A stretch of 64,000 nucleotides of DNA. Source: an uncultured Gammaproteobacteria bacterium (GTDB lineage Bacteria; Pseudomonadota; Gammaproteobacteria; Pseudomonadales; Pseudohongiellaceae). The stretch's first letter is position 1, and each line of letters starts with the position of its first letter. This document shows, piece by piece, positions 1 through 64,000 of the stretch. The stretch lies in contig CAJWGN010000001.1 in the NCBI GenBank assembly GCA_913031035.1, positions 2,923 to 66,922 of the forward strand, in the 5' to 3' direction. The notes beneath the pieces were generated by a model. That model ran no database searches. It saw nothing but the letters and a program-made list of their open reading frames with translations, and was not told where the DNA came from. The position numbers were made by a program, and so were the translations under genes.

Positions 1-1
1 C

Positions 2-190
2 AGCACTATCGGTTTCGCTGTGAAAGACACAGAAACTGGTGATAAGTGGCATGCGGCGGGCTTAAGTTCCGGTGGTACAGCTTGTGAGGAACCGCCTGGA
101 TTGCGTGAAAGTGCTAATGGTAAGATTTATTTGGCTTATCTAAGAGACCCAGCAGGCAATAAGATTTGTGTTGTTAACCGCTTAGGCTAA
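2..190 (+). CDS. VOC/glyoxalase-fold protein, C-terminal fragment (5' end outside window)
   Basis: Frame 2 is open from the window edge to TAA at 188-190. The tail ...GKIYLAYLRDPAGNKICVVNRLG resembles the terminal beta-strands of glyoxalase/bleomycin-resistance-fold proteins (Y..DPdGN.i). Confidence 0.55.
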   Translation, partial: STIGFAVKDTETGDKWHAAGLSSGGTACEEPPGLRESANGKIYLAYLRDPAGNKICVVNRLG

Positions 191-249
191 CCCAAAAAAG
201 GCCTCTCGATGGCAAAATCAACCTTCGTTATTGATTAACTCTGTAGGCA

Positions 250-836
250 GATTATATCGCACACAAAAACAAGTCTTCATGGTCTCTGAGGCCCTGAGTA
301 CTGTTGACTGAGTTAGGGATTCTTTTCGAGGAAAATCTAACTCAGTTTGCTGGCGGTATGAACGTTAATGAATTTAAAAAGTTCGCACCTAACGCGATAG
401 TCCCTTGTCTTTAAGATGAAGAAAGAGCTGTTTTTGATTCGTTAGCAATTTGTAAATATATTGCAGAGCATGATGAAAGAGGTTGGCCTCGAGAGGTTAA
501 TACTAGAACTTGGGCTCGATGTGTTGCCTGCGAGTTGCACTCGAGTTTTTCGGCCCTGAGAAATGTTTGCGGTATGAATGTTGGGGTACGGGTACAGCCT
601 TTTAAAAAACCAGTTGAGTTGATGGCTGACGTTAATCGTTTAGATGACGTTTGAAGCGCAGAAATTACTAAGTTTGCCGGCCTATTTCTCACGGACACCG
701 AATTTTCTGCAGTGGATGCTCTCTCGCACCAGTAGCGTTCAGAGTGAGAACATCCGATTTGCCGATTAGTCATACGGCTAAAGCGTATTGCGACAAATTA
801 TTGTCTCTAGAGAGTCTAAAGCTGTGGGAAGGGTAG
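250..836 (+). pseudogene. Glutathione S-transferase (YfcF/GST-N + GST-C like) pseudogene
   Basis: My own translation gives ..KNKSSWSLRP*VLLTELGILFEENLTQFAGGMNVNEFKKFAPNAIVPCL*DEERAVFDSLAICKYIAEH...VNRLDDV*SAEITKFAGLFLTDTEFSAVDA, then a frame switch to LAPVAFRVRTSDLPISHTAKAYCDKLLSLESLKLWEG*. In-frame stops lie at 295-297 (TGA where GSTs have the W of SSWSLRPW), 412-414 (TAA) and 652-654 (TGA). At least one frameshift lies near 720-730, and no intact start codon remains. Confidence 0.7.
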
Positions 837-936
837 GCTATAGACGAAATTTGAAGAGCCCCAGATCATGAGTAAGCAATGATTATAGTAGGAGAAGTGG
901 TTGCAGATTTTCGAGCTAAGTAAAACTGGATAGTCT

Positions 937-1506
937 TCACAGCGTCTTTTCCATTGTTATAATTAAACTCATTGATCCATTATTCGCGCTAGTGCTATGT
1001 CTGTGCGTCTCTACATAACCCCGTGCTACGTATAAAGCCTCTCCAGCCACAGTTGATCCCAATTCGATTATTTTAAATCCGGCTTTGCGTGCTGCATTTT
1101 CACCCAACTCTAATAATAACGATCCGATGCCTAATCTTGTCCAGTCAGGGTGGGTATACATAGCTCTGATGCGAGCGGCATCAGCTGACGGGTCACTCAA
1201 GCGATCATCGCGGCCTTTGGTATGGTCGCCGCCATAGAGTGTCTTACGTTTACCCCAGCCTCCGCAGCCTACCAAAATATTTTGCTGATTCACCATCGCT
1301 TCGATCAGAAAATAGCTACTATCCTCGATTAGAGTTCGATCGACTCCCATGGTCTCTTTAGCCGCTTCGATTTCACCGGGTGACAAGTAGGCTTTCATAT
1401 TTTCGGTGATTGAGATTTGCATTAACTCGATAATAGCAGTGACATCATCTTTGTTTGCAATGCGGTGCTTAAACTTGGGCTTTTGATTTAGAGTCTCGGC
1501 GGACAT
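937..1506 (-). CDS. GNAT family N-acetyltransferase
   Basis: 189-aa ORF with an acetyl-CoA binding-type segment ...RIRAMYTHPDWTRLGIGSLLLELGENAARKAGF... (Q/RxxGxG/A-like) and typical GNAT length. Confidence 0.8.
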   Translation of the reverse strand: MSAETLNQKPKFKHRIANKDDVTAIIELMQISITENMKAYLSPGEIEAAKETMGVDRTLIEDSSYFLIEAMVNQQNILVGCGGWGKRKTLYGGDHTKGRDDRLSDPSADAARIRAMYTHPDWTRLGIGSLLLELGENAARKAGFKIIELGSTVAGEALYVARGYVETHRHSTSANNGSMSLIITMEKTL

Positions 1507-1735
1507 TATTTTAATTCGCTCTTATTGATCAGGGTTAACCAAAACTAGGAACTAGAGCCTATTTGCATAAATAGGCCCATAAAGAGTAGGGCGTAAGTAC
1601 TAAAGTGATAAAAATAAACCTACAAATAAGTAAGGCCTGAAATAAAAAGGAACGATAATAAGTCGGACCAAAAAGTAAGAAGAAACCGAATTAAACAGGG
1701 CATAAGCAAAAATTAGATCAAATCATCGCAAAAAT

Positions 1736-1784
1736 TTCTCAGAAATTTCTCAGAAATAAAGTGCCAGAAGTACCGTTCTCAGAA
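1736..1784. repeat. Three copies of the 9-bp near-palindrome TTCTCAGAA (1736-1744, 1747-1755, 1776-1784)
   Basis: Read directly: aaatTTCTCAGAAatTTCTCAGAAataaagtgccagaagtaccgTTCTCAGAAataag. The first two copies are 11 bp apart. They sit in a ~580-bp non-coding, A-rich spacer. Confidence 0.8.
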
Positions 1785-2083
1785 ATAAGTGGTATTTAAA
1801 GTGGCCCGGAGTAAAAATCTTATACTTCCCATAAAAATTGTTTATTAGCTGGGGTCTTACTTTGAGCTGGGTTTCTATTTTTTACTGTTCACCTAACTTA
1901 CTGGCCGGTTTCTTAACGGGCTTTTTACCTCGCTCTCCAGTCAGCTCTGTATTGTGCTTTTGTCTTGGATCTCTACCTTAAGGACTGCTTAATTCCCAGC
2001 TCACTTTCTTCACCTCCTTTATTTTGTTCAGCGTATTTTTATCTTATGTTTTTCTGGGCATATCGCAGTGCCATCGGTGGTTT

Positions 2084-3349
2084 TTATATTTTACTAACAA
2101 TAAGCGCCGCATTAACTCCGCCGAAACCAAATCCGTTGCAAAGGGTATGGTTATTTTTCGTTTCGCGGGTTTGGTTTGGTACAAGGTCCAGATCTGCCAT
2201 CGATTCGTCCGGGTTGTCCAGGTTAAGGGTTGCTGGCAATCTATCTTCAATGACCGCTAGCGCTGAAAATATACTCTCAATACCGCCGGCGGCGCCTAAT
2301 AGATGACCCGTCGCAGATTTAGTTGATGAGATAGGAATGCAGGCCAAACCTGCTCCAAAAACATTGCGCAAAGATGTGATCTCAGCGCCGTCACCCACCG
2401 GAGTCGAGGTTGCATGAGCGTTAATGTAATCGATATCATTGGCGTTCATATCAGCCATTTTAAGGGCTCTATGTACGGCGGCAGCAGCGCCTTGGCCATC
2501 AGGTCTGCCTGAGGTTATGTGATAGGCATCGGAGCTAGTGCCATAGCCGCTTAAAACAGCTAAGGGCGTTGCGCCCCGGGCCAGAGCGTGTTCAAGCGTT
2601 TCAATTACCATCAGTCCGGCACCTTCACCCATTACAAAACCGTTTCTAGCTTGATCAAAGGGTCGAGATGCTTGCTGAGGGTTCTCAGCTTCAGGTGATA
2701 GGGCTTTGAGGGCATTAAAACTCCCCAGTGAGAGTGGGTTAACGCAGGCCTCAGAACCGCCTACTAGAGCAACCTCGGCTTCACCACTGCGAATCAGTCG
2801 CATACCGTCCCCGATTGCTTGCAGGCTAGCGGCACAGGCTGTTACAGGGCAGCCTAGCGGCCCTCTGAAGCCATATTTAATGGAAAGATTGCCAGCTGCC
2901 ATATTGGCGAGGAATGCCGGTGCCGTAAACGGTGAAAGACGCTTAAATCCCCGTGAGTCTAGGGTTTTTTGAGCGTTAGATATGGTCGATAAACCGCCAA
3001 CACCTGTGGCAATAATAGTCGCGGTGGAGAGTTGGTCATGTTCAGATTCAGGGAACCAATTAGCCTGTTCTAGGGCCTCTTGGGCCGCTGCAAAGGCGTA
3101 AACAGTGAACAGGTCTAGTTTTTTAAGATCCTTCGGTGGGACAACTTTGGCAGAGTCAAAGCCTGCCACAGGGTCCTGCTCAATGTCTGGTACTAATCCA
3201 GCAATTTTAATTGGAACGTCTTCAAGATCAAATCTACTGATAAGATCAATACCGGATGTGCCAGCTAGAAGTCGGCTCCAAACAGGCTTGACGCCGCACC
3301 CTAGTGGACTGATGATACCCATACCGGTAATGACAATAGGCGAATTCAT
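2084..3349 (-). CDS. fabF: Beta-ketoacyl-ACP synthase II (KAS II)
   Basis: 421 aa. It has the active-site Cys context GCPVTACAAS, the His motifs NAHATSTPVGD and KSATGHLLGAAG, and the C-terminal NGFGFGGVNAALIV. It is not next to fabD/fabG/acpP in this window. Confidence 0.9.
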   Translation of the reverse strand: MNSPIVITGMGIISPLGCGVKPVWSRLLAGTSGIDLISRFDLEDVPIKIAGLVPDIEQDPVAGFDSAKVVPPKDLKKLDLFTVYAFAAAQEALEQANWFPESEHDQLSTATIIATGVGGLSTISNAQKTLDSRGFKRLSPFTAPAFLANMAAGNLSIKYGFRGPLGCPVTACAASLQAIGDGMRLIRSGEAEVALVGGSEACVNPLSLGSFNALKALSPEAENPQQASRPFDQARNGFVMGEGAGLMVIETLEHALARGATPLAVLSGYGTSSDAYHITSGRPDGQGAAAAVHRALKMADMNANDIDYINAHATSTPVGDGAEITSLRNVFGAGLACIPISSTKSATGHLLGAAGGIESIFSALAVIEDRLPATLNLDNPDESMADLDLVPNQTRETKNNHTLCNGFGFGGVNAALIVSKI

Positions 3350-3368
3350 GGCGTCTCCAGAAAATTAA

Positions 3369-3390
3369 ATAGTGTATCAATATACACTAT
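3369..3390. promoter_or_regulatory. Perfect 9-4-9 inverted repeat ATAGTGTAT-CAAT-ATACACTAT, candidate operator 20 bp upstream of the fabF start
   Basis: Read directly. Both 9-nt arms are exact reverse complements. It lies in the divergent fabF / MBL-hydrolase intergenic region. Confidence 0.35.
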
Positions 3391-3841
3391 CACCAAATAG
3401 AATATGATCAAGATAATATCCAACCACTAGCGATGAGCAAAGAGTTCAATAATGTCAGGTTTTAAGGATGTTGGGATAAAGCCCCGATGACTTGTTTCAA
3501 GGCTGTCAGTGGTATTGATTCCTCGCTAGGAATTTGGGATTTTTAGTGACTAACCTGTAGATTGAAATAATATGACTCATGGCACTTTGCGCTTGAACCC
3601 GCTATTTAAATTGAATATTTAGGATGAGTCACCTATAAAAACTTCGGAAAAAGCACTGAAGCACTTACGCTACGGGTTTTTAGTATTTTTAAGATTTAAC
3701 ATGCCACACAGCTCTACCCACGGAAGTGAATTGGGAAAAGAACTATCTGGACAGGGTATTAACGAAGGCTAGAATTCAGAAATTACCAAGAAAATTAAAA
3801 CTCAAAATTTTCAAAGAATCTAAAACCTAGGAAGAATAAAA

Positions 3842-4717
3842 ATGAAAAGAATAACCGTTGGTCTATTAGGCGCAGTGTTGGCGTCTACTAGCGTTTTTGC
3901 ACAAGACTTTAGTCAGGTTAATATCACTACGATTCCAGTGACCGATAATATCTATATGCTTCAAGGAAGCGGAGGTAACATTGGGGTATCGATAGGTGAT
4001 GATGGTACTTTTATTGTTGATGACCAATTCGCCCCTCTTACGGGAAAAATAGTTGAGGCCATCGCGGCCCTAACCGATAAGCCAGTTGATTTCGTCGTCA
4101 ATTCCCATTGGCATTATGATCACAGCGATGGAAATGAGAACTTCGGCAAAGCAGGTGCGTACATAGTTGCTCAAGATAACAGCCGTCACCGAATGGAAAC
4201 AGATCAGGTAGTGTCATTAAATGGCAGAGAGCAGGAGGCTTACGATGCTAGCGGGCTACCAAAAATAACATTTATGGATGCTATGAAATTCTATTTTAAT
4301 GGCAATACTATTGAAATTGTCTACACAGGTCCCGGTCATACTGACGGCGATGCTCAGGTCTATTTTCGAGAGTCAAATGTACTTCATACTGGCGACATGT
4401 TTGTCCGTTATGGGTTGCCGTTTATCGACCAGCCAAACGGAGGAACTACGAGTGGCATGATAGATTCACTGTGGGAGATTGCGGGGTTGATTGATGACGA
4501 TACAATTATTATTCCTGGGCATGGTCAGCTGGCTAAGCGATCAGATCTATTGGAGTACCGGTCCATGTTGGTGACTATTCGAGAGCGTCTTCAAGCGGCG
4601 ATAGCTCAAGGCCAATCTGCTGACCAAGTTGTGGCTTCGGATGTGGTTGAAGGTTTCGCCGCGCCAGGCGCTGGCACTGAGAGATGGGTTAGAGCGGCTT
4701 ACGAAGAATACAAATAA
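3842..4717 (+). CDS. Secreted MBL-fold metallo-hydrolase
   Basis: Has an N-terminal signal peptide (MKRITVGLLGAVLASTSVFAQ), the HxHxDH motif (NSHWHYDHSDGN), and later GPGHTDGD and HTGD metal-ligand motifs. Confidence 0.85.
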   Translation: MKRITVGLLGAVLASTSVFAQDFSQVNITTIPVTDNIYMLQGSGGNIGVSIGDDGTFIVDDQFAPLTGKIVEAIAALTDKPVDFVVNSHWHYDHSDGNENFGKAGAYIVAQDNSRHRMETDQVVSLNGREQEAYDASGLPKITFMDAMKFYFNGNTIEIVYTGPGHTDGDAQVYFRESNVLHTGDMFVRYGLPFIDQPNGGTTSGMIDSLWEIAGLIDDDTIIIPGHGQLAKRSDLLEYRSMLVTIRERLQAAIAQGQSADQVVASDVVEGFAAPGAGTERWVRAAYEEYK

Positions 4718-4872
4718 AGCTACTGATATAAGCGTTGGGAATTTTTATATTTTTCAACGACGTTTTGATAAACCGGCGCTTAGCTCTTTGTATACTGAGT
4801 GTCGGTGGCTTTAGCCAACAGTGTTTTTAACCAACAGTGTCTTTACAGTTAAGCGAAGAATTGATGATGGGA

Positions 4873-5475
4873 TTACTTGGGCTTAGTCCAAACCAGTAAT
4901 TGATTACATGCAGGCATAGAATTGTCCTCTAATAAATTTAGGCCTGCGTTCTTGGCCAATTCATCAACTTTTTCAAAGTCCCTAACGCCGCTATTAGAAT
5001 TTCTCTCCTTCAACCAAAGATCGAAACTGGCATTGCTATCAGTCGTAAACTCTCCGGCGTATTTAAAGGGTCCGTAAGCTAAAACTATTCCGTTTACGTT
5101 CAAATGCTCATTGAGTTTTGCAAACAGTTTTTCTACTGATTTACTGGACATTATATGGAGAGTATTTGCTGTGAAAATGGCATCGTACTTACCAGTATTC
5201 CAGTGTGGGTCGTCTGCGTTGAGTGTAAATGCTAGCGGAACGTTTTTTAAATCTGCGTTATTAATCCTTAGATTAAGCGTTGTAATATTATCGGCGATAT
5301 CTGTGGACTGCCAAGAGATATTTGGGAATTTCTCTCCGAAAAATACTGCATGTTGTCCGGTGCCCCCGCCTATTTCTAAAACTGAGCTTTTGCCCTGAAG
5401 TTTTTGTTCGAAGACATCAAGAATAGCCTGTTTATTATTTTCACTTGCTTGGCTATAAGGGAACTCTTCGATCAT
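4873..5475 (-). CDS. DUF938-type class I SAM-dependent methyltransferase-like protein
   Basis: Has EIGGGTGQH (motif I) and an N-terminus MIEEFPYSQASENNKQAILDV like DUF938. I prefer the ATG at 5475 over the track start at 5580, which would overlap yaaA by about 90 nt. Confidence 0.7.
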   Translation of the reverse strand: MIEEFPYSQASENNKQAILDVFEQKLQGKSSVLEIGGGTGQHAVFFGEKFPNISWQSTDIADNITTLNLRINNADLKNVPLAFTLNADDPHWNTGKYDAIFTANTLHIMSSKSVEKLFAKLNEHLNVNGIVLAYGPFKYAGEFTTDSNASFDLWLKERNSNSGVRDFEKVDELAKNAGLNLLEDNSMPACNQLLVWTKPK

Positions 5476-5488
5476 AGTGGCAAAACCT

Positions 5489-6262
5489 TTAGTCTTGTTT
5501 GCGAAGAAAAACTGGTTTAGCAACTGTAGAATCGGCTTCGCTATAGCGGTATCCGTTAACTTGGAAATCCAGCAACTCACCAGCTGATTCTATGCGATTG
5601 TTAACAATGTAAGTGACCATCTCGCCTCGGGCTTTCTTGGCGAAAAAGCTAATGATCTTATATTTGCCATTAGACCAGTCCTTAAAAACCGGTGTGACCA
5701 CTTCGGCTTCAAGTTTTTTGGTTTGGACAGCACTAAAGTATTCATTTGAGGCGAGATTGATGAGTAATTTTGTCTTCAAGGGGGCAAGCTCTGAATTTAT
5801 GTTGTCAGTAATTTTTGAGCCCCAGAATTCGTATAAATTCTTCCCGCGCTCGTTAGCAAATTTGCTGCCCATCTCAAGTCTATAGGGCTGAATAAGATCT
5901 AGCGGTTTTAATAGGCCATAGAGACCGGATAAAATCCGTAAATGCTTTTGGGCAAAATTCAACTCTGCTACCGAATAATCTTCAGCTTTCATGCCTTGGT
6001 AGACATCCCCTCGAAATGCAAAGATAGCTTGTTTGGCATTTTCTGGCGTAAAAGGCGCCTTCCAGTTTGCATTGCGGGCAAAATTCAACTCCCCTAATGC
6101 ATCACTCATGTGCATCAATTCTGAGAGCTGCTCGGGCTGATATTTTTTGAGCCCCTTCATTAATTCCTTAGAATCGTTAAGAAACTCGACCTCACTAGTT
6201 TTCTTAGTCTTAGCAGGGGAATCGAAGTCCAGAGATTTGGCTGGTGATACTACAATAATCAT
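5489..6262 (-). CDS. yaaA: Peroxide stress protein YaaA (DUF328)
   Basis: The N-terminus MIIVVSPAKSLDF matches the YaaA hallmark (MLILISPAKTLDY in E. coli). The length also fits. Confidence 0.85.
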   Translation of the reverse strand: MIIVVSPAKSLDFDSPAKTKKTSEVEFLNDSKELMKGLKKYQPEQLSELMHMSDALGELNFARNANWKAPFTPENAKQAIFAFRGDVYQGMKAEDYSVAELNFAQKHLRILSGLYGLLKPLDLIQPYRLEMGSKFANERGKNLYEFWGSKITDNINSELAPLKTKLLINLASNEYFSAVQTKKLEAEVVTPVFKDWSNGKYKIISFFAKKARGEMVTYIVNNRIESAGELLDFQVNGYRYSEADSTVAKPVFLRKQD

Positions 6263-6285
6263 AAATATACCCATTAAGTTTTATT

Positions 6286-6771
6286 TTAGTCTTGAGAGTC
6301 CATTTCTAACCACCAGTTCAAAGGTGTCTCACCATCTTTAGGGTCGTAAACATTGCCATAATACCAAACCGTATCGGGATAATCCGCGATGCTTTCGTTC
6401 AAAATATTTTCAATAGTCTGAAACCCTATGGTGTAATGAATGCTATAGACTAAAGCCCGTTCATTTTGTAGGTCTAAGTTGCCATCCAGTTTTTCGATAG
6501 CCGGTGTCAACTTCTCTGATAGCCGCGTTAACTGGTGTTTACGAAAAACACGAATACATAGATTGCCGCTGCGCTGAATCAGCTCATATTGAGCAGTACC
6601 CGGATTTATTAATTTTACTTGGTCGCCAGCGGCCAAATTACGAGTCAAAAGCGGTGATTTGACTAATCTGTAGACATCTTGCTCGTCGCCGAAGGGTTCA
6701 ACCTGTAAACTTTCAAAAACCGGCTGACCCTCTGGATCAGCGCCGGCGAGAAAAGGAACGTCTATTTTCAT
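6286..6771 (-). CDS. Hypothetical cytoplasmic protein (161 aa)
   Basis: Clean ORF with normal composition. I cannot firmly name a family. Confidence 0.55.
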   Translation of the reverse strand: MKIDVPFLAGADPEGQPVFESLQVEPFGDEQDVYRLVKSPLLTRNLAAGDQVKLINPGTAQYELIQRSGNLCIRVFRKHQLTRLSEKLTPAIEKLDGNLDLQNERALVYSIHYTIGFQTIENILNESIADYPDTVWYYGNVYDPKDGETPLNWWLEMDSQD

Positions 6772-6870
6772 AAGTGATTTCTATGGCCGTATTTATAGTG
6801 AATAGTAGGGTTAAGTTAATAACGCAGCTGAACCTTAATTGGCTCCGCACTTTAAGAGCAGGATTATCTC

Positions 6871-7233
6871 ATGCTTGAGCGTCTTCAGACCATTGCAAAG
6901 GTTTTTTCTCGACTTAAACCGTTATTACTGTTGATAGCTTTTGCTGGGCTTATGGGTTTTGGCTTAAGTTTGTTTGAGTCTCCCGTATTAGAGGGGCGTC
7001 AGCTAATGATGCCGTCCTTGGTGGTTCTATTTTGGGCGACCGCCAGCGTTTGTTTTGCGGTACTATTTGAGAATATCCCTCCAGCTTCAAATCCAGAAGC
7101 TGGATATCGTCAGCGTTGGTCAGTTACATTGCGCCGGGGTGGATATTGGCTTCTCGGCAGCTTCATGATTCTGCTTAGTCTCAGTCTTGTGGTGCTGAGT
7201 TACCAGCTAATTCGAACCTGGTTTATGCTGTAG
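6871..7233 (+). CDS. Hypothetical membrane protein (3-4 TM, 120 aa)
   Basis: Contains hydrophobic segments LLLLIAFAGLMGFGLSLF, LVVLFWATASVCFAVLF and YWLLGSFMILLSLSLVVLSY. Confidence 0.5.
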   Translation: MLERLQTIAKVFSRLKPLLLLIAFAGLMGFGLSLFESPVLEGRQLMMPSLVVLFWATASVCFAVLFENIPPASNPEAGYRQRWSVTLRRGGYWLLGSFMILLSLSLVVLSYQLIRTWFML

Positions 7234-7350
7234 CCTTTGAATCGCCCTGCAAAATCCCTGTGTATGATAATTACAAGCGTTGGTCAGTATGCAGATTATC
7301 CATTTATAAGGCTGTAGTAAGGCCAAATTAGCGCCGAGTCCTAATTCTTC

Positions 7351-7866
7351 ATGAGTCTATCTTCACTTCTAAAGCTGTCTGACGCTATCGATCGGCTCAA
7401 TCATTTCATTGGCCGCAGCGCTGCTTGGCTATCGCTGTTGATGGTTATAATAACGCTTGTTGTGGTTGTGCTTCGCTATGGTTTTCAGATTGGGTCAATA
7501 GCTCTGCAGGAATCCATCATGTACATAAACGCCTTGGTGTTTACCTTGGGTGCTGCTTACACGCTTAAGGAAGAAGGGCATGTTCGTGTTGATATTTTCT
7601 ACAGTAATTTTAACGATAAAAATAAAGCGATTGTAGACATTATTGGCGTTGTTTGTTTTCTGTTCGTGACATCGGCATTTGTCGCTTGGTCTAGCTGGGA
7701 TTATGTTTCTGTTAGTTGGAGAATATTGGAGAGCTCGCCTGAAACCAGCGGCTTACCCTTTGTTTATTTGCTGAAGTCTACTATTTATATTTTGATAACG
7801 CTGCTGTGTTTGCAGGGGATCTCTGAGCTAATCAAATCTATCAACACCGTGGTGAAGACAAAATGA
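7351..7866 (+). CDS. TRAP transporter small permease (DctQ family)
   Basis: 171 aa with 4 TM segments. It overlaps the downstream DctM-type gene by 4 bp (ATGA). Confidence 0.85.
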   Translation: MSLSSLLKLSDAIDRLNHFIGRSAAWLSLLMVIITLVVVVLRYGFQIGSIALQESIMYINALVFTLGAAYTLKEEGHVRVDIFYSNFNDKNKAIVDIIGVVCFLFVTSAFVAWSSWDYVSVSWRILESSPETSGLPFVYLLKSTIYILITLLCLQGISELIKSINTVVKTK

Positions 7867-9248
7867 TGGAAATCGCTTTACCATTCATTTTATTTGCGTC
7901 GATTTGCTTAGTCTTGATGATGGGTTATCCAGTTGCCCTTTCATTGGCAGGTGTTTCCCTTATATTCGCGGCGGTTGGTAGCGTAACAGGTGTGTTTGAT
8001 TCGGCTTTTATTGCGCTTATTCCGAATAGAATTTACGGGATCCTGATTAATCAAAATCTGTATGCGGTGCCTCTTTTTGTTTTCATGGGTGCGATGCTTG
8101 AAAAGAGCAAAATTGCTGAGGATTTGCTTTCAAATATGGCAATCGTGTTCCGTGGAGTGCCCGGTGGTTTGGGGCTTTCTGTGGTCTTGGTTGGAATGCT
8201 TCTAGCTGCCAGTACCGGTATCGTTGGTGCCACTGTTGTTACGATGGGGATTCTGTCACTGCCAACCATGATAAAGGCTGGCTACAAGCCCTCTTTAGCC
8301 GCTGGCACCCTTTGCGCTACAGGCACTCTTGGGCAAATAATTCCTCCTTCTATTTGTTTGGTCCTGCTGGGCGAGGTTATGTCCAATGCCTACCAGCAAT
8401 CGCAGCTTAACAGCGGCAACTTTGCTCCTGATTTCATTTCAATTGGAGACTTATTCGCTGGTGCAATTGTGCCAGGTTTGATGCTGGTTTTTTCCTATGC
8501 CATGTACATATTTGCGACAGCGATTCTGCGGCCGAGTGATGCACCTGCGATGGAAAAAAGTGATGATGAAGCAGAAGATGCTTCAATAATATTTGCACTT
8601 ATTAAGGGTCTGCTACCTCCAGTATTTTTAATGGTAGCCGTCCTTGGCTCAATACTCAGTGGGCTAGCAACCCCTACAGAGGCTGCCAGTGTTGGAGCTT
8701 TTGGCGCTATTTTTCTCACGTTGCTGCGAGGCGGGCTAAACTTTAAGGTACTTCACGAAGTTTCTATCGAGACTATGCGAGTCACCTCAATGGTCTATCT
8801 TATACTCGTTGGTGCGTCTATTTTTTCATCGGTATTCAGAGGTTTCGGTGGCGATGAACTGGTTGAGTCACTTTTGCTCGGTTTGCCGGGAGGTGCTTTT
8901 ACCGCGATGCTTGTGGTGATGCTATTGATCTTTTTTCTGGGTTTTATTCTAGATTTTATAGAGATCACTTTTATGATCGTGCCGCTAGTGGGCCCAATAC
9001 TTCTAGGTATGGGATTGGATCCAATTTGGCTGGGAATCATGATTGCGATTAATTTGCAGACGTCATTTTTGACCCCACCGTTTGGCTTCTCACTATTTTA
9101 TTTGCGCAGCGTAGCGCCAGCAGAAATTAAAACCGGTGACATTTACCGTGGTGCGGTGCCGTTCGTCATACTGCAGCTGCTGTTACTGTGTGTATTAGCT
9201 CTGCAACCGGGGATAGTGACTTGGTTGCCTGAGCTATTACGGAATTAG
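7863..9248 (+). CDS. TRAP transporter large permease (DctM family)
   Basis: 461-aa polytopic protein with typical DctM blocks (..GGLGLSVVLVGMLLAASTG.., ..FLTPPFGFSLFYL..). It is translationally coupled to dctQ. Confidence 0.9.
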   Translation: MMEIALPFILFASICLVLMMGYPVALSLAGVSLIFAAVGSVTGVFDSAFIALIPNRIYGILINQNLYAVPLFVFMGAMLEKSKIAEDLLSNMAIVFRGVPGGLGLSVVLVGMLLAASTGIVGATVVTMGILSLPTMIKAGYKPSLAAGTLCATGTLGQIIPPSICLVLLGEVMSNAYQQSQLNSGNFAPDFISIGDLFAGAIVPGLMLVFSYAMYIFATAILRPSDAPAMEKSDDEAEDASIIFALIKGLLPPVFLMVAVLGSILSGLATPTEAASVGAFGAIFLTLLRGGLNFKVLHEVSIETMRVTSMVYLILVGASIFSSVFRGFGGDELVESLLLGLPGGAFTAMLVVMLLIFFLGFILDFIEITFMIVPLVGPILLGMGLDPIWLGIMIAINLQTSFLTPPFGFSLFYLRSVAPAEIKTGDIYRGAVPFVILQLLLLCVLALQPGIVTWLPELLRN

Positions 9249-9278
9249 GCTATTTTTTGGATTCACTTAAGGTTAGCT

Positions 9279-9677
9279 ATGACGATAACTGAGGTAGAGA
9301 CTGAAAGACCTGAGGGTATACTCGCACTGCAAACCCTCGCTATGCCCCGAGATACTAACGCCAACGGTGATATTTTTGGTGGCCGGCTAGTGTCTCAAAT
9401 GGATTTGGCGGCCGGTATTGCCACCAAAAGTGTCGCCAAGGGACGCAGTGCAACCGTTGCTATTCAAAACGTAAGTTTTATAGCGCCAGTAGCCGTTGGG
9501 TCAACGGTTGGTTGTTACACGAAGCTTCTAAAAAAGGGCACTAGCTCTATGCACTTTCAAGTGCAGGTGTGGATTTCATTATTGGTGGGTGAAAGCATGA
9601 GAAAAAAAGTTGCAGACGGGGTATTTGTATTCGTCGCACTGGACAGTAATTCAAAGAAGAGATCGCTACCCGAGTAA
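9279..9677 (+). CDS. Acyl-CoA thioesterase (hotdog fold, YciA-like)
   Basis: 132 aa. The segment ..MPRDTNANGDIFGGRLVSQMDLAAG.. is the 4HBT/YciA-type motif. Confidence 0.8.
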   Translation: MTITEVETERPEGILALQTLAMPRDTNANGDIFGGRLVSQMDLAAGIATKSVAKGRSATVAIQNVSFIAPVAVGSTVGCYTKLLKKGTSSMHFQVQVWISLLVGESMRKKVADGVFVFVALDSNSKKRSLPE

Positions 9678-9705
9678 TACTCTCTTGATTGATGCGCTTG
9701 CCAGT

Positions 9706-10806
9706 TCAAAGTCTTCTGGCATCGTCAAAGGCTTCTTCGCTTACTAACTTATAGTCGAGCATGGTGTCTTGAAAGCTCTTATAAGATTCATATATTCTTT
9801 TTGCTGTTGCATCTTCACTGGCGAGCTCTTCCATAACTTCCTGTGAAATTCTTTTTAGCTCACGCAAGACATCTTCAGGCAGTTTTCTCAGCTCAACTCC
9901 CTCGCGTTCAACAAGTACCTGCATAGATTCGCTGTTACCGGCAGTCATTTCGTCTATTACGCCTTGATTCATCACCTCTGTTGCGGCCATCAAAATGGCC
10001 TGCAAATCATTTGGTAAAGATTCAAAAGCTGTTTTATTAAAAAGGGTCTCTAATGCGCTTCCAGGCTCATGCCAGCCAGGATAATAATAGTACTTCGCTA
10101 CCGTATGATAGCCCGCGGCTAAATCGTTATAGGCACTAACGAATTCTGCGGCATCCAAGGCACCAGTTTGCAGGGCGGTAAACACTTCGCTGGCCTGCAT
10201 CGTCACCGGGGTCGCTCCTGCACGGCGTAGAACCTCACCACCTAAGCCGGGAATCCGCATCTTTAAGCCTTGCAGATCCGCGAGTGAGTTTATCTCCTTA
10301 TTAAACCAGCCAAACATTTGAGTGCCTGAGTTGCCGCCGCGAATGGGAATTAAATCGAATGGTTCATAAGCCTCTTTCCAAAGCTGGTCGCCACCACCGT
10401 AAGTTAGCCAGGCATTCATCTCAACTACGGTCATACCAAATGGGATTGAGGAAAAAAATGGGGCGCCTGGTATCTTTCCCTGCCAGTAATAAGATGCTGT
10501 ATGGCCAATTTCGGCAACTCCTTGGGATACCGCATCGAAAACTTCCAAGCCACCAACAAGTTCATTGGCGCCGTATACGCGAATATCTAAACGACCTCCG
10601 CTCATCTCCCTTACTAGATTGGCGAAGCGCTCTGGATTGGTTCCTAACGCAGGTAAGTTTTTAGGCCAAGAGGTAATTAGTTTCCAACTAAAACTCTGAG
10701 TGTTTGATGCCGCCACTGGGCTGCTAGCTTGCTCGCCACTACAGCTCGTTAACACGAAGAATACGCATGAATTAACCAGTGTTTTAAGCGTTGCGTATTT
10801 ATTCAT
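9706..10806 (-). CDS. TRAP transporter substrate-binding protein (DctP family)
   Basis: 366 aa. It has a lipoprotein-like signal (FFVLTSCSG) and DctP-type blocks (WKLITSWPKNLP.., MRIPGLGGEVL..). It is convergent with the dctQM unit. Confidence 0.85.
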   Translation of the reverse strand: MNKYATLKTLVNSCVFFVLTSCSGEQASSPVAASNTQSFSWKLITSWPKNLPALGTNPERFANLVREMSGGRLDIRVYGANELVGGLEVFDAVSQGVAEIGHTASYYWQGKIPGAPFFSSIPFGMTVVEMNAWLTYGGGDQLWKEAYEPFDLIPIRGGNSGTQMFGWFNKEINSLADLQGLKMRIPGLGGEVLRRAGATPVTMQASEVFTALQTGALDAAEFVSAYNDLAAGYHTVAKYYYYPGWHEPGSALETLFNKTAFESLPNDLQAILMAATEVMNQGVIDEMTAGNSESMQVLVEREGVELRKLPEDVLRELKRISQEVMEELASEDATAKRIYESYKSFQDTMLDYKLVSEEAFDDARRL

Positions 10807-10907
10807 TGGAATTGACCTGTTAATACCATCTGGTTTGGAGAGTTTTTCTTTTAGCTTTCTTTTGTCTCTCTTCTATATTTTTGATTTATGTTTTTCTTGT
10901 GTGCTAA

Positions 10908-13115
10908 CTAACCAACTATTTCTAGTTTGGCATAGGACAGCACTAACCATTTACTGCCAACGTCGTCAAAGTTAACCTGCACACGGGCGTTGGGGCCTTG
11001 TCCTTCATAGTTTAAGACCACTCCTTCGCCAAACCTTCCATGAGCAACTCGTTGACCCAGAGATAGTTCGGTTTGGGGTACTTCGATATTGCCGCTCATT
11101 CGACTTATTGTTCCACTGCTAAGCTGTGAGCCGACGGCGGATGTTCTAGTGATGGTAGATTTTAGGCGTATGGCGTCTATTAGGTCAGATGGGATTTCTT
11201 TAATGAATCTCGAGGGGCGGCAAAGGTTAACGTCGCCGTGTAGTCTTCTGGATTCGGCATGACTTAAGTAAAGTTTTGTTCTTGCGCGGGTAATTCCTAC
11301 ATAGCACAGTCTGCGTTCTTCTTCTAACCCGGTCAAACTGTCCATAGACATTTTATGTGGGAATAAACCTTCTTCTAATCCGGCTAAAAATACTAATTGA
11401 AACTCTAAGCCTTTAGCGGTGTGTAAGGTCATAAGCTGAACAGCGTCCTCAGATTCCTCTGCCTGAGTGTCGCCTGCATCTAATGAGGCTTTATCGAGAA
11501 AGGCCGCTAGCATTGCATTTGACGTGATATCGATTACCTCGTCACCGCTTACTTCATCGAAGTTGCTCGCGGCATTAACCAGTTCTTCCAAATTTTCTAT
11601 ACGTCCGCGAGCTTTTTCTCCACCTTCTTTTTCATGATGTTGGATGAGGCCGCTATTGTTAACAATGTGCTCAGCCTTTTCATGTAGCTTCAGGGTTTCA
11701 CATTCGGCTGCCATGACATCAATAAGTTCAAGAAATGCAAGAACTGAACTAGTCGCGCGGGGCGTTAGAAGTTTATTATTAACATTGTCTATGCAGGCCT
11801 GCCAAAGTGAAATGTTTTCACGTCGAGCTAGATCTCGAATAAGGTCAATGGTTCTGCCACCTATACCCCGTGTGGGCACATTGATGATTCGCTCCATCGC
11901 AGTATCATCATGGCGGTTAACCAAGAGGCGCAGGTAAGAGAGTGCATTTTTAATTTCTAAGCGCTCGTAAAAGCGGTGCCCTCCAAAAATCCGGTAAGGC
12001 ATTCCTACTCTGATTAGGGCTTCTTCGAGTTCGCGGGACTGAGCATTAGAGCGATAAAGAATCGCCGCATCACTGCGCCGATTTCCGGCGTTAAACCAAT
12101 CGTGAACGCGGTCAACTATAAAGCGTGCTTCGTCTTGTTCGTTAAAAGCCTCGTACAAACTAATGGGCTCGCCTTCGCCAATGTCTGTCCATAGGTTCTT
12201 TCCGAGCCGGCCTTGGTTGTTAGAAATAAGGCTGTTGGCGGCTTTCAGAATATTAGATGTGGAGCGATAGTTGCGTTCTAACCGGACAATTTCGGAGCCC
12301 GGGAAATCCGTGTTAAATTGTTGTATGTTTTCAATTTTGGCCCCGCGCCAGCCATAGATAGATTGGTCATCGTCACCAACCACCATCAAATTGTTTTTAT
12401 CTCCGGCCAATACTCGAAGCCAAGCGTATTGGATGGAGTTCGTGTCCTGAAACTCGTCAACCAAAATGTGCTTAAAACGGCCTCTGTAGTGGTCTAAAAT
12501 TTGTGGGCTACGCAGCCAAAGTTCATGTGCGCGTAGCAAAATTTCGCCAAAGTCGATCATTCCTCCGCGCTGACAGGCATCTTCATAGGCGCGGTAGATA
12601 TCCAGCATGGTTTTGATGTAATCATCATTCTCATGATCGATATTGCTAGCTCTTAACCCTTCATCTTTTTGACCATTTATATACCATTGGCACTGTTTTG
12701 CCGGCCAGCGTTCTTCATCGATACTAAGAGAGCGATTAATTCGCTTAATTAGACGCAATTGATCATCTGAGTCCAGAATATGAAAGTCTTCTACGAGTCC
12801 AGCTTCGCGCCAGTGAGAGCGTAATAATCGGTGTGCTAATCCGTGGAAAGTGCCTACCCACATGCCGCCGGCAGAATGGCCTAGCAGAGACTCAATTCGC
12901 CCGCGCATCTCTCGTGCGGCCTTGTTGGTAAATGTAACTGACAAAATTGCGAAAGGAGAAACCTGTTCTGCCTGTAACAGCCAGGCGATTCGGTGGACTA
13001 GGACGCGTGTTTTACCACTGCCTGCACCAGCGAGCACCAAAAGGTTTTTAGTTGGACTGGCAACTGCATTGCGTTGTTCGTCGTTTAAAGAGTCGAGTAT
13101 GTGGGAAACATCCAT
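10908..13115 (-). CDS. uvrD: DNA helicase II UvrD
   Basis: The N-terminus MDVSHILDSLNDEQRNAVASP..LLVLAGAGSGKTRVLVHRIAWL is nearly identical to the E. coli UvrD N-terminus. DEFQDTN is present. The start is set at the MDVS Met; the track ORF extends 6 codons further. Confidence 0.92.
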   Translation of the reverse strand: MDVSHILDSLNDEQRNAVASPTKNLLVLAGAGSGKTRVLVHRIAWLLQAEQVSPFAILSVTFTNKAAREMRGRIESLLGHSAGGMWVGTFHGLAHRLLRSHWREAGLVEDFHILDSDDQLRLIKRINRSLSIDEERWPAKQCQWYINGQKDEGLRASNIDHENDDYIKTMLDIYRAYEDACQRGGMIDFGEILLRAHELWLRSPQILDHYRGRFKHILVDEFQDTNSIQYAWLRVLAGDKNNLMVVGDDDQSIYGWRGAKIENIQQFNTDFPGSEIVRLERNYRSTSNILKAANSLISNNQGRLGKNLWTDIGEGEPISLYEAFNEQDEARFIVDRVHDWFNAGNRRSDAAILYRSNAQSRELEEALIRVGMPYRIFGGHRFYERLEIKNALSYLRLLVNRHDDTAMERIINVPTRGIGGRTIDLIRDLARRENISLWQACIDNVNNKLLTPRATSSVLAFLELIDVMAAECETLKLHEKAEHIVNNSGLIQHHEKEGGEKARGRIENLEELVNAASNFDEVSGDEVIDITSNAMLAAFLDKASLDAGDTQAEESEDAVQLMTLHTAKGLEFQLVFLAGLEEGLFPHKMSMDSLTGLEEERRLCYVGITRARTKLYLSHAESRRLHGDVNLCRPSRFIKEIPSDLIDAIRLKSTITRTSAVGSQLSSGTISRMSGNIEVPQTELSLGQRVAHGRFGEGVVLNYEGQGPNARVQVNFDDVGSKWLVLSYAKLEIVG

Positions 13116-13395
13116 GGGTGCGTATTCTAGCAAATCGGCGCCGAGAATCTCGGGTTATTAGCGCTGAATGCAAATTAACAGGCGATGTCGACAATTCGCT
13201 GCCAAAAGTGGCAATGGGTTTTAGAGAAAATTCAAACAATTTGCTATTATAGGTGTCTGTTCAAGGTCGCTTGATATAAGTAGCTGACCTGCATCGCGGC
13301 CCCGACCCAAGAGTTAGTTTAGGTCGAAGCTTATTTAGCAAAATTAGAGAGAGCCTGGTCTATTCACCAGGCGAAAGTGAATTTAGGAGATATCC

Positions 13396-14589
13396 ATGTC
13401 TGTCAGATCGGACAATATACCATTCAACTGGCAAGATCCGTTTTCCATGGAAGGGCAGCTTTCTGAGGAAGAACGTCTGGTGCGCGATACTGCGAAACAA
13501 TATGCGCACGCAAAGTTGGCACCAAGGGTGCTTGAAGCATATAGAAACGAGACCTCTGAGCCCGAAATATTCAGAGAAATGGGCGCGCTAGGTCTTTTGG
13601 GCTCAACCATCGAAGGCTATGGCTGTGCTGGCGTTAACTATGTTTGCTACGGACTTGCTGCTCGTGAGGTTGAGGCCATCGACTCTGGATATCGCTCAAT
13701 GATGAGTGTTCAATCATCATTGGTGATGCATCCGATTAATGAGTTTGGTAGTGAAGAACAGAAGCAGAAGTACTTACCTAAGCTGGCGACAGGTGAATAT
13801 ATTGGTTGTTTTGGGCTTACCGAACCTGATCATGGATCCGATCCTGGCGGAATGATTACCCGAGCCCGTTCAGTGAGTGGAGGCTACAGTCTTTCAGGTT
13901 CCAAGAACTGGATAAGCAACTCACCTTTTGCTGATGTTTTCATTGTTTGGGCTAAAGATGATGATGGAGTTATAAAAGGCTTCATTCTTGATAAAGGCAT
14001 GAAAGGCCTGAGTGCGCCAAAAATTGAAGGCAAGTTGGCACTGCGTGCATCACCCACTGGCATGATTGTAATGGATGAGGTTTTTGTTCCTGAAGAAAAC
14101 AAGCTGCCTTTAGCATCCGGACTGAATGGCCCGTTTAGCTGTCTTAACTCGGCTCGGCTCGGTATTGCTTGGGGTGCTATAGGCGCGGCTGAGAGCTGCT
14201 GGCATTCTGCTTTGCAATACACTCTTGATAGAAAACAATTCGGCCGGCCTCTTGCCGCTAACCAGCTTATTCAAAAGAAGCTGGCGATAATGCAGACAGA
14301 CCTTAGTCTTGCTCTGCAAGGGTGTTTACAAGCTTGTCGATTAAAAGACCAAGGTAAACTTGCTCCTGCGCTGATTTCTTTGCTGAAACGAAATTCTTGT
14401 TTGAAAGCATTGGATGCCGCTAGAGAAGCGCGGGATATGCTAGGTGGAAATGGAATTTCAGATGAGTATCCGGTAATGCGTCACATGCAAAACTTAGAAG
14501 TCGTGAACACTTATGAGGGTACGCAGGATATTCATGCGTTGATTTTAGGTAGAACTCAGACTGGAATTCAAGCGTTCACTGGTGGCTAG
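13396..14589 (+). CDS. gcdH: Glutaryl-CoA dehydrogenase
   Basis: 397 aa with acyl-CoA dehydrogenase blocks ([48 protein letters not shown]) typical of GcdH. Confidence 0.88.
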
Positions 14590-14626
14590 AAACCATTGGG
14601 TGCAGCTAGCGAAAGCTAAGTATAAG

Positions 14627-15541
14627 TTAAAGTAAGCTTAGAAAAGTGCCGGTAAAAATTGCCGCACCAACCCAATTGTTGTTTAGAAAAGCCTTAAAAC
14701 AGGGATCGGGTAACCGGTCCCTGATAAGGAATTGCTGATAAATGAGCAAGGCACTGGCGACTATCAAAGAAAGATAATAGGGCAGACCCAGTTGCAGTTG
14801 TCCTCCCACCAGCCACATAGATAAGATAAATAAAACCTGCAAACAGCCGATAATAAGTTTGTCGGCATCTCCAAAAAGTATAGCCGTAGACTTGACCCCT
14901 ATCTTCAAATCAAATTCCCTATCGACCATCGCATACTCTGTGTCGTAAGCAACCGTCAACAGTACATTGGCTAAAAACAACAGGTAAGCTGTTTGTGGTA
15001 TGGCGGCTGTTTGGGCCATAAAAGCCATCAGTATCCCCCAAGAAAAAGCGATTCCTAATATTACCTGAGGTAAATTAGAGAAGCGTTTCATGAAGGGATA
15101 AACTGCGACTAGGGCGACAGCGCCAAACGAAAGCAGTATTGTTTCTAGATTAGTGAACAAGACTAGGATGAAACCCAACAGAGATAAGAAAATGAAACAG
15201 TAGAGAGCGTCCTGGCGCTTTAGTAAGCCTTTAGCGAGAGGGCGCGATTTGGTACGGCCAACTTTGTCATCAATTTTATAATCCGCAAAGTCATTAACAC
15301 AGCATCCGGCCGAGCGCATAACGACAGTCCCGAGTATAAAAATGATTAGCAGGTTGAAATCTGGAAAGCCGTCAGCCGCTATCCATAGAGCGCCGATTGT
15401 CGGCCAAAGCAGAAGCGTGATGCCAATAGGTTTGTTAATGCGGGTTAGTTCTATGAGCGCAGGCAGCTTACTGTGGAACTCAGGGAATTTAGCCCTCAGC
15501 CACAAGTCAGATCTTGATACCAGTTTTCGTATTGAATCCAT
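14627..15541 (-). CDS. ubiA: 4-hydroxybenzoate polyprenyltransferase
   Basis: 304 aa and polytopic. It has the UbiA motifs NDFADYKIDDKV..RTKSRPLA and YDTEYAMVDREFD. Confidence 0.9.
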   Translation of the reverse strand: MDSIRKLVSRSDLWLRAKFPEFHSKLPALIELTRINKPIGITLLLWPTIGALWIAADGFPDFNLLIIFILGTVVMRSAGCCVNDFADYKIDDKVGRTKSRPLAKGLLKRQDALYCFIFLSLLGFILVLFTNLETILLSFGAVALVAVYPFMKRFSNLPQVILGIAFSWGILMAFMAQTAAIPQTAYLLFLANVLLTVAYDTEYAMVDREFDLKIGVKSTAILFGDADKLIIGCLQVLFILSMWLVGGQLQLGLPYYLSLIVASALLIYQQFLIRDRLPDPCFKAFLNNNWVGAAIFTGTFLSLL

Positions 15542-15664
15542 TACAACTTATCGCAACCAGCCTAGATTCAGGCTAAGGGTGCATAGCATAAAAGAATAAC
15601 AGTCGAGAGTAAAAAGCTTCTCTGATAAATATAGCTCTAGCCCCCTTAGTTAGTTGAGATGGTC

Positions 15665-17002
15665 TCAGGATGGGAAGCTTTGGGCAATTGATGATATTTC
15701 TTCTGCAGATTCGATGACTTCGTGGAGTTTATCCATGACATCGTCGCGATTTAGCTGGTAGCGGGCAAACAATTCATCGGGCACTTCTTCCAATGGTGCA
15801 TCCCCTATACCTTTTTGCTTAAGGAGTCGCAGGGCCATAAAAACTAAATTGGGATAGGCACAGTGCGGTCCGTCGTAGCTAGGATCATGCTGATATTGAA
15901 TTGTCGCTTTAACCTCCGGAGGCATATTCCATAGGTCCATTAGCCACAGGCAAATTTCTTCCCGGGTAATCTGTAATAAGTGGTTTTCCACCGCCATGTG
16001 GCTTATGTGAGGATTGGCTTCAATGTAACGGCATATTTGCGAAAAGTGCGGAGGGAAAATATGTGCTAGCACTAAATAGCCAAAATTGTGCAGCAGGCCC
16101 GATAGATAAGTTAGGCCTTTACTTGGCTTTATCTCCGGAGGTATTAGCGTCACGATAGCTTCAACAAGAGTTGAGCAATAGATCGATTGGAGCCAGTAAG
16201 GAGTTACCCCATCAACTCTATCTTTGGGCAATTCCAGAGTCTTACCTAGTGCCAAACCCAGGGCCAAATTGCCCACAAGGTCAAAGCCAAGAACTCGGAC
16301 GATAGCGTCTTGCACTGAGCGGATTTTTCCAGGAGCGGCATAATAGGGAGAAGCAGCCCAGCTTACTACCTGCGCCGCAAGGCTCGGGTCTGATTCCACT
16401 ATATCCGCAAGGTCGCTGACCACGGCATTTGAGTTAACTCGTAACTCTATAATGCGCTGTGCTGTGGCAGGCAGCGTCGGTATTTCAAGAGTGTCTTCTA
16501 AACGCTGTTTAATCCGAACTGATGTAAATGTCCTTAGAGAATGGACAATTCTCTTTGCATCTTCATTTGGATTCGGCGCTGTGCTGGATAGGTTGCTCGG
16601 ATCAATAGCAAACTTAAGCGTTAGCATATCCCGATTAAAAGCCAGTAAATCTTTTTGCAAAACCGCCAGCTCTAGAAGCTTAGCCCCGGCACTGTTAGCA
16701 CTGGAGATTATGACCAACCTATCTGCAGCGATAGTTTGGTCCAATAAGGTGGTTACATTATTTAGTTCCGGTATGTTGCTGAGCTTGGTCAGGCGCTCAG
16801 ACGCATAAAATTCTTCCAGCTCGGCAGCGCTGACAGCAATTAAGTCACGCCCGGTTTTTTCTTTAATACTTTTTAAATCTAAAAGAGAATGCTCCGCCAA
16901 AATAACTTGAACCCGGCCAGTTTTGTCTTGTAGCAAGATCGACCGAACTATCGTCTCCTTTTGAGCTGACAAAGGTATTGAGGCGGCGGCTTCGATATTC
17001 AA
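15665..17002 (-). CDS. HDOD domain protein with an N-terminal YbaK/aminoacyl-tRNA-deacylase-like domain
   Basis: The C-terminal half has the HDOD pattern (LPATAQRIIELRVNSNAVVSDLADIVESDPSLAAQVVSWAASPYY..., HNFGYLVL). The N-terminal ~120 aa follow the YbaK-like pattern (IVRSILLQDKTGRVQVILAEHSLLDLKSIKEKTGRDL). The start at 17000-17002 is TTG. Confidence 0.75.
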   Translation of the reverse strand: MNIEAAASIPLSAQKETIVRSILLQDKTGRVQVILAEHSLLDLKSIKEKTGRDLIAVSAAELEEFYASERLTKLSNIPELNNVTTLLDQTIAADRLVIISSANSAGAKLLELAVLQKDLLAFNRDMLTLKFAIDPSNLSSTAPNPNEDAKRIVHSLRTFTSVRIKQRLEDTLEIPTLPATAQRIIELRVNSNAVVSDLADIVESDPSLAAQVVSWAASPYYAAPGKIRSVQDAIVRVLGFDLVGNLALGLALGKTLELPKDRVDGVTPYWLQSIYCSTLVEAIVTLIPPEIKPSKGLTYLSGLLHNFGYLVLAHIFPPHFSQICRYIEANPHISHMAVENHLLQITREEICLWLMDLWNMPPEVKATIQYQHDPSYDGPHCAYPNLVFMALRLLKQKGIGDAPLEEVPDELFARYQLNRDDVMDKLHEVIESAEEISSIAQSFPS

Positions 17003-17208
17003 TTTATATCCTTAACAGAGGTTGTTTAGTTTGGCGGACGCGCATTGATGCTGGCCGTGTCCTTACCTTGGGTTACGTAACACGGTGTAAATAGGTCTTT
17101 GACCACAACTGCGCGTAGTCAATGCTAAGTATAGATAGGATTCTTGATTCGGTGAGATATCTTTAAGGAATAGACGAAGAGATAAGGGGAGGCCAATTCG
17201 TCGTCGGG

Positions 17209-19302
17209 TTAGACGTTAATATAGTGTTCACTGCCTCCTAGCCAGCGTTGGATAAGGGGCTCAATAATCTCAGGGTGTTCGCTCATTATAATTTCAGAAG
17301 CGGCTTGGACGTCATCCAGCAGGTCGGCATCGACTGATAAATCAGCAATTTTAAAGCTCATCATCCCGGTTTGTTGAGTTCCTAGGACTTGGCCTGGCCC
17401 CCTGAGCTCTAGATCCTTCTCCGCTATATAGAACCCATCTGTGCTTTCCCTCATGACAATAAGTCGCTTCTTGCTGTGCTCGGATAGCGGCGTTTGGTAA
17501 AGCATAATGCAATGACTCGCAACTAAGCCCCGGCCAACACGGCCTCTAAGTTGATGTAACTGGGCAAGTCCAAGTCGCTCCGGATTCTCGATTACCATCA
17601 AGTTGGCGTTGGGCACATCTACTCCAACCTCTATAACTGTGGTGGCAACCAGCAGATGAATCTCCGCATTCTTAAAAGAGTCCATGATGGCGACTTTTTC
17701 AGCGGGTTTTAGACGCCCATGTATTAAACCTATCACCAAGTGGGGTAGTTGCTCCCGTAATTGCTGACAGGTAACCTCGGCTGCCTGACATTCAAGTTCC
17801 TCGGACTCTTCAATAAGTGTGCAGACCCAATAGGCCTGATTACCCGCACTGCAGGCTTTTTCGATTCTCTCTACCACCTGATCGCGACGGTCATTTGAAA
17901 TTAAGGCAGTATTAATCGGAATTCTACCTGGAGGCAGTTCATTAATTACTGAACAATCTAGATCGGCGTAGGCACTCATGGCCAGCGTCCGAGGTATTGG
18001 CGTGGCCGTCATAACAAGTTGGTGAGGTGTGATTTCGTCTTTTGCGGCTTTTTCACGTAGAGCAAGTCGCTGGTGCACACCGAAACGATGTTGCTCATCG
18101 ATTATGATTAACCCCAGCCTGCTATAGATAACCCCCTCTTGAAACAGGGCATGAGTTCCCACTAAAAGCTGTGTTTCCCCTGATGACAGTTCAGCTAGCT
18201 GTTTCCGCCTAGCGGCGGCTTTGATCTTCCCGCTTAGCCAGCCAACATTAAGACCGAGTGCATTGAACCACTGTTGAAAATTTCTAAAGTGTTGTTCTGC
18301 GAGGATCTCTGTCGGCGCCATTATAGCCACTTGATAACCGTTATTAATGGCGTTTAATGCAGATAAGGCCGCGACTACCGTTTTCCCAGAACCAACGTCT
18401 CCTTGTAAAAGTCTTAACATTGGTCGGCTGGTGGTCATGTCATTATTGATGTCGAGACTGGCGAGCTGCTGCCCTTTTGTTAACGTAAAGGGAAGTAACT
18501 CGAGAAAGTCATGACTTAATTGACCGTTGAGCTGCAACTGTGGAGCCAGCTTTTGATTTGAAGTGACTCGGCTTAAACGCATACATAGCCGGTGAGAAAG
18601 CAATTCTTCAAACGCTAGCCTTTTATGCCCTGGATTAGATTCTTGCAGAAGCCACTGCGATGATGAATCAATGGATGGTTGGTGTATCAGATTCAGAACT
18701 TCTTCTAACGGCGCAAACCCAAATCGCTGGCGCAGGTCTAGAGGCAGATAATCATCAATAGAGCAGCGCTGCAAAAGTTCGCGGGCTTGACTAATAATGC
18801 TTCTTAATCTGGTTTGCTGAAGCCCTTCGCTGGCAGGATAGACCGGTGTTAATGTGTCTGCGATGGGTTCATTGATGGGGTCTTTGAGAATCTTATATTC
18901 GGGATGATATAGCTCAAATCCATGTCGCCCATAACGTACTTCGCCAAAACATCGTACTACGCAGCCCGCTGCTAAGGCATTTTTCTGAGCCGCCGAAAAG
19001 TGAAAAAAGCGCAAACCTATAAAGCCTGTTTTATCGGTAATTGTGCAATGAAGACTGCGGCGTTTGCCGAATTGGACAGCACACTTAACGACTTCCCCTT
19101 GAATTTGAGCGAGCTGGCCAACTTTTAGAGAGCGGATTGAAAGTATGCGAGTTCGGTCTTCATAGCGCGAGGGTAGGTGGAAAAGAAGGTCCTGGACATT
19201 ATGAATACCCAGCTCGTTTAGCTTCAACGCAAGAGCAGGGCCAACCCCTTTTAGCGACGTCAGCTTAACATTATTCAGGGCTTGGCTTGTCGGCATAAGC
19301 AC
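17209..19302 (-). CDS. recG: ATP-dependent DNA helicase RecG
   Basis: 697 aa with GDVGSGKT (Walker A), DEQHRFG, and the TRG-type C-terminal blocks QLHQLRGRVGRG. Confidence 0.93.
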   Translation of the reverse strand: MLMPTSQALNNVKLTSLKGVGPALALKLNELGIHNVQDLLFHLPSRYEDRTRILSIRSLKVGQLAQIQGEVVKCAVQFGKRRSLHCTITDKTGFIGLRFFHFSAAQKNALAAGCVVRCFGEVRYGRHGFELYHPEYKILKDPINEPIADTLTPVYPASEGLQQTRLRSIISQARELLQRCSIDDYLPLDLRQRFGFAPLEEVLNLIHQPSIDSSSQWLLQESNPGHKRLAFEELLSHRLCMRLSRVTSNQKLAPQLQLNGQLSHDFLELLPFTLTKGQQLASLDINNDMTTSRPMLRLLQGDVGSGKTVVAALSALNAINNGYQVAIMAPTEILAEQHFRNFQQWFNALGLNVGWLSGKIKAAARRKQLAELSSGETQLLVGTHALFQEGVIYSRLGLIIIDEQHRFGVHQRLALREKAAKDEITPHQLVMTATPIPRTLAMSAYADLDCSVINELPPGRIPINTALISNDRRDQVVERIEKACSAGNQAYWVCTLIEESEELECQAAEVTCQQLREQLPHLVIGLIHGRLKPAEKVAIMDSFKNAEIHLLVATTVIEVGVDVPNANLMVIENPERLGLAQLHQLRGRVGRGLVASHCIMLYQTPLSEHSKKRLIVMRESTDGFYIAEKDLELRGPGQVLGTQQTGMMSFKIADLSVDADLLDDVQAASEIIMSEHPEIIEPLIQRWLGGSEHYINV

Positions 19303-19375
19303 GGACTGAGTCTATTGGTGAGGTACGTTAATACGCTTTAGGATCACTCAGTATATGGTTTTTTATACAGTGGTG

Positions 19376-19759
19376 CTAGAGAGCCATTATAGCTTCGATT
19401 TCCACGGTAACACCTTTAGGTAGGGCGCTGACCTCAATGGTAGCTCGGGCTGGATAGGGCTCAGAAAAGTATGTTGCCATTATTTTATTTACAACAGCAA
19501 AATCATTTAGGTCTGTGAGAAAAATTGTCAATTTAGCCAAGTTCTCTAAGCCACCACCGGCGGCTTTTGTTACCGCAATCAAATTAGCAAATACCTGATG
19601 GGTTTGTTCTTCAATGCCACCTTCAACTATTTCCATAGTTTCTGGTACAAGGGGAATTTGGCCGGATAAGAATACCGTGTTGCCCACTTTAGTTGCTTGA
19701 GAATAGGGTCCGATTGCTGCGGGTGCGGCTTCGGTATATATTTTTTCAAATTTGGACAT
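19376..19759 (-). CDS. ridA: RidA family reactive-intermediate deaminase
   Basis: 127 aa with AIGPYSQA... and ...PARATIEVSALPKGVTVEIEAI, classic YjgF/RidA motifs. Confidence 0.9.
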   Translation of the reverse strand: MSKFEKIYTEAAPAAIGPYSQATKVGNTVFLSGQIPLVPETMEIVEGGIEEQTHQVFANLIAVTKAAGGGLENLAKLTIFLTDLNDFAVVNKIMATYFSEPYPARATIEVSALPKGVTVEIEAIMAL

Positions 19760-19773
19760 AGAGATGTTCCTGC

Positions 19774-21954
19774 CTAATGACTGCCAATGGTATTTTTTAT
19801 CACTTTCTTAACTTTGCGACTCTTGACTCTAGTAACACGAGAAACAGCCTTGATTATCCGTACTCTTTTCATCACTCGTGCCAAGTGTATTCTATTCTTA
19901 ACGTTGATTAGTAGGTTGACGATGCTGAATCTAGCATCTCGCTCAACCGTACTAATTTTTTCAATATTAGCGTCTGCTCTCGTGATTGTGGTTGCCAAGC
20001 TAGCGACGATTCCCCGCTCATTTTCTAGCTCAACTCGCAGTTCAACAATAAACTCACCCTGTACATCAGGGTCCCAACTTACCGCTACACATTTCTCGGT
20101 GTTATCCCTGATATCTGCGATGTTATTGCATCCACCTGCATGGATAACCATCCCTCGGCCGGAGCTAATGTGTCCGACAATAGGGTCACCTGGAATGGGG
20201 TGACAGCACTTCGCGAAGTTCATCACCATGCCTTCCGATCCGCGAATGTCCAATGTTCCTTGCTGCTCGGAATGGGGAAGTTCAGGCGAGCCAGGGACGC
20301 CTGCAATTGCGGTAAGGCGCTGGGCAATCATGTGGGACATGCGATTGCCTAACCCTATTTCCTCGAGCAAATCATCAACAGACTGAAGACTGGTTTGAGC
20401 AAGTACGGCATCTATATTTTCTTGCTTGACTGTATTTAACTCGCTACCAAATCCTGCTAACGCCTTGTTTAATAGACGCCGGCCTAGAGAAACTGATTCA
20501 GAATGTTTTTGGTTCTTCAAATAGTGACGAATATTACTGCGGGCTTTTCCAGTGACCACGAAACTCAACCAAGCTGGGTTTGGTTGGGTACCGGGCGCAG
20601 TTATAATTTCAACCGTTTGTCCACTTTGAAGCGTTTCGCTTAAGGGTGCTAAGCGTCTACTTACTCGGCACGCCACACAAGAGTTACCAACATCGGTATG
20701 AATAGCATAGGCAAAATCTACTGCCGTTGATCCGGCAGGAAGCTCGAATATCGTGCCCTTAGGTGTAAACACATAAATTTCATCGGGAAATAAATCGATC
20801 TTTACATTCTCGATAAATTCTAATGAGTTGCCAGCCCGGGCTTGCATCTCTAATAACCCATGCACCCATTCGCGAGCGCGCACATGGGCGTTACTTGGCA
20901 GGTCATCGCTGGATTTATATAACCAGTGAGCGGCAATACCATTGTTGGCCATCGCTTCCATTTCTTCGGTCCGAATTTGAATTTCAATTGGCACGCCATG
21001 CATACCAAAAAGAGTCGTATGAAGGGATTGGTAGCCGTTTGCTTTCGGGATGGCGATATAGTCTTTAAACCGACCAGGTACCGGTTTGTATAAGCTGTGG
21101 ACAGCGCCTAACACTCGATAGCAAGTATCAACTTTGTCGACGATAACTCTAAATGCATAGACATCCATAATCTCTGAAAAAGATTTACGTTTGCTACGCA
21201 TTTTTTCATAAATGCTAAATAAATGCTTTTCGCGGCCAATCGTTCTACTCGGAAGTTCTTCTCGTTCGAGACAGGCCTCAATGGACGTCTGAATTTGAGA
21301 GAGTATTTCTCTGCGATTGCCTCGGATGCTTTTTACGGCGGCGCTTATTCTTCTTGCCCGCATCGGGAATAAAGCTTCAAAGCCCAGTTCCTCGAACTCA
21401 ATTCGAACGTCATTCATACCCAAGCGGTTGGCAATTGGTGCATAAATATCGAGTGTTTCGCGGGCAATGCGTCGGCGCTTATCAGGGGGCAATGAACTAA
21501 GTGTGCGCATGTTGTGGAGTCGGTCGGCAATCTTTACCAAAACCACGCGCAAGTCTTTGGCCATCGCCATTGCCATTTTCTGAAAGTTCTCAGCTTGAGC
21601 TTCGGCACGGCTGCTAAATTTAATTTTATTAAGTTTGGAGACACCGTCGACGAGATCGGCAACTGTATTGCCAAACTGTGCTTTGATTGCTGTTTTGGTG
21701 ATTCCGGTGTCTTCAATAACATCATGAAGCATCGCGGCCATAAGGCTCTGCGGGTCCATGTGCATTTCGCTGAGTATAGAAGCAACGGCGAGGGGGTGCG
21801 TTACGTAAGCTTCGCCACTACGCCGAAACTGGCCCTCGTGGGCCTGCTCGGCATAAAAATATGCTCGCTTAATGGTATTAATTTGATCATTGCCAAGGTA
21901 GCCACCTAGATCGATGGCGAGAGAGTCAATTGTTTTCTCAGAGGCAATTTGCAA
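19774..21954 (-). CDS. spoT: Bifunctional (p)ppGpp synthetase/hydrolase SpoT
   Basis: 726 aa. It has an HD hydrolase domain (HPLAVASIL..MLHDVIEDT), a RelA/SpoT synthetase block (YKPVPGRFKDYIAIPKANGYQSLHT), and TGS and ACT-like regions. It sits in the rpoZ-spoT arrangement. Confidence 0.93.
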   Translation of the reverse strand: MQIASEKTIDSLAIDLGGYLGNDQINTIKRAYFYAEQAHEGQFRRSGEAYVTHPLAVASILSEMHMDPQSLMAAMLHDVIEDTGITKTAIKAQFGNTVADLVDGVSKLNKIKFSSRAEAQAENFQKMAMAMAKDLRVVLVKIADRLHNMRTLSSLPPDKRRRIARETLDIYAPIANRLGMNDVRIEFEELGFEALFPMRARRISAAVKSIRGNRREILSQIQTSIEACLEREELPSRTIGREKHLFSIYEKMRSKRKSFSEIMDVYAFRVIVDKVDTCYRVLGAVHSLYKPVPGRFKDYIAIPKANGYQSLHTTLFGMHGVPIEIQIRTEEMEAMANNGIAAHWLYKSSDDLPSNAHVRAREWVHGLLEMQARAGNSLEFIENVKIDLFPDEIYVFTPKGTIFELPAGSTAVDFAYAIHTDVGNSCVACRVSRRLAPLSETLQSGQTVEIITAPGTQPNPAWLSFVVTGKARSNIRHYLKNQKHSESVSLGRRLLNKALAGFGSELNTVKQENIDAVLAQTSLQSVDDLLEEIGLGNRMSHMIAQRLTAIAGVPGSPELPHSEQQGTLDIRGSEGMVMNFAKCCHPIPGDPIVGHISSGRGMVIHAGGCNNIADIRDNTEKCVAVSWDPDVQGEFIVELRVELENERGIVASLATTITRADANIEKISTVERDARFSIVNLLINVKNRIHLARVMKRVRIIKAVSRVTRVKSRKVKKVIKNTIGSH

Positions 21955-21972
21955 ATTAAAGTTCCAGCTACC

Positions 21973-22296
21973 CTATGCGTCTTCAGCTGGCGGAGTTTCT
22001 TTCGAGGTGCTTTCTTCCGCTAATGCGGCAGTTTCAGCTGCACCAGCATCAACGCTATGCAGTTCTTCAGCTACGTCCTCTAGCTCGAGACTCGGCTTCT
22101 CAATTAATATTTTAGCGTCGATAAACCCATCAGCAATTTCTCGTAGAGCTAAAACCGTAGGTTTGTCGTTGTCCAGAGAGACCAAGGCATCTTTGCCGCC
22201 AGTCTGAATCTGTCTTGCTCGCTTGCTGGACACCATCACTAGTTCGAAACGGTTATCAACATTTTCCAAGCAATCTTCTACTGTAATTCGTGCCAT
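21973..22296 (-). CDS. rpoZ: RNA polymerase subunit omega
   Basis: [29 protein letters not shown] is the RpoZ hallmark. Confidence 0.93.
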
Positions 22297-22420
22297 GATC
22301 TTTCCTTAATGTGGCTCCCATACCCAAAATCGGAGAGCAAAATGGGCTGTTGAGAAGGTTTTTCTCTGGACTATGCCAAGGGCTCGGGATTCTACTGAAT
22401 TTCAACACAAAAAGCAGCTT

Positions 22421-23062
22421 TTATAGGGGTTTTTTAAGCATTGCCTCACGGTGGCCTAAGCTGGTCAACAATTCAGCCTTATTGAATTGCTGGGATATGA
22501 CCGTTAAACGCCAAGACCTGACAATCGCACGCATATCGGCTAATGCTGTATCAAAATCGTCATTTACAACAATATAGTCCGCTCCGGCAACGTGAGTGAT
22601 GTCACTAACGGCCTGCCGCATTCGTCTATCTATGGTGTCTTTGTCGTCTTGGCCTCGGCCTTCTAGCCGTTCTCTGAGGCTTTCGAGGGAGGGCGGTAGG
22701 ATAAAAATAGAACAAGCCTCGGGGTTCAGTTTGCGTACCTGCTGCGCTCCCTGCCAATCTATTTCCAAAATAACATCTTTGCCGTCTTGGAGCTGCTCCC
22801 CGACCCAAATCTTTGAGGTACCGTAGTGGCTGCCATACACCTCAGCGTTCTCGAAAAAAGCGCTTTGATCTAACATGTCCATGAAATGGTCTTTGCTGAC
22901 AAAATGATAGTTAATACCATCGCTCTCGCCAGGCCGTGCAGGCCTAGTTGTGTGAGATACCGAGACACACAGATCGTCCCCCCCATCAACTAACGACTTT
23001 ACCAACGATGTTTTGCCTGCACCCGAAGGGGCAGTGACTATAATGAGATTTCCTTTGGTCAT
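22421..23062 (-). CDS. gmk: Guanylate kinase
   Basis: Has the P-loop APSGAGKTSL and the TTRPARPGE..GINYHFV motif. Confidence 0.93.
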   Translation of the reverse strand: MTKGNLIIVTAPSGAGKTSLVKSLVDGGDDLCVSVSHTTRPARPGESDGINYHFVSKDHFMDMLDQSAFFENAEVYGSHYGTSKIWVGEQLQDGKDVILEIDWQGAQQVRKLNPEACSIFILPPSLESLRERLEGRGQDDKDTIDRRMRQAVSDITHVAGADYIVVNDDFDTALADMRAIVRSWRLTVISQQFNKAELLTSLGHREAMLKKPL

Positions 23063-23108
23063 GACTTAAGTTTACCTTAACTATCACAGCAAGCGGGAGT
23101 GAAGTCCG

Positions 23109-23975
23109 CTATTCAATGTTTTGAATTTGCTCGCGCATTTGCTCAATGAGCACCTTTAATTCGACGGCATCTAGCGTCGTCTCTATCACTATCGATTTTG
23201 AGGATAGTGTATTTGCTTCTCGATTTAGTTCTTGCATCAAAAAATCTAGTCGTCGGCCTTTTTGGCCTTGGGTATCCAGCACTCTTTTGACCTCGATTAA
23301 ATGTGCATCGAGTCGGTCTAATTCTTCATCGACATCTGCTTTTTGGGCAAGCAAGGCGACTTCTTGTTCTAGCCTCATGGGTTCAATTTCAGCCTTGAGT
23401 TCGGTGATTTTTGCCACTAAGGACTGTCGCTGCAACATCAGGATTTGAGGAAGCTTGGCTCGAATAGAGACAACGATTTCGGCTATAGAATCAAGCCGCT
23501 GTTGAATAAACCCTTTCATTGCCTCGCCTTCCCGAGCTCGACTCGTTATGTGTTCATCCAAGGCGTGGTTAAAGGCAGCAAGGGCCTGTTTTTCTATGTC
23601 GGCGGTATCAAACTGTGCTTCCTTGAGAACCCCGGGCCACTTCAACAATTCATTGCTGGTAATGTGTTGGGAATGTCCGGTGATCTGTTCAAGCTCAGTG
23701 TTGGCCCGAATGAGTTTTCGGACCAAATCAGTGTCCAGATTGATTTCTGACTGCTGGTGTTCAACAAACTGATAACGCAGTTGGCATTCTACTTTGCCGC
23801 GATTTAGTTTTTTACGGAGTGTTTCGCGAACAGCATTTTCTAGGCTTCTGAAACTATCCGGGAGCCTAACGCTTGTTTCTAGATAGCGATGGTTAACAGA
23901 TCTTATCTCCCAGGTGATCGAACCCCAGTCAGCGCTGACTTGTTGGCGCGAGAAGGCGGTCATACTGTGTGTCAT
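23109..23975 (-). CDS. yicC: YicC family stress-induced protein
   Basis: 288 aa with MT.FSR..., SVNHRYLE and a C-terminal EQMREQIQNIE. It is divergent from rph, as in enterics and pseudomonads. Confidence 0.88.
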   Translation of the reverse strand: MTHSMTAFSRQQVSADWGSITWEIRSVNHRYLETSVRLPDSFRSLENAVRETLRKKLNRGKVECQLRYQFVEHQQSEINLDTDLVRKLIRANTELEQITGHSQHITSNELLKWPGVLKEAQFDTADIEKQALAAFNHALDEHITSRAREGEAMKGFIQQRLDSIAEIVVSIRAKLPQILMLQRQSLVAKITELKAEIEPMRLEQEVALLAQKADVDEELDRLDAHLIEVKRVLDTQGQKGRRLDFLMQELNREANTLSSKSIVIETTLDAVELKVLIEQMREQIQNIE

Positions 23976-24119
23976 ATTGAATCATCCATAGATGTGTTCG
24001 TTTATTTTAACTGAACCAAGAGTTAAACGCAGCGGCATTTGCTTTCTCGCCATTGAATTGAATTTCAAGGATAATCTTACTTCTCGACTAATACTTCTTT
24101 AATCCGTTTGGAAAACCTT

Positions 24120-24860
24120 ATGTCTGATTCACCAACATTTACCACCCGTCCCAGTGGCAGAGAGCCTTCACAACTAAGAGAGATCAAACTGACGCGTCGC
24201 TATACAAAACACGCAGAGGGGTCGGTGCTGGTGGAATTTGGCGATACCAAGGTGCTATGTACTGCGTCTGTAGAGACATCAGTACCTCGATTCCTTAAAG
24301 GATCTGGGCAGGGATGGATTACCGCAGAGTACGGTATGTTGCCTCGCTCTACTGGTTCTAGGATGGATAGAGAAGCGGCAAGAGGTAAGCAGTCAGGCCG
24401 GACTCAAGAAATTCAAAGGCTCATTGGTCGGTCCCTTCGTGCCGCGGTAGATATGAAGAAACTGGGTGAGAATACGATTAAAATTGACTGTGATGTGATT
24501 CAGGCAGATGGAGGCACTCGCACAGCATCGATTACCGGCGGCTGTGTTGCGCTTATCGATGCCATAGACTTTTTGGTAAAATCCAAAAAGCTAAAAGCAA
24601 GTCCGATCAAGCAAATGATCGCATCAGTGTCTGTCGGTATATGGAAAGGGCAGCCGGTTCTCGATCTAGATTATGCAGAAGATTCAACCGCTGAAACGGA
24701 TATGAATATAGTCATGACTGAATCGGGAGGGTTTATCGAACTGCAAGGAACTGGTGAGGACGGTGATTTTAAGCGCAGCGAACTAGATGCAATGGTTTTA
24801 TTGGCAGAAGATGGCATCCAAGAACTTTTCGCCCACCAAAAGAAAGCCTTAGATTTATAA
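24120..24860 (+). CDS. rph: Ribonuclease PH
   Basis: [23 protein letters not shown]...[14 protein letters not shown]...[18 protein letters not shown] is near-identical to E. coli Rph. I prefer the ATG at 24120; the track ORF begins at TTG 24108. Confidence 0.93.
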
Positions 24861-24878
24861 AGCAGTTAGGGAGAAATC

Positions 24879-25529
24879 ATGCGTCAGTTTCAATCTGATT
24901 TTCTAGACTTTGTAGTTGATCATGAAATTTTAAAATTCGGGGAATTTACACTCAAATCTGGCCGGGTGAGCCCGTATTTTTTTAATGCGGGCCTGTTTAA
25001 TACCGGTGAGAAAATAGCCTTTCTGGCAAACTCATATGCCGATGCTATAGCCTCTTCTGGGTTAGATTTCGATGTGCTTTTTGGCCCGGCTTACAAAGGT
25101 ATACCGCTGGCCACTGCTACTTCGATGGCGTTAGCAACCAATCAGGGAATCAATAAGCCTTTTTGCTTCAATCGCAAAGAAGCCAAGGATCACGGTGAAG
25201 GTGGCACTATTGTTGGGGCCGCGTTGACCGGTAAAACTCTCGTCATTGATGATGTGATTACTGCGGGTACTGCAATTCGAGAAGCGGCCGAAATTCTGGC
25301 AGACAATGGTGCTGTTCTATGCGGCATCGCTGTGGCTATGGATAGACAAGAAAAAGGCACTGGCTCCAAATCGGCGATTCAAGAGATTGAAGAAAACTAC
25401 CAAGTGCCCGTCATCAGTATTATTAACTTAGAAAACATAATTGATTATTTAGCTCAGGCAAGCGATCCGCATTTTCAGATCTACATAAACGCAGTCAAAA
25501 GTTATCGCAGTGAATACGGTGTGAATTGA
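24879..25529 (+). CDS. pyrE: Orotate phosphoribosyltransferase
   Basis: Has F.LKSGR.SPYFFN and the PRPP motif LVIDDVITAGTA. An SD sequence aGGGAG lies upstream. Confidence 0.93.
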   Translation: MRQFQSDFLDFVVDHEILKFGEFTLKSGRVSPYFFNAGLFNTGEKIAFLANSYADAIASSGLDFDVLFGPAYKGIPLATATSMALATNQGINKPFCFNRKEAKDHGEGGTIVGAALTGKTLVIDDVITAGTAIREAAEILADNGAVLCGIAVAMDRQEKGTGSKSAIQEIEENYQVPVISIINLENIIDYLAQASDPHFQIYINAVKSYRSEYGVN

Positions 25530-25542
25530 GACTGGCATCAGT

Positions 25543-26187
25543 CTAAACTGATGCATGCTCATCAGCCTCGCCGCTGGCATTTGCGTCAAGATTATAAGGA
25601 GTAAATAAATTTCTGTTTAGAAACTCCCACTGGATATCCCAGTTTTCCAACGGCGACTGCTTAAACTCACTTCTGACAAATTGTACTAGTCTGCCTTCGC
25701 AAGAAGCTAGAAGAAGGTTTGCTAGTGCGTTAGGCGAAGCTGTGGGTTTAAGGTTTTCGCGGATTTGGGCTTCTCGCAGTACCTGTTTTAATTGAGATTC
25801 TAGGCGTCCAAAAAACTGTGCAATACGTGTTCGAAGGCGCTCAGTTTCCCCCGCTAATGCATCGCCGGTGAGTAATCTGGTCATTCCGGGATTTTTGGCT
25901 GAGAAAGTAAGTAGCAGTGTGAGAATTTTATGGCAGCGAATTTCTGCGCTATTTTCTTCACTTAGAATTCTTGAGATCCGAAGAAACAGGGTGTCCTCAA
26001 TAAACTTGATTAAGCCTTCAAACATGCGTGCTTTGCTCGGAAAATGACGATAGAGCGCAGCCTCTGAGACACCAACTTCTTTGGCAAGTGCTGCGGTCGT
26101 AATTCGCTCTCCAGGCGCGGCCTCAAGCATACGAGCGAGGGCTTGAAGAATTTGGTCTTTTCTTGAGATCTTTATGCTGTTTTCCAT
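25543..26187 (-). CDS. slmA: Nucleoid occlusion factor SlmA (TetR family)
   Basis: ITTAALAKEVGVSEAALYRHFPSKARMFEGLIKFIEDTL and NPGMTRLLTGDAL..FCEG-like blocks align closely with E. coli SlmA as I recall it. Confidence 0.82.
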   Translation of the reverse strand: MENSIKISRKDQILQALARMLEAAPGERITTAALAKEVGVSEAALYRHFPSKARMFEGLIKFIEDTLFLRISRILSEENSAEIRCHKILTLLLTFSAKNPGMTRLLTGDALAGETERLRTRIAQFFGRLESQLKQVLREAQIRENLKPTASPNALANLLLASCEGRLVQFVRSEFKQSPLENWDIQWEFLNRNLFTPYNLDANASGEADEHASV

Positions 26188-26250
26188 AATCGTTACACAT
26201 CTTTTAAGCGATGCCCAAATTCGACTGGGCGGCTAGATTGAAAGCGGATT

Positions 26251-27156
<906 letters not shown>

Positions 27157-27230
27157 TTAAGCGAAAAATCGGGTTAGTTAGCAGTTAGTAACTAGCTAAG
27201 CCAATGTAATCGGCCGATCAAGTCAAAAAT

Positions 27231-28652
27231 CTAGAAGTTTAAGTGTAATTTTTTATCTACACACAGGAGCAAAGCCCTGAATTGAGCCTTAATAAACTCG
27301 ATTTGCTCATCTGTATTAGCTTCAAAGCGGAGTAATAGGGCAGGGCTGGTATTGGAGGCTCTGACTAGCCCCCAGCCAAACTCAAATTCCACTCGCAGTC
27401 CATCAAGAAGAATTATTTTAGAATTGGGAAAGTCGGCATTGTGTTGAAGCTGGGCAACTAGCTCAAACTTATCTTCATCACTTACCGCTACTGATATTTC
27501 ATCGGTGCTTATGGGTGTTTTATAAGATGCGAATTCAACCGCGCTCGAATGGCCTTGCTGACTAATTGATTCAACAACTCTTGCTGCCGCGTAAAGGCCA
27601 TCGTCAAAGCCAAACCACCGGTCTTTGATAAAAACATGGGCGGCGTATTCGCCTCCTAAGGGCGCATTAGTCTCTAGCATTTTCTGTTTCATAAACGAAT
27701 GGCCGCTGCGGTGCATCACAGGTACAGCGCCAAGTTCAGCAATAAGTTGACCTAATGCAGCACTACTTTTCACATCAAAAATTATGGGCTGGCCAGGGTA
27801 AAGCGGTGCAATTGATTTAACTAACAACATCAGCAGCTTATCAGTTGAGACGGTTTCACCTTTGTTGGTGACCAATCCAAGTCGATCACCATCACCATCA
27901 AAAGCGATGCCGAGGTCTGCCTTTTGCAGAACAACTTGGTCGGCAAGCTGCTTCATGTTTTTGGGGTTTGTTGGGTCGGGGTGATGGTTTGGAAATGAAC
28001 CATCGAGCTCACAAAACAACGGTATGACGTCACAGCCCAGGCGTTTAAAAAGTAGCGGTGCAATAAGCCCTGGAACGGCATTGCCGCAGTCAATGACTAG
28101 CCTCAAAGGCCTGCTGAGCTTTATTCTGGAACAAATAGCGGCTAAATAGCTTTCTGATGCGTCCAGTTCGATGTATTGACCAGAGCCGTGTCTTAGGTAG
28201 CCTGAGTCGACCCTAGATCTGATCTGTTGAATTTGATTTTCGGCGAGGCAAGTTTTGTTAAACACAATTTTCAAGCCATTATAATTAGCCGGATTGTGAC
28301 TTGCTGTGAGCATAACCCCAGAAGCGGCTTGGCAAGTATGAGTTGCAAAATAAAGCATGGGCGTTGGAATCAACCCTAAGTCGATTACGTTGCAGCCGGC
28401 TTCTAAAACACCTTTAATTAATGCTTTAGCCAGTACAGGACTAGATAAGCGGGCGTCAGATCCTATTAAAAGCGTATCGATACCAATGTCGAGTGCTTCT
28501 GAGGCGATTGCCTTAGCGATAAGTTCAACAATATCGGAAGTTAATTCTGAGCCTGCGATACCTCGTATATCGTAGGCTCTAAATATTGTGGCAGGAATTA
28601 ATGGTGTATGGAGGTCACTTTCCTCTGTAAAAGGGCCGCTATTTTCAAGCAT
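27231..28652 (-). CDS. algC: Phosphomannomutase/phosphoglucomutase
   Basis: Has the phosphoserine loop MLTASHNPANYNG, the Mg loop FDGDGDRL and the sugar loop GGEYAAH. It sits in an argB-algC-coaBC order like Pseudomonas. Confidence 0.9.
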   Translation of the reverse strand: MLENSGPFTEESDLHTPLIPATIFRAYDIRGIAGSELTSDIVELIAKAIASEALDIGIDTLLIGSDARLSSPVLAKALIKGVLEAGCNVIDLGLIPTPMLYFATHTCQAASGVMLTASHNPANYNGLKIVFNKTCLAENQIQQIRSRVDSGYLRHGSGQYIELDASESYLAAICSRIKLSRPLRLVIDCGNAVPGLIAPLLFKRLGCDVIPLFCELDGSFPNHHPDPTNPKNMKQLADQVVLQKADLGIAFDGDGDRLGLVTNKGETVSTDKLLMLLVKSIAPLYPGQPIIFDVKSSAALGQLIAELGAVPVMHRSGHSFMKQKMLETNAPLGGEYAAHVFIKDRWFGFDDGLYAAARVVESISQQGHSSAVEFASYKTPISTDEISVAVSDEDKFELVAQLQHNADFPNSKIILLDGLRVEFEFGWGLVRASNTSPALLLRFEANTDEQIEFIKAQFRALLLCVDKKLHLNF

Positions 28653-28674
28653 GGACTGAATCTTCTATAAGGTT

Positions 28675-29859
28675 TTAGTTCAATCGATCAGAAATTAGAG
28701 AGAGCATACGCCTCGCCGCTACGTTTTTATTTGAGGTTGGAAATTCTTGGCTTCCTTGTTTGGAAATAGCCGTTACGGTGATATTGTCATTATTGAAGGT
28801 TTCGACTGCATTGTTTGCAAATAGCAGATCGAGATTTTTCTTCTCCAATTTAGCTGTGCCGTTTTCGAGTATGTTCTCAGTTTCGGCCGCGAAACCAACA
28901 ACAAGCGGGCGCTTCGGCAATTTAGAAACTTCACTGATTATATCTGGGTTTCTAATTAGCAGGATTTCTAGCTGGTCACTTTTCTTTTTAATTTTTGTGG
29001 TTTCAACCGTTGCAGGGCGGTAATCAGCGACTGCAGCCACGCCGATGAAAATGTCTGCATCGTCAACAGCTTGTAGACTAGCCGCCAACATTTCCGAGGC
29101 CGTTGTTACATCAATACGAATAACTCCATCAGGTTTGGGTAAGTTCACCGGTCCACTTATCAAAGTGACCTTGGCACCAGCGCTGTATGCTTCTTGCGCC
29201 AACGCATAAGCCATTTTCCCTGAACTGTGATTAGTTAAGAAGCGAACAGGGTCTAAGGCTTCTCTTGTTGGTCCGCCGGTAATCACAACGTGTTTCCCTG
29301 CAAGTTTGCCTGTTTCAAAAAGTGCGGCACAGGCTTTGGCAATTTCCAAGGGCTCTAGCATTCTACCAAGGCCGATATCACCGCAGGCTTGTTCACCTGC
29401 CGCCGGGCCAAATATGTGAAAACCACGCTGCTGTAGAGTTGCTAAGTTAGCCTGAGTGCTTTGATCGGCCCACATGCCTTGATTCATAGCAGGGGCGAGG
29501 GCCACTGTAGCCGGTGCTGCTAGGACGAGTGTTGTTAGTAGGTCGTTGGCATGGCCGTTCGCTAAACGGGCCATGGCGTCCGCTGTGGTCGGTGCTACGA
29601 GGATTAAGTCTGCCCAGCGAGCCAACTCTATATGGCCCATGCCTGCCTCTGCCTCTGCATCGAGCAAATCTAGTTGGACCCGATTACCAGACAATGCTTG
29701 CATGGTTAACGGGGTCACAAATTCTGTTGAGGCTTTTGTCATTACTACGCGAACGTCGGCCCCGGCTTTAGTAAAAAGTCGGGTAAGTTCAGCACATTTG
29801 TAGGCGGCAATCCCGCCGGTTATCCCTAAGAGGATTCGCTTATTAGAGAGGCTCAGCAT
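28675..29859 (-). CDS. coaBC: Bifunctional phosphopantothenoylcysteine decarboxylase / phosphopantothenate-cysteine ligase
   Basis: Has an N-terminal flavoprotein motif ILLGITGGIAAYK and PAMN. The C-terminal CoaB domain shows ITGGPTRE..D.VR.L.N.SSGKMG-like. Confidence 0.93.
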   Translation of the reverse strand: MLSLSNKRILLGITGGIAAYKCAELTRLFTKAGADVRVVMTKASTEFVTPLTMQALSGNRVQLDLLDAEAEAGMGHIELARWADLILVAPTTADAMARLANGHANDLLTTLVLAAPATVALAPAMNQGMWADQSTQANLATLQQRGFHIFGPAAGEQACGDIGLGRMLEPLEIAKACAALFETGKLAGKHVVITGGPTREALDPVRFLTNHSSGKMAYALAQEAYSAGAKVTLISGPVNLPKPDGVIRIDVTTASEMLAASLQAVDDADIFIGVAAVADYRPATVETTKIKKKSDQLEILLIRNPDIISEVSKLPKRPLVVGFAAETENILENGTAKLEKKNLDLLFANNAVETFNNDNITVTAISKQGSQEFPTSNKNVAARRMLSLISDRLN

Positions 29860-29995
29860 AGTTTTAAAGCTTGGACAGGCTATGTAAAACGGGAATACAG
29901 ACTAGCAGTTAGGCTATGGTTAAGCAATTTCAGCACTTGTTTTGCCCTTGTGTTTTAAGCGTCTACTCTTATCTATTTTCAAAGAGGAATGACAT

Positions 29996-30670
29996 GTGAA
30001 TATTTCTAATTGGCCTCTCTTAGAGAGGCCAAAAGAGAAATTAATTTCATTCGGGGCAGACAAGCTCTCGGATGCAGAGCTCATCGCTTGCGTTCTTCAG
30101 TCAGGGATTAAAGGCCTGGACGTGATGGAATTGGCCCGTTTGCTGCTGGTTGAGTTCGATGGCCTGCGCGGGGTGCTCGGGGCCTCTAGGGATGAAATCT
30201 GTGGCGTTAAAGGACTGGGCGAATCGAAATATGCCCGCCTAGCGGTAATTGTAGAGCTAGGTAATCGCTGCAGATTGGAGTCTTTAAAAAAGCGCGAGGT
30301 CTTAAACGGCGCTAGCCATACTAAAGAGTACCTAAAGGCAAAATACCAAGGACTGGATTCAGAGATTTTCAGCTGTTTATTTCTAGACTCTCAGCATCAG
30401 CTAATTGTCGTGGAAGAGCTGTTTAGTGGCACAATTGATGGTGCGGCCGTTTATCCACGGGAAGTGGTTAAAAAGTGTTTAAAGTACGGTAGCGCGGCGG
30501 TAATATTTGCTCATAATCACCCTTCTGGTATTGCTGAGCCAAGCCAGGCAGACATCGCTATCACGGCAAAACTTAAGTCGGCTTTGGCCACAATTGACGT
30601 AAGAGTGCTGGACCACTTAATCATAGGAGACCCTAATATCACTTCGCTGGCAGAAAGAGGTCTGATGTAA
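29996..30670 (+). CDS. radC: RadC family (JAB/MPN) protein
   Basis: Has the JAMM motif FAHNHPSG.AEPSQAD and an HhH-like N-terminus. The start is GTG at 29996 because the adjacent ATG at 29994 runs straight into TGA. Confidence 0.88.
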   Translation: MNISNWPLLERPKEKLISFGADKLSDAELIACVLQSGIKGLDVMELARLLLVEFDGLRGVLGASRDEICGVKGLGESKYARLAVIVELGNRCRLESLKKREVLNGASHTKEYLKAKYQGLDSEIFSCLFLDSQHQLIVVEELFSGTIDGAAVYPREVVKKCLKYGSAAVIFAHNHPSGIAEPSQADIAITAKLKSALATIDVRVLDHLIIGDPNITSLAERGLM

Positions 30671-30824
30671 GCTCTTGATAAGCTTAGGGTTGGATTATTT
30701 AGTTTAAGCTTATGGTTGCTATTGGAAAGGTGTTCTGGTATAAAACGCAGCTCTTTTTTGGCCTTGTAAGAACTTAGTTACGGGGTCAGTCATTCTTTAC
30801 AATATTTAACAATGAGGCAGCGAC

Positions 30825-31061
30825 ATGTCCAGGATATGTATGGTCACTGGTAAAAAGCCAGTAGCCGGAAACAATGTGTCCCACGCGAATAACCGAACTA
30901 AGCGTCGATTCTCGCCAAACATCCATACTCATAAATTTTGGGTGGAGTCAGAGAAGCGTTTTGTGAAACTGCGTTTGTCTACTAAAGGCATGCGTATTAT
31001 CGACAAAAACGGTATCGACGCTGTGTTGACAAACATCCGCAACAATGGAGTTCGGGTTTAA
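30825..31061 (+). CDS. rpmB: 50S ribosomal protein L28
   Basis: [31 protein letters not shown] is canonical L28. Confidence 0.96.
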
Positions 31062-31091
31062 TCCGAGTTCGCGGAAATTGGGAGATTTAAC

Positions 31092-31247
31092 ATGAGAGAT
31101 AAGATTAAGTTAGTATCAAGTGCCAAAACTGGCCACTATTACACGACTGACAAAAATAAGCGTACTACGCCTGACAAAATGGAAATCAAGAAATACGATC
31201 CAGTTGTCCGCAAACACGTTATGTATAAAGAAGCTAAGATCAAGTAG
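31092..31247 (+). CDS. rpmG: 50S ribosomal protein L33
   Basis: It is not in the ORF track because it is under 60 aa. My own translation is [51 protein letters not shown]. An SD GGGAGA lies upstream and the gene is directly downstream of rpmB. Confidence 0.93.
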
Positions 31248-31282
31248 TTTTATTGCACTAGATTGGCTTAGTTAAACGAAAA

Positions 31283-31320
31283 AGCCGGCTCTTGATACCA
31301 AGAGCCGGCTTTTTCGTTTT
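31283..31320 (+). terminator. Rho-independent terminator of rpmBG
   Basis: AGCCGGCTCTT-gatacc-AAGAGCCGGCT forms a perfect 11-bp stem followed by TTTTTCGTTTT. Confidence 0.85.
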
Positions 31321-31384
31321 CTTTTCGATTCTGGACAAACTGGCTCTAAGGGTCTCTTTCGTCCTCATTTATCATCAATCGTAT

Positions 31385-32353
31385 TCATTTATTTTTGCTT
31401 AGCGCCTTGATCAGCTTCTCAGTGCTTGCTAATAGCTTCGCGTCTTCAGTAAATTCCTTCTTGAGCTTGCCTACGGTAGTGGATACTGTTCCATAGCGCT
31501 TTAACTTAAACAGTTTTGCAATGGACTGAAGGGTCACAGCAGACAATTCTTGGCATAGGTACATCGCTACCCATCTTGGCACGTTCTTAGAACCGGGCCC
31601 GCGAGCGGCCTTGTAGATACTGTCTTCTGATACTTTAAAGTGTTTGGCTACCGCGGTGATAATTTCTTTGCACGACGGGCGCCACTTGGCATTAGCGCCG
31701 CGCGAAACACCTCTTGCAGCAGTTGCCGACTTTTTCTTAGAAGCCGCTTTCTTAAATTTGTCATCGCCCATTATGGAAGAAAGGTTCTTTTTTCCATAAA
31801 AATGAGCTAATTCTTCATCAACCCCCTCCGAAACATAGCTCTGATAGGCTGCAGCATATTTGGTTGCCGGCGAATTAAGCTGCTTTAGAGTTTCATCTCT
31901 ATTAAACCATACCGGAGGTTTAGCTTTTTGAATGAGCTTGGCATAGCTGCTCCAAGGATAGGTATCGAGCTGGGATGGCTTGACTTTGCTATGTATAAAA
32001 CGTGATAGAGGCAATAAACAATTATCAGCCTGAACTAGAACCGCTTTATAACGACCTTTAAAAAGTGAGCCATTTGACTTTTTCATGCGCTGAAATTGTT
32101 GAGTGTAAAGACCATCTACCTGTCGCATAAACCGGCTTAAGTTGGCTTCAGGCGTCTTTATGACCAAATGATATTGATCTCGTAACAGGCAATATGAATG
32201 AACTTCAACATTTAGCCGCGAGCACGTTTCAATTAGGCCTTCGATAAAAGCTTCAAAATATTGAGCTGATGGAAACACGCGTTGAGTGCCAACACCATAG
32301 TTTGAAACATGATACATGGCATCGGGATATTCGATTCGTAGTGGTCTGGCCAT
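31385..32353 (-). CDS. Y1 (IS200/RAYT-like) transposase-fold domain fused to a DnaA-C-type HTH domain; probably domesticated or inactive
   Basis: The N-terminus MARPLRIEYPDAMYHVSNYG...VEVHSYCLLRDQYHLVIKTPEANLSRFMRQV...FKGRYKAVLV follows the Y1_Tnp pattern. The C-terminus ...IYKAARGPGSKNVPRWVAMYLCQELSAVTLQSIAKLFKLKRYGTVSTTVGKLKKE follows the DnaA domain IV pattern. Confidence 0.65.
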   Translation of the reverse strand: MARPLRIEYPDAMYHVSNYGVGTQRVFPSAQYFEAFIEGLIETCSRLNVEVHSYCLLRDQYHLVIKTPEANLSRFMRQVDGLYTQQFQRMKKSNGSLFKGRYKAVLVQADNCLLPLSRFIHSKVKPSQLDTYPWSSYAKLIQKAKPPVWFNRDETLKQLNSPATKYAAAYQSYVSEGVDEELAHFYGKKNLSSIMGDDKFKKAASKKKSATAARGVSRGANAKWRPSCKEIITAVAKHFKVSEDSIYKAARGPGSKNVPRWVAMYLCQELSAVTLQSIAKLFKLKRYGTVSTTVGKLKKEFTEDAKLLASTEKLIKALSKNK

Positions 32354-32528
32354 CGTTTATTCTCTTTATAATTATTGTATAAATAAATGTGGATAGAATT
32401 ACAGTTGACCCTATCTAGATCTAACGTATGAATATCGTAATTGTAAACTAAGGTCAACGACAAAAATATTGTTGCACCTCAATTTGATCCGAAAGAATGG
32501 GAGTTGTTAGTGATGTGTCACTGCGGGA

Positions 32529-33491
32529 TTATGGCTTTGTCGCTGTAATCACCGCGCGCTTAGGTGCTGGGTATCCCTCAATCGTTTTTGAAGGATCGTC
32601 AGGCAACAGTGCGTTATCGAGAGAGTCGAAAGGCATCCATTGGGTTTTGCGCTGTTCATTCCAACTGGTTGTGCTTTCGTCAACTAGCTTAACATCAACG
32701 TATCCGCATCTGACAAGCCAATTCATGAGCGTGGGAATGCTAGGTAGGAACCACACATTGGTCATCCGAGCATAGCGCTTTCCAGGAGTTAGGCTATAGC
32801 CTTCTTCTCCATCGACAATTATTGACTCAATAACTAGCTGCCCGCCGCGGCTAAGGCAAGATTTCAGTTGCATCAAGTGATCAATTGGAGAGCGTCTGTG
32901 ATAAATCACGCCCATTGAGAAGACCGTATCGAACAAGGGAAGCGAACTTGGGATTTGCTCCAGGGTGAGAGGCAGCACATAGGCATCGATGTGGGGAATG
33001 TACTTCTTAAGTAGCCAGAACTGGATCACGTAAGCTAGATGAGGATCAATTCCTATCACTTGCTTGGCGCCGGCTTCGATCATTCTTAAACTATAGTAAC
33101 CATTACCGCTACCAACATCGAGAACTTGGCGGTCATTTAACGGCGCGATTTCATCTTGCAATCGAGTCCATTTCAAATTCGACTGCCACTCGGTGTCCAG
33201 CTCGATGCCAAACAGATTAAAAGGTCCTTTTCGCCAGGGAATAAACTCGGTAAGGATCGAGTTTAAAGCGGCCAGGTCTGCGCTGTTGGCATCCGAACTG
33301 CTGCCAATGGTTATTATACCTCCAAGGTCAATTGAGCTCGGAGTTAGGTCAGGTGCGTTTTCGATAGTTTGAAGCCATCGTTTTAGGTCGCCATGATTTA
33401 AATTAGCGATAAAGCTCTCTTCTAAAAAGGGTAGTAGCGGAGCTAGGGCGCTGTTGCGGATATTATTCGCTAAGTTTTGTAAGTCTTTCAT
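32529..33491 (-). CDS. cmoB: tRNA U34 carboxymethyltransferase CmoB
   Basis: Has WRKGPF.LFGI.IDTEW.S..KW, the SAM motif VLDVGSGNGYY, and a position just downstream of cmoA. The start is set at MKDLQ (33491), 4 nt after the cmoA stop. Confidence 0.9.
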   Translation of the reverse strand: MKDLQNLANNIRNSALAPLLPFLEESFIANLNHGDLKRWLQTIENAPDLTPSSIDLGGIITIGSSSDANSADLAALNSILTEFIPWRKGPFNLFGIELDTEWQSNLKWTRLQDEIAPLNDRQVLDVGSGNGYYSLRMIEAGAKQVIGIDPHLAYVIQFWLLKKYIPHIDAYVLPLTLEQIPSSLPLFDTVFSMGVIYHRRSPIDHLMQLKSCLSRGGQLVIESIIVDGEEGYSLTPGKRYARMTNVWFLPSIPTLMNWLVRCGYVDVKLVDESTTSWNEQRKTQWMPFDSLDNALLPDDPSKTIEGYPAPKRAVITATKP

Positions 33492-33495
33492 AGGA

Positions 33496-34236
33496 TTATT
33501 TAAACGCAACCATAGAGGCAAAGTTGAAACATTGAAACCAAGCATCAAACGAGTGAAAACCAATATCATTGAGGCGTGATCGGTGAGAATCGAGACTTTC
33601 AGGTATTAGTACGTTTTCCAGAGCCGTTCGTTTCTGGCTGATCTCAAGTTTACTGTATCCCATACTTTCCTTAAAAGAATGGTACATCTCAATGAAAAGC
33701 TGATTAAGTGTTTCATCAGGGAAAATAATTTTTTCTGAAATGATTAGAATCGCGCCTGGCCTCATACCCTCGTAGATTTTTTGCAGCAACCCAATACGGT
33801 CCGCCATGGGAATAAATTGAAGGGTAAAGTTAAGTACAACAACCGAGGCATTTTCGATTGGGAAGGTCAGTATGTCACTACAGTGGCAATTGATCACCGC
33901 ATCCATCGTTGGGTCCAATGCTACTCGTTTCTTTAGCCTCGAAACCATGGCTTCTGAATTGTCTAAAGCTTCAATGGAGCAGTTCTGTTTTTCAAGTTTG
34001 GACGCCATGGCAAAGGTAGCTCCACCTAAGCTGCAGCCTAGATCAAAGAGTTTAGAGTCCGTTTGGCTATAGCGCTGTGCTAAGACTCCAATCATATTGA
34101 TAATCGTGCTGTAGCCGGGAACGGAGCGGTTAATCATATCCTCGAAAACCCCCGCTACGTTATCATCAAAAGCGAAGTCGCCGGCTGCCATTTGTTTTGC
34201 AAAAATACGATCTTTGGTTGGTGTAGGATTAGTCAT
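33496..34236 (-). CDS. cmoA: Carboxy-S-adenosyl-L-methionine synthase CmoA
   Basis: Has DF.FD..VA.VF.DMI.RSVPGY and LGCSLG. It forms a cmoA-cmoB pair. Confidence 0.9.
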   Translation of the reverse strand: MTNPTPTKDRIFAKQMAAGDFAFDDNVAGVFEDMINRSVPGYSTIINMIGVLAQRYSQTDSKLFDLGCSLGGATFAMASKLEKQNCSIEALDNSEAMVSRLKKRVALDPTMDAVINCHCSDILTFPIENASVVVLNFTLQFIPMADRIGLLQKIYEGMRPGAILIISEKIIFPDETLNQLFIEMYHSFKESMGYSKLEISQKRTALENVLIPESLDSHRSRLNDIGFHSFDAWFQCFNFASMVAFK

Positions 34237-34239
34237 TTG

Positions 34240-34848
34240 ATGAAGTCCGATACTAAATTAGTAGTATCCAAGGTGTGCGTGTGTAGACTAGCCATTATCC
34301 GTAAATTCTTGGCACATTCAATGGCTCATGCTGCTAGCTTATTGGTCGAAAACCTAGATCCACTGAAACAGCTTTCAATGAACTACGGTGTATTGGATTT
34401 AGCCTGCGGCTGTGGCCGCAACGGCCTTGAACTGGCGAAGTACGATATCCCCGTCACTTTCGCTGATTGCGATGAAGTGAAACTAAGCGCTATCTCTGCA
34501 ACGCTCGAGCAGGAGAAATTGCTTGGGAATGCTTGGCTGGTTGATTTAGAAAAATCAGAATCTGATCCATTGGCTCAAAAGAAGTTTGATGCTTGCCTTG
34601 TATTCAACTATTTATACCGTCCAGGTCTTGAGTCGATAAGGGACGCGGTTATCTCCGGTGGGCTGATTTACTATGAAACATTTACGTTGGATAATCGGCA
34701 ATTTGGGCGGCCCAATAATTTGTCCTATCTTCTTTTTCCAAATGAGCTTAAAGATGTATTTAAAGGTTGGGAAATTTTGCACTATTTTGAAGGCGAGCTA
34801 TGTTCGCCTAGGCGAGCTGTTGCGAATATCATTGCAAGAAAACCTTGA
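34240..34848 (+). CDS. Class I SAM-dependent methyltransferase (TehB-like size)
   Basis: Has motif I VLDLACGCGRNG and an acidic post-I FADCD. The start was chosen at ATG 34240, divergent from cmoA. The track start at 34192 would overlap the cmoA 5' end. Confidence 0.65.
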   Translation: MKSDTKLVVSKVCVCRLAIIRKFLAHSMAHAASLLVENLDPLKQLSMNYGVLDLACGCGRNGLELAKYDIPVTFADCDEVKLSAISATLEQEKLLGNAWLVDLEKSESDPLAQKKFDACLVFNYLYRPGLESIRDAVISGGLIYYETFTLDNRQFGRPNNLSYLLFPNELKDVFKGWEILHYFEGELCSPRRAVANIIARKP

Positions 34849-34860
34849 TGGGGCAGCTAT

Positions 34861-35586
34861 ATGTCAAAAATAGTCCCTCTAAATATTAGCTCGGGAAGTA
34901 ACCAAGCTCGTCCACCTTTCGAATGTGAAATTCAACGCAGCAAACGCAAAACTTTGGGGATCTATATCTCTCATGAGAAGGTGGTTGTACGTTGTCCCTA
35001 TGGAGCTGGTAAGCGTGAGGTCGCTAAGTTTGTTAGCGATAACAGGGAATGGATAGAGAACCGGCTCTTCGAGGAGTCACTAAGAGATAAAGAATTACTG
35101 CGAGTAGAGAAAGGCGGAAAAATCTTTTACCGGGCTAGAGAGCTGACAATCGTTTTCAAAGAAGGGCAGAAACAGCGAGTTCTAGTTTCAGGCGATCAAT
35201 TTGTCATTCAAGGCCATAAGCTTAACACTGAAAAAGCTCAGAAACAGGTTGAGGAGTTCCTGATAAAAAAAGCCAGCGACTATCTAATTCCTCGCGCTAA
35301 GGGTCTCGCCGAACATTTGGGAGTGGGTCATAAAATTACTCAAATTAAGCTTCGTAAGACGAAGACAAAATGGGGTCACTGCACTTCCACCGGAATCCTT
35401 CAATACAACTGGATGATCATGTTGGCGCCCTACAGCATTATAGATTACATGATCACTCATGAAGTCTGCCATTTGGTCCATATGGATCACTCGAGCAGGT
35501 TCTGGGGTTTGGTTGAGTCAGTTTGCCCAAACCACAAAGAATACGTGAAATGGCTTAAAGACCATGAGCACCGCTTCTGGTTTTAG
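34861..35586 (+). CDS. YgjP-like M48/DUF45 metal-dependent hydrolase
   Basis: Has W..CS..G.I..NW and the zincin motif ITHEVCHLVHMDHSSRFW. Confidence 0.85.
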   Translation: MSKIVPLNISSGSNQARPPFECEIQRSKRKTLGIYISHEKVVVRCPYGAGKREVAKFVSDNREWIENRLFEESLRDKELLRVEKGGKIFYRARELTIVFKEGQKQRVLVSGDQFVIQGHKLNTEKAQKQVEEFLIKKASDYLIPRAKGLAEHLGVGHKITQIKLRKTKTKWGHCTSTGILQYNWMIMLAPYSIIDYMITHEVCHLVHMDHSSRFWGLVESVCPNHKEYVKWLKDHEHRFWF

Positions 35587-36278
35587 GTTAAACGTTTAAA
35601 CAGTAAGTCCCATACGCCGTGGCCTAACTTTATTCCGCGCCGCTCAAATTTCGTTTCTGGCCTATCGGGTGTTTTCCAATTGCCCTGCAGGCCCATGTTA
35701 TTTTCGAATCCCTCGGCGTCACTCATGACTTCCATCATATGGTCAGCGTAGTGTTCCCAGTCGGTGGCTAAATGAATTTCAGCGCCGATTTTTAGACGCG
35801 ACCGAGCTAGTTGAACAAATTGGCTTTGGATAAGTCGCCGTTTATTGTGTCGTTTTTTGTGCCAAGGGTCAGGAAAGTAAATCAGCAACCGGTCTATAGA
35901 TTCGATGGCCAAGCCAACCTCCAATACTTCAACGGCGTCATGACTGACTATTTTAAGATTTTTGATTCCACTCTCTTCGATCCCGTGAAGAAGCTTGCCA
36001 ACGCCAGGTCGATGAACCTCCATCCCCAAAAAGTTTGCGTTAGGTTGCGCTATCGCCATTTCGAGTAAGGAATCCCCCATCCCAAAACCAATTTCCACAG
36101 TGACGGGATTTTGGTTTGGGAAGATTTCGTTTAAGTCCAACAATTCATTCTGGAAAGGAACAACGTAGCCTTCCCACAAAGTATCAAGTGCTTTCTGTTG
36201 GGCGGCGGTAAGCCTACTAGCTCTGATGACAAAGCTTCTAAGCGGGCGGTTATGGTCGGGGTGTTCGATATCGGTCAC
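35583..36278 (-). CDS. trmB: tRNA (guanine46-N7)-methyltransferase
   Basis: Has VEIGFGMGDSL, FPDPWHKKRHNKRR and ATDWE.YA motifs. The 3' end overlaps the convergent ygjP-like gene by 4 nt. Confidence 0.92.
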   Translation of the reverse strand: MTDIEHPDHNRPLRSFVIRASRLTAAQQKALDTLWEGYVVPFQNELLDLNEIFPNQNPVTVEIGFGMGDSLLEMAIAQPNANFLGMEVHRPGVGKLLHGIEESGIKNLKIVSHDAVEVLEVGLAIESIDRLLIYFPDPWHKKRHNKRRLIQSQFVQLARSRLKIGAEIHLATDWEHYADHMMEVMSDAEGFENNMGLQGNWKTPDRPETKFERRGIKLGHGVWDLLFKRLT

Positions 36279-36467
36279 GGGATTGAGTTACCAGTAGGTC
36301 AGTTAGGGAAAACTTATTGTATATGCGTTCATTGCTCACTAATCGCTTAGAAATTGTGCAAGAAATTGCCCCAGAAAAAAGTATAGCCAGTGACAGAGGT
36401 TGCACTTGCACTGGGGTGCTTAGCTAGGCGCTTTGCTGGAAAAACCTATCAGTTTAGCTTCCCCTAT

Positions 36468-36502
36468 AGTTCTTCCAACAGTTCTTCCAACAGTTCTCCC
36501 GC
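36468..36502. repeat. 12-bp tandem repeat AGTTCTTCCAAC x2 plus a degenerate third unit
   Basis: Read directly: agttcttccaac agttcttccaac agttctcccgc. It lies immediately 3' of the DUF423 gene. Confidence 0.8.
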
Positions 36503-36505
36503 TGT

Positions 36506-36889
36506 CTAGAGTGGAAGTCGGGTACTGAGGGCAAACCAACATAAGCAGCCCCAGGCAATAAGAAAGCAAACGCCACCGATAGGTGTGATTGCGCCTAGCC
36601 AGCGAATACCGGTAATGCTGAGAATATAAAGGCTGCCAGAAAAAAACAAGATTCCAGCAATTAACATGTAGCCGCCAATTTTAAGTGGCATGCTATTTGG
36701 CGCGTGCAAAGTCAGAATAGCTATACCGAAAAGCGCCAGACTATGGGTTATATGGTATTGGACACCCGTTTGAAATGTCGTCAGAAGATCGGCTTCAATG
36801 ATGTTTTTTAAGGCGTGAGCAGCGAAAGCGCCCAACGCAACAGACAGAAAGCCGTTAATTGCAGCAGCAAGTATAAAGATATTAGTCAT
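36506..36889 (-). CDS. DUF423 (YgdD-like) inner-membrane protein
   Basis: 127 aa with 4 TM segments. GAFAAHAL... and ...H.LALF.. are typical of DUF423. Confidence 0.85.
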   Translation of the reverse strand: MTNIFILAAAINGFLSVALGAFAAHALKNIIEADLLTTFQTGVQYHITHSLALFGIAILTLHAPNSMPLKIGGYMLIAGILFFSGSLYILSITGIRWLGAITPIGGVCFLIAWGCLCWFALSTRLPL

Positions 36890-36949
36890 AGGGAAGGCAT
36901 TTTGAACCGCTTCGTTTACGAAGCATGAATAGAGAGATGATTTTCTGAC

Positions 36950-36978
36950 AAAAAAAAGCCGCGAGACTATCGCGGCTT
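36950..36978 (-). terminator. Rho-independent terminator downstream of rpoH
   Basis: On the minus strand, AGCCGCGA-tagtc-TCGCGGCT is followed by T8. On the plus strand this reads aaaaaaaAGCCGCGAgactaTCGCGGCT. Confidence 0.8.
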
Positions 36979-36993
36979 TACGTAAACAAAAAC

Positions 36994-37887
36994 TTACGCT
37001 TGCATCTTTGCTTTGATTTTATTCATAGCATTTTTCTCAAGCTGTCTAATGCGCTCGGCCGACACACTGTAGCGATCCGCCAACTCATGAAGAGTTGCCT
37101 TGTCGTCGGTCAACCAGCGACTTTGCAAGATATCTTTGCTGCGATGATCAAGTCCTGACATAGCGCTGTGCAGGCTTTGGCTCGTAATTTCTCCCCATTG
37201 GTCTTCCTCGACCCCGGTAGCTAAATCAGAGCTTTGATCCTCTAAATAGTAGGCTGGAGCTCTATATACGGCGTCATCATCGCTGTCAGACTCGGCATCG
37301 AACGAGGTATCGTAACCGCTCATTCGGCCTTCCATTTGCCTAACAACTTTGGCGTCTACTCCCAAATCATCCGCAACAGCTTGGGCCTCGACGTTATTTA
37401 GCCAGCCTAGGCGTTTCTTTGAGCTGCGTAGATTAAAAAACAATTTCCGCTGAGACTTGGTTGTTGCAACCTTGACTATGCGCCAGTTGCGCAAGATAAA
37501 CTCGTGCATCTCAGCTTTTATCCAGTGCACGGCAAAGGATACTAACCTAACCCCAAACTCGGGATTGAAGCGCTTCACAGCCTTCATCAAGCCAACATTG
37601 CCTTCTTGTATTAAATCGGCCTGTGACAAACCATAGCCAGAGAAAGTTTTTGCCATGTGCACAACAAACCGAAGATGCGCCATAACCAATTGGCGAGCGG
37701 CGTCGACGTTGTCTTCATAATAATACTGATTGGCCAATTCCCGTTCAAATTCAGGAGTGAGCACGGCGATACTATTTACCGAAGCAATATAGGCGGTGAG
37801 ATCGCGACCCGGAGTGGTAGGGTCAATAACCTGTAAATTCTTTAAAGTATTCATAGTCAATTTACTGTTTACCAACTTGTTTGACAA
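36994..37887 (-). CDS. rpoH: RNA polymerase sigma-32 factor
   Basis: [84 protein letters not shown] includes the RpoH box. The 5' end is uncertain: TTG at 37887 or ATG at 37854. Confidence 0.93.
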
Positions 37888-38145
37888 AGTGGCTTAAAGG
37901 CGCGTTTCGATCACGAGTTTAAGCACGTTAGTCGATTAACTTAAAGTACAGATGATAGCATTTATTGCTTCATTTAGCCATCTGGAGGCAAAAATGTCGA
38001 TTCCGGAGCTCTAAATCTGTTTTTGTCTTTCAATACCTGTAGACCACTAAGATCAACGTTTAGTTCTCGGGCTAAGGGTAATTATTGTGATTATTTTTAA
38101 AAAAACAATGGTATTCATCAACTAAAGAGCTTTTTCCTCTCAATT

Positions 38146-39081
38146 TTAGGGCTCTAGCTTCAGAATTTCTTGATATGCGGAGACTCCGGCTGCCAGCAAG
38201 CCAGTAAAGCTGCTTGCTAATAACAAAAACAAAAGCCACGTAAACCCTAGGCTAAAGTCGACCTGCGCAGGCAAGGATGCATTGTATTTCAACAAAAATT
38301 CGTCAATTAAGCTGCCAAACGCAGCGATAATCGCAAACTGCAGAATAAATGCTAAAACTGCCACAAAAAACCCATAGGCTAAGCCGCTATAAAGAAAAGG
38401 CCTCAAAATAAAGGTGTCTGGAGCGCCAATGAGCTTTAACACTCGAATTTCATCTTCTGATTGCTGGACGATAAGTTTTGTCGTGTTGACTATTACTAAA
38501 AAGAAGCCCAAAAGCGCTGCTAGTCCGATTAAAAGGCCGAATTTTTTTATTAGCTGCGTGAATCCCTGCAGTCGTCTAATCCATTGGGCATCGAGCTGCA
38601 CTAGATCAATTTCTGGGAATGCGCCCAGTTCAACAGCTAGCCTCTCAAGCTGTGTGAAGTCTAACTGTAGAGCCGATATAATCAATGCATCAGGGAGCGG
38701 GTTGCTTTCGAGTTCTCCTAGCAGATCACCAAAACCACTAATGTTAGCGAACTCTGCAAAGGCGCTCTCTTTTGGCACTACTTCAACTACTCCTATGTCT
38801 TCCCGTGCTAGTAAGCGCTTACTTACAACCCCCATCATTGCCTCATCACTTGTGTCTATTAGATAAGCGGTTAGACGAGGGCTGTTTGAATAGGGGTCTA
38901 ACGCCTGTGTTAAGCCAGAACTTATCGTCAACAATAAAATAGGCACTAACAAGGTTGTGGCTATAGCCAGCAAAGTCGAGAGCGTGGCAATCGGGCGAGT
39001 TAACATTCCCTGCCATGCTTGCCTCAAATCAACCACATGTTGTTGCAGTCGATTAGATGGCGCGGAGAATGTTGATGTCAT
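38146..39081 (-). CDS. ftsX: Cell division permease-like protein FtsX
   Basis: 311 aa with 4 TM segments and a periplasmic loop. It overlaps ftsE by 4 bp. Confidence 0.9.
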   Translation of the reverse strand: MTSTFSAPSNRLQQHVVDLRQAWQGMLTRPIATLSTLLAIATTLLVPILLLTISSGLTQALDPYSNSPRLTAYLIDTSDEAMMGVVSKRLLAREDIGVVEVVPKESAFAEFANISGFGDLLGELESNPLPDALIISALQLDFTQLERLAVELGAFPEIDLVQLDAQWIRRLQGFTQLIKKFGLLIGLAALLGFFLVIVNTTKLIVQQSEDEIRVLKLIGAPDTFILRPFLYSGLAYGFFVAVLAFILQFAIIAAFGSLIDEFLLKYNASLPAQVDFSLGFTWLLFLLLASSFTGLLAAGVSAYQEILKLEP

Positions 39082-39731
39082 TTTAGCAGCCGTCCGTTTT
39101 CTAGTACTAGAGTTCGGCAGCCCATTGCGTTTACTAAATTGATGTCATGGCTGGCTATTAGTAAAGCAACGCCTACTTTTTGAAACTGCTGAAAAACCTG
39201 CATAATATCCGCCGATAGATCGGGGTCTAAGTTGCCGGTGGGTTCATCGGCTAGAATTATGCTGGGACGATTTACTACCGCGCGAGCAATTCCAACTCGC
39301 TGTTGTTCGCCGCTAGAGAGCATCGGTGGGAAGTAGGAGGCTTTGCTTAACAAGCCAACTTTATCTAATGCAGCCCGAACTCGACGGTCCGCTTCGAATT
39401 TAGGGAAATTGCTTATTTTCAGAGGCAATGCAACATTGTCAGCTACGGTTTGCCGCGTTAACAATTGATGATCCTGAAAAACAGTGCCTATTCGCTGTCG
39501 GAGTTTCGGAATTTGCCTCCGGGATAGGTCTTTCAAACTCAAGTCCGCAACGCAAATGTTGCCGCTGCTAACTGACTCTAACGCTAGAATGAGTTTTAAC
39601 AGGGTGCTCTTGCCGGCACCTGAATGGCCAGTGACAAAGACAAGCTCGCCCTTTTCAACGCTAAAACTGACATCCGACAATGCTTCAAAGCCTCCTGGGT
39701 AGCGCTTGAAGACTTTTTCAAATTTAATCAT
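39078..39731 (-). CDS. ftsE: Cell division ATP-binding protein FtsE
   Basis: Has Walker [10 protein letters not shown], the ABC signature LSSGEQQRV and Walker [12 protein letters not shown]. Confidence 0.93.
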
Positions 39732-40729
39732 TTACTGAACAATGCATCAATGAAGGACGCAGCTGAAAAAGGCCTTAAGTCGTCTACTTGCTCCCCGATA
39801 CCAATAAATCTAATGGGAATGCCGAGTTTTTTGGCCAGAGCAAAGACTACTCCACCTTTGGCTGTGCCATCGAGTTTGGTAAGAGCGATGCCAGACAATT
39901 TTGCAGTTTTATTAAAGCTTTCTGCTTGATTTACCGCATTCTGACCAGTCGTTGCGTCTAGGACGAGCAGTGTTTCATGTGGCAGAGATGAATCCTGCTT
40001 CTTCAATACCCGGACAATTTTCTCTAATTCATTCATTAGATTGTCTTTAGTGTGCAACCTGCCGGCAGTGTCAGCAATCAGAATATCGGTTTGTTTAGCC
40101 TTGGCTGATTGGTAGGCATCAAAAATCACTGACGCACTGTCAGCCCCAGTCGCCTGAGCAACAACTGGCACGTTATTGCGCTCGCCCCAAACTTCAAGTT
40201 GCTCGACAGCAGCGGCACGGAAAGTATCGCCTGCGGCTAACATTACAGTTTGACCGTCTGTCTGAAACTTCTTTGCTAACTTGCCTATCGTTGTGGTTTT
40301 TCCAACACCGTTGACCCCAACCACAAGGATGACAAAGGGCTTTGTATCGCTGAGCGTGACCAATGGAATATCACAGGGCTTAAGAATGTTAAGCAATTCA
40401 TCTTTCAAGCTTTTTAGAAACTGTTCTGGCTCTGCGAGCTGAGACCGGCTTAGGCCTTGTTTTAAGCTTGCTACCACCTGATCGGTGGCCTCTATTCCCA
40501 CATCTGCCACAAGCAGCTGTGTTTCGATGTCCTCCAAAAGGTTGGCATCGATGACCTTTTCGCCTAGCACTAAGCTCGATATTCCCTCACTTAATCTGCC
40601 GCGGGTTCGACTTAGGCCATTCTGGAGACGTGCAAAGAAGCCACCTTCAGTTTTCTCAGTTTCAACTGAGGCCTTTTGTTCAGGCGCTGGGGGCTCGAGG
40701 GGTTTGTCTTTTTTACCGAAACCAAACAT
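39728..40729 (-). CDS. ftsY: Signal recognition particle receptor FtsY
   Basis: Has the SRP GTPase motifs GVNGVGKTTT, DTAGR and TKLDGTAKGG. It sits in the ftsY-ftsE-ftsX order. Confidence 0.93.
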   Translation of the reverse strand: MFGFGKKDKPLEPPAPEQKASVETEKTEGGFFARLQNGLSRTRGRLSEGISSLVLGEKVIDANLLEDIETQLLVADVGIEATDQVVASLKQGLSRSQLAEPEQFLKSLKDELLNILKPCDIPLVTLSDTKPFVILVVGVNGVGKTTTIGKLAKKFQTDGQTVMLAAGDTFRAAAVEQLEVWGERNNVPVVAQATGADSASVIFDAYQSAKAKQTDILIADTAGRLHTKDNLMNELEKIVRVLKKQDSSLPHETLLVLDATTGQNAVNQAESFNKTAKLSGIALTKLDGTAKGGVVFALAKKLGIPIRFIGIGEQVDDLRPFSAASFIDALFSK

Positions 40730-41062
40730 AAGGGAAGCAAAATAATTAGAGGATTACAGCCCTTAGCTTACCACACACTGGCAGCCCAATTGCACAGCCC
40801 TGTTGTGTCGCTAGCTTAACTAGATAAGACACATAGCCAAATCGGGTGCGAAATTAACTGGACGAGCCGTAACGGAGGAACATGCCCCAAAATCGATTCT
40901 CCCAAGCGTGCAGCTTACCCATATCGTTCAATGATGCGATCGAAGAGCAGCTCACTCGCCAGATTACTGAGAGTCACATTGAACACCAAGCAAAAGTAAT
41001 GTCAAAAGTGATGATAAGATAAGCGCTCCAAAAATAGACCTGACTCGATTAATTCAATTGAA

Positions 41063-41632
41063 ATGAAAACGCTTAACAACAGTATTCGTATCATCGGCGG
41101 GGATTTACGAAGCCGAAAAATAGATTTTCCGACGATTGCAGGTCTACGACCTACATCAGACAGGGTTCGGGAAACCTTATTTAACTGGATTCAAATGGAC
41201 CTAGCTGGAAATAACTGCTTAGACTTATTTGCAGGTAGTGGTGCTCTGGGAATTGAATCGTTATCAAGAGGTGCCAGTTATGTCACATTCATTGAGTCAA
41301 ACCAAACGGCTGCAAACTCGATTCAAGAAAATCTCAAGCGACTGGACTTAAGTGAAGGGCATGTGGTTTGCAATGATGCGCTCGCCTGGATTAATAGTCA
41401 GGATTTGCCAACTAAAAAATATGACGTGGTATTTCTAGACCCACCATTTTCTTCAACCATTCTTGCGGCCACCTGCCAACATCTAGATAGCAGAAGTTTA
41501 TTGAACCAAGCCTGTAAGATCTATATTGAAACTGGGATAGATCCAAATAGCCTGAATTTCCCCCAAGGATGGCGAAGGCTAAAACTGAAAAAAGCCGGTC
41601 AGGTATTTTCTAGCCTGTTTCTCAAAGACTAG
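41063..41632 (+). CDS. rsmD: 16S rRNA (guanine966-N2)-methyltransferase
   Basis: Has IIGG..R.R.I......LRPT.DRVRETLFNW, DLFAGSGALG.E.LSRGA and DPPF. Confidence 0.9.
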   Translation: MKTLNNSIRIIGGDLRSRKIDFPTIAGLRPTSDRVRETLFNWIQMDLAGNNCLDLFAGSGALGIESLSRGASYVTFIESNQTAANSIQENLKRLDLSEGHVVCNDALAWINSQDLPTKKYDVVFLDPPFSSTILAATCQHLDSRSLLNQACKIYIETGIDPNSLNFPQGWRRLKLKKAGQVFSSLFLKD

Positions 41633-41643
41633 GATATTTATGC

Positions 41644-42645
41644 ATGACGAATGATCGCGATGAAAAAAAATTCAAACCGGCATGGTGGCTCCCAGAAGGT
41701 CATACGCAGACACTTTGGCGAAAACTTACCGCTAAGGATACAGTGTTACACCGGCGTGAAAGGCTTGAATTGGCTGATGGAGACTTCATAGATATTGATT
41801 GGTGTGAAGGTTTTTCAGTAAACGGCCAGCAGCCTGAAGCGAGTTCTGGAATAATTGTTGTAATTCATGGTTTGGGCGGATGTTCAAGTTCTCCTTATAT
41901 TATCGCACTTCAAAATTGTTTGGCTGGAAAGGGTAAACGCAGTGTGGCTATGAATTTTCGCGGCTGCAGCGGTGAGCCAAATAATTTAGCTCGGGCCTAT
42001 CATTCAGGCGTATCGGAAGATTTAAATGAAGTGTTTATAAAATTGAGAACGGCTTTCCCAGATGAAGAATTTATGTTTGTTGGTTATTCATTGGGTGCAA
42101 ACGTCCTCTTAAAATGGCTAGGTGAGCGAGAGCACGATCATCAAATTACTAAGGCAGTCGCAGTTTCTACCCCTTTCCGTTTAGATGAATGTTCCAAAGC
42201 AATGCTTCGAGGCACAAGCCGGTTCTACGGTAGTTACTTTGTTAACTTTTTAAGAAATGAGTTTAATTCCAAAATGGATGATTTCACCAAAAGAGGGCTG
42301 GGTAAGCAATCTAAGATATTAGCGAGCCTGGGGGATTTAGACCGCATTAACTCACTTTGGGAGTTTGATGATCTTGTGACAGCGCCACTGCATGGTTTCA
42401 AAAATGCAGATGATTACTACGACAAATCGAGCTCAGCACAGTTTTTAGGGCAAATAAATACCGATACATTGCTTATCCAGAGCAAAAACGATCCGCTTAT
42501 TCCGGCATCAGCCTTGCCAAGTGCGCAGAGTTTATCGCCTTGTGTAAAGATGGAGTTAAGCGGTAAAGGCGGTCATGTTGGCTTTATTTCCGGCAATAAA
42601 GACAACTGGCTTGAAAGACGTATAGTCGATCATCTAATTGCTTGA
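41644..42645 (+). CDS. YheT-like alpha/beta hydrolase (AB hydrolase 4 family)
   Basis: Has P.WWL..GH.QT, HGLGG and the nucleophile elbow GYSLGAN. The C-terminus ..GGHVGF matches the YheT pattern. Confidence 0.8.
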   Translation: MTNDRDEKKFKPAWWLPEGHTQTLWRKLTAKDTVLHRRERLELADGDFIDIDWCEGFSVNGQQPEASSGIIVVIHGLGGCSSSPYIIALQNCLAGKGKRSVAMNFRGCSGEPNNLARAYHSGVSEDLNEVFIKLRTAFPDEEFMFVGYSLGANVLLKWLGEREHDHQITKAVAVSTPFRLDECSKAMLRGTSRFYGSYFVNFLRNEFNSKMDDFTKRGLGKQSKILASLGDLDRINSLWEFDDLVTAPLHGFKNADDYYDKSSSAQFLGQINTDTLLIQSKNDPLIPASALPSAQSLSPCVKMELSGKGGHVGFISGNKDNWLERRIVDHLIA

Positions 42646-42688
42646 TTGTGGCGAGGCGGCCAATTGGCTAGAATGCCGAAAATTGTAA

Positions 42689-43174
<486 letters not shown>

Positions 43175-43189
43175 CTTTTCCTGAGGCCG

Positions 43190-44005
43190 CTACTTTTGAC
43201 AAACACTGCAATAAACCGTGGCTCTCTGCCCAAGTCTCACTTCACTTAGGTCTTTCTCGCAATTGTTGCAGGGGAGCCCCCCTCGACCATAGACCTGCAG
43301 AGATTGTTTGAAGTAGCCAGGGTCGCCGTTGCTGTTGGTGAAGTCCTTTAAAGTAGTTCCACCAACTAGTATTGCCTGCGCCAAGACACTCTTGACTGCC
43401 ACTACTAATTTTTCGTACCGGGCCTTTGAAATTTCCCCTGCCGCGCGTTTAGGGCTAATCCCGGCCATAAAAAGAGCTTCATTGGCATAGATGTTGCCGA
43501 CTCCAACAACAATATGACTATCCATAATAAAAGTTTTAATAGGGGCTTTGCGCTTCCTACTTAAGCTGTGTAGGTAGCTCGAATCAAATTCTTCTAACAG
43601 CGGTTCGGGGCCCAATTTGGAAAGCAAGGGATGCTGCGCGAGATCATTTACTTCCCACAAGATGCAGCCGAACCTGCGCGGGTCTGTGTAGCGGAGGATA
43701 TCGCCACTGCCAAGCTCAAAATCTACGTGATCATGTTTACCTGGAGGAACTGGTGTTTTAAGAATCCGTAAGCTTCCTGACATGCCCAGATGGATAATCA
43801 CTGTACCCAGTTTGGATTTAAGAAGTAAGTACTTACCACGCCTACTGACCCCGCTAATACTGTGTCCCGGCAGATCTTTTGCGAGAGAAGCGGGAATAGG
43901 CCAGCGTAGCTTTGGCTGCCGAACGATAACCTTTACTATGGTTTGGTTTTTAATATGCGGTTCTATTCCGCTTCTCGTGGTTTCAACTTCAGGTAATTCT
44001 GGCAA
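43190..44005 (-). CDS. mutM: Formamidopyrimidine-DNA glycosylase
   Basis: Has (L)PELPEVETTR, H..MSG and the C-terminal zinc finger C..C......GQRATVYC..CQK. The start is assigned to TTG at 44003-44005 so that the catalytic Pro is residue 2. Confidence 0.88.
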   Translation of the reverse strand: MPELPEVETTRSGIEPHIKNQTIVKVIVRQPKLRWPIPASLAKDLPGHSISGVSRRGKYLLLKSKLGTVIIHLGMSGSLRILKTPVPPGKHDHVDFELGSGDILRYTDPRRFGCILWEVNDLAQHPLLSKLGPEPLLEEFDSSYLHSLSRKRKAPIKTFIMDSHIVVGVGNIYANEALFMAGISPKRAAGEISKARYEKLVVAVKSVLAQAILVGGTTLKDFTNSNGDPGYFKQSLQVYGRGGLPCNNCEKDLSEVRLGQRATVYCSVCQK

Positions 44006-44108
44006 ACCATTCTCCGTTGTTAGGGTGTTTTTCAAACCCTCTAGCTAGGTGACTCTATGGTGAAAGGTTACACTATAAGACTCGTTAGTCAGTCAGAATA
44101 TCAGTGAG

Positions 44109-46121
44109 ATGCCGTTGCCGAATAGAAATGTTTTAGGAATTGATGCGGGAGGAACGTTCACCGATTTCGTATTGGTGGAATTAGGCCCCGAGCTTCGAGT
44201 TAGGATACATAAAACCCTTTCAACTCCTGATGCGCCAGAAAAGGCAATTATTCAGGGAATGGAGTCGCTTGGGTTTGCTGATGACAAAGCGAGAGCCGCT
44301 TTGGTCATTGTTCATGGCAGCACGGTCGCCACTAACGCCACGTTGGAGGGGAAGTTTGCCCGAACAGTCTACATAAGCAATCGAGGCTTCAAGGATGTGC
44401 TTAGTTTGGGGCGGCAAACCAGGCCTAGCCTTTATGCTCTCGAATTTCCTGCACAGCCTGAGCCGGTGCCTTCTGAGCTGTGTTTAGAAACGGGGGGAAG
44501 GATAGCCGCTGATGGGTCTACCCTAGAGGACTTAACTGATTTAGATATAGAGACGTTAATTAGCGCTCTCAAAGAACTAAAGCCTGAAGCTGTTGCCGTC
44601 AATTTATTATTTTCATTCCTTGATGAAAGCTTCGAAAAAAAGATTGTTGATGCCATTGCCATTGCCAACCCTGATCTTTTTGTCTCACGTTCCTCAGAGG
44701 TCCTGCCGGTTTATAAAGAATATGAGCGTGGGATTGCGACTTGGCTAAACGCAAGCCTAGGGCCGGTTGTATCAGGCTACGTCGGGAGACTAAAAACAGC
44801 GCTACAAACACCAATCCAGATTATGCAGTCCAGCGGCGAAACAGTTTCCTCTGAGGCAGCCGCTAAGTCAGCCGTCAACTTATTGTTGTCAGGCCCAGCC
44901 GGCGGGCTAAATGCAATCAAATATATAGGCGAACAGATAGGCGAAGAAAATTTCATTAGCTTTGATATGGGCGGAACATCTACAGATGTCGCTTTAATCG
45001 AAGGTCGGATAGCGACAACCAACGAAGGCCATATTGGACCCTATCCAGTGGGAGTGCCTATGGTTGATATGCATACCATTGGCGCGGGCGGTGGTTCGAT
45101 TGCCTATATTGACAGGGGTGGAATTCTTCAAGTTGGACCAAAATCCGCCGGCGCGGCACCGGGCCCAGCTTGTTATGGACGCGGTGGAGCTGAGCCTACA
45201 GTGACCGATGCAAATCTAGTACTAGGGCGACTTGTGTCTGAATCTAAGCTAGCCGGTGATCTTTCGTTAAACTCGGGGCTTGCCAGAGGCGCGATTGAGC
45301 CGCTGGCCACGTCGTTAAGGTTGACCATTGAAGAAACGGCGCTAGGGATTATTCGCATTGCTAACCAGCATATGTCGAGGGCGTTGCGTTTAATTTCTGT
45401 AAATCGCGGCCATGACCCTAGAGATTTTCAGCTTGTTTGTTTTGGGGGTGCCGGCGGTTTACATGTTTGTGAACTCGCGGAATCGATGTTGATGGATAAA
45501 GCCATTGTCCCAATTCACGGTGGTGTGCTTTCAGCCTTGGGCATGGTGGTGGCAAAAAAAGGGAGACAATTTTCGAAAACTGTCAATATTTTGAAGCAAA
45601 AGGCAAAGCTTCCTGCCATTGAAAAAGCCTTTCGTGAATTAGAGCTCAGAGCGCTAGACGAGCTGCGTTCAGAGGGTATAACGGAACTCGAACTAGGTGA
45701 AATTAGCATCGAGCGGCGGGCTGATATACGTTATGTAGGGCAGTCTTTTACCCTAAGCGTTGCTTGGCAAGGCTTGGAGCAAACGTTTGCCAAGTTCGCG
45801 TCTTTGCACCAACAACGTTATGGCTATCAGCTCGATGCCCATACCGAAATTGTAAATATTCAAATTAAGCCAAAAGTCTTAGGAGAACAATTCGACCTGC
45901 CAACGCTAAAAATTTCTAAGCCGTGTAATGTTTCTTCGAATGTTAAGGTCTATGGTTATGAGAATAACGTAGCATGTTATGTGCGCTCAGATTTGTCTGC
46001 AGGCCAGAAGCTTCAGGGCCCTTGCATAGTTAAGGAATATTCGGCTACCACTTATCTCGCTGAGCACTGGTGTGCTAGGGTCGATGAGTTCGGAAATATC
46101 TGTTTAAAACGAAAGAACTAA
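44109..46121 (+). CDS. Hydantoinase/oxoprolinase A-type subunit (HyuA family)
   Basis: 670 aa with GIDAGGTFTDFV, HGSTVATNA and DMGGTSTDV (ASKHA fold, Hydantoinase_A). No HyuB-type partner is adjacent. Confidence 0.85.
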   Translation: MPLPNRNVLGIDAGGTFTDFVLVELGPELRVRIHKTLSTPDAPEKAIIQGMESLGFADDKARAALVIVHGSTVATNATLEGKFARTVYISNRGFKDVLSLGRQTRPSLYALEFPAQPEPVPSELCLETGGRIAADGSTLEDLTDLDIETLISALKELKPEAVAVNLLFSFLDESFEKKIVDAIAIANPDLFVSRSSEVLPVYKEYERGIATWLNASLGPVVSGYVGRLKTALQTPIQIMQSSGETVSSEAAAKSAVNLLLSGPAGGLNAIKYIGEQIGEENFISFDMGGTSTDVALIEGRIATTNEGHIGPYPVGVPMVDMHTIGAGGGSIAYIDRGGILQVGPKSAGAAPGPACYGRGGAEPTVTDANLVLGRLVSESKLAGDLSLNSGLARGAIEPLATSLRLTIEETALGIIRIANQHMSRALRLISVNRGHDPRDFQLVCFGGAGGLHVCELAESMLMDKAIVPIHGGVLSALGMVVAKKGRQFSKTVNILKQKAKLPAIEKAFRELELRALDELRSEGITELELGEISIERRADIRYVGQSFTLSVAWQGLEQTFAKFASLHQQRYGYQLDAHTEIVNIQIKPKVLGEQFDLPTLKISKPCNVSSNVKVYGYENNVACYVRSDLSAGQKLQGPCIVKEYSATTYLAEHWCARVDEFGNICLKRKN

Positions 46122-46324
46122 CAGCAATCAAGTTGAGACTAACTAGCGCAAAATAGAGCGAGGCAGGTTTACAGGCTAAATTCAGCGATGTTATAACGTA
46201 AAGTCTCGAATCCTAATGAACAATATTCGCAAGTGAGTTTGGGTTATTTGTTTCGATCATCGTATATCTCGCAAGGCAATAGGCATGTTGCCCTGTAGAG
46301 CTTCACACCGTCTCAGGCGTAGCC

Positions 46325-47728
46325 ATGATTATTAAGTGTAAACACCAATTTCTCTCGATAAGCTGTCTTTTAGCTACCCTGTTTTGTGGTAACGCTTTTG
46401 GGCAAGAAGAAGGTCGGGCGGAGGATGAAAGCGAATCTAAAAGTGAATCTGAAAGTATCGAACGGCCATTTAGACTGTATTTTATTGATAAGCCAATTGA
46501 AATTGATTCTAGCACTGATGACCGAGCTGTCTGGCCTATAACCAAAGCGGAAGTCATTTCCGAAGATGACCCTCAATTTATTCGGCGTATGGGCAGTATT
46601 CGTGAGTACACGGAGTCGGTTCAAGCAATAGAGTCAGAGGGGGGAGTCTGGGACAGGGGCCTAATCGAAGGTCTGGCAACCTTAGGGGAGCTCCAACAGC
46701 GTCAAGGCGACCATATTACAGCTATAAAGACTTTTGACCGGGTTGTTCACGTAAGCCGAATCAACAATGGGCTGCATACACTAGAGCAGATTCCTGCCTT
46801 AGAGCAGAAAATTGAAAGTTTTCTGGTATTGGGTGATTGGGAACAAGCGGACCTTTATTACAATTATATGTTTTACATCCAGCAAAAAGCCTATGGCAAC
46901 ACTGATCCTCGGATCATTCCAATGCTTGAGCGCTTGGCTCGCTGGAATCTCCGGGCTTTTAATATAGGTTTAGGGAAAAACCTAGGTGAGCGGCTTAACT
47001 CAGCTCAACTTTTATTTGATGCCGCTTCAAAAATGGTTGATGTCCATTTTGGCCGCTCTGATAAGCGCTACGTTGACTACCAACAAAGCATTGCAAACGC
47101 TTCTTATCTGGTGAGTCAGCACCCTGAGCTAATGAACGAAATGGAGAGGCCGGAGTTTCGTCTCAACCAAGACCAACTGCGGCGACGGTTGATAAGCTCT
47201 GAGCGATCGGCATCTCGAGGCTTTCAAGCAGGCGAGGAGGCACTTCTGAATATCCTCGCTCAACGACAAGTCGAAGATGGGCTATCGGTGCCTTTGGCCG
47301 AAGCGAATGCTAATTTAGGCGACTGGTATCTGATGTTTGGTCGGCGCAAAGCTGCTGTGCAGCAGTACGCTAGTGCTTGGCAGATTATTGCTGACTTGGA
47401 GGACCATCCGGAGCTTTTAGCAGAATTTTTTGGTCACGTAGTACCTCTGCCTTCTTTTCTCGACGCCCCCACCAGTTTAGTTTTTGCATCGGAGAAAGGA
47501 AAAGACACCAAGGAACTTGAAGTGGGTTTTGTGGATCTACGTTTTGATGTAACCGAAAACGGCGTTGTCCGAAATTTAGAAATAGTGAGTGGTGAAAGTG
47601 AAGAGAAAGCACTTATTTTGGGGAGACTGCAGCGGCAGGTTAGAAGTTCAGTGTTCCGGCCTATGCTTGAAGATGGGATTGCTATTAGGTCGATTGGCAA
47701 TCAGTTTCGATACCGGTATTGGTACTAA
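46325..47728 (+). CDS. Secreted TPR-like helical-repeat protein with a C-terminal TonB_C-like domain
   Basis: Has the signal peptide MIIKCKHQFLSISCLLATLFCGNAFG|Q and a helical-repeat middle region. The C-terminus VGFVDLRFDVTENGVVRNLEIVSGESEEKALILGRLQRQVRSSVFRPMLEDG follows the TonB C-terminal pattern (G.V.v.F.v...G.v.n..v.....). Confidence 0.5.
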   Translation: MIIKCKHQFLSISCLLATLFCGNAFGQEEGRAEDESESKSESESIERPFRLYFIDKPIEIDSSTDDRAVWPITKAEVISEDDPQFIRRMGSIREYTESVQAIESEGGVWDRGLIEGLATLGELQQRQGDHITAIKTFDRVVHVSRINNGLHTLEQIPALEQKIESFLVLGDWEQADLYYNYMFYIQQKAYGNTDPRIIPMLERLARWNLRAFNIGLGKNLGERLNSAQLLFDAASKMVDVHFGRSDKRYVDYQQSIANASYLVSQHPELMNEMERPEFRLNQDQLRRRLISSERSASRGFQAGEEALLNILAQRQVEDGLSVPLAEANANLGDWYLMFGRRKAAVQQYASAWQIIADLEDHPELLAEFFGHVVPLPSFLDAPTSLVFASEKGKDTKELEVGFVDLRFDVTENGVVRNLEIVSGESEEKALILGRLQRQVRSSVFRPMLEDGIAIRSIGNQFRYRYWY

Positions 47729-47947
47729 TGCACTGATATAAGGGTTAGCATTAATTGTTGTTTTTTATTCTGTTAAGACCCTGTTCAGCAGAGTTTTGAA
47801 ATACTGCAACGTGTAATCTGGCTACTATTTGCCAGTGCAATCTACTCGAAAATTATAGGTCGCTGTTCTCGTCAGATAGAGGCGTCCAAAATCATAAAAC
47901 GCTAATCAACTCTATGGGTTGTTAGTGCAGGCTTGGCGAAATAAATT

Positions 47948-49081
47948 ATGCAAAAATTAACGAATCAAATTCCACGTTTGGCCTTGTTAGCCGGCTTAAG
48001 TCTTGCGATTGTTGGTTGCCAGTCGAGCCAAAGCTCTAGCAGCTCTCCTCCTCCGCCTAGTCCGAGTTCCAGCTCGCCCTCAAGCCCGAGCCAATCGTCC
48101 CAATCTAGTAGCCAGAGTCAGTCTCAGAGTCAGTCGCAAAGCCAGAGTAGCTCTTCAGGATCTGCCGCCCAAACCCAAGGGGCAGGTCAGTCAGGCAGTT
48201 CGCAGGCGCAGGGCCAAGCTGGCACCTCTCAAGGGAGTGCGGGTGCGGGCAATACTTCTCCTGGTCAAAGTCAGGCTAATACCGCTGGCGCAGGTCAAGC
48301 CTCGGGTTCGTCTAGCTCTGGCGGGGGCGGTCAACAGCGAACCGTATCTTTCCCTCCGAGTATTGAAGGGTCTGGAGATACTCAAGGACAGGGTTCTGAG
48401 CAAGGGTCTCCAGAGGGCCAATCCGGGTCGAGCACAACGTCTGGTCAGGGTGCTGGTGGAGAATCACGTTTTCCAGGTGAGCAGGGCGGCTCAGGACAAG
48501 GACGAGATAGTTCGACTGGGGATTTAGGCAATGGACAAGGTGCCAGCAGTAGCGGTTCTGCTGGCAATTCAGGTCTTGGTAGGCCCCCTGGTGGGGATTA
48601 TAGTTTAGAAACCCTCCCAGAAGGCGTTGCAGGTGGCACAAGTGCCTCGGGAGGCAGTGGTGCTCTAACCAACGCTGAAAGAATTCAAGTTCTTGATGAG
48701 AGGCTTAGAAAAGGCTATGAAACCTTCGATGGCTATATTCTAAGTGAGCGTGAACGTGCTCAAAATGAAAGTAATGCTGCAGGTAGTTCAGCCCCAGGTG
48801 GTTCGGCAGGAGGAGGTGCTACAGGCGGCGCTCAAGGCCAGCCGCAAACACTTCCAGCAGAGGGTGAGACACCGAGTTCGGTGGCGACTTCGCAGAGACC
48901 AAACGCCAGCCAAGCTCCACCGGAAACGTTCCCAGCGCCAGATGACATTCCCAGTGGCAGAGATGATGATGTCGTTGCGAGGCAAATTCGCGAATTGGCT
49001 ATGAGCGAACCAGACCCGGAGTTGCGTGAAGCGATTTGGGATGAATATAGAAAATATACAGGTACTGGTGAAGGACAATGA
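47948..49081 (+). CDS. Lipoprotein with ~300 aa of S/G/Q/A low-complexity region and a small acidic helical C-terminal domain
   Basis: Has the lipobox LAIVG|C at residues ~19-24. The low-complexity region includes (SQ)6 encoded at 48107-48151. The C-terminus reads DDIPSGRDDDVVARQIRELAMSEPDPELREAIWDEYRKY. The stop overlaps the next start (ATGA). Confidence 0.6.
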   Translation: MQKLTNQIPRLALLAGLSLAIVGCQSSQSSSSSPPPPSPSSSSPSSPSQSSQSSSQSQSQSQSQSQSSSSGSAAQTQGAGQSGSSQAQGQAGTSQGSAGAGNTSPGQSQANTAGAGQASGSSSSGGGGQQRTVSFPPSIEGSGDTQGQGSEQGSPEGQSGSSTTSGQGAGGESRFPGEQGGSGQGRDSSTGDLGNGQGASSSGSAGNSGLGRPPGGDYSLETLPEGVAGGTSASGGSGALTNAERIQVLDERLRKGYETFDGYILSERERAQNESNAAGSSAPGGSAGGGATGGAQGQPQTLPAEGETPSSVATSQRPNASQAPPETFPAPDDIPSGRDDDVVARQIRELAMSEPDPELREAIWDEYRKYTGTGEGQ

Positions 49082-50262
49082 GAATTATGCTTAGAAATCT
49101 AACCACCCTTGTAACGGCCGCATTATTTTTAGTTTCTTGTGCAACACATACAGTTAAGTCGACTAGTTATACCCCGATTGTGCGGGATTCCCAAGATACG
49201 CCAGAATACTTACTGCTGGATGTTGGAGTAGCAGTCTTTGATCCTGGTTTAGATGAGATTAAAAAGAGCGAAGAAGACGTAACTAATCATGAAATTCGTG
49301 TAGCGGAGTCCCGCTATGCGCCGTTTTTACTTTCCGAAACACTTCAGCGATCCGCCAATTGGGGTATTGTGCGAGTCATGCCAAACCAAGAGAGCCCAAT
49401 GGATGTCTCCCTCAAAGGGACAATTCTCAGCTCCAATGGCGAGCAAATGGCGATTCGGATCGAAGTATCCGATTCCACCGGGCGGCAGTGGTATACAAAA
49501 GAGTATAAAGAAGAGGTTAGCAAATTCAGTTACGAGCCCAGTGAGCGCCAAAAAAATGATCCGTTCCAAGTTGTTTACAACACTATCGCGAACGATCTAC
49601 TCGAATACCGTAAGCGCAATTTAAAGAACGACGAGCTTACCGAAATCCGCACAGTGTCCGAAATGCTATTCGCCCAGAGATTCTCTCCTGATGTTTTTGG
49701 CCAGTACCTCATAAAAGATCAAAATGGAAACTTGCAAGTAGTTAGTTTGCCAGCGGAATCGGACCCACTCTTAGAAAGAGTGAGAGGAATTCGCGAACGT
49801 GATTTTATGTTTATTGATACCGTGCAGGATTACTACGCGACATACGTAAGACAAATGCGCTTACCTTATGATTCATGGCGTCAACAAAGCTATGAAGAAA
49901 CCATTGAAGTACGTGATTTGAAAAACTCTGCCCGGCGTCGATTTATTGCTGGTACGGCAGTTGTACTTGGCGGTTTAGCGGCGGCCTCTAGTGGCGGGAA
50001 TTACGCGACACAAACAGGTGGTGCTGTCGGGGTTGGAGCTGGCGCGGTTCTTATAAAAAGTGGATTCGATAAGCGGGCAGAAGCAAAAATTCACATGGAC
50101 GCTTTAGAAGAACTCGGTCAATCACTTGAAAATGAAGTCGCCCCAAGGGTTCTGGATTTAGATAATCGCAGTATTACATTAACCGGTTCCGTTGAAGAAC
50201 AATACGCGCAATGGAAAGAAGTGTTAGCAGATCTCTACGCAGCAGAAGTCGGCGGACCTTAG
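49078..50262 (+). CDS. Lipoprotein with a C-terminal Gly-zipper/hydrophobic segment
   Basis: Has the lipobox LFLVS|C and a later segment FIAGTAVVLGGLAAASSGGNYATQTGGAVGVGAGAVLI. An SD GAAGGA lies upstream. Confidence 0.6.
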   Translation: MRIMLRNLTTLVTAALFLVSCATHTVKSTSYTPIVRDSQDTPEYLLLDVGVAVFDPGLDEIKKSEEDVTNHEIRVAESRYAPFLLSETLQRSANWGIVRVMPNQESPMDVSLKGTILSSNGEQMAIRIEVSDSTGRQWYTKEYKEEVSKFSYEPSERQKNDPFQVVYNTIANDLLEYRKRNLKNDELTEIRTVSEMLFAQRFSPDVFGQYLIKDQNGNLQVVSLPAESDPLLERVRGIRERDFMFIDTVQDYYATYVRQMRLPYDSWRQQSYEETIEVRDLKNSARRRFIAGTAVVLGGLAAASSGGNYATQTGGAVGVGAGAVLIKSGFDKRAEAKIHMDALEELGQSLENEVAPRVLDLDNRSITLTGSVEEQYAQWKEVLADLYAAEVGGP

Positions 50263-50303
50263 ACGACCATAAGCAAACTTGATTCACCTGTGCAGTAACT
50301 AAT

Positions 50304-51830
50304 ATGTCTGATAAAAGAAGCGAAAGTGCTGACCTCGATCACGTCGATGACAATGCAGTATTTAAAACGGCTAGCCCTCAAGCTCAAATTGATAAGCCTC
50401 CAATAATTCTATGGCTTGGATTAGGTGGTTTATTGCTAGTGGCGTTATTGGTAGTTTTTGTCCTGCCAGTGCTGGTTACTGAATATGAGTTACCTTTAGA
50501 AAGGCGTGTTGATATTGCCGAGCTTGTGCCTTCACCAGCTTCCCAGCGAGAATTAGAAATATCCCCGTTTGAAGAAGCGCAGCGCTCTATTCAGAGAAAA
50601 AACGCACAAGACGTACTAGCCGAATTGCTGGAAATTCAAGGCGAGCTATCAGCCTTAGACGTTGTTGAATGGGGACAGCGTCAATTTGAAGAAGCGCTGT
50701 CTCAAGCAAGCACTGGCGATGAATATTATCGAAGCCAAGAATTTTTATTGGCAGTAGAAGTTTATGGGCTTGGGCGCGATACATTAGCGCAACTCAGAGA
50801 CTCTGTGCCAACGGTTATAGCTCAAACACTCATAGAAGCCGAGACTGCCTTCATAGCCGGTGATGCGTTGGTTGCAGAAGAAAAATATGCTTTGGCATTG
50901 CTTCTAGACGCATTTGATGAAGCTGCCCTAATTGGTTTAGAGCGCTCAAGAACATTAAGTGAGGTAGTTGATCTTTTAAACCAAACTGATGATCTGATCG
51001 AAGATGGCGGCCTCGAGCAAGCAAGAAACCTACTTGATCGCGTTATTAGTTTGGATGGTCGCAATTTAATTGCGCCGGCTAAAAAAACTGAAGTAGTCGC
51101 AATGATCCGCGAGCGAGAATTTTCTTCGATCATGTCTGCTGGTTATACAGCTTTAGAAACCGGCGACCCAGATGCAGCAATCACACAATTCGAAAATGCT
51201 GCGAACATGGGAATTAATCAAAACCAGGCGCTGGCGGCAATAACTCAAGCCGAAAATGAAATTGCAAACGCAGAAATAAATGTTCTTAGGCAGGCGATCG
51301 ACTCCGCCGAAAATGCCGAGCAATGGCAAGACGCCGTTGATAGCTATGACAAGGTTTTAATAATCGATTCAAATTTATCATTCGCAATTAATGGCAAGGA
51401 TTATGCTACTAAACGAGAAAGACTAAATTCCTTGTTGGTTGCAGCAAACAGTAATCCTCAGCGGCTTGCCGAAGATGACGTCTACCAGCAAACTATCGAT
51501 GTTTATTACACAGGCCGGGCTATCGATGAGCCAAGCTCAGTTTTGTCCACTCAACTCGATCTATTGGAAGGATATTTAGAAAACTCTCAGATACCAATTA
51601 ACGTCCAATTTATATCTGACAATTTGACCGATGTAACACTTCTTAGAATTGAACACGTCGGACTTTTTGAGCAGCAGAAAATGTCACTCAAGCCAGGTAA
51701 CTACGTAGCCGTTGGAAAGCGGTCCGGATACAGAGAGGTTAGAAAGGAATTTGTCGTGGGATTTGATCAAACTCCAAGCTTAGTCATAGTGCAATGTGAC
51801 GAGCCTATAGCTCCCAGCAATAGGCGATAA
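50304..51830 (+). CDS. Single-pass membrane protein with a periplasmic TPR-like region and a PEGA-like C-terminal beta domain
   Basis: Has the TM segment IILWLGLGGLLLVALLVVFVLPVLV after an acidic N-terminus. A long alanine/glutamate-rich helical-repeat region follows. The C-terminus reads LKPGNYVAVGKRSGYREVRKEFVVG. Confidence 0.55.
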   Translation: MSDKRSESADLDHVDDNAVFKTASPQAQIDKPPIILWLGLGGLLLVALLVVFVLPVLVTEYELPLERRVDIAELVPSPASQRELEISPFEEAQRSIQRKNAQDVLAELLEIQGELSALDVVEWGQRQFEEALSQASTGDEYYRSQEFLLAVEVYGLGRDTLAQLRDSVPTVIAQTLIEAETAFIAGDALVAEEKYALALLLDAFDEAALIGLERSRTLSEVVDLLNQTDDLIEDGGLEQARNLLDRVISLDGRNLIAPAKKTEVVAMIREREFSSIMSAGYTALETGDPDAAITQFENAANMGINQNQALAAITQAENEIANAEINVLRQAIDSAENAEQWQDAVDSYDKVLIIDSNLSFAINGKDYATKRERLNSLLVAANSNPQRLAEDDVYQQTIDVYYTGRAIDEPSSVLSTQLDLLEGYLENSQIPINVQFISDNLTDVTLLRIEHVGLFEQQKMSLKPGNYVAVGKRSGYREVRKEFVVGFDQTPSLVIVQCDEPIAPSNRR

Positions 51831-51832
51831 CG

Positions 51833-53911
51833 ATGGATAACCCTAACGTTAAGAATGAGCCAAACGGCTCTAACGACCCAATAGTACCAATAGATTTTAC
51901 ACCTAATGAAAATAAGGCAGCCCGTGTTTCGTTTAAGCTGAAACCTATTCATTTTATTCTGGCCGCATTTTTCAGTATTTCAGGGTTTGCCGCTTGGTTT
52001 GTATTGACGGCGAAATCTGTTTCCATCGAAGCGAATCCAGTTACCGCTGTAGTTGAAATTAGCGGTGGCTTAAAATTCAAGTTGGGGCCACGTTATTTAA
52101 TTCGCTCAGGCCGCTACGATATTAAATTAGTAAACGAGGGTTATCACGATAGCGAATCTATATTGGTGGTTAGTTCAGATCAGACTCAGACCCACCTTTA
52201 TGAAATGCAGAAGCTTCCGGGGATCTTAAGTTTCGCTACTAAGGATCTAATCGCCGCTAGGGTGCAAGTCGATGGCATAGACCTCGGTGAGACGCCATTA
52301 ATGTCTATATTGGTTGAGGCCGGCGAGAGGCAGCTAACCGTATCAAAGGACCGTTACCTAGACTTTGCGCAGACAATCTTAGTGGAGGGGCGGTCGGTAG
52401 AGCAAAGCTTCGAGGCTCAATTAGAGCCTGCCTGGGCAACCGTCAGCTTGACGACAAGTCCTGCTGGAGCCGACGTCATAGTGGATGGCGAACTTATTGG
52501 TACTACTCCTATGAATGCGAAAATCATTCAAGGCCAGCGCGACCTCACCCTGAAGCTCGCAGGGCATAAGGCATGGCAAGAAGATTTTGGTATTTTTGCG
52601 GGAGAAGATTTTGTTATTCCTGATATAGAATTGGAGCCGGCAGATGGACTAGTCTTCATTCAGTCCTCACCATCGTCAGCCTCGGTGACTATAGGAGGAG
52701 AGTTTAAGGGTTTAACGCCACTTGAGGTTTCCTTGGCTCCGGACATTGATCACGAAATCACCTTTTTTAAAAATGGATACAACTCAAGTAAACGCAGCAT
52801 TAGAACTCAGGCCAATCAAGAAAGTGGGGTCAGTGTTAGCTTGGATCCTGTGCTGGCTAATGTTCAGGTAATTAGTCAGCCTGAAGATGCGCAGCTTTAT
52901 GTTAATGGAGAGCTTCGTGGTCTCGCAAATCAAACGCTTGAGCTAATAGCAGCAAGTCAACAAATCGAAGTACGTAAGGCAGGCTATGTCCCTTTTACAG
53001 CGGAATTCACCTCAAGACCTGGCCTGGATCAGGTAATCCGAGTCAGTCTTAAGTCTCTAGAGCAGGCCCGACTTGACCAGATCGAACCGGTTATTAGTAA
53101 CGCTGCTGGTCAGTCGCTTAAACTTTTCTATCCATCCGCTTTTACAATGGGGGCATCTCGCCGTGAAGCCGGTCGCAGGTCAAATGAAAACCTGCGAGAG
53201 ATAAAGTTGGAACGACCATTTTATATAAGCTATAAAGAAGTGACCAACGCTGAATTCAGACTGTTCGATAGCGAGCATTCCTCTGGTATTTTACAGGGTT
53301 TGAGCTTAAACAATGAGGCTCAGCCCGTGGTTAGACTCAGTTGGACACAGGCCGCGCTTTTCTCTAACTGGCTCAGCGAGCAAGAGTCTATTGAGCCTTT
53401 TTACGATGTTTTAGACGGCGACGTTGTTGGTTATAACTCAGAATCTACCGGTTACAGGATGCCCTCTGAAGCTGAATGGGCATGGGCCGCAAGGGCTGAT
53501 GGTAGCGGAAATCTCTTGAAATATCCGTGGGGCACACAGCTGCCTCCGCCAGACAACGCTGGAAACTTTGCAGATATTACGGCGAGAAATTATCTGGGAG
53601 AGGTCATGTTTGATTACGAAGATGGCTATTTGGCAACGGCTCCGGTGGCATCCTTTACTGCTAACCAAAATGATCTGTTTGACATGGCAGGTAATGTTTC
53701 GGAATGGGTTCATGACTACTACGGTTCAGTTGGATCAGCCAATGGCGCTGAAGTTGACCCGCTGGGTTCTGTAAACGGTCAGTTTCACACAATTCGCGGC
53801 TCTAGCTGGGCTCATGGTTCTGTTTCTGAGATACGGCTATCGTTTAGAGATTTCGGTGAAGAGCCACGAGACGATGTTGGATTTAGAATCGCTAGGTATT
53901 TAGAGGAGTGA
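51833..53911 (+). CDS. Membrane-anchored protein with 5 PEGA-like repeats and a C-terminal FGE-sulfatase (SUMF1/PvdO-like) domain lacking the catalytic cysteines
   Basis: Has the TM segment IHFILAAFFSISGFAAWFVLTA and PEGA-type repeats (VDGIDLGETPL, VDGELIGTTPM, IGGEFKGLTPL, VNGELRGLANQ ...). FGE-fold blocks are PVVRLSWTQAALFSNWLS, GYRMPSEAEWAWAAR, GNVSEWVHDYY, IRGSSWAH and VGFRIARY. Confidence 0.8.
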   Translation: MDNPNVKNEPNGSNDPIVPIDFTPNENKAARVSFKLKPIHFILAAFFSISGFAAWFVLTAKSVSIEANPVTAVVEISGGLKFKLGPRYLIRSGRYDIKLVNEGYHDSESILVVSSDQTQTHLYEMQKLPGILSFATKDLIAARVQVDGIDLGETPLMSILVEAGERQLTVSKDRYLDFAQTILVEGRSVEQSFEAQLEPAWATVSLTTSPAGADVIVDGELIGTTPMNAKIIQGQRDLTLKLAGHKAWQEDFGIFAGEDFVIPDIELEPADGLVFIQSSPSSASVTIGGEFKGLTPLEVSLAPDIDHEITFFKNGYNSSKRSIRTQANQESGVSVSLDPVLANVQVISQPEDAQLYVNGELRGLANQTLELIAASQQIEVRKAGYVPFTAEFTSRPGLDQVIRVSLKSLEQARLDQIEPVISNAAGQSLKLFYPSAFTMGASRREAGRRSNENLREIKLERPFYISYKEVTNAEFRLFDSEHSSGILQGLSLNNEAQPVVRLSWTQAALFSNWLSEQESIEPFYDVLDGDVVGYNSESTGYRMPSEAEWAWAARADGSGNLLKYPWGTQLPPPDNAGNFADITARNYLGEVMFDYEDGYLATAPVASFTANQNDLFDMAGNVSEWVHDYYGSVGSANGAEVDPLGSVNGQFHTIRGSSWAHGSVSEIRLSFRDFGEEPRDDVGFRIARYLEE

Positions 53912-54180
53912 TGATGAGAAATTTAACTCACGTTTACGCGGTTTTGCTTGTATTGGCTAGCGCGAATGTAATGGCACAAGATCAGACTCCAAATGAGCCT
54001 AGTGTAATAGATTTTGAGGAGCCTGAAGTGTCAAGTGAGCTAGTGCTAGATGAAGAGCCAGCCACCGAAAACGGCTCAATAGAATCACAGCAAGAAGATG
54101 ACGCACAAGCATCTCAAAGGTTTATCCCGACCGAAGAGATATCACAGGATTTAGGTGTTTCTTTTCCTGCAAACATATAA
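53911..54180 (+). CDS. Small secreted acidic protein (~89 aa)
   Basis: Has the signal peptide MMRNLTHVYAVLLVLASANVMA|Q and a mature part rich in E/D. The start overlaps or abuts the upstream TGA (GTG 53908, ATG 53911 or ATG 53914), with AGGAG at 53902-53906. Confidence 0.5.
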   Translation: MMRNLTHVYAVLLVLASANVMAQDQTPNEPSVIDFEEPEVSSELVLDEEPATENGSIESQQEDDAQASQRFIPTEEISQDLGVSFPANI

Positions 54181-54241
54181 CGATTTTGGGATTTTTTGCC
54201 ACGCTAAAAAAAGCGGCTTATAAACGAGAAAAGGATTGAGT

Positions 54242-55048
54242 ATGAAGCAAGGTTTGTTGTCTGAAGCTATGTGGCAGTTAGTGCCTCTTATTGTTGCGCT
54301 AATCGTCGTACATGCGGCTTATGTGACAGTGATTCGACCTACCGCAGAGGCTGTTCAGGAGCAGCAGAGCTTCCTGCAGGAATCCAATCCAGATTTTGTT
54401 CCAGAACGGTCCGTCTATATTATTTTGAAAGACCTTGAGCAAGAGACCTGCATAATATTATTTCTGTGGGCCTCGGCTCTTATAGGCATGAAAACTCAGC
54501 AGACCATTAGGCAACGTGCACTACTTGATCAAACTCTTATTCAATTGTCTGATGGTATGAGTATTCTACCAGAAGACGCAAGAAACTACGCTCGACCAGT
54601 TCAGGCCCTAGGTGAGCGTGAAAAGCAATATTTGCTCCCACGGGCTCTGTTGGCAGGTCTGCAGCGCTTTCAAAGTACGCGCAACATTCAGGACGTATCA
54701 ACTATTGTAAAAGATACCTGCGAGTCTGAAGCTGATCGCATGGAAACAGAATTGTCTATCGTGCGCTACATAGCTTGGGCAATCCCCTCCATAGGTTTCT
54801 TGGGAACGGTTCGCGGTATCGGAACAGCTCTAGGGCAAGCTTATCAAGCAGTTGCCGGTGATATTGTAGGGGTGACAGTGAGTCTTGGGGTTGCCTTTAA
54901 TTCAACCTTTGTAGCCTTGGTTGTTAGCATTTTGTTGACCTTCGTTTTGTACCAGCTGCAATTGCTTCAGGACCGGCTCGTATTGGACTGCCAGCACTAC
55001 TGCGATGAGAAGCTAATTAGCAACCTACAGGTTCCGGACAGAGCATAG
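54242..55048 (+). CDS. MotA/TolQ/ExbB-family proton channel protein (4-TM topology)
   Basis: The C-terminal block VRYIAWAIPSIGFLGTVRGIGTALGQAY...VSLGVAFNSTFVALVVSILLTFVLYQL matches the MotA_ExbB signature (aP.lGLLGTV.G...aF ... AL.tT..GL.vA). Two additional N-terminal TM segments are present. ATG 54242 is preceded by AAGGA. Confidence 0.8.
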   Translation: MKQGLLSEAMWQLVPLIVALIVVHAAYVTVIRPTAEAVQEQQSFLQESNPDFVPERSVYIILKDLEQETCIILFLWASALIGMKTQQTIRQRALLDQTLIQLSDGMSILPEDARNYARPVQALGEREKQYLLPRALLAGLQRFQSTRNIQDVSTIVKDTCESEADRMETELSIVRYIAWAIPSIGFLGTVRGIGTALGQAYQAVAGDIVGVTVSLGVAFNSTFVALVVSILLTFVLYQLQLLQDRLVLDCQHYCDEKLISNLQVPDRA

Positions 55049-55050
55049 CC

Positions 55051-56409
55051 ATGAGTTTAAAAATAATAGAACTTAACGACGCAGGGATAAAAGTTGGGGA
55101 CCATGGTGGCATCGTCGCTCATAGTCCTGGTTTTGCTCTGGTGGTTGGTAGCGAGCTTTTATTGGGTGAGCGTGCAGAGAAGCAAGCGCGCTTACAGCCG
55201 ACTAAAAGCTATAATAAATACTGGTATGAACTCAGTATGGAACCCTTAAATCACGGCAATCATCTCAGGCATACAGCGGATATAGCGTTTGCCCATCTTT
55301 TGCATCTCGCCGAAATAGGAGAAATTGAGTCTGATGTTCTTCTTGCCGTACCGGGAAGTTTTAGTTCTCAGCAGCTAGCGATACTTTTGGGGTTAGCGAA
55401 GCAAAGCCCTATCAATCCGATAGGCGTAGTCGACTCAGGTCTTGTTGCTGGGATTGCCGCTGGGATTTGTGAATCCTCTTTATTTATCGACTTGCAACTC
55501 CATCAGATTGTTGTAACCAAACTTAACTTCAGCAATGGCCTTTTAACCTCTGAATCAGTTGTTCAAATCCCAGGTGTGGGCAGTCAGAATTTCATTAATT
55601 TGATGATGCAGAAAGCTACCGACTCCTTTATTGAACAATGCCGTTTTAATCCTCAGCATAATGCTGAGTATGAGCAGCTTCTCTATAGCCAGTTGCCGCT
55701 TTGGCTCAGCCAATACGATGATTCTCAGACTAATTTAATGTTGGAGCTCAAAACTAGTGATGCCTTGCACGTTGCGAAAATGCCTAAGGAAGGTCTTATC
55801 GCTAGTTTGCAAAGTCACTATAAGAAAATCAACCAAGAGCTTGAACCCTTGCTTAGCGATCAATACTCTACTCTTATTCTTAATAAAGGCTTGGCATCAT
55901 TGCCCGGCTATATGGCTAGTTTACCTGAGTTCAAATCCATCAAAGTTTTGCAAGGCCATGAGATAATTGAAGCCTGCCTGGACCATGTAGATAGAATAGT
56001 GACGCCGGGAGAGGAAATTCATTTAGTAAGATCTCTTCCTGTTGCCGGCGGATCGAATTCAACCGGTGCTCATGGACAAATTGAATTAGACGGCGGTGAG
56101 GCACCTACCCATCTCGTTTATCGTAGCAGAGCTGTGGCGCTTGGGGATATTCAAATTCGTAATCCTGACAATGAAAAAGACGGCTCAGGGACCAGCTCCA
56201 AAACAATCAATATCTCAGCGGGCGATTTGCCGACCTTGCTTGGAGAGACTCATGTTAATAGCTCAGGCGCTTTTATTGAGAGCGGTGAACTTGAGTTTTA
56301 TTTGAATTCAAAACCGGTAAAAGGGCTACAGAAAATTTCTCTCGGCGACCAGATTCAATTCGGCATACAAGGTGATGTATTGACCGCAATTCAGGTGCAA
56401 AATGTCTAG
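55051..56409 (+). CDS. Cytoplasmic Hsp70/actin-fold (ASKHA-like) protein with degenerate nucleotide-binding motifs and a C-terminal FHA-like beta region
   Basis: There is no signal peptide or TM segment. [42 protein letters not shown] parallels Hsp70 [51 protein letters not shown] and [16 protein letters not shown] sit where GIDLGTT and DLGGGTFDVS are expected. Confidence 0.45.
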   Translation: [452 protein letters not shown]

Positions 56410-57499
56410 AAAGTCGAGACGTAGAATATCCACTCCCTTGAGCCTTGCCTTCTTGGATGTGATGTTTTGCGGCTTTGGTGCGGTAATTCTAATTTTCCTT
56501 ATTATGGATCACTCGAGTATCACCGCCAAAAACGATGCTAATCCGAGTTTGGCAGCCGAAATTAATCTTCTAGAGGAAGAAGTGTTAGAAGGAGAGCTTG
56601 GCTTGGTGAGAGTGCGTAATACGCTTTCTGATACTTCCTTCGAAGTTGTTGAAGCTCAGGGTCTCGCGCGACAGGTTCAAGATCAAATTGACACCTTTCT
56701 ACAAGAGCTGGCATCGATGGAAAACTCCAGTATCGCCAGTGTCGAGAGTATTGAAAAACTACGGTCGGACATTAAGGCCCTTGAAGAAGAACTATTGAGA
56801 CTGCAGGCTAGCGCTTTTGAGCAAGAAGGTAATAATGTTAGGCAGTACATTGGTGACGGTAATCGACAATATTTGTCTGGGTTCTTCTTAGGAGGGCAGC
56901 GGATTCTAATTTTGGTAGACAGCTCCACTAGTATGCTGGATAGCACGCTAATTAACATTATCAGAACTCGAAACTTGTCAGATGAGCGGAAAAGGCAGGC
57001 GCCAAAGTGGCGTCGTGTAGTCAAAACTATCGATTGGATAAGCACTCAGCTGCCTGTAACCAGCCGCTATCAAATTTGGTCCTTTAGCAACAGCTACACA
57101 AGTGCCATCCCGGGAAGCGAAGCGCGGTGGTTGGAAGTGGCTGACCGAGATCAGTTAAACCAAGCAATTATCAATATTGGCGATACGATCCCCAACAATG
57201 GCACAAATATGGAACAGGTATTTCGCGGGGTCGCCAATATGAATCCGCCCCCGGACAATATATTTCTTATAACCGACGGTCTACCAACGCTAGACGATCG
57301 TGGTGATCCTAATGGGCTGGTTACTCCGAATCAGCGTGCAGAGCTGTTTGAAAATGCTGTCACTGAGTTACCTAGAGGAATACCGGTAAATGTTATTCTA
57401 ATGCCTCTGGAAGGTGATCCTTCTGCCTCTGCAGTGTTTTGGGAACTGGCTCAGGTTTCGAAAGGGTCCTATTTGACCCCTTCTAAAGATTGGCCTTAG
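56402..57499 (+). CDS. TolR/ExbD-like TM anchor - coiled coil - periplasmic vWA (MIDAS) domain protein, paralogue 1
   Basis: The N-terminus MSRKSRRRISTPLSLAFLDVMFCGFGAVILIFLIM resembles TolR ..NIVPLLDVLLVLLLIFM, with the conserved Asp. A heptad-rich ~100 aa follows. vWA motifs are ILILVDSSTSM (DxSxS) and IFLITDGLPT. It overlaps the upstream gene by 8 nt. Confidence 0.7.
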   Translation: MSRKSRRRISTPLSLAFLDVMFCGFGAVILIFLIMDHSSITAKNDANPSLAAEINLLEEEVLEGELGLVRVRNTLSDTSFEVVEAQGLARQVQDQIDTFLQELASMENSSIASVESIEKLRSDIKALEEELLRLQASAFEQEGNNVRQYIGDGNRQYLSGFFLGGQRILILVDSSTSMLDSTLINIIRTRNLSDERKRQAPKWRRVVKTIDWISTQLPVTSRYQIWSFSNSYTSAIPGSEARWLEVADRDQLNQAIINIGDTIPNNGTNMEQVFRGVANMNPPPDNIFLITDGLPTLDDRGDPNGLVTPNQRAELFENAVTELPRGIPVNVILMPLEGDPSASAVFWELAQVSKGSYLTPSKDWP

Positions 57500-57597
57500 C
57501 CGATGTTGTGTATTTTGGAGAGCATTGAATTCGGTATCAATCTTGCTCTATATGAAAAGTCGAACAGCCAGGTTCTTCGAGAGCGTGAGGAGTAAAA

Positions 57598-58602
57598 ATG
57601 AGACGTAGAGACCGCGAATCTGATTCCTTTACGGTGTCTTTTTTGGACGTGGCGTCCTGTGGTTTCGGGGCGATGATAATCTTGTTGATAATCACCAAGA
57701 TTAATGACCCAGTGACTTTGGAAATAGTCGATGTCCCGCCGGAGGGCAGAGTTATCGAACTGCAAGAATCTTTGTTTGCGATTCGGGGCGAAACCACAAT
57801 ACTGAATCGTGAACTCAACGCAAAGCATGAGCAACTGTCTGCACTCACCGATAGAGTCGCACGGCTACGCCGAGATCTAAATGACATCGAGGGGCGTTAT
57901 CAGACAACAACTGAGCTGTCCGACGAAACCACCGATGAAGCCGGCAAGCTGGCGATTGCTCAGCAATCCTTAACTGACGAAATGCAGCGCCTGCTGGCAA
58001 ATAGCCCAGCAGCAGAGAACAACGCCGTTGGCGGTGTGCCTGTGGATAGCGAATATATTATTTTTATTATCGATACATCAGGCAGTATGTTTAATAATCC
58101 TAGTTGGAATAAAATGCTGGGTGTGATCGACAATACTCTTGATGTATATCCCGAAGTTAAGGGGATTCAGATAATGAACGATATGGGAGACTATATGTTC
58201 AATTCCTACGCTGGCAAGTGGATGCCAGATACGCCTTCCACCCGAAGCCGAATTATCTCCACGCTTCGGAATTGGCAACCTTACAGTAATAGCAGCCCTG
58301 TAGAAGGTGTAACCCGGGCTATCAATACATTCTATTCCCCCGATAAGAAAATCAGCATTTACGTCCTTGGAGACGATTTTCAGCCAGGGGGCTCTATTCG
58401 CAATGTGCTTCAAACCATAGATAGAATCAATGTAGAAGACGCCAATGGGAATAGGCTAGTCAGAATTCATGGGATTGGTTTCCCGGTCATTTTCGACTTT
58501 CCGCAGCGCTTCAGACAGAGTGTTTATCGCTATGCCACGTTAATGCGCGAGATGACGTCACGAAATGGTGGTACATTTGTAGGTCTCAACGACTTCAGAT
58601 AG
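57598..58602 (+). CDS. TolR/ExbD-like TM anchor - coiled coil - periplasmic vWA (MIDAS) domain protein, paralogue 2
   Basis: The N-terminus MRRRDRESDSFTVSFLDVASCGFGAMIILLIIT is followed by a coiled-coil-like segment. vWA motifs are IIFIIDTSGSM (DxSxS) and ...LMREMTSRNGGTFVGL. An SD GAGGAG lies upstream. Confidence 0.7.
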   Translation: MRRRDRESDSFTVSFLDVASCGFGAMIILLIITKINDPVTLEIVDVPPEGRVIELQESLFAIRGETTILNRELNAKHEQLSALTDRVARLRRDLNDIEGRYQTTTELSDETTDEAGKLAIAQQSLTDEMQRLLANSPAAENNAVGGVPVDSEYIIFIIDTSGSMFNNPSWNKMLGVIDNTLDVYPEVKGIQIMNDMGDYMFNSYAGKWMPDTPSTRSRIISTLRNWQPYSNSSPVEGVTRAINTFYSPDKKISIYVLGDDFQPGGSIRNVLQTIDRINVEDANGNRLVRIHGIGFPVIFDFPQRFRQSVYRYATLMREMTSRNGGTFVGLNDFR

Positions 58603-58665
58603 CTTTGCTTGGACGTTTCAGTACCCTTAGCGTTTGGTTTTGAGTTCAATTGAGTCAAAAGGATA

Positions 58666-59274
58666 ATGAATAAACACTTAAGTAAAATCGTTCTAGTACC
58701 CATGATCGTTCTTTTTCTAGGGAACTGTGGTGTAAATAACGTGGTGATAGAAGGGCAGTTTCCTACGCCCAATATTAGCAAAATGCCTGTCTATGTAGCG
58801 GTGATCTACGACCAAGCTTTGAGGGATTTTTCTTACCTTGAATACACTGAAACAGGATCCGAAGAATTTAATATCCAAAGCGGTGCCTCTCACGTGGAGT
58901 TGTTTAATTCGATAACACCGGCGATGTTTGAGCAGGTAATTTTTGTCGACACCTTAGAAGAAGCTCAAATCGCTGGAGTCGATGCAATATTCGCCCCTGC
59001 TATTGAGGAGTTTCAACTGGCGCTGCCAGCGAAAACAAAGCTGGACGTCTATGAAGTGTGGATAAAATATAATATGCGACTTCTCACCGCTCAAGGAGAC
59101 TACATCGCTGACTGGGTTTTGACGTCCTACGGCAAGACACCAACCGAATCATTTCAAACGGTAGAAGGGGCAATTAATGATGCGGCTGTGATCGCCTTAA
59201 GAGACCTTGCCTCCAGCTTTTCGCTAAGTTTTAGCGATGTACCTGAAGTCCGAGATTGGCTGGATCAGCAATAA
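58666..59274 (+). CDS. Lipoprotein, unknown family (202 aa)
   Basis: Has the lipobox LFLGN|C and an SD AAAGGA upstream. Confidence 0.6.
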   Translation: MNKHLSKIVLVPMIVLFLGNCGVNNVVIEGQFPTPNISKMPVYVAVIYDQALRDFSYLEYTETGSEEFNIQSGASHVELFNSITPAMFEQVIFVDTLEEAQIAGVDAIFAPAIEEFQLALPAKTKLDVYEVWIKYNMRLLTAQGDYIADWVLTSYGKTPTESFQTVEGAINDAAVIALRDLASSFSLSFSDVPEVRDWLDQQ

Positions 59275-59302
59275 AGCTGATAACCAGTTAAGAGAGTCAA
59301 AA

Positions 59303-59980
59303 ATGAATCCTAATCCTATTTTTAAAGAAGGCCGCTTCAAATTTTTGTTGTTGATGGCGTTAAGCTTTGTAGTTTCTTGCACTAGCACTACAGTTGATGA
59401 GTTTAGGCAGGGTGAAACTGGAATCAGCGATGATGAAACCGTCGTTGTTCTTGGCCGACGTCAAGCCAGCGACTATGAAACGAGGTCAGAGTTTATTGAA
59501 TGCGTGGGCGATAAAATGGCTCGGGGGGACAACGCGCTCAATATTATTCCTGAACAAGAGTTTATAGATGCTATGTTTCCCTGGTTTGAGCCTCGCACTG
59601 CGCCACTCAGAACTCAAGACTTAGCTAAGCTAATGTCAGAAGATGTGGTGGCAGATAAAATGGGTGAATTTGGCATTCGTTATATTGTCTGGGTCGATGG
59701 TTTTACTGAGACATCAGGAAGAACGGGATCAATATCTTGTACTGTTGGGCCAGGCGGAGCTGGATGCTTTGGCTTTGGTACTTGGGAAGACGATGCCAAT
59801 TTTGACGCTAGAATATGGGACGTTGGCTCATTCACCAATGTTGGGACCATCAATACCGATGCGTCGGGCCAATCATATTTGCCGGCATTGGTTATTCCAA
59901 TACCTCTAATTGCTCGAGTGGAAGCGAACGCTTGTTCGCGGCTGGCAGATCAGCTTAAAGGATTTGTTAATGGCAGCTAG
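59303..59980 (+). CDS. Lipoprotein, unknown family (225 aa)
   Basis: Has the lipobox SFVVS|C after MNPNPIFKEGRFKFLLLMAL. The start was chosen at ATG 59303; the track ORF begins at 59237 inside the upstream gene. Confidence 0.6.
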   Translation: MNPNPIFKEGRFKFLLLMALSFVVSCTSTTVDEFRQGETGISDDETVVVLGRRQASDYETRSEFIECVGDKMARGDNALNIIPEQEFIDAMFPWFEPRTAPLRTQDLAKLMSEDVVADKMGEFGIRYIVWVDGFTETSGRTGSISCTVGPGGAGCFGFGTWEDDANFDARIWDVGSFTNVGTINTDASGQSYLPALVIPIPLIARVEANACSRLADQLKGFVNGS

Positions 59981-60013
59981 CTGCCCATTCAATGAAGAAA
60001 TTCAGGTGTCATC

Positions 60014-61528
60014 ATGACTAGTTTGTATAACTTAATTTCACATATCATCACGCCGTACGCTTTAGTAAATCAGCTTCCTAGAAGACTTCTTTTGTGTGCT
60101 CTATTTTCCTCGATGGTGCTGTCTTGTTCAGTAAACCCAGCAACCGGAGGCGCTAATTTAGTATTAATGACTGAGAAAAAAGAAAAAAGAATCGGTCAGG
60201 AGGAACATGAAAAAGTACTCGCTAGCATGCCGTTATTTGAGGATGAGGAATTACTAATATATGTACGTATGGTCGGAAACAAAGTGGCTAATGTTAGCCA
60301 TCGACCTAATCTAGAATATACATTCAATATAATTGATAGTCCTGAAATCAATGCTTTCGCCTTACCTGGCGGATATGTCTATGTAAACCGCGGCCTACTT
60401 ACTTTCATGAACACAGAAGCTGATTTAGCAGCTGTACTTGCTCACGAGATTGGTCATATCACGGCACGCCATGGCGTGCAACAGCAAGCAAGAGGAACGC
60501 TGGCAAGAACAGCAGCTCAAGTAGGTGGGGTGGTGACAGCTGTAGCTACTGGAAGTGGGTATGTTGGCTCGCAAATCAGTGAAGTTGCTTCCATATGGGC
60601 ACAAACAGGATTGAGTGGGTTTGGTAGGGAGCATGAACTCGAAGCAGATAGTCTAGGTGCAGAATATATCAAAGAGGCTGGGTACGATCCCGCTGCTATG
60701 ATTAATGTTGTCACCGTTTTAAAAAATCAGGAAGATTTTAGCAAACGCGTCAATAATGGAGGTGGGGGCTACCATGGATTATTTGCTACCCATCCCCGTA
60801 ATGATACTCGATTACAAGAAGCCATCGCGGCGGTTGCCAGTTTAGATAATGATGAAATTCGAAAATTAGACAATACTGAATTTAGAGAAAATATAAACGG
60901 GTTGATAATTGGCGCTAGCCAAGCTTCCCAAACGCAAGATGCGCGAAATCGATACTATCAAGCACTGTTGGGTTATACATTGTTATTTCCTGATGATTGG
61001 CAGGTTTCAGAGACTACCACTACAGTGATCGCGAGCAATGAAAGTGTCGGCAATATGAAGATTGAAACCCAGCGCCTTCAGGATAACGTAGACCCACGTG
61101 TCTTTTTAAGAGATACGGTTGGTATTAGTAACCTACAAAAATCTGAATCGTTAGTTCAATACCGACTTCAAGGACATACAGGAACAAACCTTTTGGAAAA
61201 TGGAAACACCGAAAGAGTCGCGGTGATTTACTTAGGTCCTCGTGCTTTCGTTTTTCGAGGTGAAATTACTGACCAATCATCAAGCGACGAAATTGACGAT
61301 CTCCTGCTTTCTACAATCAGGACATTTAGATCAATTCAGAGAGGTGAAGTCGTAGCAGGGACAGAGTTAAAACTAAAATATGTTCAAGCGAGCGAGTTCT
61401 TTGACTTTGCTGTAGTGGCTCAAAGTAGCAAAATAGCGAACTATCCGGAAGAAACTCTACGGCTCTTAAATGGCTACTATCCTGCCGGCAGCCCGGAAGA
61501 AGGTGAGTGGATCAAGTTGATAGAGTAG
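60014..61528 (+). CDS. M48 family zinc metallopeptidase lipoprotein with a C-terminal domain of unknown function
   Basis: Has the lipobox SMVLS|C. It also has INAFALPGGYVYVNRGLL, the HEXXH motif LAHEIGHITARH and a downstream E (GREHELEAD). Confidence 0.85.
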   Translation: MTSLYNLISHIITPYALVNQLPRRLLLCALFSSMVLSCSVNPATGGANLVLMTEKKEKRIGQEEHEKVLASMPLFEDEELLIYVRMVGNKVANVSHRPNLEYTFNIIDSPEINAFALPGGYVYVNRGLLTFMNTEADLAAVLAHEIGHITARHGVQQQARGTLARTAAQVGGVVTAVATGSGYVGSQISEVASIWAQTGLSGFGREHELEADSLGAEYIKEAGYDPAAMINVVTVLKNQEDFSKRVNNGGGGYHGLFATHPRNDTRLQEAIAAVASLDNDEIRKLDNTEFRENINGLIIGASQASQTQDARNRYYQALLGYTLLFPDDWQVSETTTTVIASNESVGNMKIETQRLQDNVDPRVFLRDTVGISNLQKSESLVQYRLQGHTGTNLLENGNTERVAVIYLGPRAFVFRGEITDQSSSDEIDDLLLSTIRTFRSIQRGEVVAGTELKLKYVQASEFFDFAVVAQSSKIANYPEETLRLLNGYYPAGSPEEGEWIKLIE

Positions 61529-61701
61529 ATAAAGTGGATAGCTAAGCCAGGTTACTCACCGCTATCGACACTCCCGTCCTTCCAATTAAAGACTATATTG
61601 TCCTAAATCTTTGTTTTTACTCATCGCAAGGTTAAACTGGATGCTTCATTTTGCAGCGTCTATGGACTCCTATTTAGGCGTTCTTTATAGGAAACAGATC
61701 G

Positions 61702-63495
61702 ATGGCGGTTATTGAAGAAAAGACAAAAAGCGCTCAAAAGAATAATGCAGCCCTTGATCTAAAAGGGTTTATCAATGGGCTGGCTGCATCTGGGCGAATT
61801 AGTCAAAAAGATCTCGAGTTTATAATCAACAATAGGCGTAAACCAGAGGAGCGCGATCACCATATTCTGCGCTATCTTGCCAATCTTGGGCTTGAAGACA
61901 GGCTTAGTGTTGGTAGCGTTTTAGATATTGAATCTCTGACTATGGAGCTCAGCAAGCAGAGCAGTCACCCCTACCATAGAATTGACCCCCTCAAAATAGA
62001 CGTGGCTAAAGTAACGGGAGTGATGTCCTTCGCTTTTGCCAAGAGACATAAAATATTGGTGGTTGAAGTCACTGCACTTCAAGTCACCGTTGCTTGTGCT
62101 GAACCTTATATAAACTCCTGGGAGGCGGACCTTGCCCACACTTCTCAGAAAAAAATAAAGCGGGTTGTCGCAAACCCAGTAGAAATAGAGCGGGTGGCGA
62201 GAGAGTTCTACAGCCTATCAAGTTCCATTAGAGGAGCTTCGGCGAGCGGCACTCAAAATAAGGGGATCGGTAATCTTGAGCAAATGCTTGAGCTTGGAAA
62301 ATTAAAAGATCCTGAAGCAAATGACCAGCACATTGTTAATGTAGTCGACTGGCTTCTTCAGTACGCATTTGAACAAAGAGCGAGTGATATACACATCGAG
62401 CCCCGACGAGAGCAGGGCAATATTCGTTTTCGAATTGATGGTGTACTCTACACCGTTTATGCATTACCAATGCAGGTGCTGAGTGCAGTTACAAGTCGGT
62501 TAAAAATATTAGGTAGAATGAACGTTGCAGAAAAGCGTAAGCCTCAAGATGGCAGGATAAAAACCAAAAGCCCTAAGGGAAACGAAGTTGAACTGCGACT
62601 TTCGACATTGCCGACGGCATTTGGCGAAAAGCTGGTAATGAGAATTTTTGATCCTGAGGTTCTCCTCAAGCCGTTTGAAGAACTGGGCCTAGCTAATGAT
62701 GATCTTGGTCGATGGGATAAAATCATCGGTAACAATAACGGCATTGTTATTATTACTGGTCCAACGGGTAGTGGAAAAACTACGTCACTGTATTCGACTC
62801 TTAAAAGCCTTGCTACCGAAGAGGTAAATGTTTGTACAATTGAAGATCCAATAGAAATGGTTGAGGACAGTTTTAATCAGATGCAGGTGCATGAGAACAT
62901 TGATTTAAATTTTGCCGATGGTGTTAAGGCGCTTCTGCGGCAAGATCCAGACATCATAATGATAGGTGAGGTCAGGGATTTGCCTACAGCTGAGATGGCG
63001 ATTCAAGCTGCATTAACCGGCCATTTAGTCTTCACTACCCTGCATACTAATGATGCCCCTTCGGCAATTACTCGTTTGCTGGAACTAGGAGTGCCTTCAT
63101 ATCTGATTAAAGCCACGGTAATTGGGATAATGGCGCAACGATTGGTGAGAGTGCTTTGCCCACATTGCAAACGGAAAACCGAGGTTAATCAAGAAGTATG
63201 GGATTCAGTGACATTGCCATGGAAAGTAAAGCTACCTAAAAATACTGCTGAAGCGGTAGGTTGTTTGGAGTGTCGTAATACCGGTTATAGAGGGCGTCAA
63301 GGGATTTATGAGGTAATGCCGTTTACTGAAACATTGCAAAAATTTTCGGACAACAAATCGGATTTGCCGGAGCTAAGAAAGCAGGCCTATAAAGAAGGAA
63401 TGGTAAGTTTACGCTTAAGCGGAGCTCAAAAAGTTGCCGCTGGTACAACTACCATTAATGAAGTTTTAAGAGTGTCGCCAGACAACAATCATTAA
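61702..63495 (+). CDS. GspE/PilB-family secretion ATPase (orphan in this window)
   Basis: Has Walker A GPTGSGKTT, the Asp box EDPIE, Walker B IIMIGEVRD, the His box TGHLVFTTLHTND, and the tetracysteine CPHC...CLEC. A ~190-aa N-terminal T2SSE_N-like region is present. No GspF/PilC-type platform gene is nearby. Confidence 0.9.
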   Translation: MAVIEEKTKSAQKNNAALDLKGFINGLAASGRISQKDLEFIINNRRKPEERDHHILRYLANLGLEDRLSVGSVLDIESLTMELSKQSSHPYHRIDPLKIDVAKVTGVMSFAFAKRHKILVVEVTALQVTVACAEPYINSWEADLAHTSQKKIKRVVANPVEIERVAREFYSLSSSIRGASASGTQNKGIGNLEQMLELGKLKDPEANDQHIVNVVDWLLQYAFEQRASDIHIEPRREQGNIRFRIDGVLYTVYALPMQVLSAVTSRLKILGRMNVAEKRKPQDGRIKTKSPKGNEVELRLSTLPTAFGEKLVMRIFDPEVLLKPFEELGLANDDLGRWDKIIGNNNGIVIITGPTGSGKTTSLYSTLKSLATEEVNVCTIEDPIEMVEDSFNQMQVHENIDLNFADGVKALLRQDPDIIMIGEVRDLPTAEMAIQAALTGHLVFTTLHTNDAPSAITRLLELGVPSYLIKATVIGIMAQRLVRVLCPHCKRKTEVNQEVWDSVTLPWKVKLPKNTAEAVGCLECRNTGYRGRQGIYEVMPFTETLQKFSDNKSDLPELRKQAYKEGMVSLRLSGAQKVAAGTTTINEVLRVSPDNNH

Positions 63496-63577
63496 ATGAG
63501 AAATACTCAAAGCACTCATTGTGGCGCCTGCCCTAGGTTGAAATTACTCTTAAATAGCAAGTCAGCTACCGCTCGTA

Positions 63578-64000
63578 ATGAATAAATTGCAGCAGGAGAA
63601 GTTTCTAATCATAGGGCCGTCTTGGGTGGGCGATATGGTGATGGCTCAGGCTTTATTTATCCGCCTCAAACAGAATAGCCCTGACAGTGAAATTACGGTT
63701 ATTGCTCCAGCATGGGCTATTCCCGTCCTGGAGCGAATGCCTGAAGTAAACAATAGCCAAAGCTTGTCACTAGCGCATGGTGAACTCGGCCTTCTCAAGA
63801 GAAGACAAATCGGCAAGTCTCTAAAGGATCAGGGTTTTACGACAGCTATTGTTTTGCCCAACTCTTTCAAATCTGCACTTATCCCCTATCATGCGCAAAT
63901 ACCGGTAAGAATAGGTTGGCGTGGGGAATGGAGAAAGCCGCTTCTTACCGATTGCAGAAAACTGGACAAGGAAAAATTTCCGCTAATGGTGCAAAGATTT
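63578..64000 (+). CDS. waaF: ADP-heptose:LPS heptosyltransferase II (GT9), N-terminal fragment running off the window
   Basis: My own translation is MNKLQQEKFLIIGPSWVGDMVMAQALFIRLKQNSPDSEITVIAPAWAIPVLERMPEV...AIVLPNSFKSALIP..A.IP.RIGWRGE.R..LL.D, the classic WaaF N-terminus. The frame is open to the window end. Confidence 0.85.
   Translation, partial: MNKLQQEKFLIIGPSWVGDMVMAQALFIRLKQNSPDSEITVIAPAWAIPVLERMPEVNNSQSLSLAHGELGLLKRRQIGKSLKDQGFTTAIVLPNSFKSALIPYHAQIPVRIGWRGEWRKPLLTDCRKLDKEKFPLMVQRF

Follow-up and report, generated by a model that had tools for sequence, protein, structure and literature searches.

The 13 consecutive + strand genes at 46325-61528 (g1 to g13) are fairly likely to encode an uncharacterised machine that spans the envelope and is driven by an ion-powered motor of the 5:2 type, whose stoichiometry, rotation and ion coupling we infer. 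They lie within a 64,000-nucleotide stretch of DNA (the window) from an uncultured gammaproteobacterium of the Pseudohongiellaceae. The TolQ/ExbB-type channel gene g7 is always encoded together with the single-pass paralogues g9 and g10, and no tolR, exbD or motB gene is present. Genes g2-g10 are the core of the system, with g8 as an accessory member inside it, and g1 and g11-g13 are an extension found in some lineages. An earlier note on this DNA had proposed a candidate PMF-coupled trans-envelope system centred on a MotA/ExbB-type channel. Both the PF01618 match of g7 and the synteny described below support such a system, which is dedicated and conserved and whose PMF coupling is probable.

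Organisation of the gene cluster and export signals

The cluster had been described as 14 open reading frames; the ORF listing gives 13, as do gene calls made independently on metagenome contigs that are nearly identical. Genes g2 and g3 share a 4-nt ATGA overlap (49078/49081), g8 and g9 overlap by 8 nt (56402/56409), and gaps of 2 nt occur at 51830/51833, 53911/53914 (TGATGATG) and 55048/55051. The remaining gaps are of 41, 61, 98, 63, 28 and 33 nt, and the sole long spacer covers 219 nt (47729-47947); the junctions and the single long gap reported earlier were thus all confirmed on recheck. Neither a consensus scan nor a search for inverted repeats in the three longest spacers revealed a convincing intergenic terminator, terminator-like matches being weak or within coding sequence (e.g., 57489-57504, with a poor T tract), in agreement with the previous reading that no hairpin terminator lies inside the cluster. 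We infer an operon structure for this tightly packed, co-directional cluster.

Signal peptides were found in g1 and g6, lipoboxes in g2 (IVGC), g3 (LVSC), g12 (VVSC) and g13 (VLSC), an atypical lipobox (LGNC), whose Cys is invariant in the family, in g11, and one N-terminal transmembrane anchor in each of g4, g5, g9 and g10, while g7 is polytopic. Twelve products are thus exported or reside in a membrane, and g8 alone of the 13 seems to be cytoplasmic. The signals are as the earlier note described them, and its count of 13 out of 14 becomes 12 out of 13. The lipoproteins are assumed, from the +2 residue rule, to be sorted to the outer membrane.

A TolQ/ExbB-type channel with two vWA partners

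The g7 product (54242..55048, 268 aa, three transmembrane segments) is a core TolQ/ExbB-type proton-channel subunit, matching PF01618 at 9.9e-15 (54.9 bits, Pfam cutoff 22.9). Its scores against the TolQ, ExbB and MotA equivalog models are all far under the cutoffs. The channel threonines T189 (GFLGTVRGIG, nt 54794-54823) and T222 (AFNST, nt 54893-54907) are each at least 90% conserved among 39 diverse homologues. This subunit is presumed to form a pentameric stator.

Its two partners, g9 (56402..57499) and g10 (57598..58602), are core proteins with the same layout, namely a trans-pore helix and two periplasmic parts, a coiled coil of ~90 residues and a vWA domain, and would serve as axle subunits 1 and 2. 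They are paralogues (BLASTP 9e-8). The N-terminal helix of g9 is ExbD/TolR-like and carries Asp19 (FLDVMFCGFGA, nt 56450-56482), that of g10 carries Asp17 (FLDVASCGFGA, nt 57640-57672), and the likeness of both to the E. coli ExbD/TolR helices rests on the motif (F/L)(I/L)DV, the helices being too short for statistics. The metal-ion-dependent adhesion site (MIDAS) is complete in both proteins (DSSTS, nt 56918-56932, in g9; DTSGS, nt 58072-58086, in g10). Residues D19, D173, S175, S177, T268 and D292 of g9 are each at least 90% conserved, and in g10, over 99 sequences of at most 50% redundancy, D17 reaches 93% and D159, S161 and S163 reach 98% each. The g9 domain falls just under the Pfam VWA_2 cutoff (1.2e-5, 26.3 bits against 27). 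For g10, whose family comprises 1138 representatives at 50% clustering, the top Foldseek matches of the AF2 model are vWA domains (4fx5 at 1e-7, ITIH1, CLCA1, BatB). Its long helix (residues 49-134) is the coiled coil, and the family profile matches only coiled coils in the PDB, over residues 28-151; the AF2 monomer is of low confidence over the transmembrane helix and stalk (pLDDT 34-65). ExbD, TolR and MotB domains were absent from all 13 products according to Pfam and NCBIfam models. Paralogy, residue conservation and the AF2/Foldseek results together support the earlier proposal of Asp-bearing single-pass partners with coiled-coil and vWA regions in place of TolR or OmpA-like domains.

Periplasmic, lipoprotein and cytoplasmic components of the core

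Two core proteins are anchored in the inner membrane. The g4 product (50304..51830, anchor at residues 40-58) is a periplasmic TPR protein, although its TPR matches are weak; faint TPR families were also detected on the Haliea orthologue, and visual inspection suggests a likeness to PEGA in a beta segment at its C-terminus (LxPGxYxxxGxRxGYR). The g5 product (51833..53911, anchor at residues 41-59) combines four PEGA repeats with a C-terminal FGE/PorK-like lectin-fold domain (residues 437-688, nt 53141-53896), with Pfam matches to PEGA at 3.1e-43 (four stretches) and to FGE-sulfatase at 1.8e-36. Its PDB matches include FGEs and PorK, and its score against the GldK/PorK model is 102.5 bits, far under the cutoff of 350. 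Both catalytic Cys of the Streptomyces coelicolor FGE are missing (RGGSYlCHDSYcNRYR versus RGSSW-AHGSV-SEIR), and no Cys is conserved among 39 homologues. An FGE-fold protein that is PEGA-fused, inner-membrane-anchored and non-catalytic, as previously suggested, is thus corroborated by the Pfam matches, the transmembrane call and the unmatched catalytic Cys.

The core also comprises two lipoproteins and one small secreted product. The g2 lipoprotein (47948..49081) has no Pfam or NCBIfam match; its family, aligned by eye, shows a lipobox, then a variable linker, which here is long, disordered and Ser/Gly/Gln-rich, then an invariant acidic C-terminal motif (DDDVVARQIRELAMSEPDPELREAIWDEYRKYTG, nt 48962-49063; consensus DDD(I/V)VARQLREAA...). 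Conservation is confined to the C-terminal ~48 aa (57-70% identity), a segment found immediately 5' of g3 in almost every distant locus. The g3 lipoprotein (49078..50262, 394 aa) contains a Gly-zipper-like hydrophobic segment (residues 289-330, nt 49942-50067); a 39-sequence profile gave no PDB match, and the sole Pfam match was a weak C19orf12-like one in 3 of the 39 members. The g6 product (53914..54180) is a small acidic secreted protein of 88 aa that ends in a conserved motif (RFIPTEEISQDLGVSFPANI, nt 54118-54177). In the distant loci inspected, gene calls have a small ORF at the same place. The motif F.P(S/T)E.IS.D..V.FPVDI-COOH occurs in the majority of the 37 loci listed.

The accessory g8 product (55051..56409, 452 aa) has no Pfam, NCBIfam or PDB sequence match. 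Its AF2 model (pLDDT 80.6) displays an Hsp70 nucleotide-binding-domain-like fold over residues 1-330, followed by a beta-rich C-terminal domain, and the top 50 Foldseek matches are all nucleotide-binding domains of Hsp70, DnaK or Hsp110 (E ~1e-14 to 1e-15); AF2 and Foldseek thus agree with the Hsp70 fold claimed earlier. The phosphate loops are degenerate (ELNDAG, nt 55069-55086; DLQLHQ, nt 55489-55506) and these non-canonical loops are invariant; judged by eye from the replaced motifs, ATPase activity has probably been lost. The gene is present in 42 of 54 loci holding g7 and g9; neither the Woeseia-labelled locus nor the one in which g10 bears Desulfobulbaceae names contains it. The N-terminal tails of g4, g5, g7, g9 and g10 pointed to no partner of g8 when their lengths in loci that have this gene were compared with those in loci that lack it.

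Conservation and extent of the system

All 13 genes stand in this order in 80 species-level genomes, and the nine-gene core g2-g10 is likewise collinear in loci whose flanks are unrelated and whose GC content spans 38-72%, which argues for more than a chance juxtaposition. Among the named sources of the core are Pseudohongiellaceae, Halieaceae isolates (Haliea, Parahaliea, Kineobactrum), Woeseiaceae and Desulfobulbaceae. Eight to nine genes are shared across these sources, from Pseudomonadota and Desulfobacterota, and two or more families share 12-13 genes, so that the neighbourhood search proposed in the earlier note came out in its favour. Counted around the g10 vWA protein (83 loci, 32-79% identity), co-occurrence was 68/68 for g9, 46/47 for the TolQ-like g7, 37/37 for the PEGA-FGE protein g5, 32/33 for g4 and, among loci with sufficient flank, 30/30 for g3. 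The flanking hydantoinase and TfpB genes (0 and 2/27, respectively) are outside the system, and no further recurrent neighbour family was found around the g10 loci. The cluster does not appear to be mobile, since no plasmid or phage homologues were found.

The remaining genes had been thought to complete the set; g1 and g11-g13 are instead lineage-specific additions outside the core. The g1 product (46325..47728, 467 aa) is a secreted TPR protein (TPR_12 at 1.5e-7). Its proposed TonB_C-like module, at residues ~391-462, is only suggestive: TonB_C matched at 0.059, and in three of eight members of the family (6e-4 at best), and the family profile matched about ten PDB chains of TonB C-terminal domains at E 0.045-1.5, again at these residues. 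Outside the family, g1 lies upstream in only 4 of 25 loci, and downstream on the opposite strand in 5 of 33. The lipoprotein-like g11 (58666..59274, 202 aa), with an invariant Cys21 (family consensus LxGCG), has no meaningful Pfam match; it comes after g10 in 28 of 66 loci, Haliea sp. E17 included. The g12 lipoprotein (59303..59980, 225 aa; 18/52 loci) has no Pfam or PDB match and five invariant Cys, that of the lipobox (C26) and C67, C146, C155 and C211. Finally, g13 (60014..61528, 504 aa) is an M48 zinc metalloprotease lipoprotein (Peptidase_M48 at 6e-38; HEIGH, nt 60443-60457; EHELEAD, nt 60629-60649), scoring 132.7 bits against the BepA model (cutoff 570), with a C-terminal domain of ~230 aa. 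It is present in 11 of 43 loci, including Haliea sp. E17.

Relation to published work and proposed mechanism

Pentamers of TolQ-like subunits whose "trans-pore helix" partners are paired vWA proteins have already been predicted (PMC12204202, Mol Biol Evol 2025, section 8, Fig. 4c-d). That study described a tolQ-like gene with a heterologous vWA pair bearing an Asp in the trans-pore helix, tolR and exbD being absent, and an AF3 model in which the Asp of the paired helices sits in the Thr ring of the TolQ-like pentamer; this model lends our reading support from an independent side. The likeness of the present cluster to this family lies in the features described for it rather than in homology of sequence to its exemplar from Idiomarina loihiensis. 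Because the motor core had thus been predicted, the term "undescribed" used earlier is only partly right: that no characterised system has this composition holds experimentally, but not for the motor core at the computational level. No description of the function, or of the conserved parts beyond the motor core, among them g2 and g6 with their invariant acidic C-terminal motifs, was found in the literature searched.

From a mechanistic point of view, a g9-g10 heterodimer would be ringed by five g7 subunits, and proton flow at the Asp/Thr site would turn or pull the coiled-coil stalk. The MIDAS sites of the two vWA heads may then grip acidic ligands farther out in the envelope and pass force to partners at the level of the peptidoglycan or outer membrane, a transmission that we liken to those of TonB and TolA. 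Our preferred candidates for these ligands are the acidic C-terminal motif of g2, held on its long disordered lipoprotein tether, and the C-terminal motif of g6. Proteins g4 and g5 would constitute a periplasmic frame, comparable with the PorK/N ring of type IX secretion except for its anchorage in the inner membrane, and g8 may regulate or scaffold the motor from the cytoplasm instead of working as a chaperone ATPase. As the conservation of the cluster is chromosomal, syntenic and single-copy-like, with no effectors, adhesins or barrels, we favour a role of this machine in the maintenance or remodelling of the outer membrane or envelope.

Organization of the Cluster

The region 46325-61528 (+) was found to hold 13 consecutive genes, and not the 14 claimed in the earlier note, both in the ORF listing and in independent gene calls on near-identical metagenome contigs. 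These genes, all on the + strand and referred to here as g1 to g13, start at 46325 (g1, a TPR protein), 47948 and 49078 (g2 and g3, lipoproteins), 50304 (g4, an anchored TPR protein), 51833 (g5, a PEGA-FGE protein), 53914 (g6, a small secreted protein), 54242 (g7, a TolQ/ExbB-type channel protein), 55051 (g8, resembling an Hsp70 nucleotide-binding domain), 56402 and 57598 (g9 and g10, paralogous proteins with an Asp-bearing helix, a coiled coil and a vWA domain), and 58666, 59303 and 60014 (g11, g12 and g13, lipoproteins). The tight packing that had been read from the sequence alone was borne out at each junction, namely the ATGA overlap at 49078/49081, the 2-nt gaps at 51830/51833, 53911/53914 and 55048/55051, and the overlap at 56402/56409, which measures 8 nt. 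The remaining intergenic gaps are 28-98 nt long, with a single gap of 219 nt located 3' of g1. Signal peptides, lipoboxes and single transmembrane anchors were likewise all found where they had been placed, and every product except g8 is an envelope protein. The lipobox of g11 is atypical (LGNC), yet its cysteine is invariant across the g11 family. The longest ORF of g12 begins at 59237 (59237-59980) and overlaps g11 by 38 nt, and the internal ATG at 59303 (225 aa) is favoured by external gene calls and by the lipoprotein signal.

The claim that the cluster contains no internal terminator also held, as a consensus scan of the region gave no convincing intergenic one, nor did a search for inverted repeats in the three longest spacers. 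Over positions 44000-63900 of the window, the consensus scan returned 29 terminator-like sites, where shuffled sequence gave 19.2 ± 4.0; nearly all of them lie within coding sequence, on either strand, and there is no strong intergenic one. The base-composition profile showed no island-like anomaly, and Rfam, run on the whole 64-kb window (1-64000), gave no family at the gathering score.

Conservation of the Cluster and Its Borders

A genome scan seeded with g8 yielded 80 species-level genomes, all with the 13 genes in order, whose names are limited to Pseudohongiella, Pseudohongiellaceae and unclassified gammaproteobacterial MAGs, a limit set by the pattern step of the scan. The hydantoinase and TfpB genes that flank the cluster are also retained in most of these genomes and, as these flanks are syntenic within Pseudohongiellaceae too, the scan indicates family synteny and not functional linkage. 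A search with g10 over 1.8 billion 50%-identity representatives returned 1138 of them, including 287 at E<=1e-30; identity in the full-length matches went as low as 33%. In four contexts of g10 relatives at 33-40% identity, the flanks are unrelated and the gene string is the same, i.e., a lipoprotein of ~440 aa (g3 homologue), a g4-like protein of ~480 aa, PEGA-FGE, a small ORF, MotA_ExbB, in some cases the Hsp70-like gene, and two vWA genes; tblastn confirmed the homologies in these contexts. Another 80 loci came from scanning metagenomes with an alignment of 46 g10 sequences.

Co-occurrence with g10, scored only in loci with enough flank, was observed for g9 in 68/68 loci, g5 in 37/37, g3 in 30/30, g7 in 46/47 and g4 in 32/33, while g8 was present in 42 of 54. 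For g11, g12 and g13, the corresponding counts were 28 of 66, 18 of 52 and 11 of 43 loci, and TfpB accompanied g10 in 2 of 27 and the hydantoinase in none. All-against-all ORF clustering across these loci gave no additional recurrent neighbour. The isolate Haliea sp. E17 carries g2-g13 complete and in order, with a different downstream flank. Names on the g10 clusters include Haliea, Parahaliea, Kineobactrum, Halioglobus, Woeseia/Woeseiaceae, "Deltaproteobacteria" and Desulfobulbaceae/Desulfobacteraceae, and the GC content of the loci ranges from 38 to 72%. The genes g2-g10, g8 being an accessory among them, make up a conserved core that occurs under the names of no fewer than two phyla, and several gammaproteobacterial lineages have in addition an extension formed by g11-g13 and g1. 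The borders drawn in the earlier note were right.

The genes could also have come together by chance from unrelated operons or, in a milder form of this view, g1 and g11-g13 could be independent neighbours of a smaller core. In line with this, a promoter-like site (47829-47856) lies inside the 219-nt spacer after g1, g1 and g11-g13 are missing from many distant loci, and the hydantoinase and TfpB flanks are syntenic in Pseudohongiellaceae as well, so that family-level synteny alone proves nothing. However, the conserved neighbourhood for which a search had been proposed does exist, since the order g2-g10 is kept with unrelated flanks under names from at least two phyla, and the locus of Haliea sp. 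E17, like certain others devoid of TfpB and hydantoinase, has g11, g12 and g13 in a row after g10. For the core, chance juxtaposition is excluded; for g11-g13 it is unlikely, and as a general explanation it is very improbable.

Directly downstream of the cluster, the gene at 61702-63495 (+) encodes a TfpB-type type IV pilus assembly ATPase (919.9 bits, cutoff 850) with an MshEN domain, which is followed on near-identical contigs by two GT9 heptosyltransferase genes and then by a GT4 gene. It is syntenic within the family and unlinked to the cluster elsewhere. Just upstream, at 44109-46121 (+), stands a lone hydantoinase/oxoprolinase A-type gene (Hydantoinase_A, 1e-89), syntenic only within Pseudohongiellaceae; the next gene is g1, so that no B-subunit gene follows. 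Two divergent loci have neighbours of their own. Adjoining a very divergent core, the stretch 11681-16227 of locus L087 holds two large genes (427 and 1088 aa) with ATPase_2/AAA_16 and TPR matches, not seen in the other loci. At 11328-15721 and 17392-20289 of locus L089, a divergent core is followed by genes for a TPR-GGDEF protein and a chemoreceptor and, further downstream on the opposite strand, for a 7TMR-DISM GGDEF-EAL protein, a possible hint of regulation by c-di-GMP or chemosensing in this lineage.

Channel and vWA Proteins

The channel protein g7 matched PF01618 (MotA/TolQ/ExbB) with 54.9 bits, for a gathering score of 22.9, and fell below every equivalog cutoff of NCBIfam (TolQ 27.1 vs 221, ExbB 24.1 vs 135, MotA 16 vs 340), the best equivalog models being TolQ (3e-6) and ExbB (3e-5). 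A sequence/profile search of the PDB with g7 gave nothing useful. Its motifs GFxGTVRGIG (T189) and AFNST (T222) are at least 90% conserved among 39 sequences, and we take these two residues to be the pore threonines that face the Asp of ExbD/TolR, equivalent to T148 and T181 of ExbB. The genes of g9 and g10, paralogues with 22% identity (BLASTP 9e-8), are located 1.4-2.5 kb downstream of g7 in the same gene string. In g9, a VWA_2 match (1.2e-5) stands just under the cutoff, and Asp19 and the residues D173, S175, S177, T268 and D292 of the metal-ion-dependent adhesion site (MIDAS) are each at least 90% conserved in 40 relatives. In 99 relatives of g10, Asp17 of the N-terminal helix is 93% conserved and the MIDAS residues D159, S161 and S163 are each 98% conserved. 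The C-terminal domain of g10 adopts a vWA fold, vWA domains being the top Foldseek matches of its AF2 model, and residues ~49-134 form a long helix in this model, with PDB profile matches to coiled coils only. The helix motif (F/L)(I/L)DV(M/L) resembles PFIDVML of ExbD and PLLDVLL of TolR of E. coli, over a segment too short for statistics. Pfam and NCBIfam detected no ExbD, TolR or MotB domain in any of the 13 products, and assigned no family to g2, g3, g6, g8, g10, g11 and g12.

Such a channel may point to a divergent Tol-Pal or Ton paralogue, involved in outer-membrane constriction or stabilisation, or in energising TonB-dependent uptake. The best equivalog models of g7 are in line with this, as are the TPR proteins (of which CpoB is the example in Tol-Pal), the lipoproteins, and g1, which may carry a TonB_C-like domain; indeed, g1 combines TPR with a sub-threshold TonB_C match in Pfam, and its TonB_C-like signals are weak but repeated. 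Tol-Pal and Ton share with the cluster the channel family and the TPR and lipoprotein accessories, and would also share an Asp helix in the pore and a periplasm-spanning element that carries force to outer-membrane partners. By contrast, the equivalog scores are far under the cutoffs (TolQ 27 vs 221), the periplasmic domain of TolR/ExbD is lacking, and neither TolA, TolB, Pal nor a TonB-dependent receptor was found in or adjoining the cluster, i.e., among the 13 products and the recurrent neighbours. Moreover, g1 has a cleavable signal peptide instead of the membrane anchor typical of TonB/TolA, and it stands outside the conserved core. As TolR, TolA, TolB, Pal, ExbD and the receptors are missing, a Tol/Ton paralogue was rejected as improbable. 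Unlike in Tol-Pal and Ton, the putative axle and the force transducer would be here one and the same polypeptide, comprising helix, coiled coil and vWA domain.

Alternatively, g9 and g10 may not be motor subunits at all, but membrane vWA proteins similar to BatA/BatB, with g7 acting alone or with some other partner. The g10 vWA domain does match BatB (3ibs) structurally, among others, and the Bat operon also combines transmembrane vWA proteins with TPR proteins, BatA-E resembling the cluster by their paired, membrane-anchored vWA proteins with TPR partners. However, MoxR and DUF58, which belong to this aerotolerance operon, have no gene in the cluster or among its recurrent neighbours, and we know of no Bat operon with a MotA/TolQ/ExbB channel. 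Conservation of the helix Asp at 93% in g10 and at least 90% in g9 would be unusual for a passive anchor, g9/g10 occur with g7 in 46 of 47 loci in which no alternative Asp-bearing partner appears, and the AF3 model described in section 8 of PMC12204202 puts the helices of such proteins in the pore. The conserved Asp and the strict co-occurrence with g7 make a Bat-like nature of g9 and g10 quite unlikely.

A weak ZorA match on g7 (E 0.0035) would be compatible with a Zorya-like anti-phage defence, where effectors are coupled to a sensor resembling MotAB. This defence function was rejected: the PADLOC scan of ten products gave weak ZorA and weak LmuB matches only, and beyond these no match to ZorB, ZorC, ZorD, a nuclease or another PADLOC family. 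Within Pseudohongiellaceae, the cluster occupies a fixed chromosomal position in the 80 species-level genomes, g10 had no tblastn match in plasmids and phages, and the products other than g8 belong to the envelope, all of which leaves defence hardly credible. Absence from plasmids and phages, lack of a defence signature and fixed chromosomal position lead us to argue for a role in envelope housekeeping or remodelling.

Putative Frame, Hsp70-Like Protein and Lipoproteins

The g5 product (start 51833) contains four PEGA repeats and an FGE-sulfatase domain according to Pfam, and its anchor is a transmembrane helix with no lipobox. Its C-terminal ~190 aa only matched the GldK/PorK model (102.5 bits, 1e-29, cutoff 350), and its C-terminus matched PorK structures. 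When aligned to the Streptomyces FGE 2q17, the catalytic Cys is replaced by Ala in one case and by a gap in the other, and no Cys is conserved among 39 homologues. On the evidence of its sequence, the FGE-like domain, with both catalytic cysteines missing, is not a catalytic FGE.

The match to GldK/PorK and to PorK structures suggests a gliding, adhesion or type-IX-like secretion apparatus, in which g5 would act as PorK/GldK and the vWA heads as substrate or surface adhesins, like CglB in Agl-Glt, the gliding machine of Myxococcus. PorKLMN/GldKLMN also associates a PMF motor with a non-catalytic FGE-fold protein (PorL/GldL, to our knowledge, is not a PF01618 protein). TonB_C-like and TPR proteins are likewise found in Agl-Glt. 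Agl-Glt is also reported to pair a TolQR-type motor with a vWA protein, the outer-membrane adhesin CglB. By contrast, the vWA domains studied here are fused to an inner-membrane motor helix, whereas CglB is a lipoprotein adhesin of the outer membrane and the Agl-Glt motor contains the ordinary TolR-like AglQ/S. Unlike PorK, an outer-membrane lipoprotein, g5 is not lipidated but anchored in the inner membrane, and bears the PEGA repeats; its GldK score is far from the cutoff. No homologue of PorL, PorM, PorN or SprA was found, and no beta-barrel (including the Glt barrel proteins of Agl-Glt), cargo or adhesin gene recurs near the cluster. Such an apparatus was rejected as unlikely, given the missing PorL, PorM, PorN, barrels and cargo and a g5 that is not a lipoprotein.

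The g4 product (start 50304) showed weak TPR matches in Pfam. The Hsp70 fold previously read in g8 (start 55051) was confirmed by an AlphaFold2 model (pLDDT 80.6) and Foldseek, in the absence of any Pfam, NCBIfam or PDB sequence match: the best 50 Foldseek matches were all nucleotide-binding domains of Hsp70, DnaK or Hsp110 (E ~1e-14 to 1e-15), and the target-normalised TM-score was 0.6-0.7 for many Hsp70 nucleotide-binding domains. In the model, the C-terminal domain is short and beta-rich, and there is no Hsp70 substrate-binding domain. The sequences of the phosphate loops are ELNDAG and DLQLHQ, conserved in that form; they depart from what we take to be the canonical Hsp70 loops, DLGTT and DLGGGT. 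This replacement makes canonical ATPase activity of g8 unlikely, as judged from sequence. The g8 gene sits between the channel gene g7 and the vWA genes g9/g10, and a comparison of loci with and without g8 gave no hint of its partner, the N-terminal tail and the protein lengths of g4, g5, g7, g9 and g10 showing no difference between the two.

The genes g2 (47948-49081) and g6 (start 53914) are two overlooked members of the core, of which g6 could pass for a dispensable small ORF. The g2 family consists of lipoproteins with a variable Ser/Gly-rich linker, and conservation is confined to the last ~48 residues (57-70% identity), with the near-invariant C-terminal motif DDD(I/V)VARQLREAAxxExDPxLRExLWxEYRKYK. 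The g6 proteins have a signal peptide and an acidic disordered stretch in most of the loci listed, and in most of these the extreme C-terminus, F.P(S/T)E.IS.D..V.FPVDI-COOH, is conserved. The Ser/Gln-rich linker of g2 includes a 12-nt tandem repeat, especially at 48113-48135, with in-frame indels among close relatives (L002:2150-3500; L007:2800-4050) and, on one near-identical metagenome contig, a coinciding run of N that marks an assembly gap. The length of this linker thus appears to be polymorphic and hard to assemble.

Among the other lipoproteins, g13 matched PF01435 (Peptidase_M48) at 6e-38, with HEIGH and EHELEAD, i.e., HExxH and the downstream Glu, intact, and scored 132.7 on the BepA equivalog, for a cutoff of 570. 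In the PDB, sequence/profile searches with g3 and g12 gave nothing useful, and no meaningful Pfam match came from any family member of g3, g11 or g12. In several high-GC lineages (L120, L128, L144, L151, L155 and L168), a g1-like TPR gene is found on the minus strand ~2-3 kb past the g10 homologue, after a g11-like gene, while in the window g1 is upstream and on the same strand, the g1 family thus staying near the system in two arrangements.

Relation to a Published Family of Predicted vWA Motors

A family of TolQ-like pentamers with paired vWA partners has been predicted (Mol Biol Evol 2025, PMC12204202). The TMH-tethered vWA proteins presented there (section 8, Fig. 4c-d) are proteins, mostly in heterologous pairs, that are tightly linked to tolQ homologues without tolR/exbD and carry a TolR/ExbD-like trans-pore helix with a conserved Asp, which AlphaFold3 models place in the threonine ring of the pentamer. 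The paper reports the family mainly in Proteobacteria and Verrucomicrobia, from an Idiomarina loihiensis seed, with its function unknown. Here too, a tolQ-like gene (g7) is linked to vWA genes without tolR, exbD or motB, the vWA pair is heterologous (g9/g10, both in 68/68 loci), the N-terminal helix bears an Asp (D17 of g10, 93%; D19 of g9, at least 90%), the channel threonines and the C-terminal vWA fold are conserved, and the host is proteobacterial, this likeness being judged by described features, as the paper gives no Idiomarina sequence or accession. As all the published features are present here, the motor core was already predicted in print.

The proposal of an undescribed system was accordingly only partly right: it fails for the motor core, and stands for the rest of the conserved composition, which has no description in the literature searched. 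Indeed, the words PEGA, FGE and Hsp70 are absent from the text of PMC12204202, its section 8 does not mention lipoproteins, a small secreted protein or an M48 protease, and the Hsp70-like gene between channel and vWA genes is a feature of the present cluster. Literature searches for the domain combination gave no description beyond this paper, and in the literature searched no member of the cluster has been studied experimentally. The vWA conflict systems described in eLife in 2020 (PMC7159879) are not the same system, having no MotA component and other partners. A study of MotAB evolution (mBio 2025) makes no mention of vWA partners.

Proposed Mechanism

The existence and conservation of the cluster are established, it lends itself to a mechanistic interpretation, and it is probably one of the 5:2 motor-driven trans-envelope systems. 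From a mechanistic point of view, five g7 subunits would surround a g9-g10 heterodimer, and proton flow would result in movement of the coiled-coil stalk. The two vWA heads may hold acidic ligands through their MIDAS and so pass force outward, the C-terminal motifs of g2 and g6 being purely hypothetical candidates for these ligands. The g4 and g5 proteins would form a periplasmic frame anchored in the inner membrane, and g3, with g11 and g12 where present, would be lipoproteins of the outer-membrane side, assuming the usual sorting rule. The g13 protease may process some component, and g8 may serve as a cytoplasmic scaffold or regulator. We tentatively propose, as a real possibility that we nevertheless rate below even, that the cluster encodes a distinct class of 5:2 envelope machine, in which a rotating heterodimeric vWA/MIDAS axle grips the acidic C-terminal motifs of g2, a tethered outer-membrane lipoprotein, and of g6, inside an inner-membrane-anchored PEGA/FGE-lectin frame, and drives a not-yet-known envelope process. 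Such a class, if true, would stand beside the flagellar stator, Ton, Tol, Agl-Glt, GldLM and Zorya.

Significance

Ion-driven 5:2 motors are the general way for diderm bacteria to deliver energy to the outer membrane, and every class that came to be understood (Ton, Tol, GldLM, Zorya) has started a field of its own. The cluster gives a complete list of the conserved parts of a putative further class, of which only the channel and the vWA partners had previously been predicted. With 1138 clusters at 50% identity, the g10 family is large and common in abundant marine groups, and the system is found widely among marine Gammaproteobacteria and reaches Desulfobacterota. As it is carried by cultured Halieaceae isolates, the hypotheses are directly testable by genetics, pull-downs and cryo-ET. 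If it is true that the vWA heads pass force via a metal-dependent grip on short acidic motifs, this would constitute a new principle of trans-envelope coupling.

Follow-up and report, generated by a model that had tools for sequence, protein, structure and literature searches.

Domains with the fold of formylglycine-generating enzyme (FGE) have been treated as non-enzymatic binders that are often joined to vWA domains (PMC7159879). One such protein is TagR of P. aeruginosa, a periplasmic member of the FGE superfamily that complexes with the lipoprotein TagQ and has been modelled as binding the vWA domain that the kinase PpkA carries in the periplasm (PMC13713981, PMC3224232). In the TagQRST–PpkA–Fha1 pathway, which regulates the H1 type VI secretion system (H1-T6SS), the FGE-sulfatase superfamily core of TagR serves protein–protein contacts, not catalysis. 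PorK and GldK (and GldJ) also have a non-catalytic FGE fold and are structural partners of a proton-driven 5:2-type motor (PorLM/GldLM). Another group consists of receptor Ser/Thr kinases whose ectodomains combine PEGA and FGE-sulfatase domains, an architecture also displayed by an Atlas cluster. Williams-Jones et al. (Mol Biol Evol 2025, PMC12204202) have predicted TolQ-like motors in which the transpore-helix vWA proteins are paired. Literature searches on the combination of PEGA and FGE-sulfatase yielded nothing relevant.

The protein described here, referred to in the following as g05, combines a stalk of PEGA domains with an FGE-fold head and is encoded beside a MotA-like gene. By analogy, its closest precedents would appear to be TagR, with its partners TagQ and the PpkA vWA domain, and PorK. 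The partners of TagR are an outer-membrane lipoprotein (TagQ), the periplasmic vWA domain of PpkA, a Ser/Thr kinase and an FHA protein, and the five kinds of part all recur in the g05 cluster family, the kinase and FHA parts only in lineages other than this one. The two systems differ in several respects. TagR is a soluble protein without a PEGA stalk and controls a type VI secretion system, whereas g05 goes with a TolQ-like motor. The vWA domain of the TagR system sits on the kinase, while here it sits on the motor axle proteins and this genome has no kinase. The kinship between TagR and the g05 head is known at the superfamily level.

Domain layout of the PEGA–FGE protein

The g05 gene lies within the window, by which we mean the whole 64-kb stretch of DNA that was analysed. 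The gene and the parts of its product are as follows:

51833..53911, + strand: whole PEGA–FGE gene (g05), encoding 692 aa with zero cysteine
51881..51904, + strand: short cytoplasmic motif I-V-P-I-D-F-T-P, aa 17–24 (column counts, 144 representatives)
51947..52009, + strand: single TM helix, aa 39–59 (hydropathy; AlphaFold2 helix 38–59; preceding basic residues)
52013..53047, + strand: periplasmic stalk of five PEGA-type seven-strand beta-sandwich domains (Pfam PEGA; AlphaFold2)
53090..53899, + strand: FGE-fold (C-type-lectin-like) head, aa 420–689 (PF03781; domain model; Foldseek)
53153..53308, + strand: head segment, aa 441–492, with most of the family-specific invariant residues (domain comparison)
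53795..53848, + strand: degenerate catalytic loop, aa 655–672, R-G-S-S-W-A-H-G-S-V-S-E-I-R-L-S-F-R (alignments)

When g05 was searched against Pfam, it matched PEGA (PF08308, E 3.1e-43, 146 bits against a cut-off of 20.8), with four repeats passing the threshold, and FGE-sulfatase (PF03781, E 1.8e-36, 126.6 bits against a cut-off of 23.3) over residues 437–688. A full-length AlphaFold2 (AF2) model, with a mean pLDDT of 91.6, had a disordered cytoplasmic tail (residues 1–36), the TM helix and five separate stalk domains at residues 61–124, 130–195, 201–266, 272–336 and 341–405, each with seven strands and a pLDDT >90. Pfam counted four repeats, as against five in the model, because the first repeat is too divergent for Pfam. 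Hydropathy analysis gave one TM segment and, since basic residues precede it, the N-terminus was placed inside the cell. A first-pass annotation had described one N-terminal TM segment, five PEGA repeats and a recognizable C-terminal FGE fold; the hydropathy profile with the AF2 helix, the five modelled beta domains, and the PF03781 match with the AF2 head at residues 420–689 bear out each of these.

The domain model of the head had a pLDDT of 96.6 and a pTM of 0.93. The head was also the best-conserved region of the protein, with a mean identity of 48% to the family representatives (144 sequences, clustered at 50% identity or less), compared to ≈32% for the stalk. At the other end of the protein, the cytoplasmic motif follows a family consensus, [IVL]-x-P-x-x-[FY]-x-P, in which I/V/L was found in 116, the first P in 99, F/Y in 108 and the last P in 104 of the 144 representatives. 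Among the loci examined, this motif tracked an Hsp70-like gene (g08), being present together with the gene and absent from the five loci that were without it. All 24 genomes of the genus matched the g05 protein, 21 of them at full length.

The head has the FGE fold but lacks the copper-binding cysteine pair

Foldseek comparisons of the g05 head with PvdO, TvpA and true FGEs gave TMq values of 0.65–0.71. For the FGEs (human SUMF1, S. coelicolor and T. curvata), the range was 0.65–0.70, with a profile E of 2e-35. The head thus keeps the FGE fold but is without the copper-binding Cys pair and the adjacent Trp. In the S. coelicolor FGE, L-C-H-D-S-Y-C aligned opposite W-(gap)-A-H-G-S-V-(gap)-S of g05, and in an alignment of the family profile with human FGE, C336 fell inside a two-residue deletion and C341 opposite V664. 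Both alignments concur that the catalytic loop of g05 is Cys-free and two residues shorter than that of FGE, and the same shortened, Cys-free loop was present in all 144 family representatives. The human active-site Trp, W299, which is part of a G-N-x-W-E-W motif, is replaced by Ser 623 in g05 and by Ala (92/144) or Ser (47/144) in the family. The first-pass annotation had read the loop as having no catalytic Cys and had proposed an alignment as the way to find the pair; the pair is absent. With the Cys pair and the neighbouring Trp lost, g05 is not a formylglycine-generating enzyme, in agreement with the first-pass annotation. It differs from FGE, moreover, in that a TM helix and a PEGA stalk precede the head on the same chain.

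The sole support for a conventional role in maturing sulfatases comes from the FGE-sulfatase hit in Pfam and from database names ("sulfatase-activating enzyme"). Every family member lacks the two catalytic Cys and a counterpart of W299, and no sulfatase homologue is linked to g05: a phmmer search with one of the genome's own sulfatases, which has a C-S-P-S-R motif, found none across the 64 kb of the window or at 35 orthologous loci. A sulfatase with a CxPxR/SxPxR motif linked to the gene in related genomes had been suggested by the first-pass annotation as a sign of such a role. All six sulfatase genes of the genome are on contigs other than that of g05. The genome has two canonical FGEs elsewhere, which carry the Cys pair and read G-N-V-W-E-W, and one of their genes adjoins two sulfatase genes. 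On these grounds (the missing Cys pair and Trp, the unlinked sulfatases and the canonical FGEs elsewhere), we rule out this role, which has practically no chance of being correct, and the database names given to g05 (sulfatase-activating enzyme, nonheme iron enzyme) are wrong on present evidence.

Other residues of the FGE fold are kept. By profile alignment and column counts, D581, D597, D617, E624 and N451/E452 of g05, which are strongly conserved in the family, lie opposite N259, D273, N293, E300 and E130 of human FGE, which we take to be the ligands of its two structural calcium sites. The head therefore appears to retain residues at the positions of both sites. One Cys is conserved in the family (123/144 representatives), within an A-x-x-Y-C-N-W-L-S helix, and is Ser 511 in g05. 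Its position is presumably that of human C235, the disulfide partner of which is absent across the family. This position is probably buried and structural, and unlikely to be catalytic. When 114 family domains were compared to 30 other Cys-less FGE-like domains, 17 residues were invariant and specific to the family, most of them in the segment at residues 441–492 (R443, R444, G447, R449, N451, R461, N472, F478, H482, G485 and L492).

The best NCBIfam match of g05 was GldK (TIGR03525, E 3.1e-29), with 102.5 bits against a cut-off of 350 and over residues 497–687 only. PorK chains were matched by the g05 family profile (E 4e-29), with a structural similarity (TMq 0.50–0.54) weaker than that to PvdO, TvpA or true FGEs. 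PorK is a lipoprotein of the outer membrane and assembles into a ring with PorN, whereas g05 has an inner-membrane TM anchor and five PEGA domains; it has no lipidation Cys, and TM helix 38–59 is uncleaved. Score, anchor type and structure thus rule out membership of g05 in the PorK/GldK family, and the parallel with these proteins drawn by the first-pass annotation is functional at best. GldM and GldN models (TIGR03517, TIGR03523) had no match in the genome, which is 92.5% complete, or in the control genomes. The top structural match of the head was PvdO (E 1.9e-17, TMq 0.70), although g05 scored only 61.7 bits against a cut-off of 500 with the corresponding model, NF051459. PvdO had been cited as an example of a non-catalytic FGE fold, which is unsafe, as NF051459 names it dihydropyoverdine dehydrogenase. 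PvdO is Cys-less yet named as an enzyme, and missing Cys alone is therefore no proof of missing catalysis. We also considered a variable protein of a DGR (TvpA/Mtd-type); this was ruled out by the conserved C-terminal part of the head and by the lack of a repeat pair, with no direct repeats of at least 40 nt in 44000–64000.

The PEGA–FGE gene is an obligatory member of a predicted motor cluster

The genes next to g05 in the motor cluster are as follows:

50304..51830, + strand: g04, TM-TPR protein, with its stop codon 2 nt before the g05 start
53908..54180, + strand: g06, small exported acidic protein, overlapping the g05 stop
54236..55048, + strand: g07, MotA/ExbB/TolQ-like channel (PF01618, E 9.9e-15), adjoining g05
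56402..58602 (56402–57499 and 57598–58602), + strand: g09 and g10, paired vWA proteins of the motor (VWA_2, E 1.2e-5 for g09; synteny)

A gene order of lipoprotein, lipoprotein, TM-TPR, PEGA–FGE, small exported peptide, MotA-like, vWA, vWA, or g02-g03-g04-g05-(g06)-g07-(g08)-g09-g10, was found in ≈24 of 28 loci, which were drawn from Gammaproteobacteria families, from Desulfobacteraceae and other delta MAGs, and from Sneathiella (alpha). In the converse test, g05 was present in all 20 sampled Gammaproteobacteria having a g07 orthologue (19/19 when the genome G079 was left out); such an orthologue occurred in ≈8% of the sampled Gammaproteobacteria. Among 22 copies of the motor gene, 17 had g05 directly upstream, at a distance of ≈150–430 nt. 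Contigs from marine metatranscriptome libraries covered the cluster at 99% identity and bridged the g04/g05 and g05/g06/g07 junctions, although RNA libraries may hold contaminating DNA. The cluster of a predicted TolQ-like/transpore-helix-vWA proton motor has g05 as an obligatory and translationally linked gene; the co-occurrence with MotA-like and vWA genes, which the first-pass annotation had put forward as a check, is tight. The genes g07, g09 and g10 correspond to the tolQ-like gene and heterologous vWA pair of PMC12204202, and the cluster is the one predicted there. However, that paper makes no mention of an FGE, PEGA or sulfatase-type component, and the constant g05, g04 and the two upstream lipoprotein genes are not described in it.

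The g06 protein ends in F-P-A-N-I in this genome, compared to [FLI]-P-x-D-I in 36 of 37 other loci with a readable tail. Together with this change from FPxDI to FPANI, the only differences at otherwise conserved positions were two in g05 (C511S and L520I/V) and one each in g07 (M to T) and g09 (L to M). No change in g05 that would compensate for the clade-specific change of D to N was evident, in a comparison that has no power with one evolutionary event. The head of this g05 has a net charge of −19, compared to a family median of +1, which gives no support to a pairing of complementary charges between the head and the acidic g06 peptide.

In 7 of the 28 loci, the g04 orthologue had an N-terminal Ser/Thr kinase, and the kinase-bearing g04 was paired with a long g05 carrying an N-terminal FHA-like domain. 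These FHA-like domains had no convincing canonical signature, with Pfam E-values of 1e-5 to 0.1. All 21 full-length orthologues of the genus and most family members had neither kinase nor FHA. A genome of the same order (G028) encodes a separate 808-aa protein with the architecture Ser/Thr kinase–TM–PEGA–FGE, adjoining PP2C and FHA genes; its FGE-like domain is also Cys-less and matched the family profile with a probability of 99.9%. Receptor kinases of this kind share with g05 the order of a PEGA domain and then a Cys-less FGE-like domain after the TM helix. They differ in carrying the kinase on the same chain, whereas in g05 clusters any kinase belongs to the adjacent g04 protein, and in having one PEGA domain above the Pfam threshold, compared to the five stalk domains of g05. 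The context of g05 is, in addition, a motor cluster, and the identity between the heads is ≈30%. Neither the kinase and FHA versions of the g04/g05 pair nor the TagR precedent had been mentioned in the earlier annotation.

Possible roles of the head and stalk

We consider it probable that g05 is a non-enzymatic binding arm that spans the periplasm, a binding or scaffold role that gene context and analogy suggest. It is a bitopic inner-membrane protein with a short cytoplasmic tail carrying a conserved docking-type motif, a TM helix, a rigid PEGA stalk and an FGE-fold head. The stalk would extend through the periplasm and bring the head towards the wall and the outer membrane; with five domains of 3.5–4 nm each, its reach would be roughly 15–20 nm. 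The head would act as a protein- or peptide-binding module, working with the periplasmic TPR part of g04, and its likely partners would be the vWA heads of the two motor axle proteins, the outer-membrane lipoproteins of the cluster and/or the exported, FPxDI-tailed peptide g06. In the lineages with a kinase on g04 and an FHA-like domain on g05, the pair would additionally pass signals into the cytoplasm. Here, with the two cytoplasmic modules gone, the periplasmic structural role alone would be left.

Signalling might instead be the main function, with the PEGA–FGE ectodomain primarily a ligand sensor (of envelope damage, a wall fragment or the exported peptide) that controls the motor, and the copy in this genome a relic with no cytoplasmic output. 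Such a sensor overlaps with the binding arm, the main difference being one of emphasis, on a signalling or a mechanical role. The likeness to receptor kinases that combine PEGA with an FGE-like ectodomain, and to the TagQRST–PpkA pathway, including TagR itself, is consistent with a sensor, as are the kinase protein of G028 beside its PP2C and FHA genes, the kinase and FHA-like domains in 7/28 loci, and the conserved exported-peptide gene directly downstream of g05. However, the ectodomain is strongly conserved in the majority of members, including the 21 of the genus, that have no kinase or FHA; the FHA-like domains are not convincing by signature, and this genome lacks an output domain. We therefore regard a sensor as rather unlikely. 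A static anchor, with the PEGA stalk bound to peptidoglycan, would supply wall binding to the motor, because the vWA axle proteins are without the OmpA-like/TolR-like domain of MotB, TolR and ExbD. PEGA has been classed as peptidoglycan-associating and typically follows a TM segment (PMC7159879), g05 constantly adjoins the MotA-like gene, and the motor was predicted without tolR/exbD genes (PMC12204202). Yet peptidoglycan binding by PEGA is itself a prediction, conservation peaks in the head and not in the stalk, and Pfam and NCBIfam searches found no known wall-binding motif in g05, making an anchor improbable.

The head might also be a Cys-independent enzyme of the SUMF1/EgtB/PvdO type that acts on a periplasmic substrate, for example by modifying the g06 peptide or a lipoprotein. 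NCBI labels relatives of g05 "SUMF1/EgtB/PvdO family nonheme iron enzyme", the best structural match, PvdO, is named as a dehydrogenase, and the invariant, family-specific R443, R444, R449, H482 and N472 are grouped in one segment. In EgtB and OvoA, however, the iron ligands are supplied by a separate DinB-type domain, and Pfam found no such domain in g05. Scores with the enzyme models were far under the cut-offs (PvdO, 61.7 of 500; EgtB, 23 of 360; SenA, 22.9 of 420), and a cofactor-binding motif was not recognized. An enzymatic role is thus very improbable.

Some of these observations also weigh against a non-enzymatic binding arm, the reading that we prefer. As Cys-less PvdO is now named as an enzyme, there is room for a different chemistry in the head, and the conserved Arg/His cluster would equally fit an active site or a small-molecule site. 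That both the head and the g06 peptide are acidic leaves simple charge pairing unsupported, and the D to N change in the g06 tail has no evident compensation in g05. More tentatively, a fuller version of the binding-arm model is possible, though doubtful: the head might have turned from a peptide-binding enzyme into a receptor that, together with the g04 TPR part, captures the FPxDI-COOH tail of g06 or, as in the model of TagR with PpkA-vWA, the vWA heads of the axle proteins, coupling proton-driven rotation to an outer-membrane lipoprotein complex in what would be a novel type of trans-envelope machine, while the I-x-P-x-x-F-x-P motif of the tail might dock the Hsp70-like g08 and so link three compartments.

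The g05 protein is a constant part of a widespread predicted proton-motor machine of marine and soil bacteria, the cluster of which is also found in alpha and delta lineages and of which only a three-gene core has so far been noted in print. A constant FGE-fold arm, a TPR partner and an exported peptide beside the motor lead to concrete binding hypotheses, for which TagR, TagQ and PpkA-vWA offer an experimentally studied model to copy. By analogy, g05 would join PorK/GldK and TagR as a third independent instance in which the FGE fold serves as a protein-binding module of the envelope.

Architecture and fold of the PEGA-FGE protein

The open reading frame of the PEGA-FGE gene, referred to in the following as g05, is real (51833-53911, + strand, 692 aa). 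In Pfam searches, four PEGA repeats scored above threshold (E 3.1e-43), and aa 437-688 matched the FGE-sulfatase domain (E 1.8e-36). A full-length AlphaFold2 model generated from 64 relatives had a mean pLDDT of 91.6 and consisted of the following parts:

aa 1-36, disordered tail
aa 38-59, single TM helix
aa 61-124, 130-195, 201-266, 272-336 and 341-405, five separate seven-strand beta domains
between the beta domains and the head, short helix
aa 420-689, FGE-fold head

Basic residues precede the TM helix, and the N-terminus is therefore cytoplasmic and the remainder of the protein periplasmic. When the head was modelled alone from 114 relatives, pLDDT was 96.6, with a pTM of 0.93. The first-pass annotation had described PEGA repeats joined to a cysteine-less FGE domain on a membrane anchor, which is correct.

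By Foldseek, the head was equally close to PvdO, TvpA and true FGEs (TMq 0.65-0.71), whereas PorK was a weaker match (TMq 0.50-0.54). A g05-family profile matched human FGE (E 2e-35), PorK (4e-29), TvpA (1e-26) and PvdO (2e-25) by sequence, and GldK was the top NCBIfam model for g05, with a score far under the cut-off. These results show that the head is a generic Cys-less FGE/C-type-lectin-like fold; the lower TMq for PorK, together with the GldK score, rules out PorK orthology. A comparison with 30 further Cys-less FGE-like domains gave 17 positions conserved only in the g05 family, 11 of them in aa 441-492 (R443, R444, G447, R449, N451, R461, N472, F478, H482, G485 and L492).

Catalytic site and sulfatase linkage

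There are no cysteines in the whole g05 protein. In an alignment with the S. coelicolor FGE, the two catalytic cysteines fell opposite Ala 660 and a gap in g05; with human FGE aligned to the family profile, C336 fell in a two-residue deletion and C341 opposite Val 664. Among 144 aligned family representatives with a mutual identity of 50% or less, no sequence had a cysteine anywhere in the catalytic loop. The position of human W299, the Trp beside the copper site, is Ser in g05 and Ala or Ser across the family. The G-G-S motif retains its Ser. Residues D581, D597, D617, E624 and N451/E452 of g05, which lie opposite the positions of the two calcium sites of human FGE, are conserved. The only cysteine common in the family (123/144) is in a helix, A-x-x-Y-C-N-W-L-S, and is Ser in g05. 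In human FGE, the disulfide partner of this residue is the Cys just past the catalytic loop, a place where no Cys was found in the g05 family. The claim that g05 is not an FGE is well supported by the Cys-free loop and the replacement of W299; a head acting as an enzyme independently of cysteine is a minor alternative.

The genome containing the window has six sulfatase genes, all on contigs other than that of the window. Two canonical FGEs, each with the Cys pair and a G-N-V-W-E-W motif, are encoded in these regions:

G000:C48:7451-11553, region with a canonical FGE in the window's genome
G000:C12:26916-27758, region with a canonical FGE in the window's genome

One of these FGEs adjoins two sulfatase genes, one of which, when translated, has a C-S-P-S-R motif. 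A phmmer search with one FGE-adjacent sulfatase as query covered the window and 35 orthologous loci and found no sulfatase homologue. The first-pass annotation had named a catalytic Cys pair on alignment and a linked sulfatase as the signs of a maturase; neither was found, and we therefore reject this role for g05.

The conserved gene cluster and its kinase versions

A phmmer search of 1.84 billion cluster representatives yielded 1256 relatives of g05 at E 1e-30 or better, and database names for the architecture already exist ('PEGA domain-containing protein' or 'SUMF1/EgtB/PvdO family'). Database names of close relatives put the window in Pseudohongiella/Pseudohongiellaceae, a marine gammaproteobacterial group. 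Within the genus, all 24 genomes had a g05 match, full-length in 21. Of 16 other families sampled in the order, one had a clear orthologue (45% identity), and there all 13 genes of the cluster kept their order.

We compared 28 loci of named genomes from several gammaproteobacterial families, Desulfobacteraceae and other delta MAGs, Sneathiella and sponge-associated lineages. Where the contig permitted, the order was invariant: g02-g03-g04-g05-[g06]-g07-[g08]-g09-g10, encoding two lipoproteins, a TM-TPR protein, g05, a small exported peptide, a MotA/TolQ-like protein, an Hsp70-like protein and two vWA proteins. The departures can be accounted for or are minor: in one Ca. Foliamicus genome an IS element lies immediately past g05/g06, one locus has an insert of 4.7 kb, and one distant paralogue is without the cluster. 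At the Ca. Foliamicus locus, a DDE transposase (L034:12618-14267) lies directly past g05/g06, in the place expected for the MotA-like gene, and the cluster appears to be broken by insertion or rearrangement. A GspE/PilB-type ATPase gene (61702-63495) follows the cluster in the window and in an 88%-identical relative (L108); none of the 28 distant loci had a match to it, and it therefore probably lies outside the conserved cluster.

A g07 orthologue was found in 20 of 249 other sampled Gammaproteobacteria, and all 20 also had g05 (19/19 without the unpublished genome G079). At 17 of the 22 copies of the motor gene, g05 was directly upstream of g07, within about 150-430 nt. The motor core, a tolQ-like gene with two paired transpore-helix vWA genes, has been predicted before, in a paper in which FGE, PEGA or sulfatase-type components are not mentioned (PMC12204202). 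One gammaproteobacterial genome has two g05-g07 pairs (G231:C1:7730-10850 and G231:C2:31632-34327), suggesting two paralogous clusters. In two further genomes, the g05 orthologue matched as two consecutive pieces (G067:C188:2159-4059 and G169:C51:50478-52613); the gene may be split, or a frameshift or assembly error may be the cause.

The g05 family falls into two length classes. In the longer (about 800 aa), the TM helix is preceded by a cytoplasmic domain of roughly 110 aa; six of eight such sequences tested gave weak FHA/YscD-type matches. Seven of the 28 loci encode a g04 orthologue with a Ser/Thr kinase domain at its N-terminus (Pkinase E 2.9e-38 for L034), and all seven have the long form of g05. 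The pairs of kinase-bearing g04 and FHA-like g05 are:

L034:6884-9211 and L034:9590-12058, Ca. Foliamicus
L022, L028, L031, L035, L037 and L038, further loci

One locus has the FHA-like domain without a kinase; all remaining loci with kinase-less g04 have a short g05. A genome of the same order encodes a single-chain kinase-TM-PEGA-FGE protein, also with a Cys-less head, beside PP2C and FHA genes. The window's genome has neither the kinase on g04 nor the FHA-like domain on g05, both cytoplasmic modules having been lost with the periplasmic parts retained, which points to an independent role for the latter.

In the cytoplasmic tail of g05 is a family-conserved motif, [IVL]-x-P-x-x-[FY]-x-P (here I-V-P-I-D-F-T-P, 51881-51904). 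The motif or a close variant was present in every examined locus with a short g05 and the Hsp70-like g08, was absent from all five examined loci without g08, and was not evident in four long FHA-bearing g05 proteins with g08 (L022, L035, L037 and L038). The comparison covers a small sample of related genomes and is a lead rather than a test; the motif may be a docking site.

The g06 gene overlaps the g05 stop codon, and its product is a small exported acidic protein (53908-54180). Of the 37 other loci in which the tail could be read, 36 have a g06 product ending in [FLI]-P-x-D-I-COOH. In the window the tail is F-P-A-N-I, the otherwise invariant Asp being Asn in this subclade; the same tail occurs in a relative 88% identical in g05 (L104), which shows the change to be a genuine variant of this clade. 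At the g05/g06 overlap (53908-53916), one metatranscriptome contig (run X25) differs by G>T at 53910, converting the g05 stop TGA to a Leu codon that is followed immediately by a stop codon. Because this substitution also abolishes the GTG start listed for g06, translation of g06 probably begins at the ATG at 53911 or 53914.

DNA near-identical to the window was present in at least 19 marine metagenome runs, and most of 46000-62000 is covered, at no less than 99% identity, by contigs from two metatranscriptome libraries. Individual pieces bridge the g04/g05 junction (51280-51961 and 51756-52223) and the g05/g06/g07 junctions (53484-54457), consistent with co-transcription, with the proviso that these libraries may contain contaminating DNA.

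A probable binding role in the periplasm

A precedent is provided by P. aeruginosa TagR, a periplasmic protein with residues 127-359 in the FGE-sulfatase superfamily, which assembles 2:2 with TagQ, an outer-membrane lipoprotein (PMC13713981). A loop of its FGE domain was modelled as binding the periplasmic domain of the kinase PpkA, which then phosphorylates the FHA protein Fha1 (PMC13713981); this periplasmic domain is a vWA (PMC3224232). The g05 cluster family has the same parts list: FGE-like, vWA, lipoprotein, kinase and FHA. More generally, FGE-type domains have been described as non-enzymatic binders, often joined to vWA components, and PEGA as a wall-associating domain after a TM segment (PMC7159879).

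The first-pass annotation had also proposed a scaffold or binding role, which is the best reading from context and analogy. Two alternatives partly overlap with it: the ectodomain may be a ligand sensor, or the PEGA stalk may bind peptidoglycan as a static anchor. On balance, gene context and the analogy to PorK and TagR, which are likewise non-catalytic FGE-fold envelope modules, lead us to favor, with moderate confidence, g05 as a binding arm of the motor machine that spans the periplasm and is not an enzyme.

Follow-up and report, generated by a model that had tools for sequence, protein, structure and literature searches.

The closest described counterpart of the locus studied here is the 'TPH-vWA + tolQ-like, no tolR' family of Williams-Jones and co-authors (MBE, June 2025, PMC12204202, section 8, Fig. 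4c,d). Members of this family occur in Proteobacteria and Verrucomicrobia, mostly as heterologous pairs, and have been modelled with AF3. We analyzed a window of 64,000 nucleotides (i.e., the whole stretch of DNA under study) from an uncultured bacterium of the family Pseudohongiellaceae. Its genes F, H and I (Table 1) share with the published family TM-tethered vWA proteins tightly linked to a tolQ homologue without tolR or exbD, a conserved Asp in the transpore helix, the lack of an SHLS motif, mostly heterologous pairing, a Thr ring that would line the pentamer, and the occurrence in both Proteobacteria and Verrucomicrobia. No feature of the three proteins contradicts membership. Judged by these published features, the locus is a predicted orthologue of the family, whose seed is from Idiomarina loihiensis. 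Complexes of this kind are thus not new: they had already been predicted computationally, and the published AF3 model, which is independent of our work, led to the same mechanistic conclusion (PMC12204202). The statement in the original prediction for this DNA that such a fusion had not been described is therefore outdated, as exactly such a family and the mechanistic idea are in print. The addition made here is the operon context around the trio.

The TolQ-TolR-TolA and ExbB-ExbD-TonB systems use a channel subunit that belongs to the Pfam family of F and shares its two pore threonines, an axle helix with the Asp at its cytoplasmic end after a basic tail, and a presumed coupling of the PMF to the envelope. 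In contrast to them, the present locus has neither a TolR/ExbD periplasmic domain nor a TolA/TonB transducer, the stalk and binding head belong to the axle subunit itself, the axle subunits are of two kinds, TolQ E173 has no conserved counterpart, and a cytoplasmic Hsp70-like protein is added. In the MotAB/PomAB flagellar stator and in ZorAB, the B-type subunit likewise fuses an Asp-bearing TM helix with a periplasmic binding domain. However, that domain is an OmpA-like peptidoglycan binder, whereas here a stalk of ~100 residues carries a vWA head with a MIDAS; our locus also has no flagellar rotor or ZorC/D effector, and its axle would be heterodimeric. GldLM/PorLM, the motor of type IX secretion and gliding, is of the 5:2 type. 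Its axle subunit continues into the periplasm as a long stalk, toward a complex associated with the outer membrane, and a gene of the FGE-sulfatase fold (GldK/PorK) stands just upstream of the motor genes, as here (gldK-L-M-N vs D-E-F-G-H-I). The differences are that F, unlike GldL, is a true MotA_ExbB protein, that GldM has no TM Asp or vWA domain, and that D, instead of being a lipoprotein, is bitopic with PEGA domains and matches NCBIfam GldK at E=3e-29 but with 102 bits, far below the cut-off of 350. The Myxococcus AglRQS-Glt gliding machinery with the adhesin CglB (PMC9946355) combines a TolQ-like subunit with two different TolR-like subunits, many TPR and lipoprotein parts, and a vWA/MIDAS protein. 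There, however, the vWA domain belongs to CglB, an outer-membrane lipoprotein in its own right, and the TolR-like subunits are of the conventional kind. Glt homologues were not detected here.

Table 1. Genes of the cluster in the window, with the number of loci that carry each gene
Gene	Position (strand)	Length	Product	Loci
TPR	46325..47728 (+)	467 aa	TPR protein (Pfam TPR_12, E=1.5e-7)	47/80 (equivalent position)
A	47948..49081 (+)	377 aa	Ser/Gly/Gln-rich lipoprotein; lipobox IVGC	19/80
B	49078..50262 (+)	394 aa	Conserved lipoprotein; C-terminal glycine-zipper-like hydrophobic hairpin	60/80
C	50304..51830 (+)	508 aa	Bitopic inner-membrane protein; predicted large periplasmic helical/TPR domain	62/80
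D	51833..53911 (+)		Bitopic; 4 PEGA domains and FGE-sulfatase (GldK/PorK-like) domain, predicted periplasmic	66/80
E	53908..54180 (+)	90 aa	Small secreted protein; signal peptide, variable acidic linker, C-terminal peptide ...RFIPTEEISQDLGVSFPANI	
F	54242..55048 (+)	268 aa	MotA/TolQ/ExbB-family proton-channel subunit; presumed pentameric motor part	76/80
G	55051..56409 (+)	452 aa	Cytoplasmic protein, between F and H	75/80
H	56402..57499 (+)	365 aa	vWA1; basic N-tail, TM helix with D19, coiled-coil stalk, vWA head	79/80 (with I)
I	57598..58602 (+)	334 aa	vWA2; H paralogue, D17, divergent vWA head with MIDAS (IDTSGSM)	79/80 (with H)
J	58666..59274 (+)	202 aa	Conserved lipoprotein; lipobox Cys invariant	72/80
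K	59303..59980 (+)	225 aa	Conserved lipoprotein without known family; lipobox VVSC	67/80
L	60014..61528 (+)	504 aa	M48 zinc-metalloprotease lipoprotein; BepA-like protease domain	59/80

The channel protein and the two vWA proteins

Gene F starts at ATG 54242, with an AAAGGA Shine-Dalgarno sequence 6 nt upstream, and its orthologues open with MKQ. The product matches Pfam MotA_ExbB (PF01618, E=9.9e-15, residues 135-251) and carries PSIGFLGTVRG and AFNSTFVALVVSIL, which are near-invariant in 27 orthologues, one of them verrucomicrobial. The signature noted earlier is thus present, and the MotA/ExbB domain itself, on which the original prediction hinged, was found by the Pfam profile. In a profile match to E. 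coli TolQ (8odt), T189 and T222 of F align with TolQ T145 and T178, the threonines that stabilise the protonated TolR Asp (D23) (PMC8928145). Residues P182, G188-T189 and N220-S221-T222 are invariant. F is therefore a true member of the MotA/TolQ/ExbB family. The equivalent of TolQ E173/ExbB E176 is Val, which counts against a motor.

Proteins H and I begin with RKSRRR and RRRDRE, respectively, followed by one hydrophobic segment (FLDVMFCGFGAVILIFLIM in H, FLDVASCGFGAMIILLIIT in I). The K/R counts before and after the segment are 5 vs 1 in H and 4 vs 1 in I. This suggests a single N-in/C-out helix with the Asp near its cytoplasmic end; the positive-inside rule is the one basis for this topology, a point against the motor reading. 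Both segments contain the motif [SA]FLDxxxCGFGA with the Asp 3 residues into the helix, and this Asp never varies among 66 diverse vWA1 and 27 vWA2 sequences. The two proteins are homologous end to end (hhalign probability 99.9, E=7.6e-32). Their stalks match coiled-coil chains in profile searches, that of I being 12 residues shorter. An AF2 model of full-length I has helices at 49-107 and 114-135, but it is poor (pLDDT 54) and does not place the TM segment and stalk confidently, which again counts against a motor.

The H head matches VWA_2 at E=1.2e-5, slightly under the gathering score, and PF13519 is found in most homologues. A Pfam search with I gave no match; the PDB matches to its low-confidence model are all vWA domains (PTMP1, BatB 3ibs, the integrin alpha1 I domain, and CMG2). 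Conserved MIDAS residues occur in both proteins: D173-x-S175-x-S177, the GT threonine and D292 in H, and D159-x-S161-x-S163, S232/S233 and D259 in I. The C-terminal DWP of H is invariant. The basic N-termini with their TM segments, the heptad-rich stalks and the MIDAS-bearing vWA domains described in the original prediction were all recovered.

The TM Asp lies at a near-invariant distance from the MIDAS. In H the two are 154 residues apart and in I 142, even though gammaproteobacterial loci share as little as ~43% (H) and ~50% (I) identity. In the verrucomicrobial locus L081, at ~28% identity, the distances are 161 and 145. The two genes always lie immediately 3' of F and G. The subunits had been proposed to be alternative or cooperating; the near-invariant spacing favours cooperation in a heterodimeric axle. 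Since H has 1226 representatives at 50% clustering and I has more than 8000 matches (at least 78% identity among the best 120 clusters), in at least 591 species, the architecture is not a product of chance.

Motor or membrane-anchored scaffold

Pfam ExbD was not found in the TM helix of H and I, and a PDB search with a 43-sequence profile retrieved no ExbD, TolR or MotB. Direct comparison by hhalign placed the Asp of H and I on ExbD D25 and TolR D23, at only E=0.13-0.18, and the likeness consists of a 5-residue motif (FLDVM vs FIDVM) and its position. Thus the profile check of the N-terminal helix against ExbD, TolR and MotB was not significant; the register claimed for the Asp does match, but homology to ExbD/TolR is not statistically demonstrable.

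The lack of significant similarity counts against the motor reading and fits another one, in which H and I would be a BatA/BatB-like membrane-anchored scaffold or adhesin, their Asp would be structural, and F, a TolQ-like channel or scaffold in its own right, would merely share the operon. BatA and BatB are also paralogous membrane-anchored vWA proteins beside TPR genes in the Bat operon, and BatB (3ibs) is a top structural match, the second-best to the I head. The Bat (Bacteroides aerotolerance) proteins lack both an Asp-bearing motor helix and a partner of the MotA type, and are paired with a MoxR AAA+ ATPase instead. An invariant acidic TM residue in two paralogues and two phyla is, however, hard to explain without a functional role, and F keeps both threonines with which such an Asp is partnered. 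Additionally, F has no other B-type partner nearby: the window lacks tolR, exbD and motB genes, 80 of the 81 other loci likewise have none within 10 kb of the operon, and no operon protein has an ExbD or OmpA/MotB domain in Pfam or NCBIfam. We know of no MotA/ExbB/TolQ protein that acts alone. The published AF3 models put the helices inside the pentamer (PMC12204202). We consider a scaffold of this kind improbable.

A 5:2 proton motor with a vWA-tipped heterodimer as its axle is well supported for F, H and I by the PF01618 match, both pore threonines, the invariant Asp, paralogy, co-occurrence, fixed spacing and MIDAS motifs. It would be an inner-membrane motor of the MotA/ExbB/TolQ class, with an F pentamer encircling the TM helices of H and I, which would stand in for a MotB/ExbD/TolR-type subunit. 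H D19 and I D17 would carry protons, facing the F threonine ring (T189, T222). In the periplasm, H and I would form a parallel coiled-coil stalk of fixed length with two different vWA heads on top, and the MIDAS metal of each head would hold a partner protein by one of its acidic residues. Driven by proton flow, the axle would turn relative to the pentamer and so do work on whatever the heads hold.

The conserved gene cluster

The trio is embedded in a syntenic operon of ~12 genes in at least 591 species of the GTDB representative set, a conserved cell-envelope cluster carried by marine bacteria. Synteny is kept across 80 loci from Pseudohongiellaceae, Halieaceae, Microbulbifer, Cellvibrionaceae and Pseudoalteromonas, and the order C-D-E-F-(G-like)-H-I recurs in L081, where the G-like gene is recognised by position and N-terminal motif only. 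The 'core module' of the original prediction is therefore real as a trio but was drawn too narrowly: it omits G, E, and the PEGA/FGE and TPR proteins, all kept even in L081. The text of the paper on the TPH-vWA family (PMC12204202) is silent on the Hsp70-NBD-like gene, the small secreted protein, the PEGA/FGE protein, the lipoproteins and the M48 protease.

A Zorya-like anti-phage system, also built on a MotA-like/B-like motor, was considered as well. Zorya is the known case of such a 5:2 motor taken over for a non-canonical role, and F has a weak PADLOC match to ZorA (E=0.0035). Among 10 operon proteins PADLOC matched no other, however, and Pfam and NCBIfam revealed no nuclease, helicase or other effector domain. 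The strict synteny, the high conservation over many genera (for vWA2, the identity given above) and the GC content, ordinary for the window, point to a housekeeping machine passed on vertically rather than to a defence island, and make a defence system very improbable.

The TPR gene opens the extended cluster in many lineages, and A is a lineage-restricted accessory gene. Neither A nor J matched any family in Pfam, NCBIfam and PADLOC. The lipobox Cys of B is invariant in 26 orthologues, five of which have weak C19orf12-like glycine-zipper matches. Protein C has one TM segment (residues 40-58) and a weak TPR_2 match; D matches PEGA (E=3e-43) and FGE-sulfatase (E=2e-36) in Pfam. Both have counterparts in L081 (C: 23% identity, E=8e-10; D: 27%, E=5e-53). 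Besides its lipobox Cys, K has four invariant cysteines (C27, C68, C147, C156 and C212 in all). Protein L matches Peptidase_M48 (E=6e-38), its top NCBIfam match is BepA (E=1.6e-38, below the cut-off), and most orthologues have a lipobox.

At the position of E, an ORF of 69-207 aa with the ending [FY]xP[ST]ExIS[EQ]DLxVSFPVDI-COOH occurs in 70 of 76 loci; the ending P.D[IV] occurs in only 75 of 13802 ORF ends across the loci. The homologue in L081 ends in SVEMPSDV. In the window, E has Asn and no Asp at position -2, a point against the motor reading.

Possible output of the proposed motor, and protein G

Likely partners of the heads are D (PEGA/FGE-sulfatase), C (TPR), the lipoproteins B, J and K, the protease L, and E with its conserved C-terminal end; G would be a cytoplasmic partner or regulator. 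That the F/H/I motor acts on these co-conserved envelope proteins, with G as a partner, is in our view the probable explanation of the whole cluster. Our best guess for its role, at low confidence, is the handling of outer-membrane or periplasmic proteins or envelope maintenance, not motility or defence.

Residues ~1-330 of G adopt a predicted Hsp70 nucleotide-binding-domain-like (ASKHA) fold (AF2 pLDDT 86.8), with Hsp70 NBDs as the best Foldseek matches (E~1e-15). Residues ~350-452 are modelled as an 11-strand beta domain, possibly FHA-like. None of 50 members matched a Pfam family, and a search for TM segments in G found none. The gene is separated from F by 2 nt and overlaps H by 8 nt, and is probably translationally coupled to both.

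The place of G between F and H, its presence in 75 of the 80 loci, and the soluble, confidently folded product suggest that the output could be cytoplasmic. The vWA heads would then be static anchors, like the peptidoglycan-binding domain of MotB/ZorB, and exert no outward force; the H/I dimer would be fixed to an envelope scaffold (C, D and the lipoproteins), and the F pentamer would rotate on a cytoplasmic or inner-membrane target, G being the obvious candidate, for signalling, gating or remodelling. In MotAB and ZorAB it is indeed established that the B subunit is anchored and the A pentamer turns (reviewed in PMC9389320). L131, R134, L140, R142 and F143 in the cytoplasmic loop of F are invariant, and the protein at the place of G in L081 opens with MKYLGIDLSD. 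However, G deviates from the canonical phosphate-binding loops, with IELNDAG and DLQLHQ in place of DLGTT and DLGGGT, so an ATP-driven effector role is doubtful. The operon encodes mostly periplasmic and outer-membrane products (two bitopic proteins whose periplasmic domains are large, a secreted peptide and four lipoproteins), and an envelope output therefore fits better. Static anchoring is accordingly the less likely arrangement, although it and the outward-acting motor are not mutually exclusive. The predicted cytoplasmic N-tail of D carries the motif IVPIDFTP, kept in 55 of 63 loci.

The channel protein and its two predicted vWA partners

The three genes that the original prediction combined into one motor, a MotA/ExbB-like channel (F) and two fusions of a transmembrane helix, a coiled coil and a vWA domain (H and I), are real. 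They lie within a run of same-strand, tightly spaced or overlapping genes at approximately 46.3-61.5 kb of the window. F starts with an ATG at 54242 with AAAGGA 6 nt upstream, and MKQ also opens its orthologues.

Features of the operon and its flanks in the window and in the verrucomicrobial locus L081. The last column gives the number of loci with a tblastn match among 80 fetched related loci
Feature	Position	Strand	Length	Description	Loci
Upstream TPR gene				TPR protein	47/80
A	47948-49081	+	377 aa	Lipoprotein	19/80
B				Lipoprotein	60/80
C				Bitopic TPR protein	62/80
D				Bitopic PEGA/FGE-sulfatase protein	66/80
D N-terminus	51833-51960			Cytoplasmic tail; IVPIDFTP at residues 17-24	
E	53908-54180	+		Small secreted protein between D and F	
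F	54242-55048	+	268 aa	Channel protein, Pfam MotA_ExbB PF01618	76/80
G	55051-56409	+	452 aa	Hsp70-NBD-like fold	75/80
H (vWA1)	56402-57499		365 aa	Basic N-tail, TM helix, coiled-coil stretch, vWA domain	80/80
H C-terminus	57491-57499			D-W-P-COOH	
I (vWA2)	57598-58602		334 aa	Same plan as H, C-terminal vWA domain	79/80
J				Lipoprotein	72/80
K	59303-59980	+		Lipoprotein	67/80
L				M48 protease lipoprotein	59/80
T4P-type assembly ATPase	61702-63495	+		MshEN domain	
E homologue	L081:4057-4323		88 aa	ORF	
Acidic protein	L081:4323-6563	+	746 aa	E/Q-rich	
T4P-type ATPase homologue	L081:15929-17644	-		35% identical	

Residues 135-251 of F match the MotA_ExbB family with E=9.9e-15 and 54.9 bits, which exceeds the curated Pfam cut-off of 22.9 bits and bears out the predicted channel type. 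The scores of F are far below the NCBIfam equivalog cut-offs for TolQ (TIGR02796, 27 bits against 221), ExbB (TIGR02805, 24 against 135), and MotA (NF005997, 16 against 340). Judged by these profile scores, F is thus a distinct subfamily of the MotA/TolQ/ExbB superfamily and not TolQ, ExbB, or MotA proper.

A single-sequence phmmer search of the PDB with F gave nothing useful; a profile of F aligned to E. coli TolQ (8odt, E=0.024). Across 27 orthologues of F there is no change at P182, G188-T189, or N220-S221-T222. The two threonines of this set, T189 and T222, align with T145 and T178 of TolQ, the counterparts of the pore threonines T148 and T181 of ExbB. T145 and T178 were proposed to stabilise the protonated D23 of TolR (PMC8928145). 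In contrast, E173 of TolQ is not kept in F, which has V217 in its place.

Both H and I have the predicted plan: a basic N-tail, one hydrophobic helix, about 100 residues of coiled-coil character, and a C-terminal vWA domain, which is tethered by this single N-terminal TM helix. Lysines and arginines number five before the helix versus one after it in H, and four versus one in I. H matches VWA_2 in Pfam (E=1.2e-5), and PF13519 is found in most of its homologues. I has no Pfam match; it is a paralogue of H, homologous over the full length (BLASTP E=9e-8; profile-profile hhalign probability 99.9, E=7.6e-32) at 22% identity. Searched against the PDB, the AF2 model of I matched vWA domains exclusively. 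This model is poor (pLDDT 54, with 65-80 in the vWA part), and therefore we did not draw any stalk geometry from it. A single-sequence phmmer search of the PDB with H gave nothing useful.

Among 66 diverse H-type sequences (29-71% identical) there is no variation at F17, D19, G26, S175, D292, and the C-terminal W364-P365, and almost none at D173 and S177; the GT threonine is conserved. In 27 sequences of the I type, including one verrucomicrobial, the invariant positions are D17, C21-G-F-G-A25, the entire IDTSGSM loop, S232-S233, and G258-D259, and so comprise all of the MIDAS residues (D159/S161/S163, S232/S233, D259). The MIDAS described in the original prediction as intact is indeed so in both heads: the DxSxS...T/S...D residues are conserved on a vWA fold in H and I. 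The two proteins also have in common the helix motif [SA]-F-L-D-x-x-x-C-G-F-G-A. The invariant D-W-P at the C-terminus of H could be an intramolecular or a partner contact.

The likening of this helix to that of ExbD/TolR stands with regard to the register of the Asp but not as homology. In hhalign the axle Asp falls on D25 of ExbD and D23 of TolR, and FLDVM of H resembles FIDVM of ExbD and LLDVL of TolR in position and short motif. The hhalign E-values of 0.13-0.18 (obtained with the E. coli proteins) are not significant, ten N-terminal fragments gave no ExbD match in Pfam at E<=10, and a 43-sequence profile of the first 48 residues found no ExbD, TolR, or MotB chain in the PDB. Thus the likeness is a functional analogy backed by context and not a demonstrable homology. 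The sole PDB match of the 48-residue profile, NDUFB4, was taken as a chance one. Unlike in the ExbD/TolR family (PF02472), the predicted periplasmic part of H and I is a coiled coil with a vWA domain and not the ExbD fold.

The operon has no conventional B-subunit. In tblastn searches, E. coli TolR, ExbD, and MotB had no match in the 64-kb window. Of the 81 other loci, 80 likewise lack one less than 10 kb from the operon; the exception, the related locus L042, has the only match among the 82 sources, which is unrelated and lies 9 kb off. Pfam and NCBIfam detect neither ExbD nor OmpA domains in the operon proteins.

Across 79 loci, the TM Asp and the first MIDAS Asp are separated by 154 residues in H (range 150-157) and by 142 in I (141-145). 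This spacing is steady despite identities that decrease to approximately 43% (H) and 50% (I) among gammaproteobacterial loci, and the offset between H and I is close to 12 residues. L081, which is about 28% identical, has spacings of 161 and 145 residues and an offset of 16. A stalk of such invariant length fits a rigid, ruler-like coiled coil with a fixed partner geometry. Together with the obligate co-occurrence of H and I, it favours one H-I heterodimer over alternative homodimers.

Relation to a predicted motor family

As far as sequences can be compared with a description, the locus fits every textual descriptor of the TPH-vWA / tolQ-like family, which was predicted by Williams-Jones, Webby, Bray, Maiden, Kleanthous, and Szczepaniak (Mol Biol Evol 2025, PMC12204202, section 8 and Fig. 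4c,d). In this family a single TM helix anchors the vWA domain in the inner membrane, as in H and I. Its genes are tightly paired with a tolQ/motA-like gene and have no tolR, exbD, or motB; in our set F is upstream in 76 of the 80 loci. The transpore-helix Asp corresponds to the invariant D19 of H and D17 of I, and the TonB/TolA SHLS motif, which the family lacks, is absent from the H/I helix. Finally, the family occurs “predominantly in heterologous pairs”, and both H and I are present in 79 of the 80 loci.

The published spread over Proteobacteria and Verrucomicrobia agrees with the range that we observed (Gammaproteobacteria together with Opitutae/Puniceicoccaceae, the latter two supplying distant members of the H-type clusters). 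The seed of the published family is from Idiomarina loihiensis; no Idiomarina member is present among the 20 clusters looked up. The AF3 models of the same authors place the Asp pair within the threonine ring (PMC12204202). The paper reports no function or phenotype for the family, and its text does not mention the small secreted protein E. It is also the only work on the family, later or experimental literature included, that we found; a 2026 review on Ton and Tol cites it without mention of vWA proteins.

The locus is probably an orthologue, in a Pseudohongiellaceae-type genome, of a family that is known computationally and is experimentally uncharacterised. The assertion that such a fusion had not been described is out of date, as the architecture had already been predicted in silico. 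The accompanying mechanistic idea is independently corroborated by the same paper, and the interpretation was largely right. Because the basic architecture has been published, the value of the present analysis lies in confirmation, a wider parts list, and testable contacts, and not in the discovery of the concept.

The family is widespread, abundant in marine Gammaproteobacteria, present in Verrucomicrobiota, and strongly constrained. Clustered at 50%, the H family has 1226 representatives, of which 277 fall below 1e-30. For I there are at least 8000 matches, with identity of at least 78% among the best 120 clusters. At least 591 species carry the family among GTDB species representatives. Matches are best in MAGs of Pseudohongiellaceae (95% for L001). 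Among cultured bacteria, carriers are found in Pseudohalioglobus, Kineobactrum, Congregibacter, Microbulbifer, and Biformimicrobium, and also include Pseudoalteromonas denitrificans. For experiments the locus offers several handles: the two axle Asp residues, the MIDAS sites of both heads, a peptide that is a candidate ligand, a putative cytoplasmic partner, and cultured hosts.

The conserved gene block and its possible role

Synteny was assessed by tblastn of the window proteins against the 80 fetched loci, in which many misses are contig ends. The genes form one syntenic block in the order TPR protein, (A), B, C, D, (E), F, G, H, I, J, K, L. In L081 the order is a TPR-like gene, PEGA/FGE, an 88-aa ORF, two extra genes, MotA_ExbB, a 499-aa protein, vWA1, and vWA2. 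The core associated in both phyla therefore consists of C, D, E, F, the protein in the position of G, H, and I. Thus the core module of the original prediction was drawn too narrow, as the conserved block is wider than F, H, and I.

E is more than a filler peculiar to one lineage: in 70 of 76 loci the gap between D and F holds an ORF of 69-207 aa. The products have a signal peptide, followed by a low-complexity linker that is variable and mostly acidic, and a conserved C-terminal end with the consensus [FY]xP[ST]ExIS[EQ]DL[SG]VSFPVDI-COOH. The ending P.D[IV] is found in 75 of the 13802 ORFs in the loci, and 70 of these 75 are E ORFs. E ends with SFPANI in the window and its nearest relative and with SVEMPSDV in L081. 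It was missed by tblastn in most loci, probably because most of its sequence is variable and of low complexity. The C-terminal peptide is a candidate ligand of the MIDAS heads or of a TPR carboxylate clamp.

G, encoded between the channel and the axle, has no TM segment or signal peptide, and no Pfam family was found in 50 of its homologues. In its AF2 model, which is confident (pLDDT 86.8), an Hsp70-NBD-like fold spans residues ~1-330 (E~1e-15 in Foldseek, with a target TM-score of ~0.65), and residues ~350-452 form an 11-strand beta domain. The phosphate loops of Hsp70 are DLGTT and DLGGGT, whereas G has IELNDAG and DLQLHQ, with L150-H151-Q152 invariant. ATPase activity of G is doubtful on account of these non-canonical loops, and it may be a pseudo-ATPase scaffold. 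A C-terminal profile of G gave a non-significant match in the PDB (E=0.98) to the kinesin-like protein 7wrg, in a stretch that is presumably its FHA domain. In view of this match and of a conserved LN...G....LGD pattern, the beta domain is possibly FHA-like. The 499-aa protein of L081 begins with MKYLGIDLSD, an ASKHA-like phosphate-1 motif. The profile of G does not match it significantly (hhalign E=0.13), and we treat it as equivalent to G by position and the N-terminal GIDL motif.

In 55 of 63 loci the cytoplasmic N-tail of D contains the motif [ILV]xP[IVSA]x[FY]xP, and a similar one is present in the N-tail of C in many lineages, including many Halieaceae and Microbulbifer loci. As the tails share [ILV]xP..[FY]xP, their sequences suggest a common cytoplasmic receptor. 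By analogy with the binding of the PilN N-peptide by PilM, this receptor is possibly G, since it is the sole soluble cytoplasmic candidate.

Of the 5:2 ion-driven motors only a few are understood, namely flagellar stators, Ton, Tol, GldLM, and Zorya, and each of these revealed a new way of putting the inner-membrane PMF to work in another part of the cell. Here the motor would have the stoichiometry F5:H1:I1, with proton-driven rotation of the axle relative to the F pentamer. The stalk and heads of H and I would be in the periplasm, where the MIDAS sites may capture a partner protein, which could be D, C, one of the lipoproteins (B, J, K, L), or E by way of its C-terminal peptide. The main rival reading takes the heads for static anchors and has a rotating F pentamer act on G in the cytoplasm; it could coexist with the axle model.

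With low confidence, we favour a role of the axle motor in envelope protein handling or maintenance, because the lipoprotein L carries a BepA-like M48 domain and the rest of the operon is almost wholly periplasmic or outer-membrane. The only sign of anti-phage defence, the role of ion-driven motors of the Zorya type, is a weak PADLOC match of F to ZorA (E=0.0035). A Zorya system would have a ZorA with a long cytoplasmic tail, a peptidoglycan-binding ZorB, and ZorC/D or other effectors; PADLOC finds no ZorB, ZorC, or ZorD and no defence system here, and the operon has no effector domains. Its synteny is strict and its GC content ordinary, and the defence role is therefore unlikely.

In its widest form, our reading makes the vWA motor the engine of a so far unrecognised trans-envelope machine of about 12 genes, whose two-phylum core would comprise the TPR protein, the PEGA/FGE-sulfatase protein, E, the MotA-like pentamer, G, and the heterodimeric vWA axle. 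The invariant C-terminal peptide of E (...SEDLSVSFPVDI-COOH) would be the ligand of the MIDAS or the TPR clamp, and the Hsp70-NBD-like G would serve as a cytoplasmic hub binding the conserved N-terminal peptides of the bitopic partners. With the PMF as its energy source, the machine would pull on proteins of the outer membrane or periplasm, or remodel them, e.g., feeding them to the BepA-like M48 lipoprotein. That all of these parts hold jointly seems to us rather improbable. If true, such a machine would be a third kind of energy coupling from the PMF to the outer membrane, beside Ton and Tol.

Other genes of the operon and its flanks

No Pfam family was found in 26 homologues of B, and its profile matched nothing in the PDB. 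K belongs to no known family; besides the lipobox Cys it has invariant C68, C147, C156, and C212, as well as a GPGGAGCFGFGTW motif, and it probably contains two disulfides. A is limited to close relatives; apart from a short acidic stretch at its C-terminus, which is conserved, nearly all of it is low-complexity sequence of Ser, Gly, and Gln. The two extra genes of L081, which separate the small secreted ORF from the motA-like gene, encode the extremely acidic 746-aa protein (161 D+E) and a 338-aa protein, and have no counterpart in the window.

The T4P-type assembly ATPase just past the operon meets the NCBIfam TfpB equivalog (920 bits, cut-off 850). A homologue near the verrucomicrobial operon made it a possible operon component, but it was rejected as a recognised TfpB that is near only 13 of the 80 loci, and its adjacency is probably a coincidence. 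In L003, a related locus, it is followed by LPS heptosyltransferase-like genes and not by pilus genes. Its homologue in L081 lies 4.7 kb from the verrucomicrobial operon.
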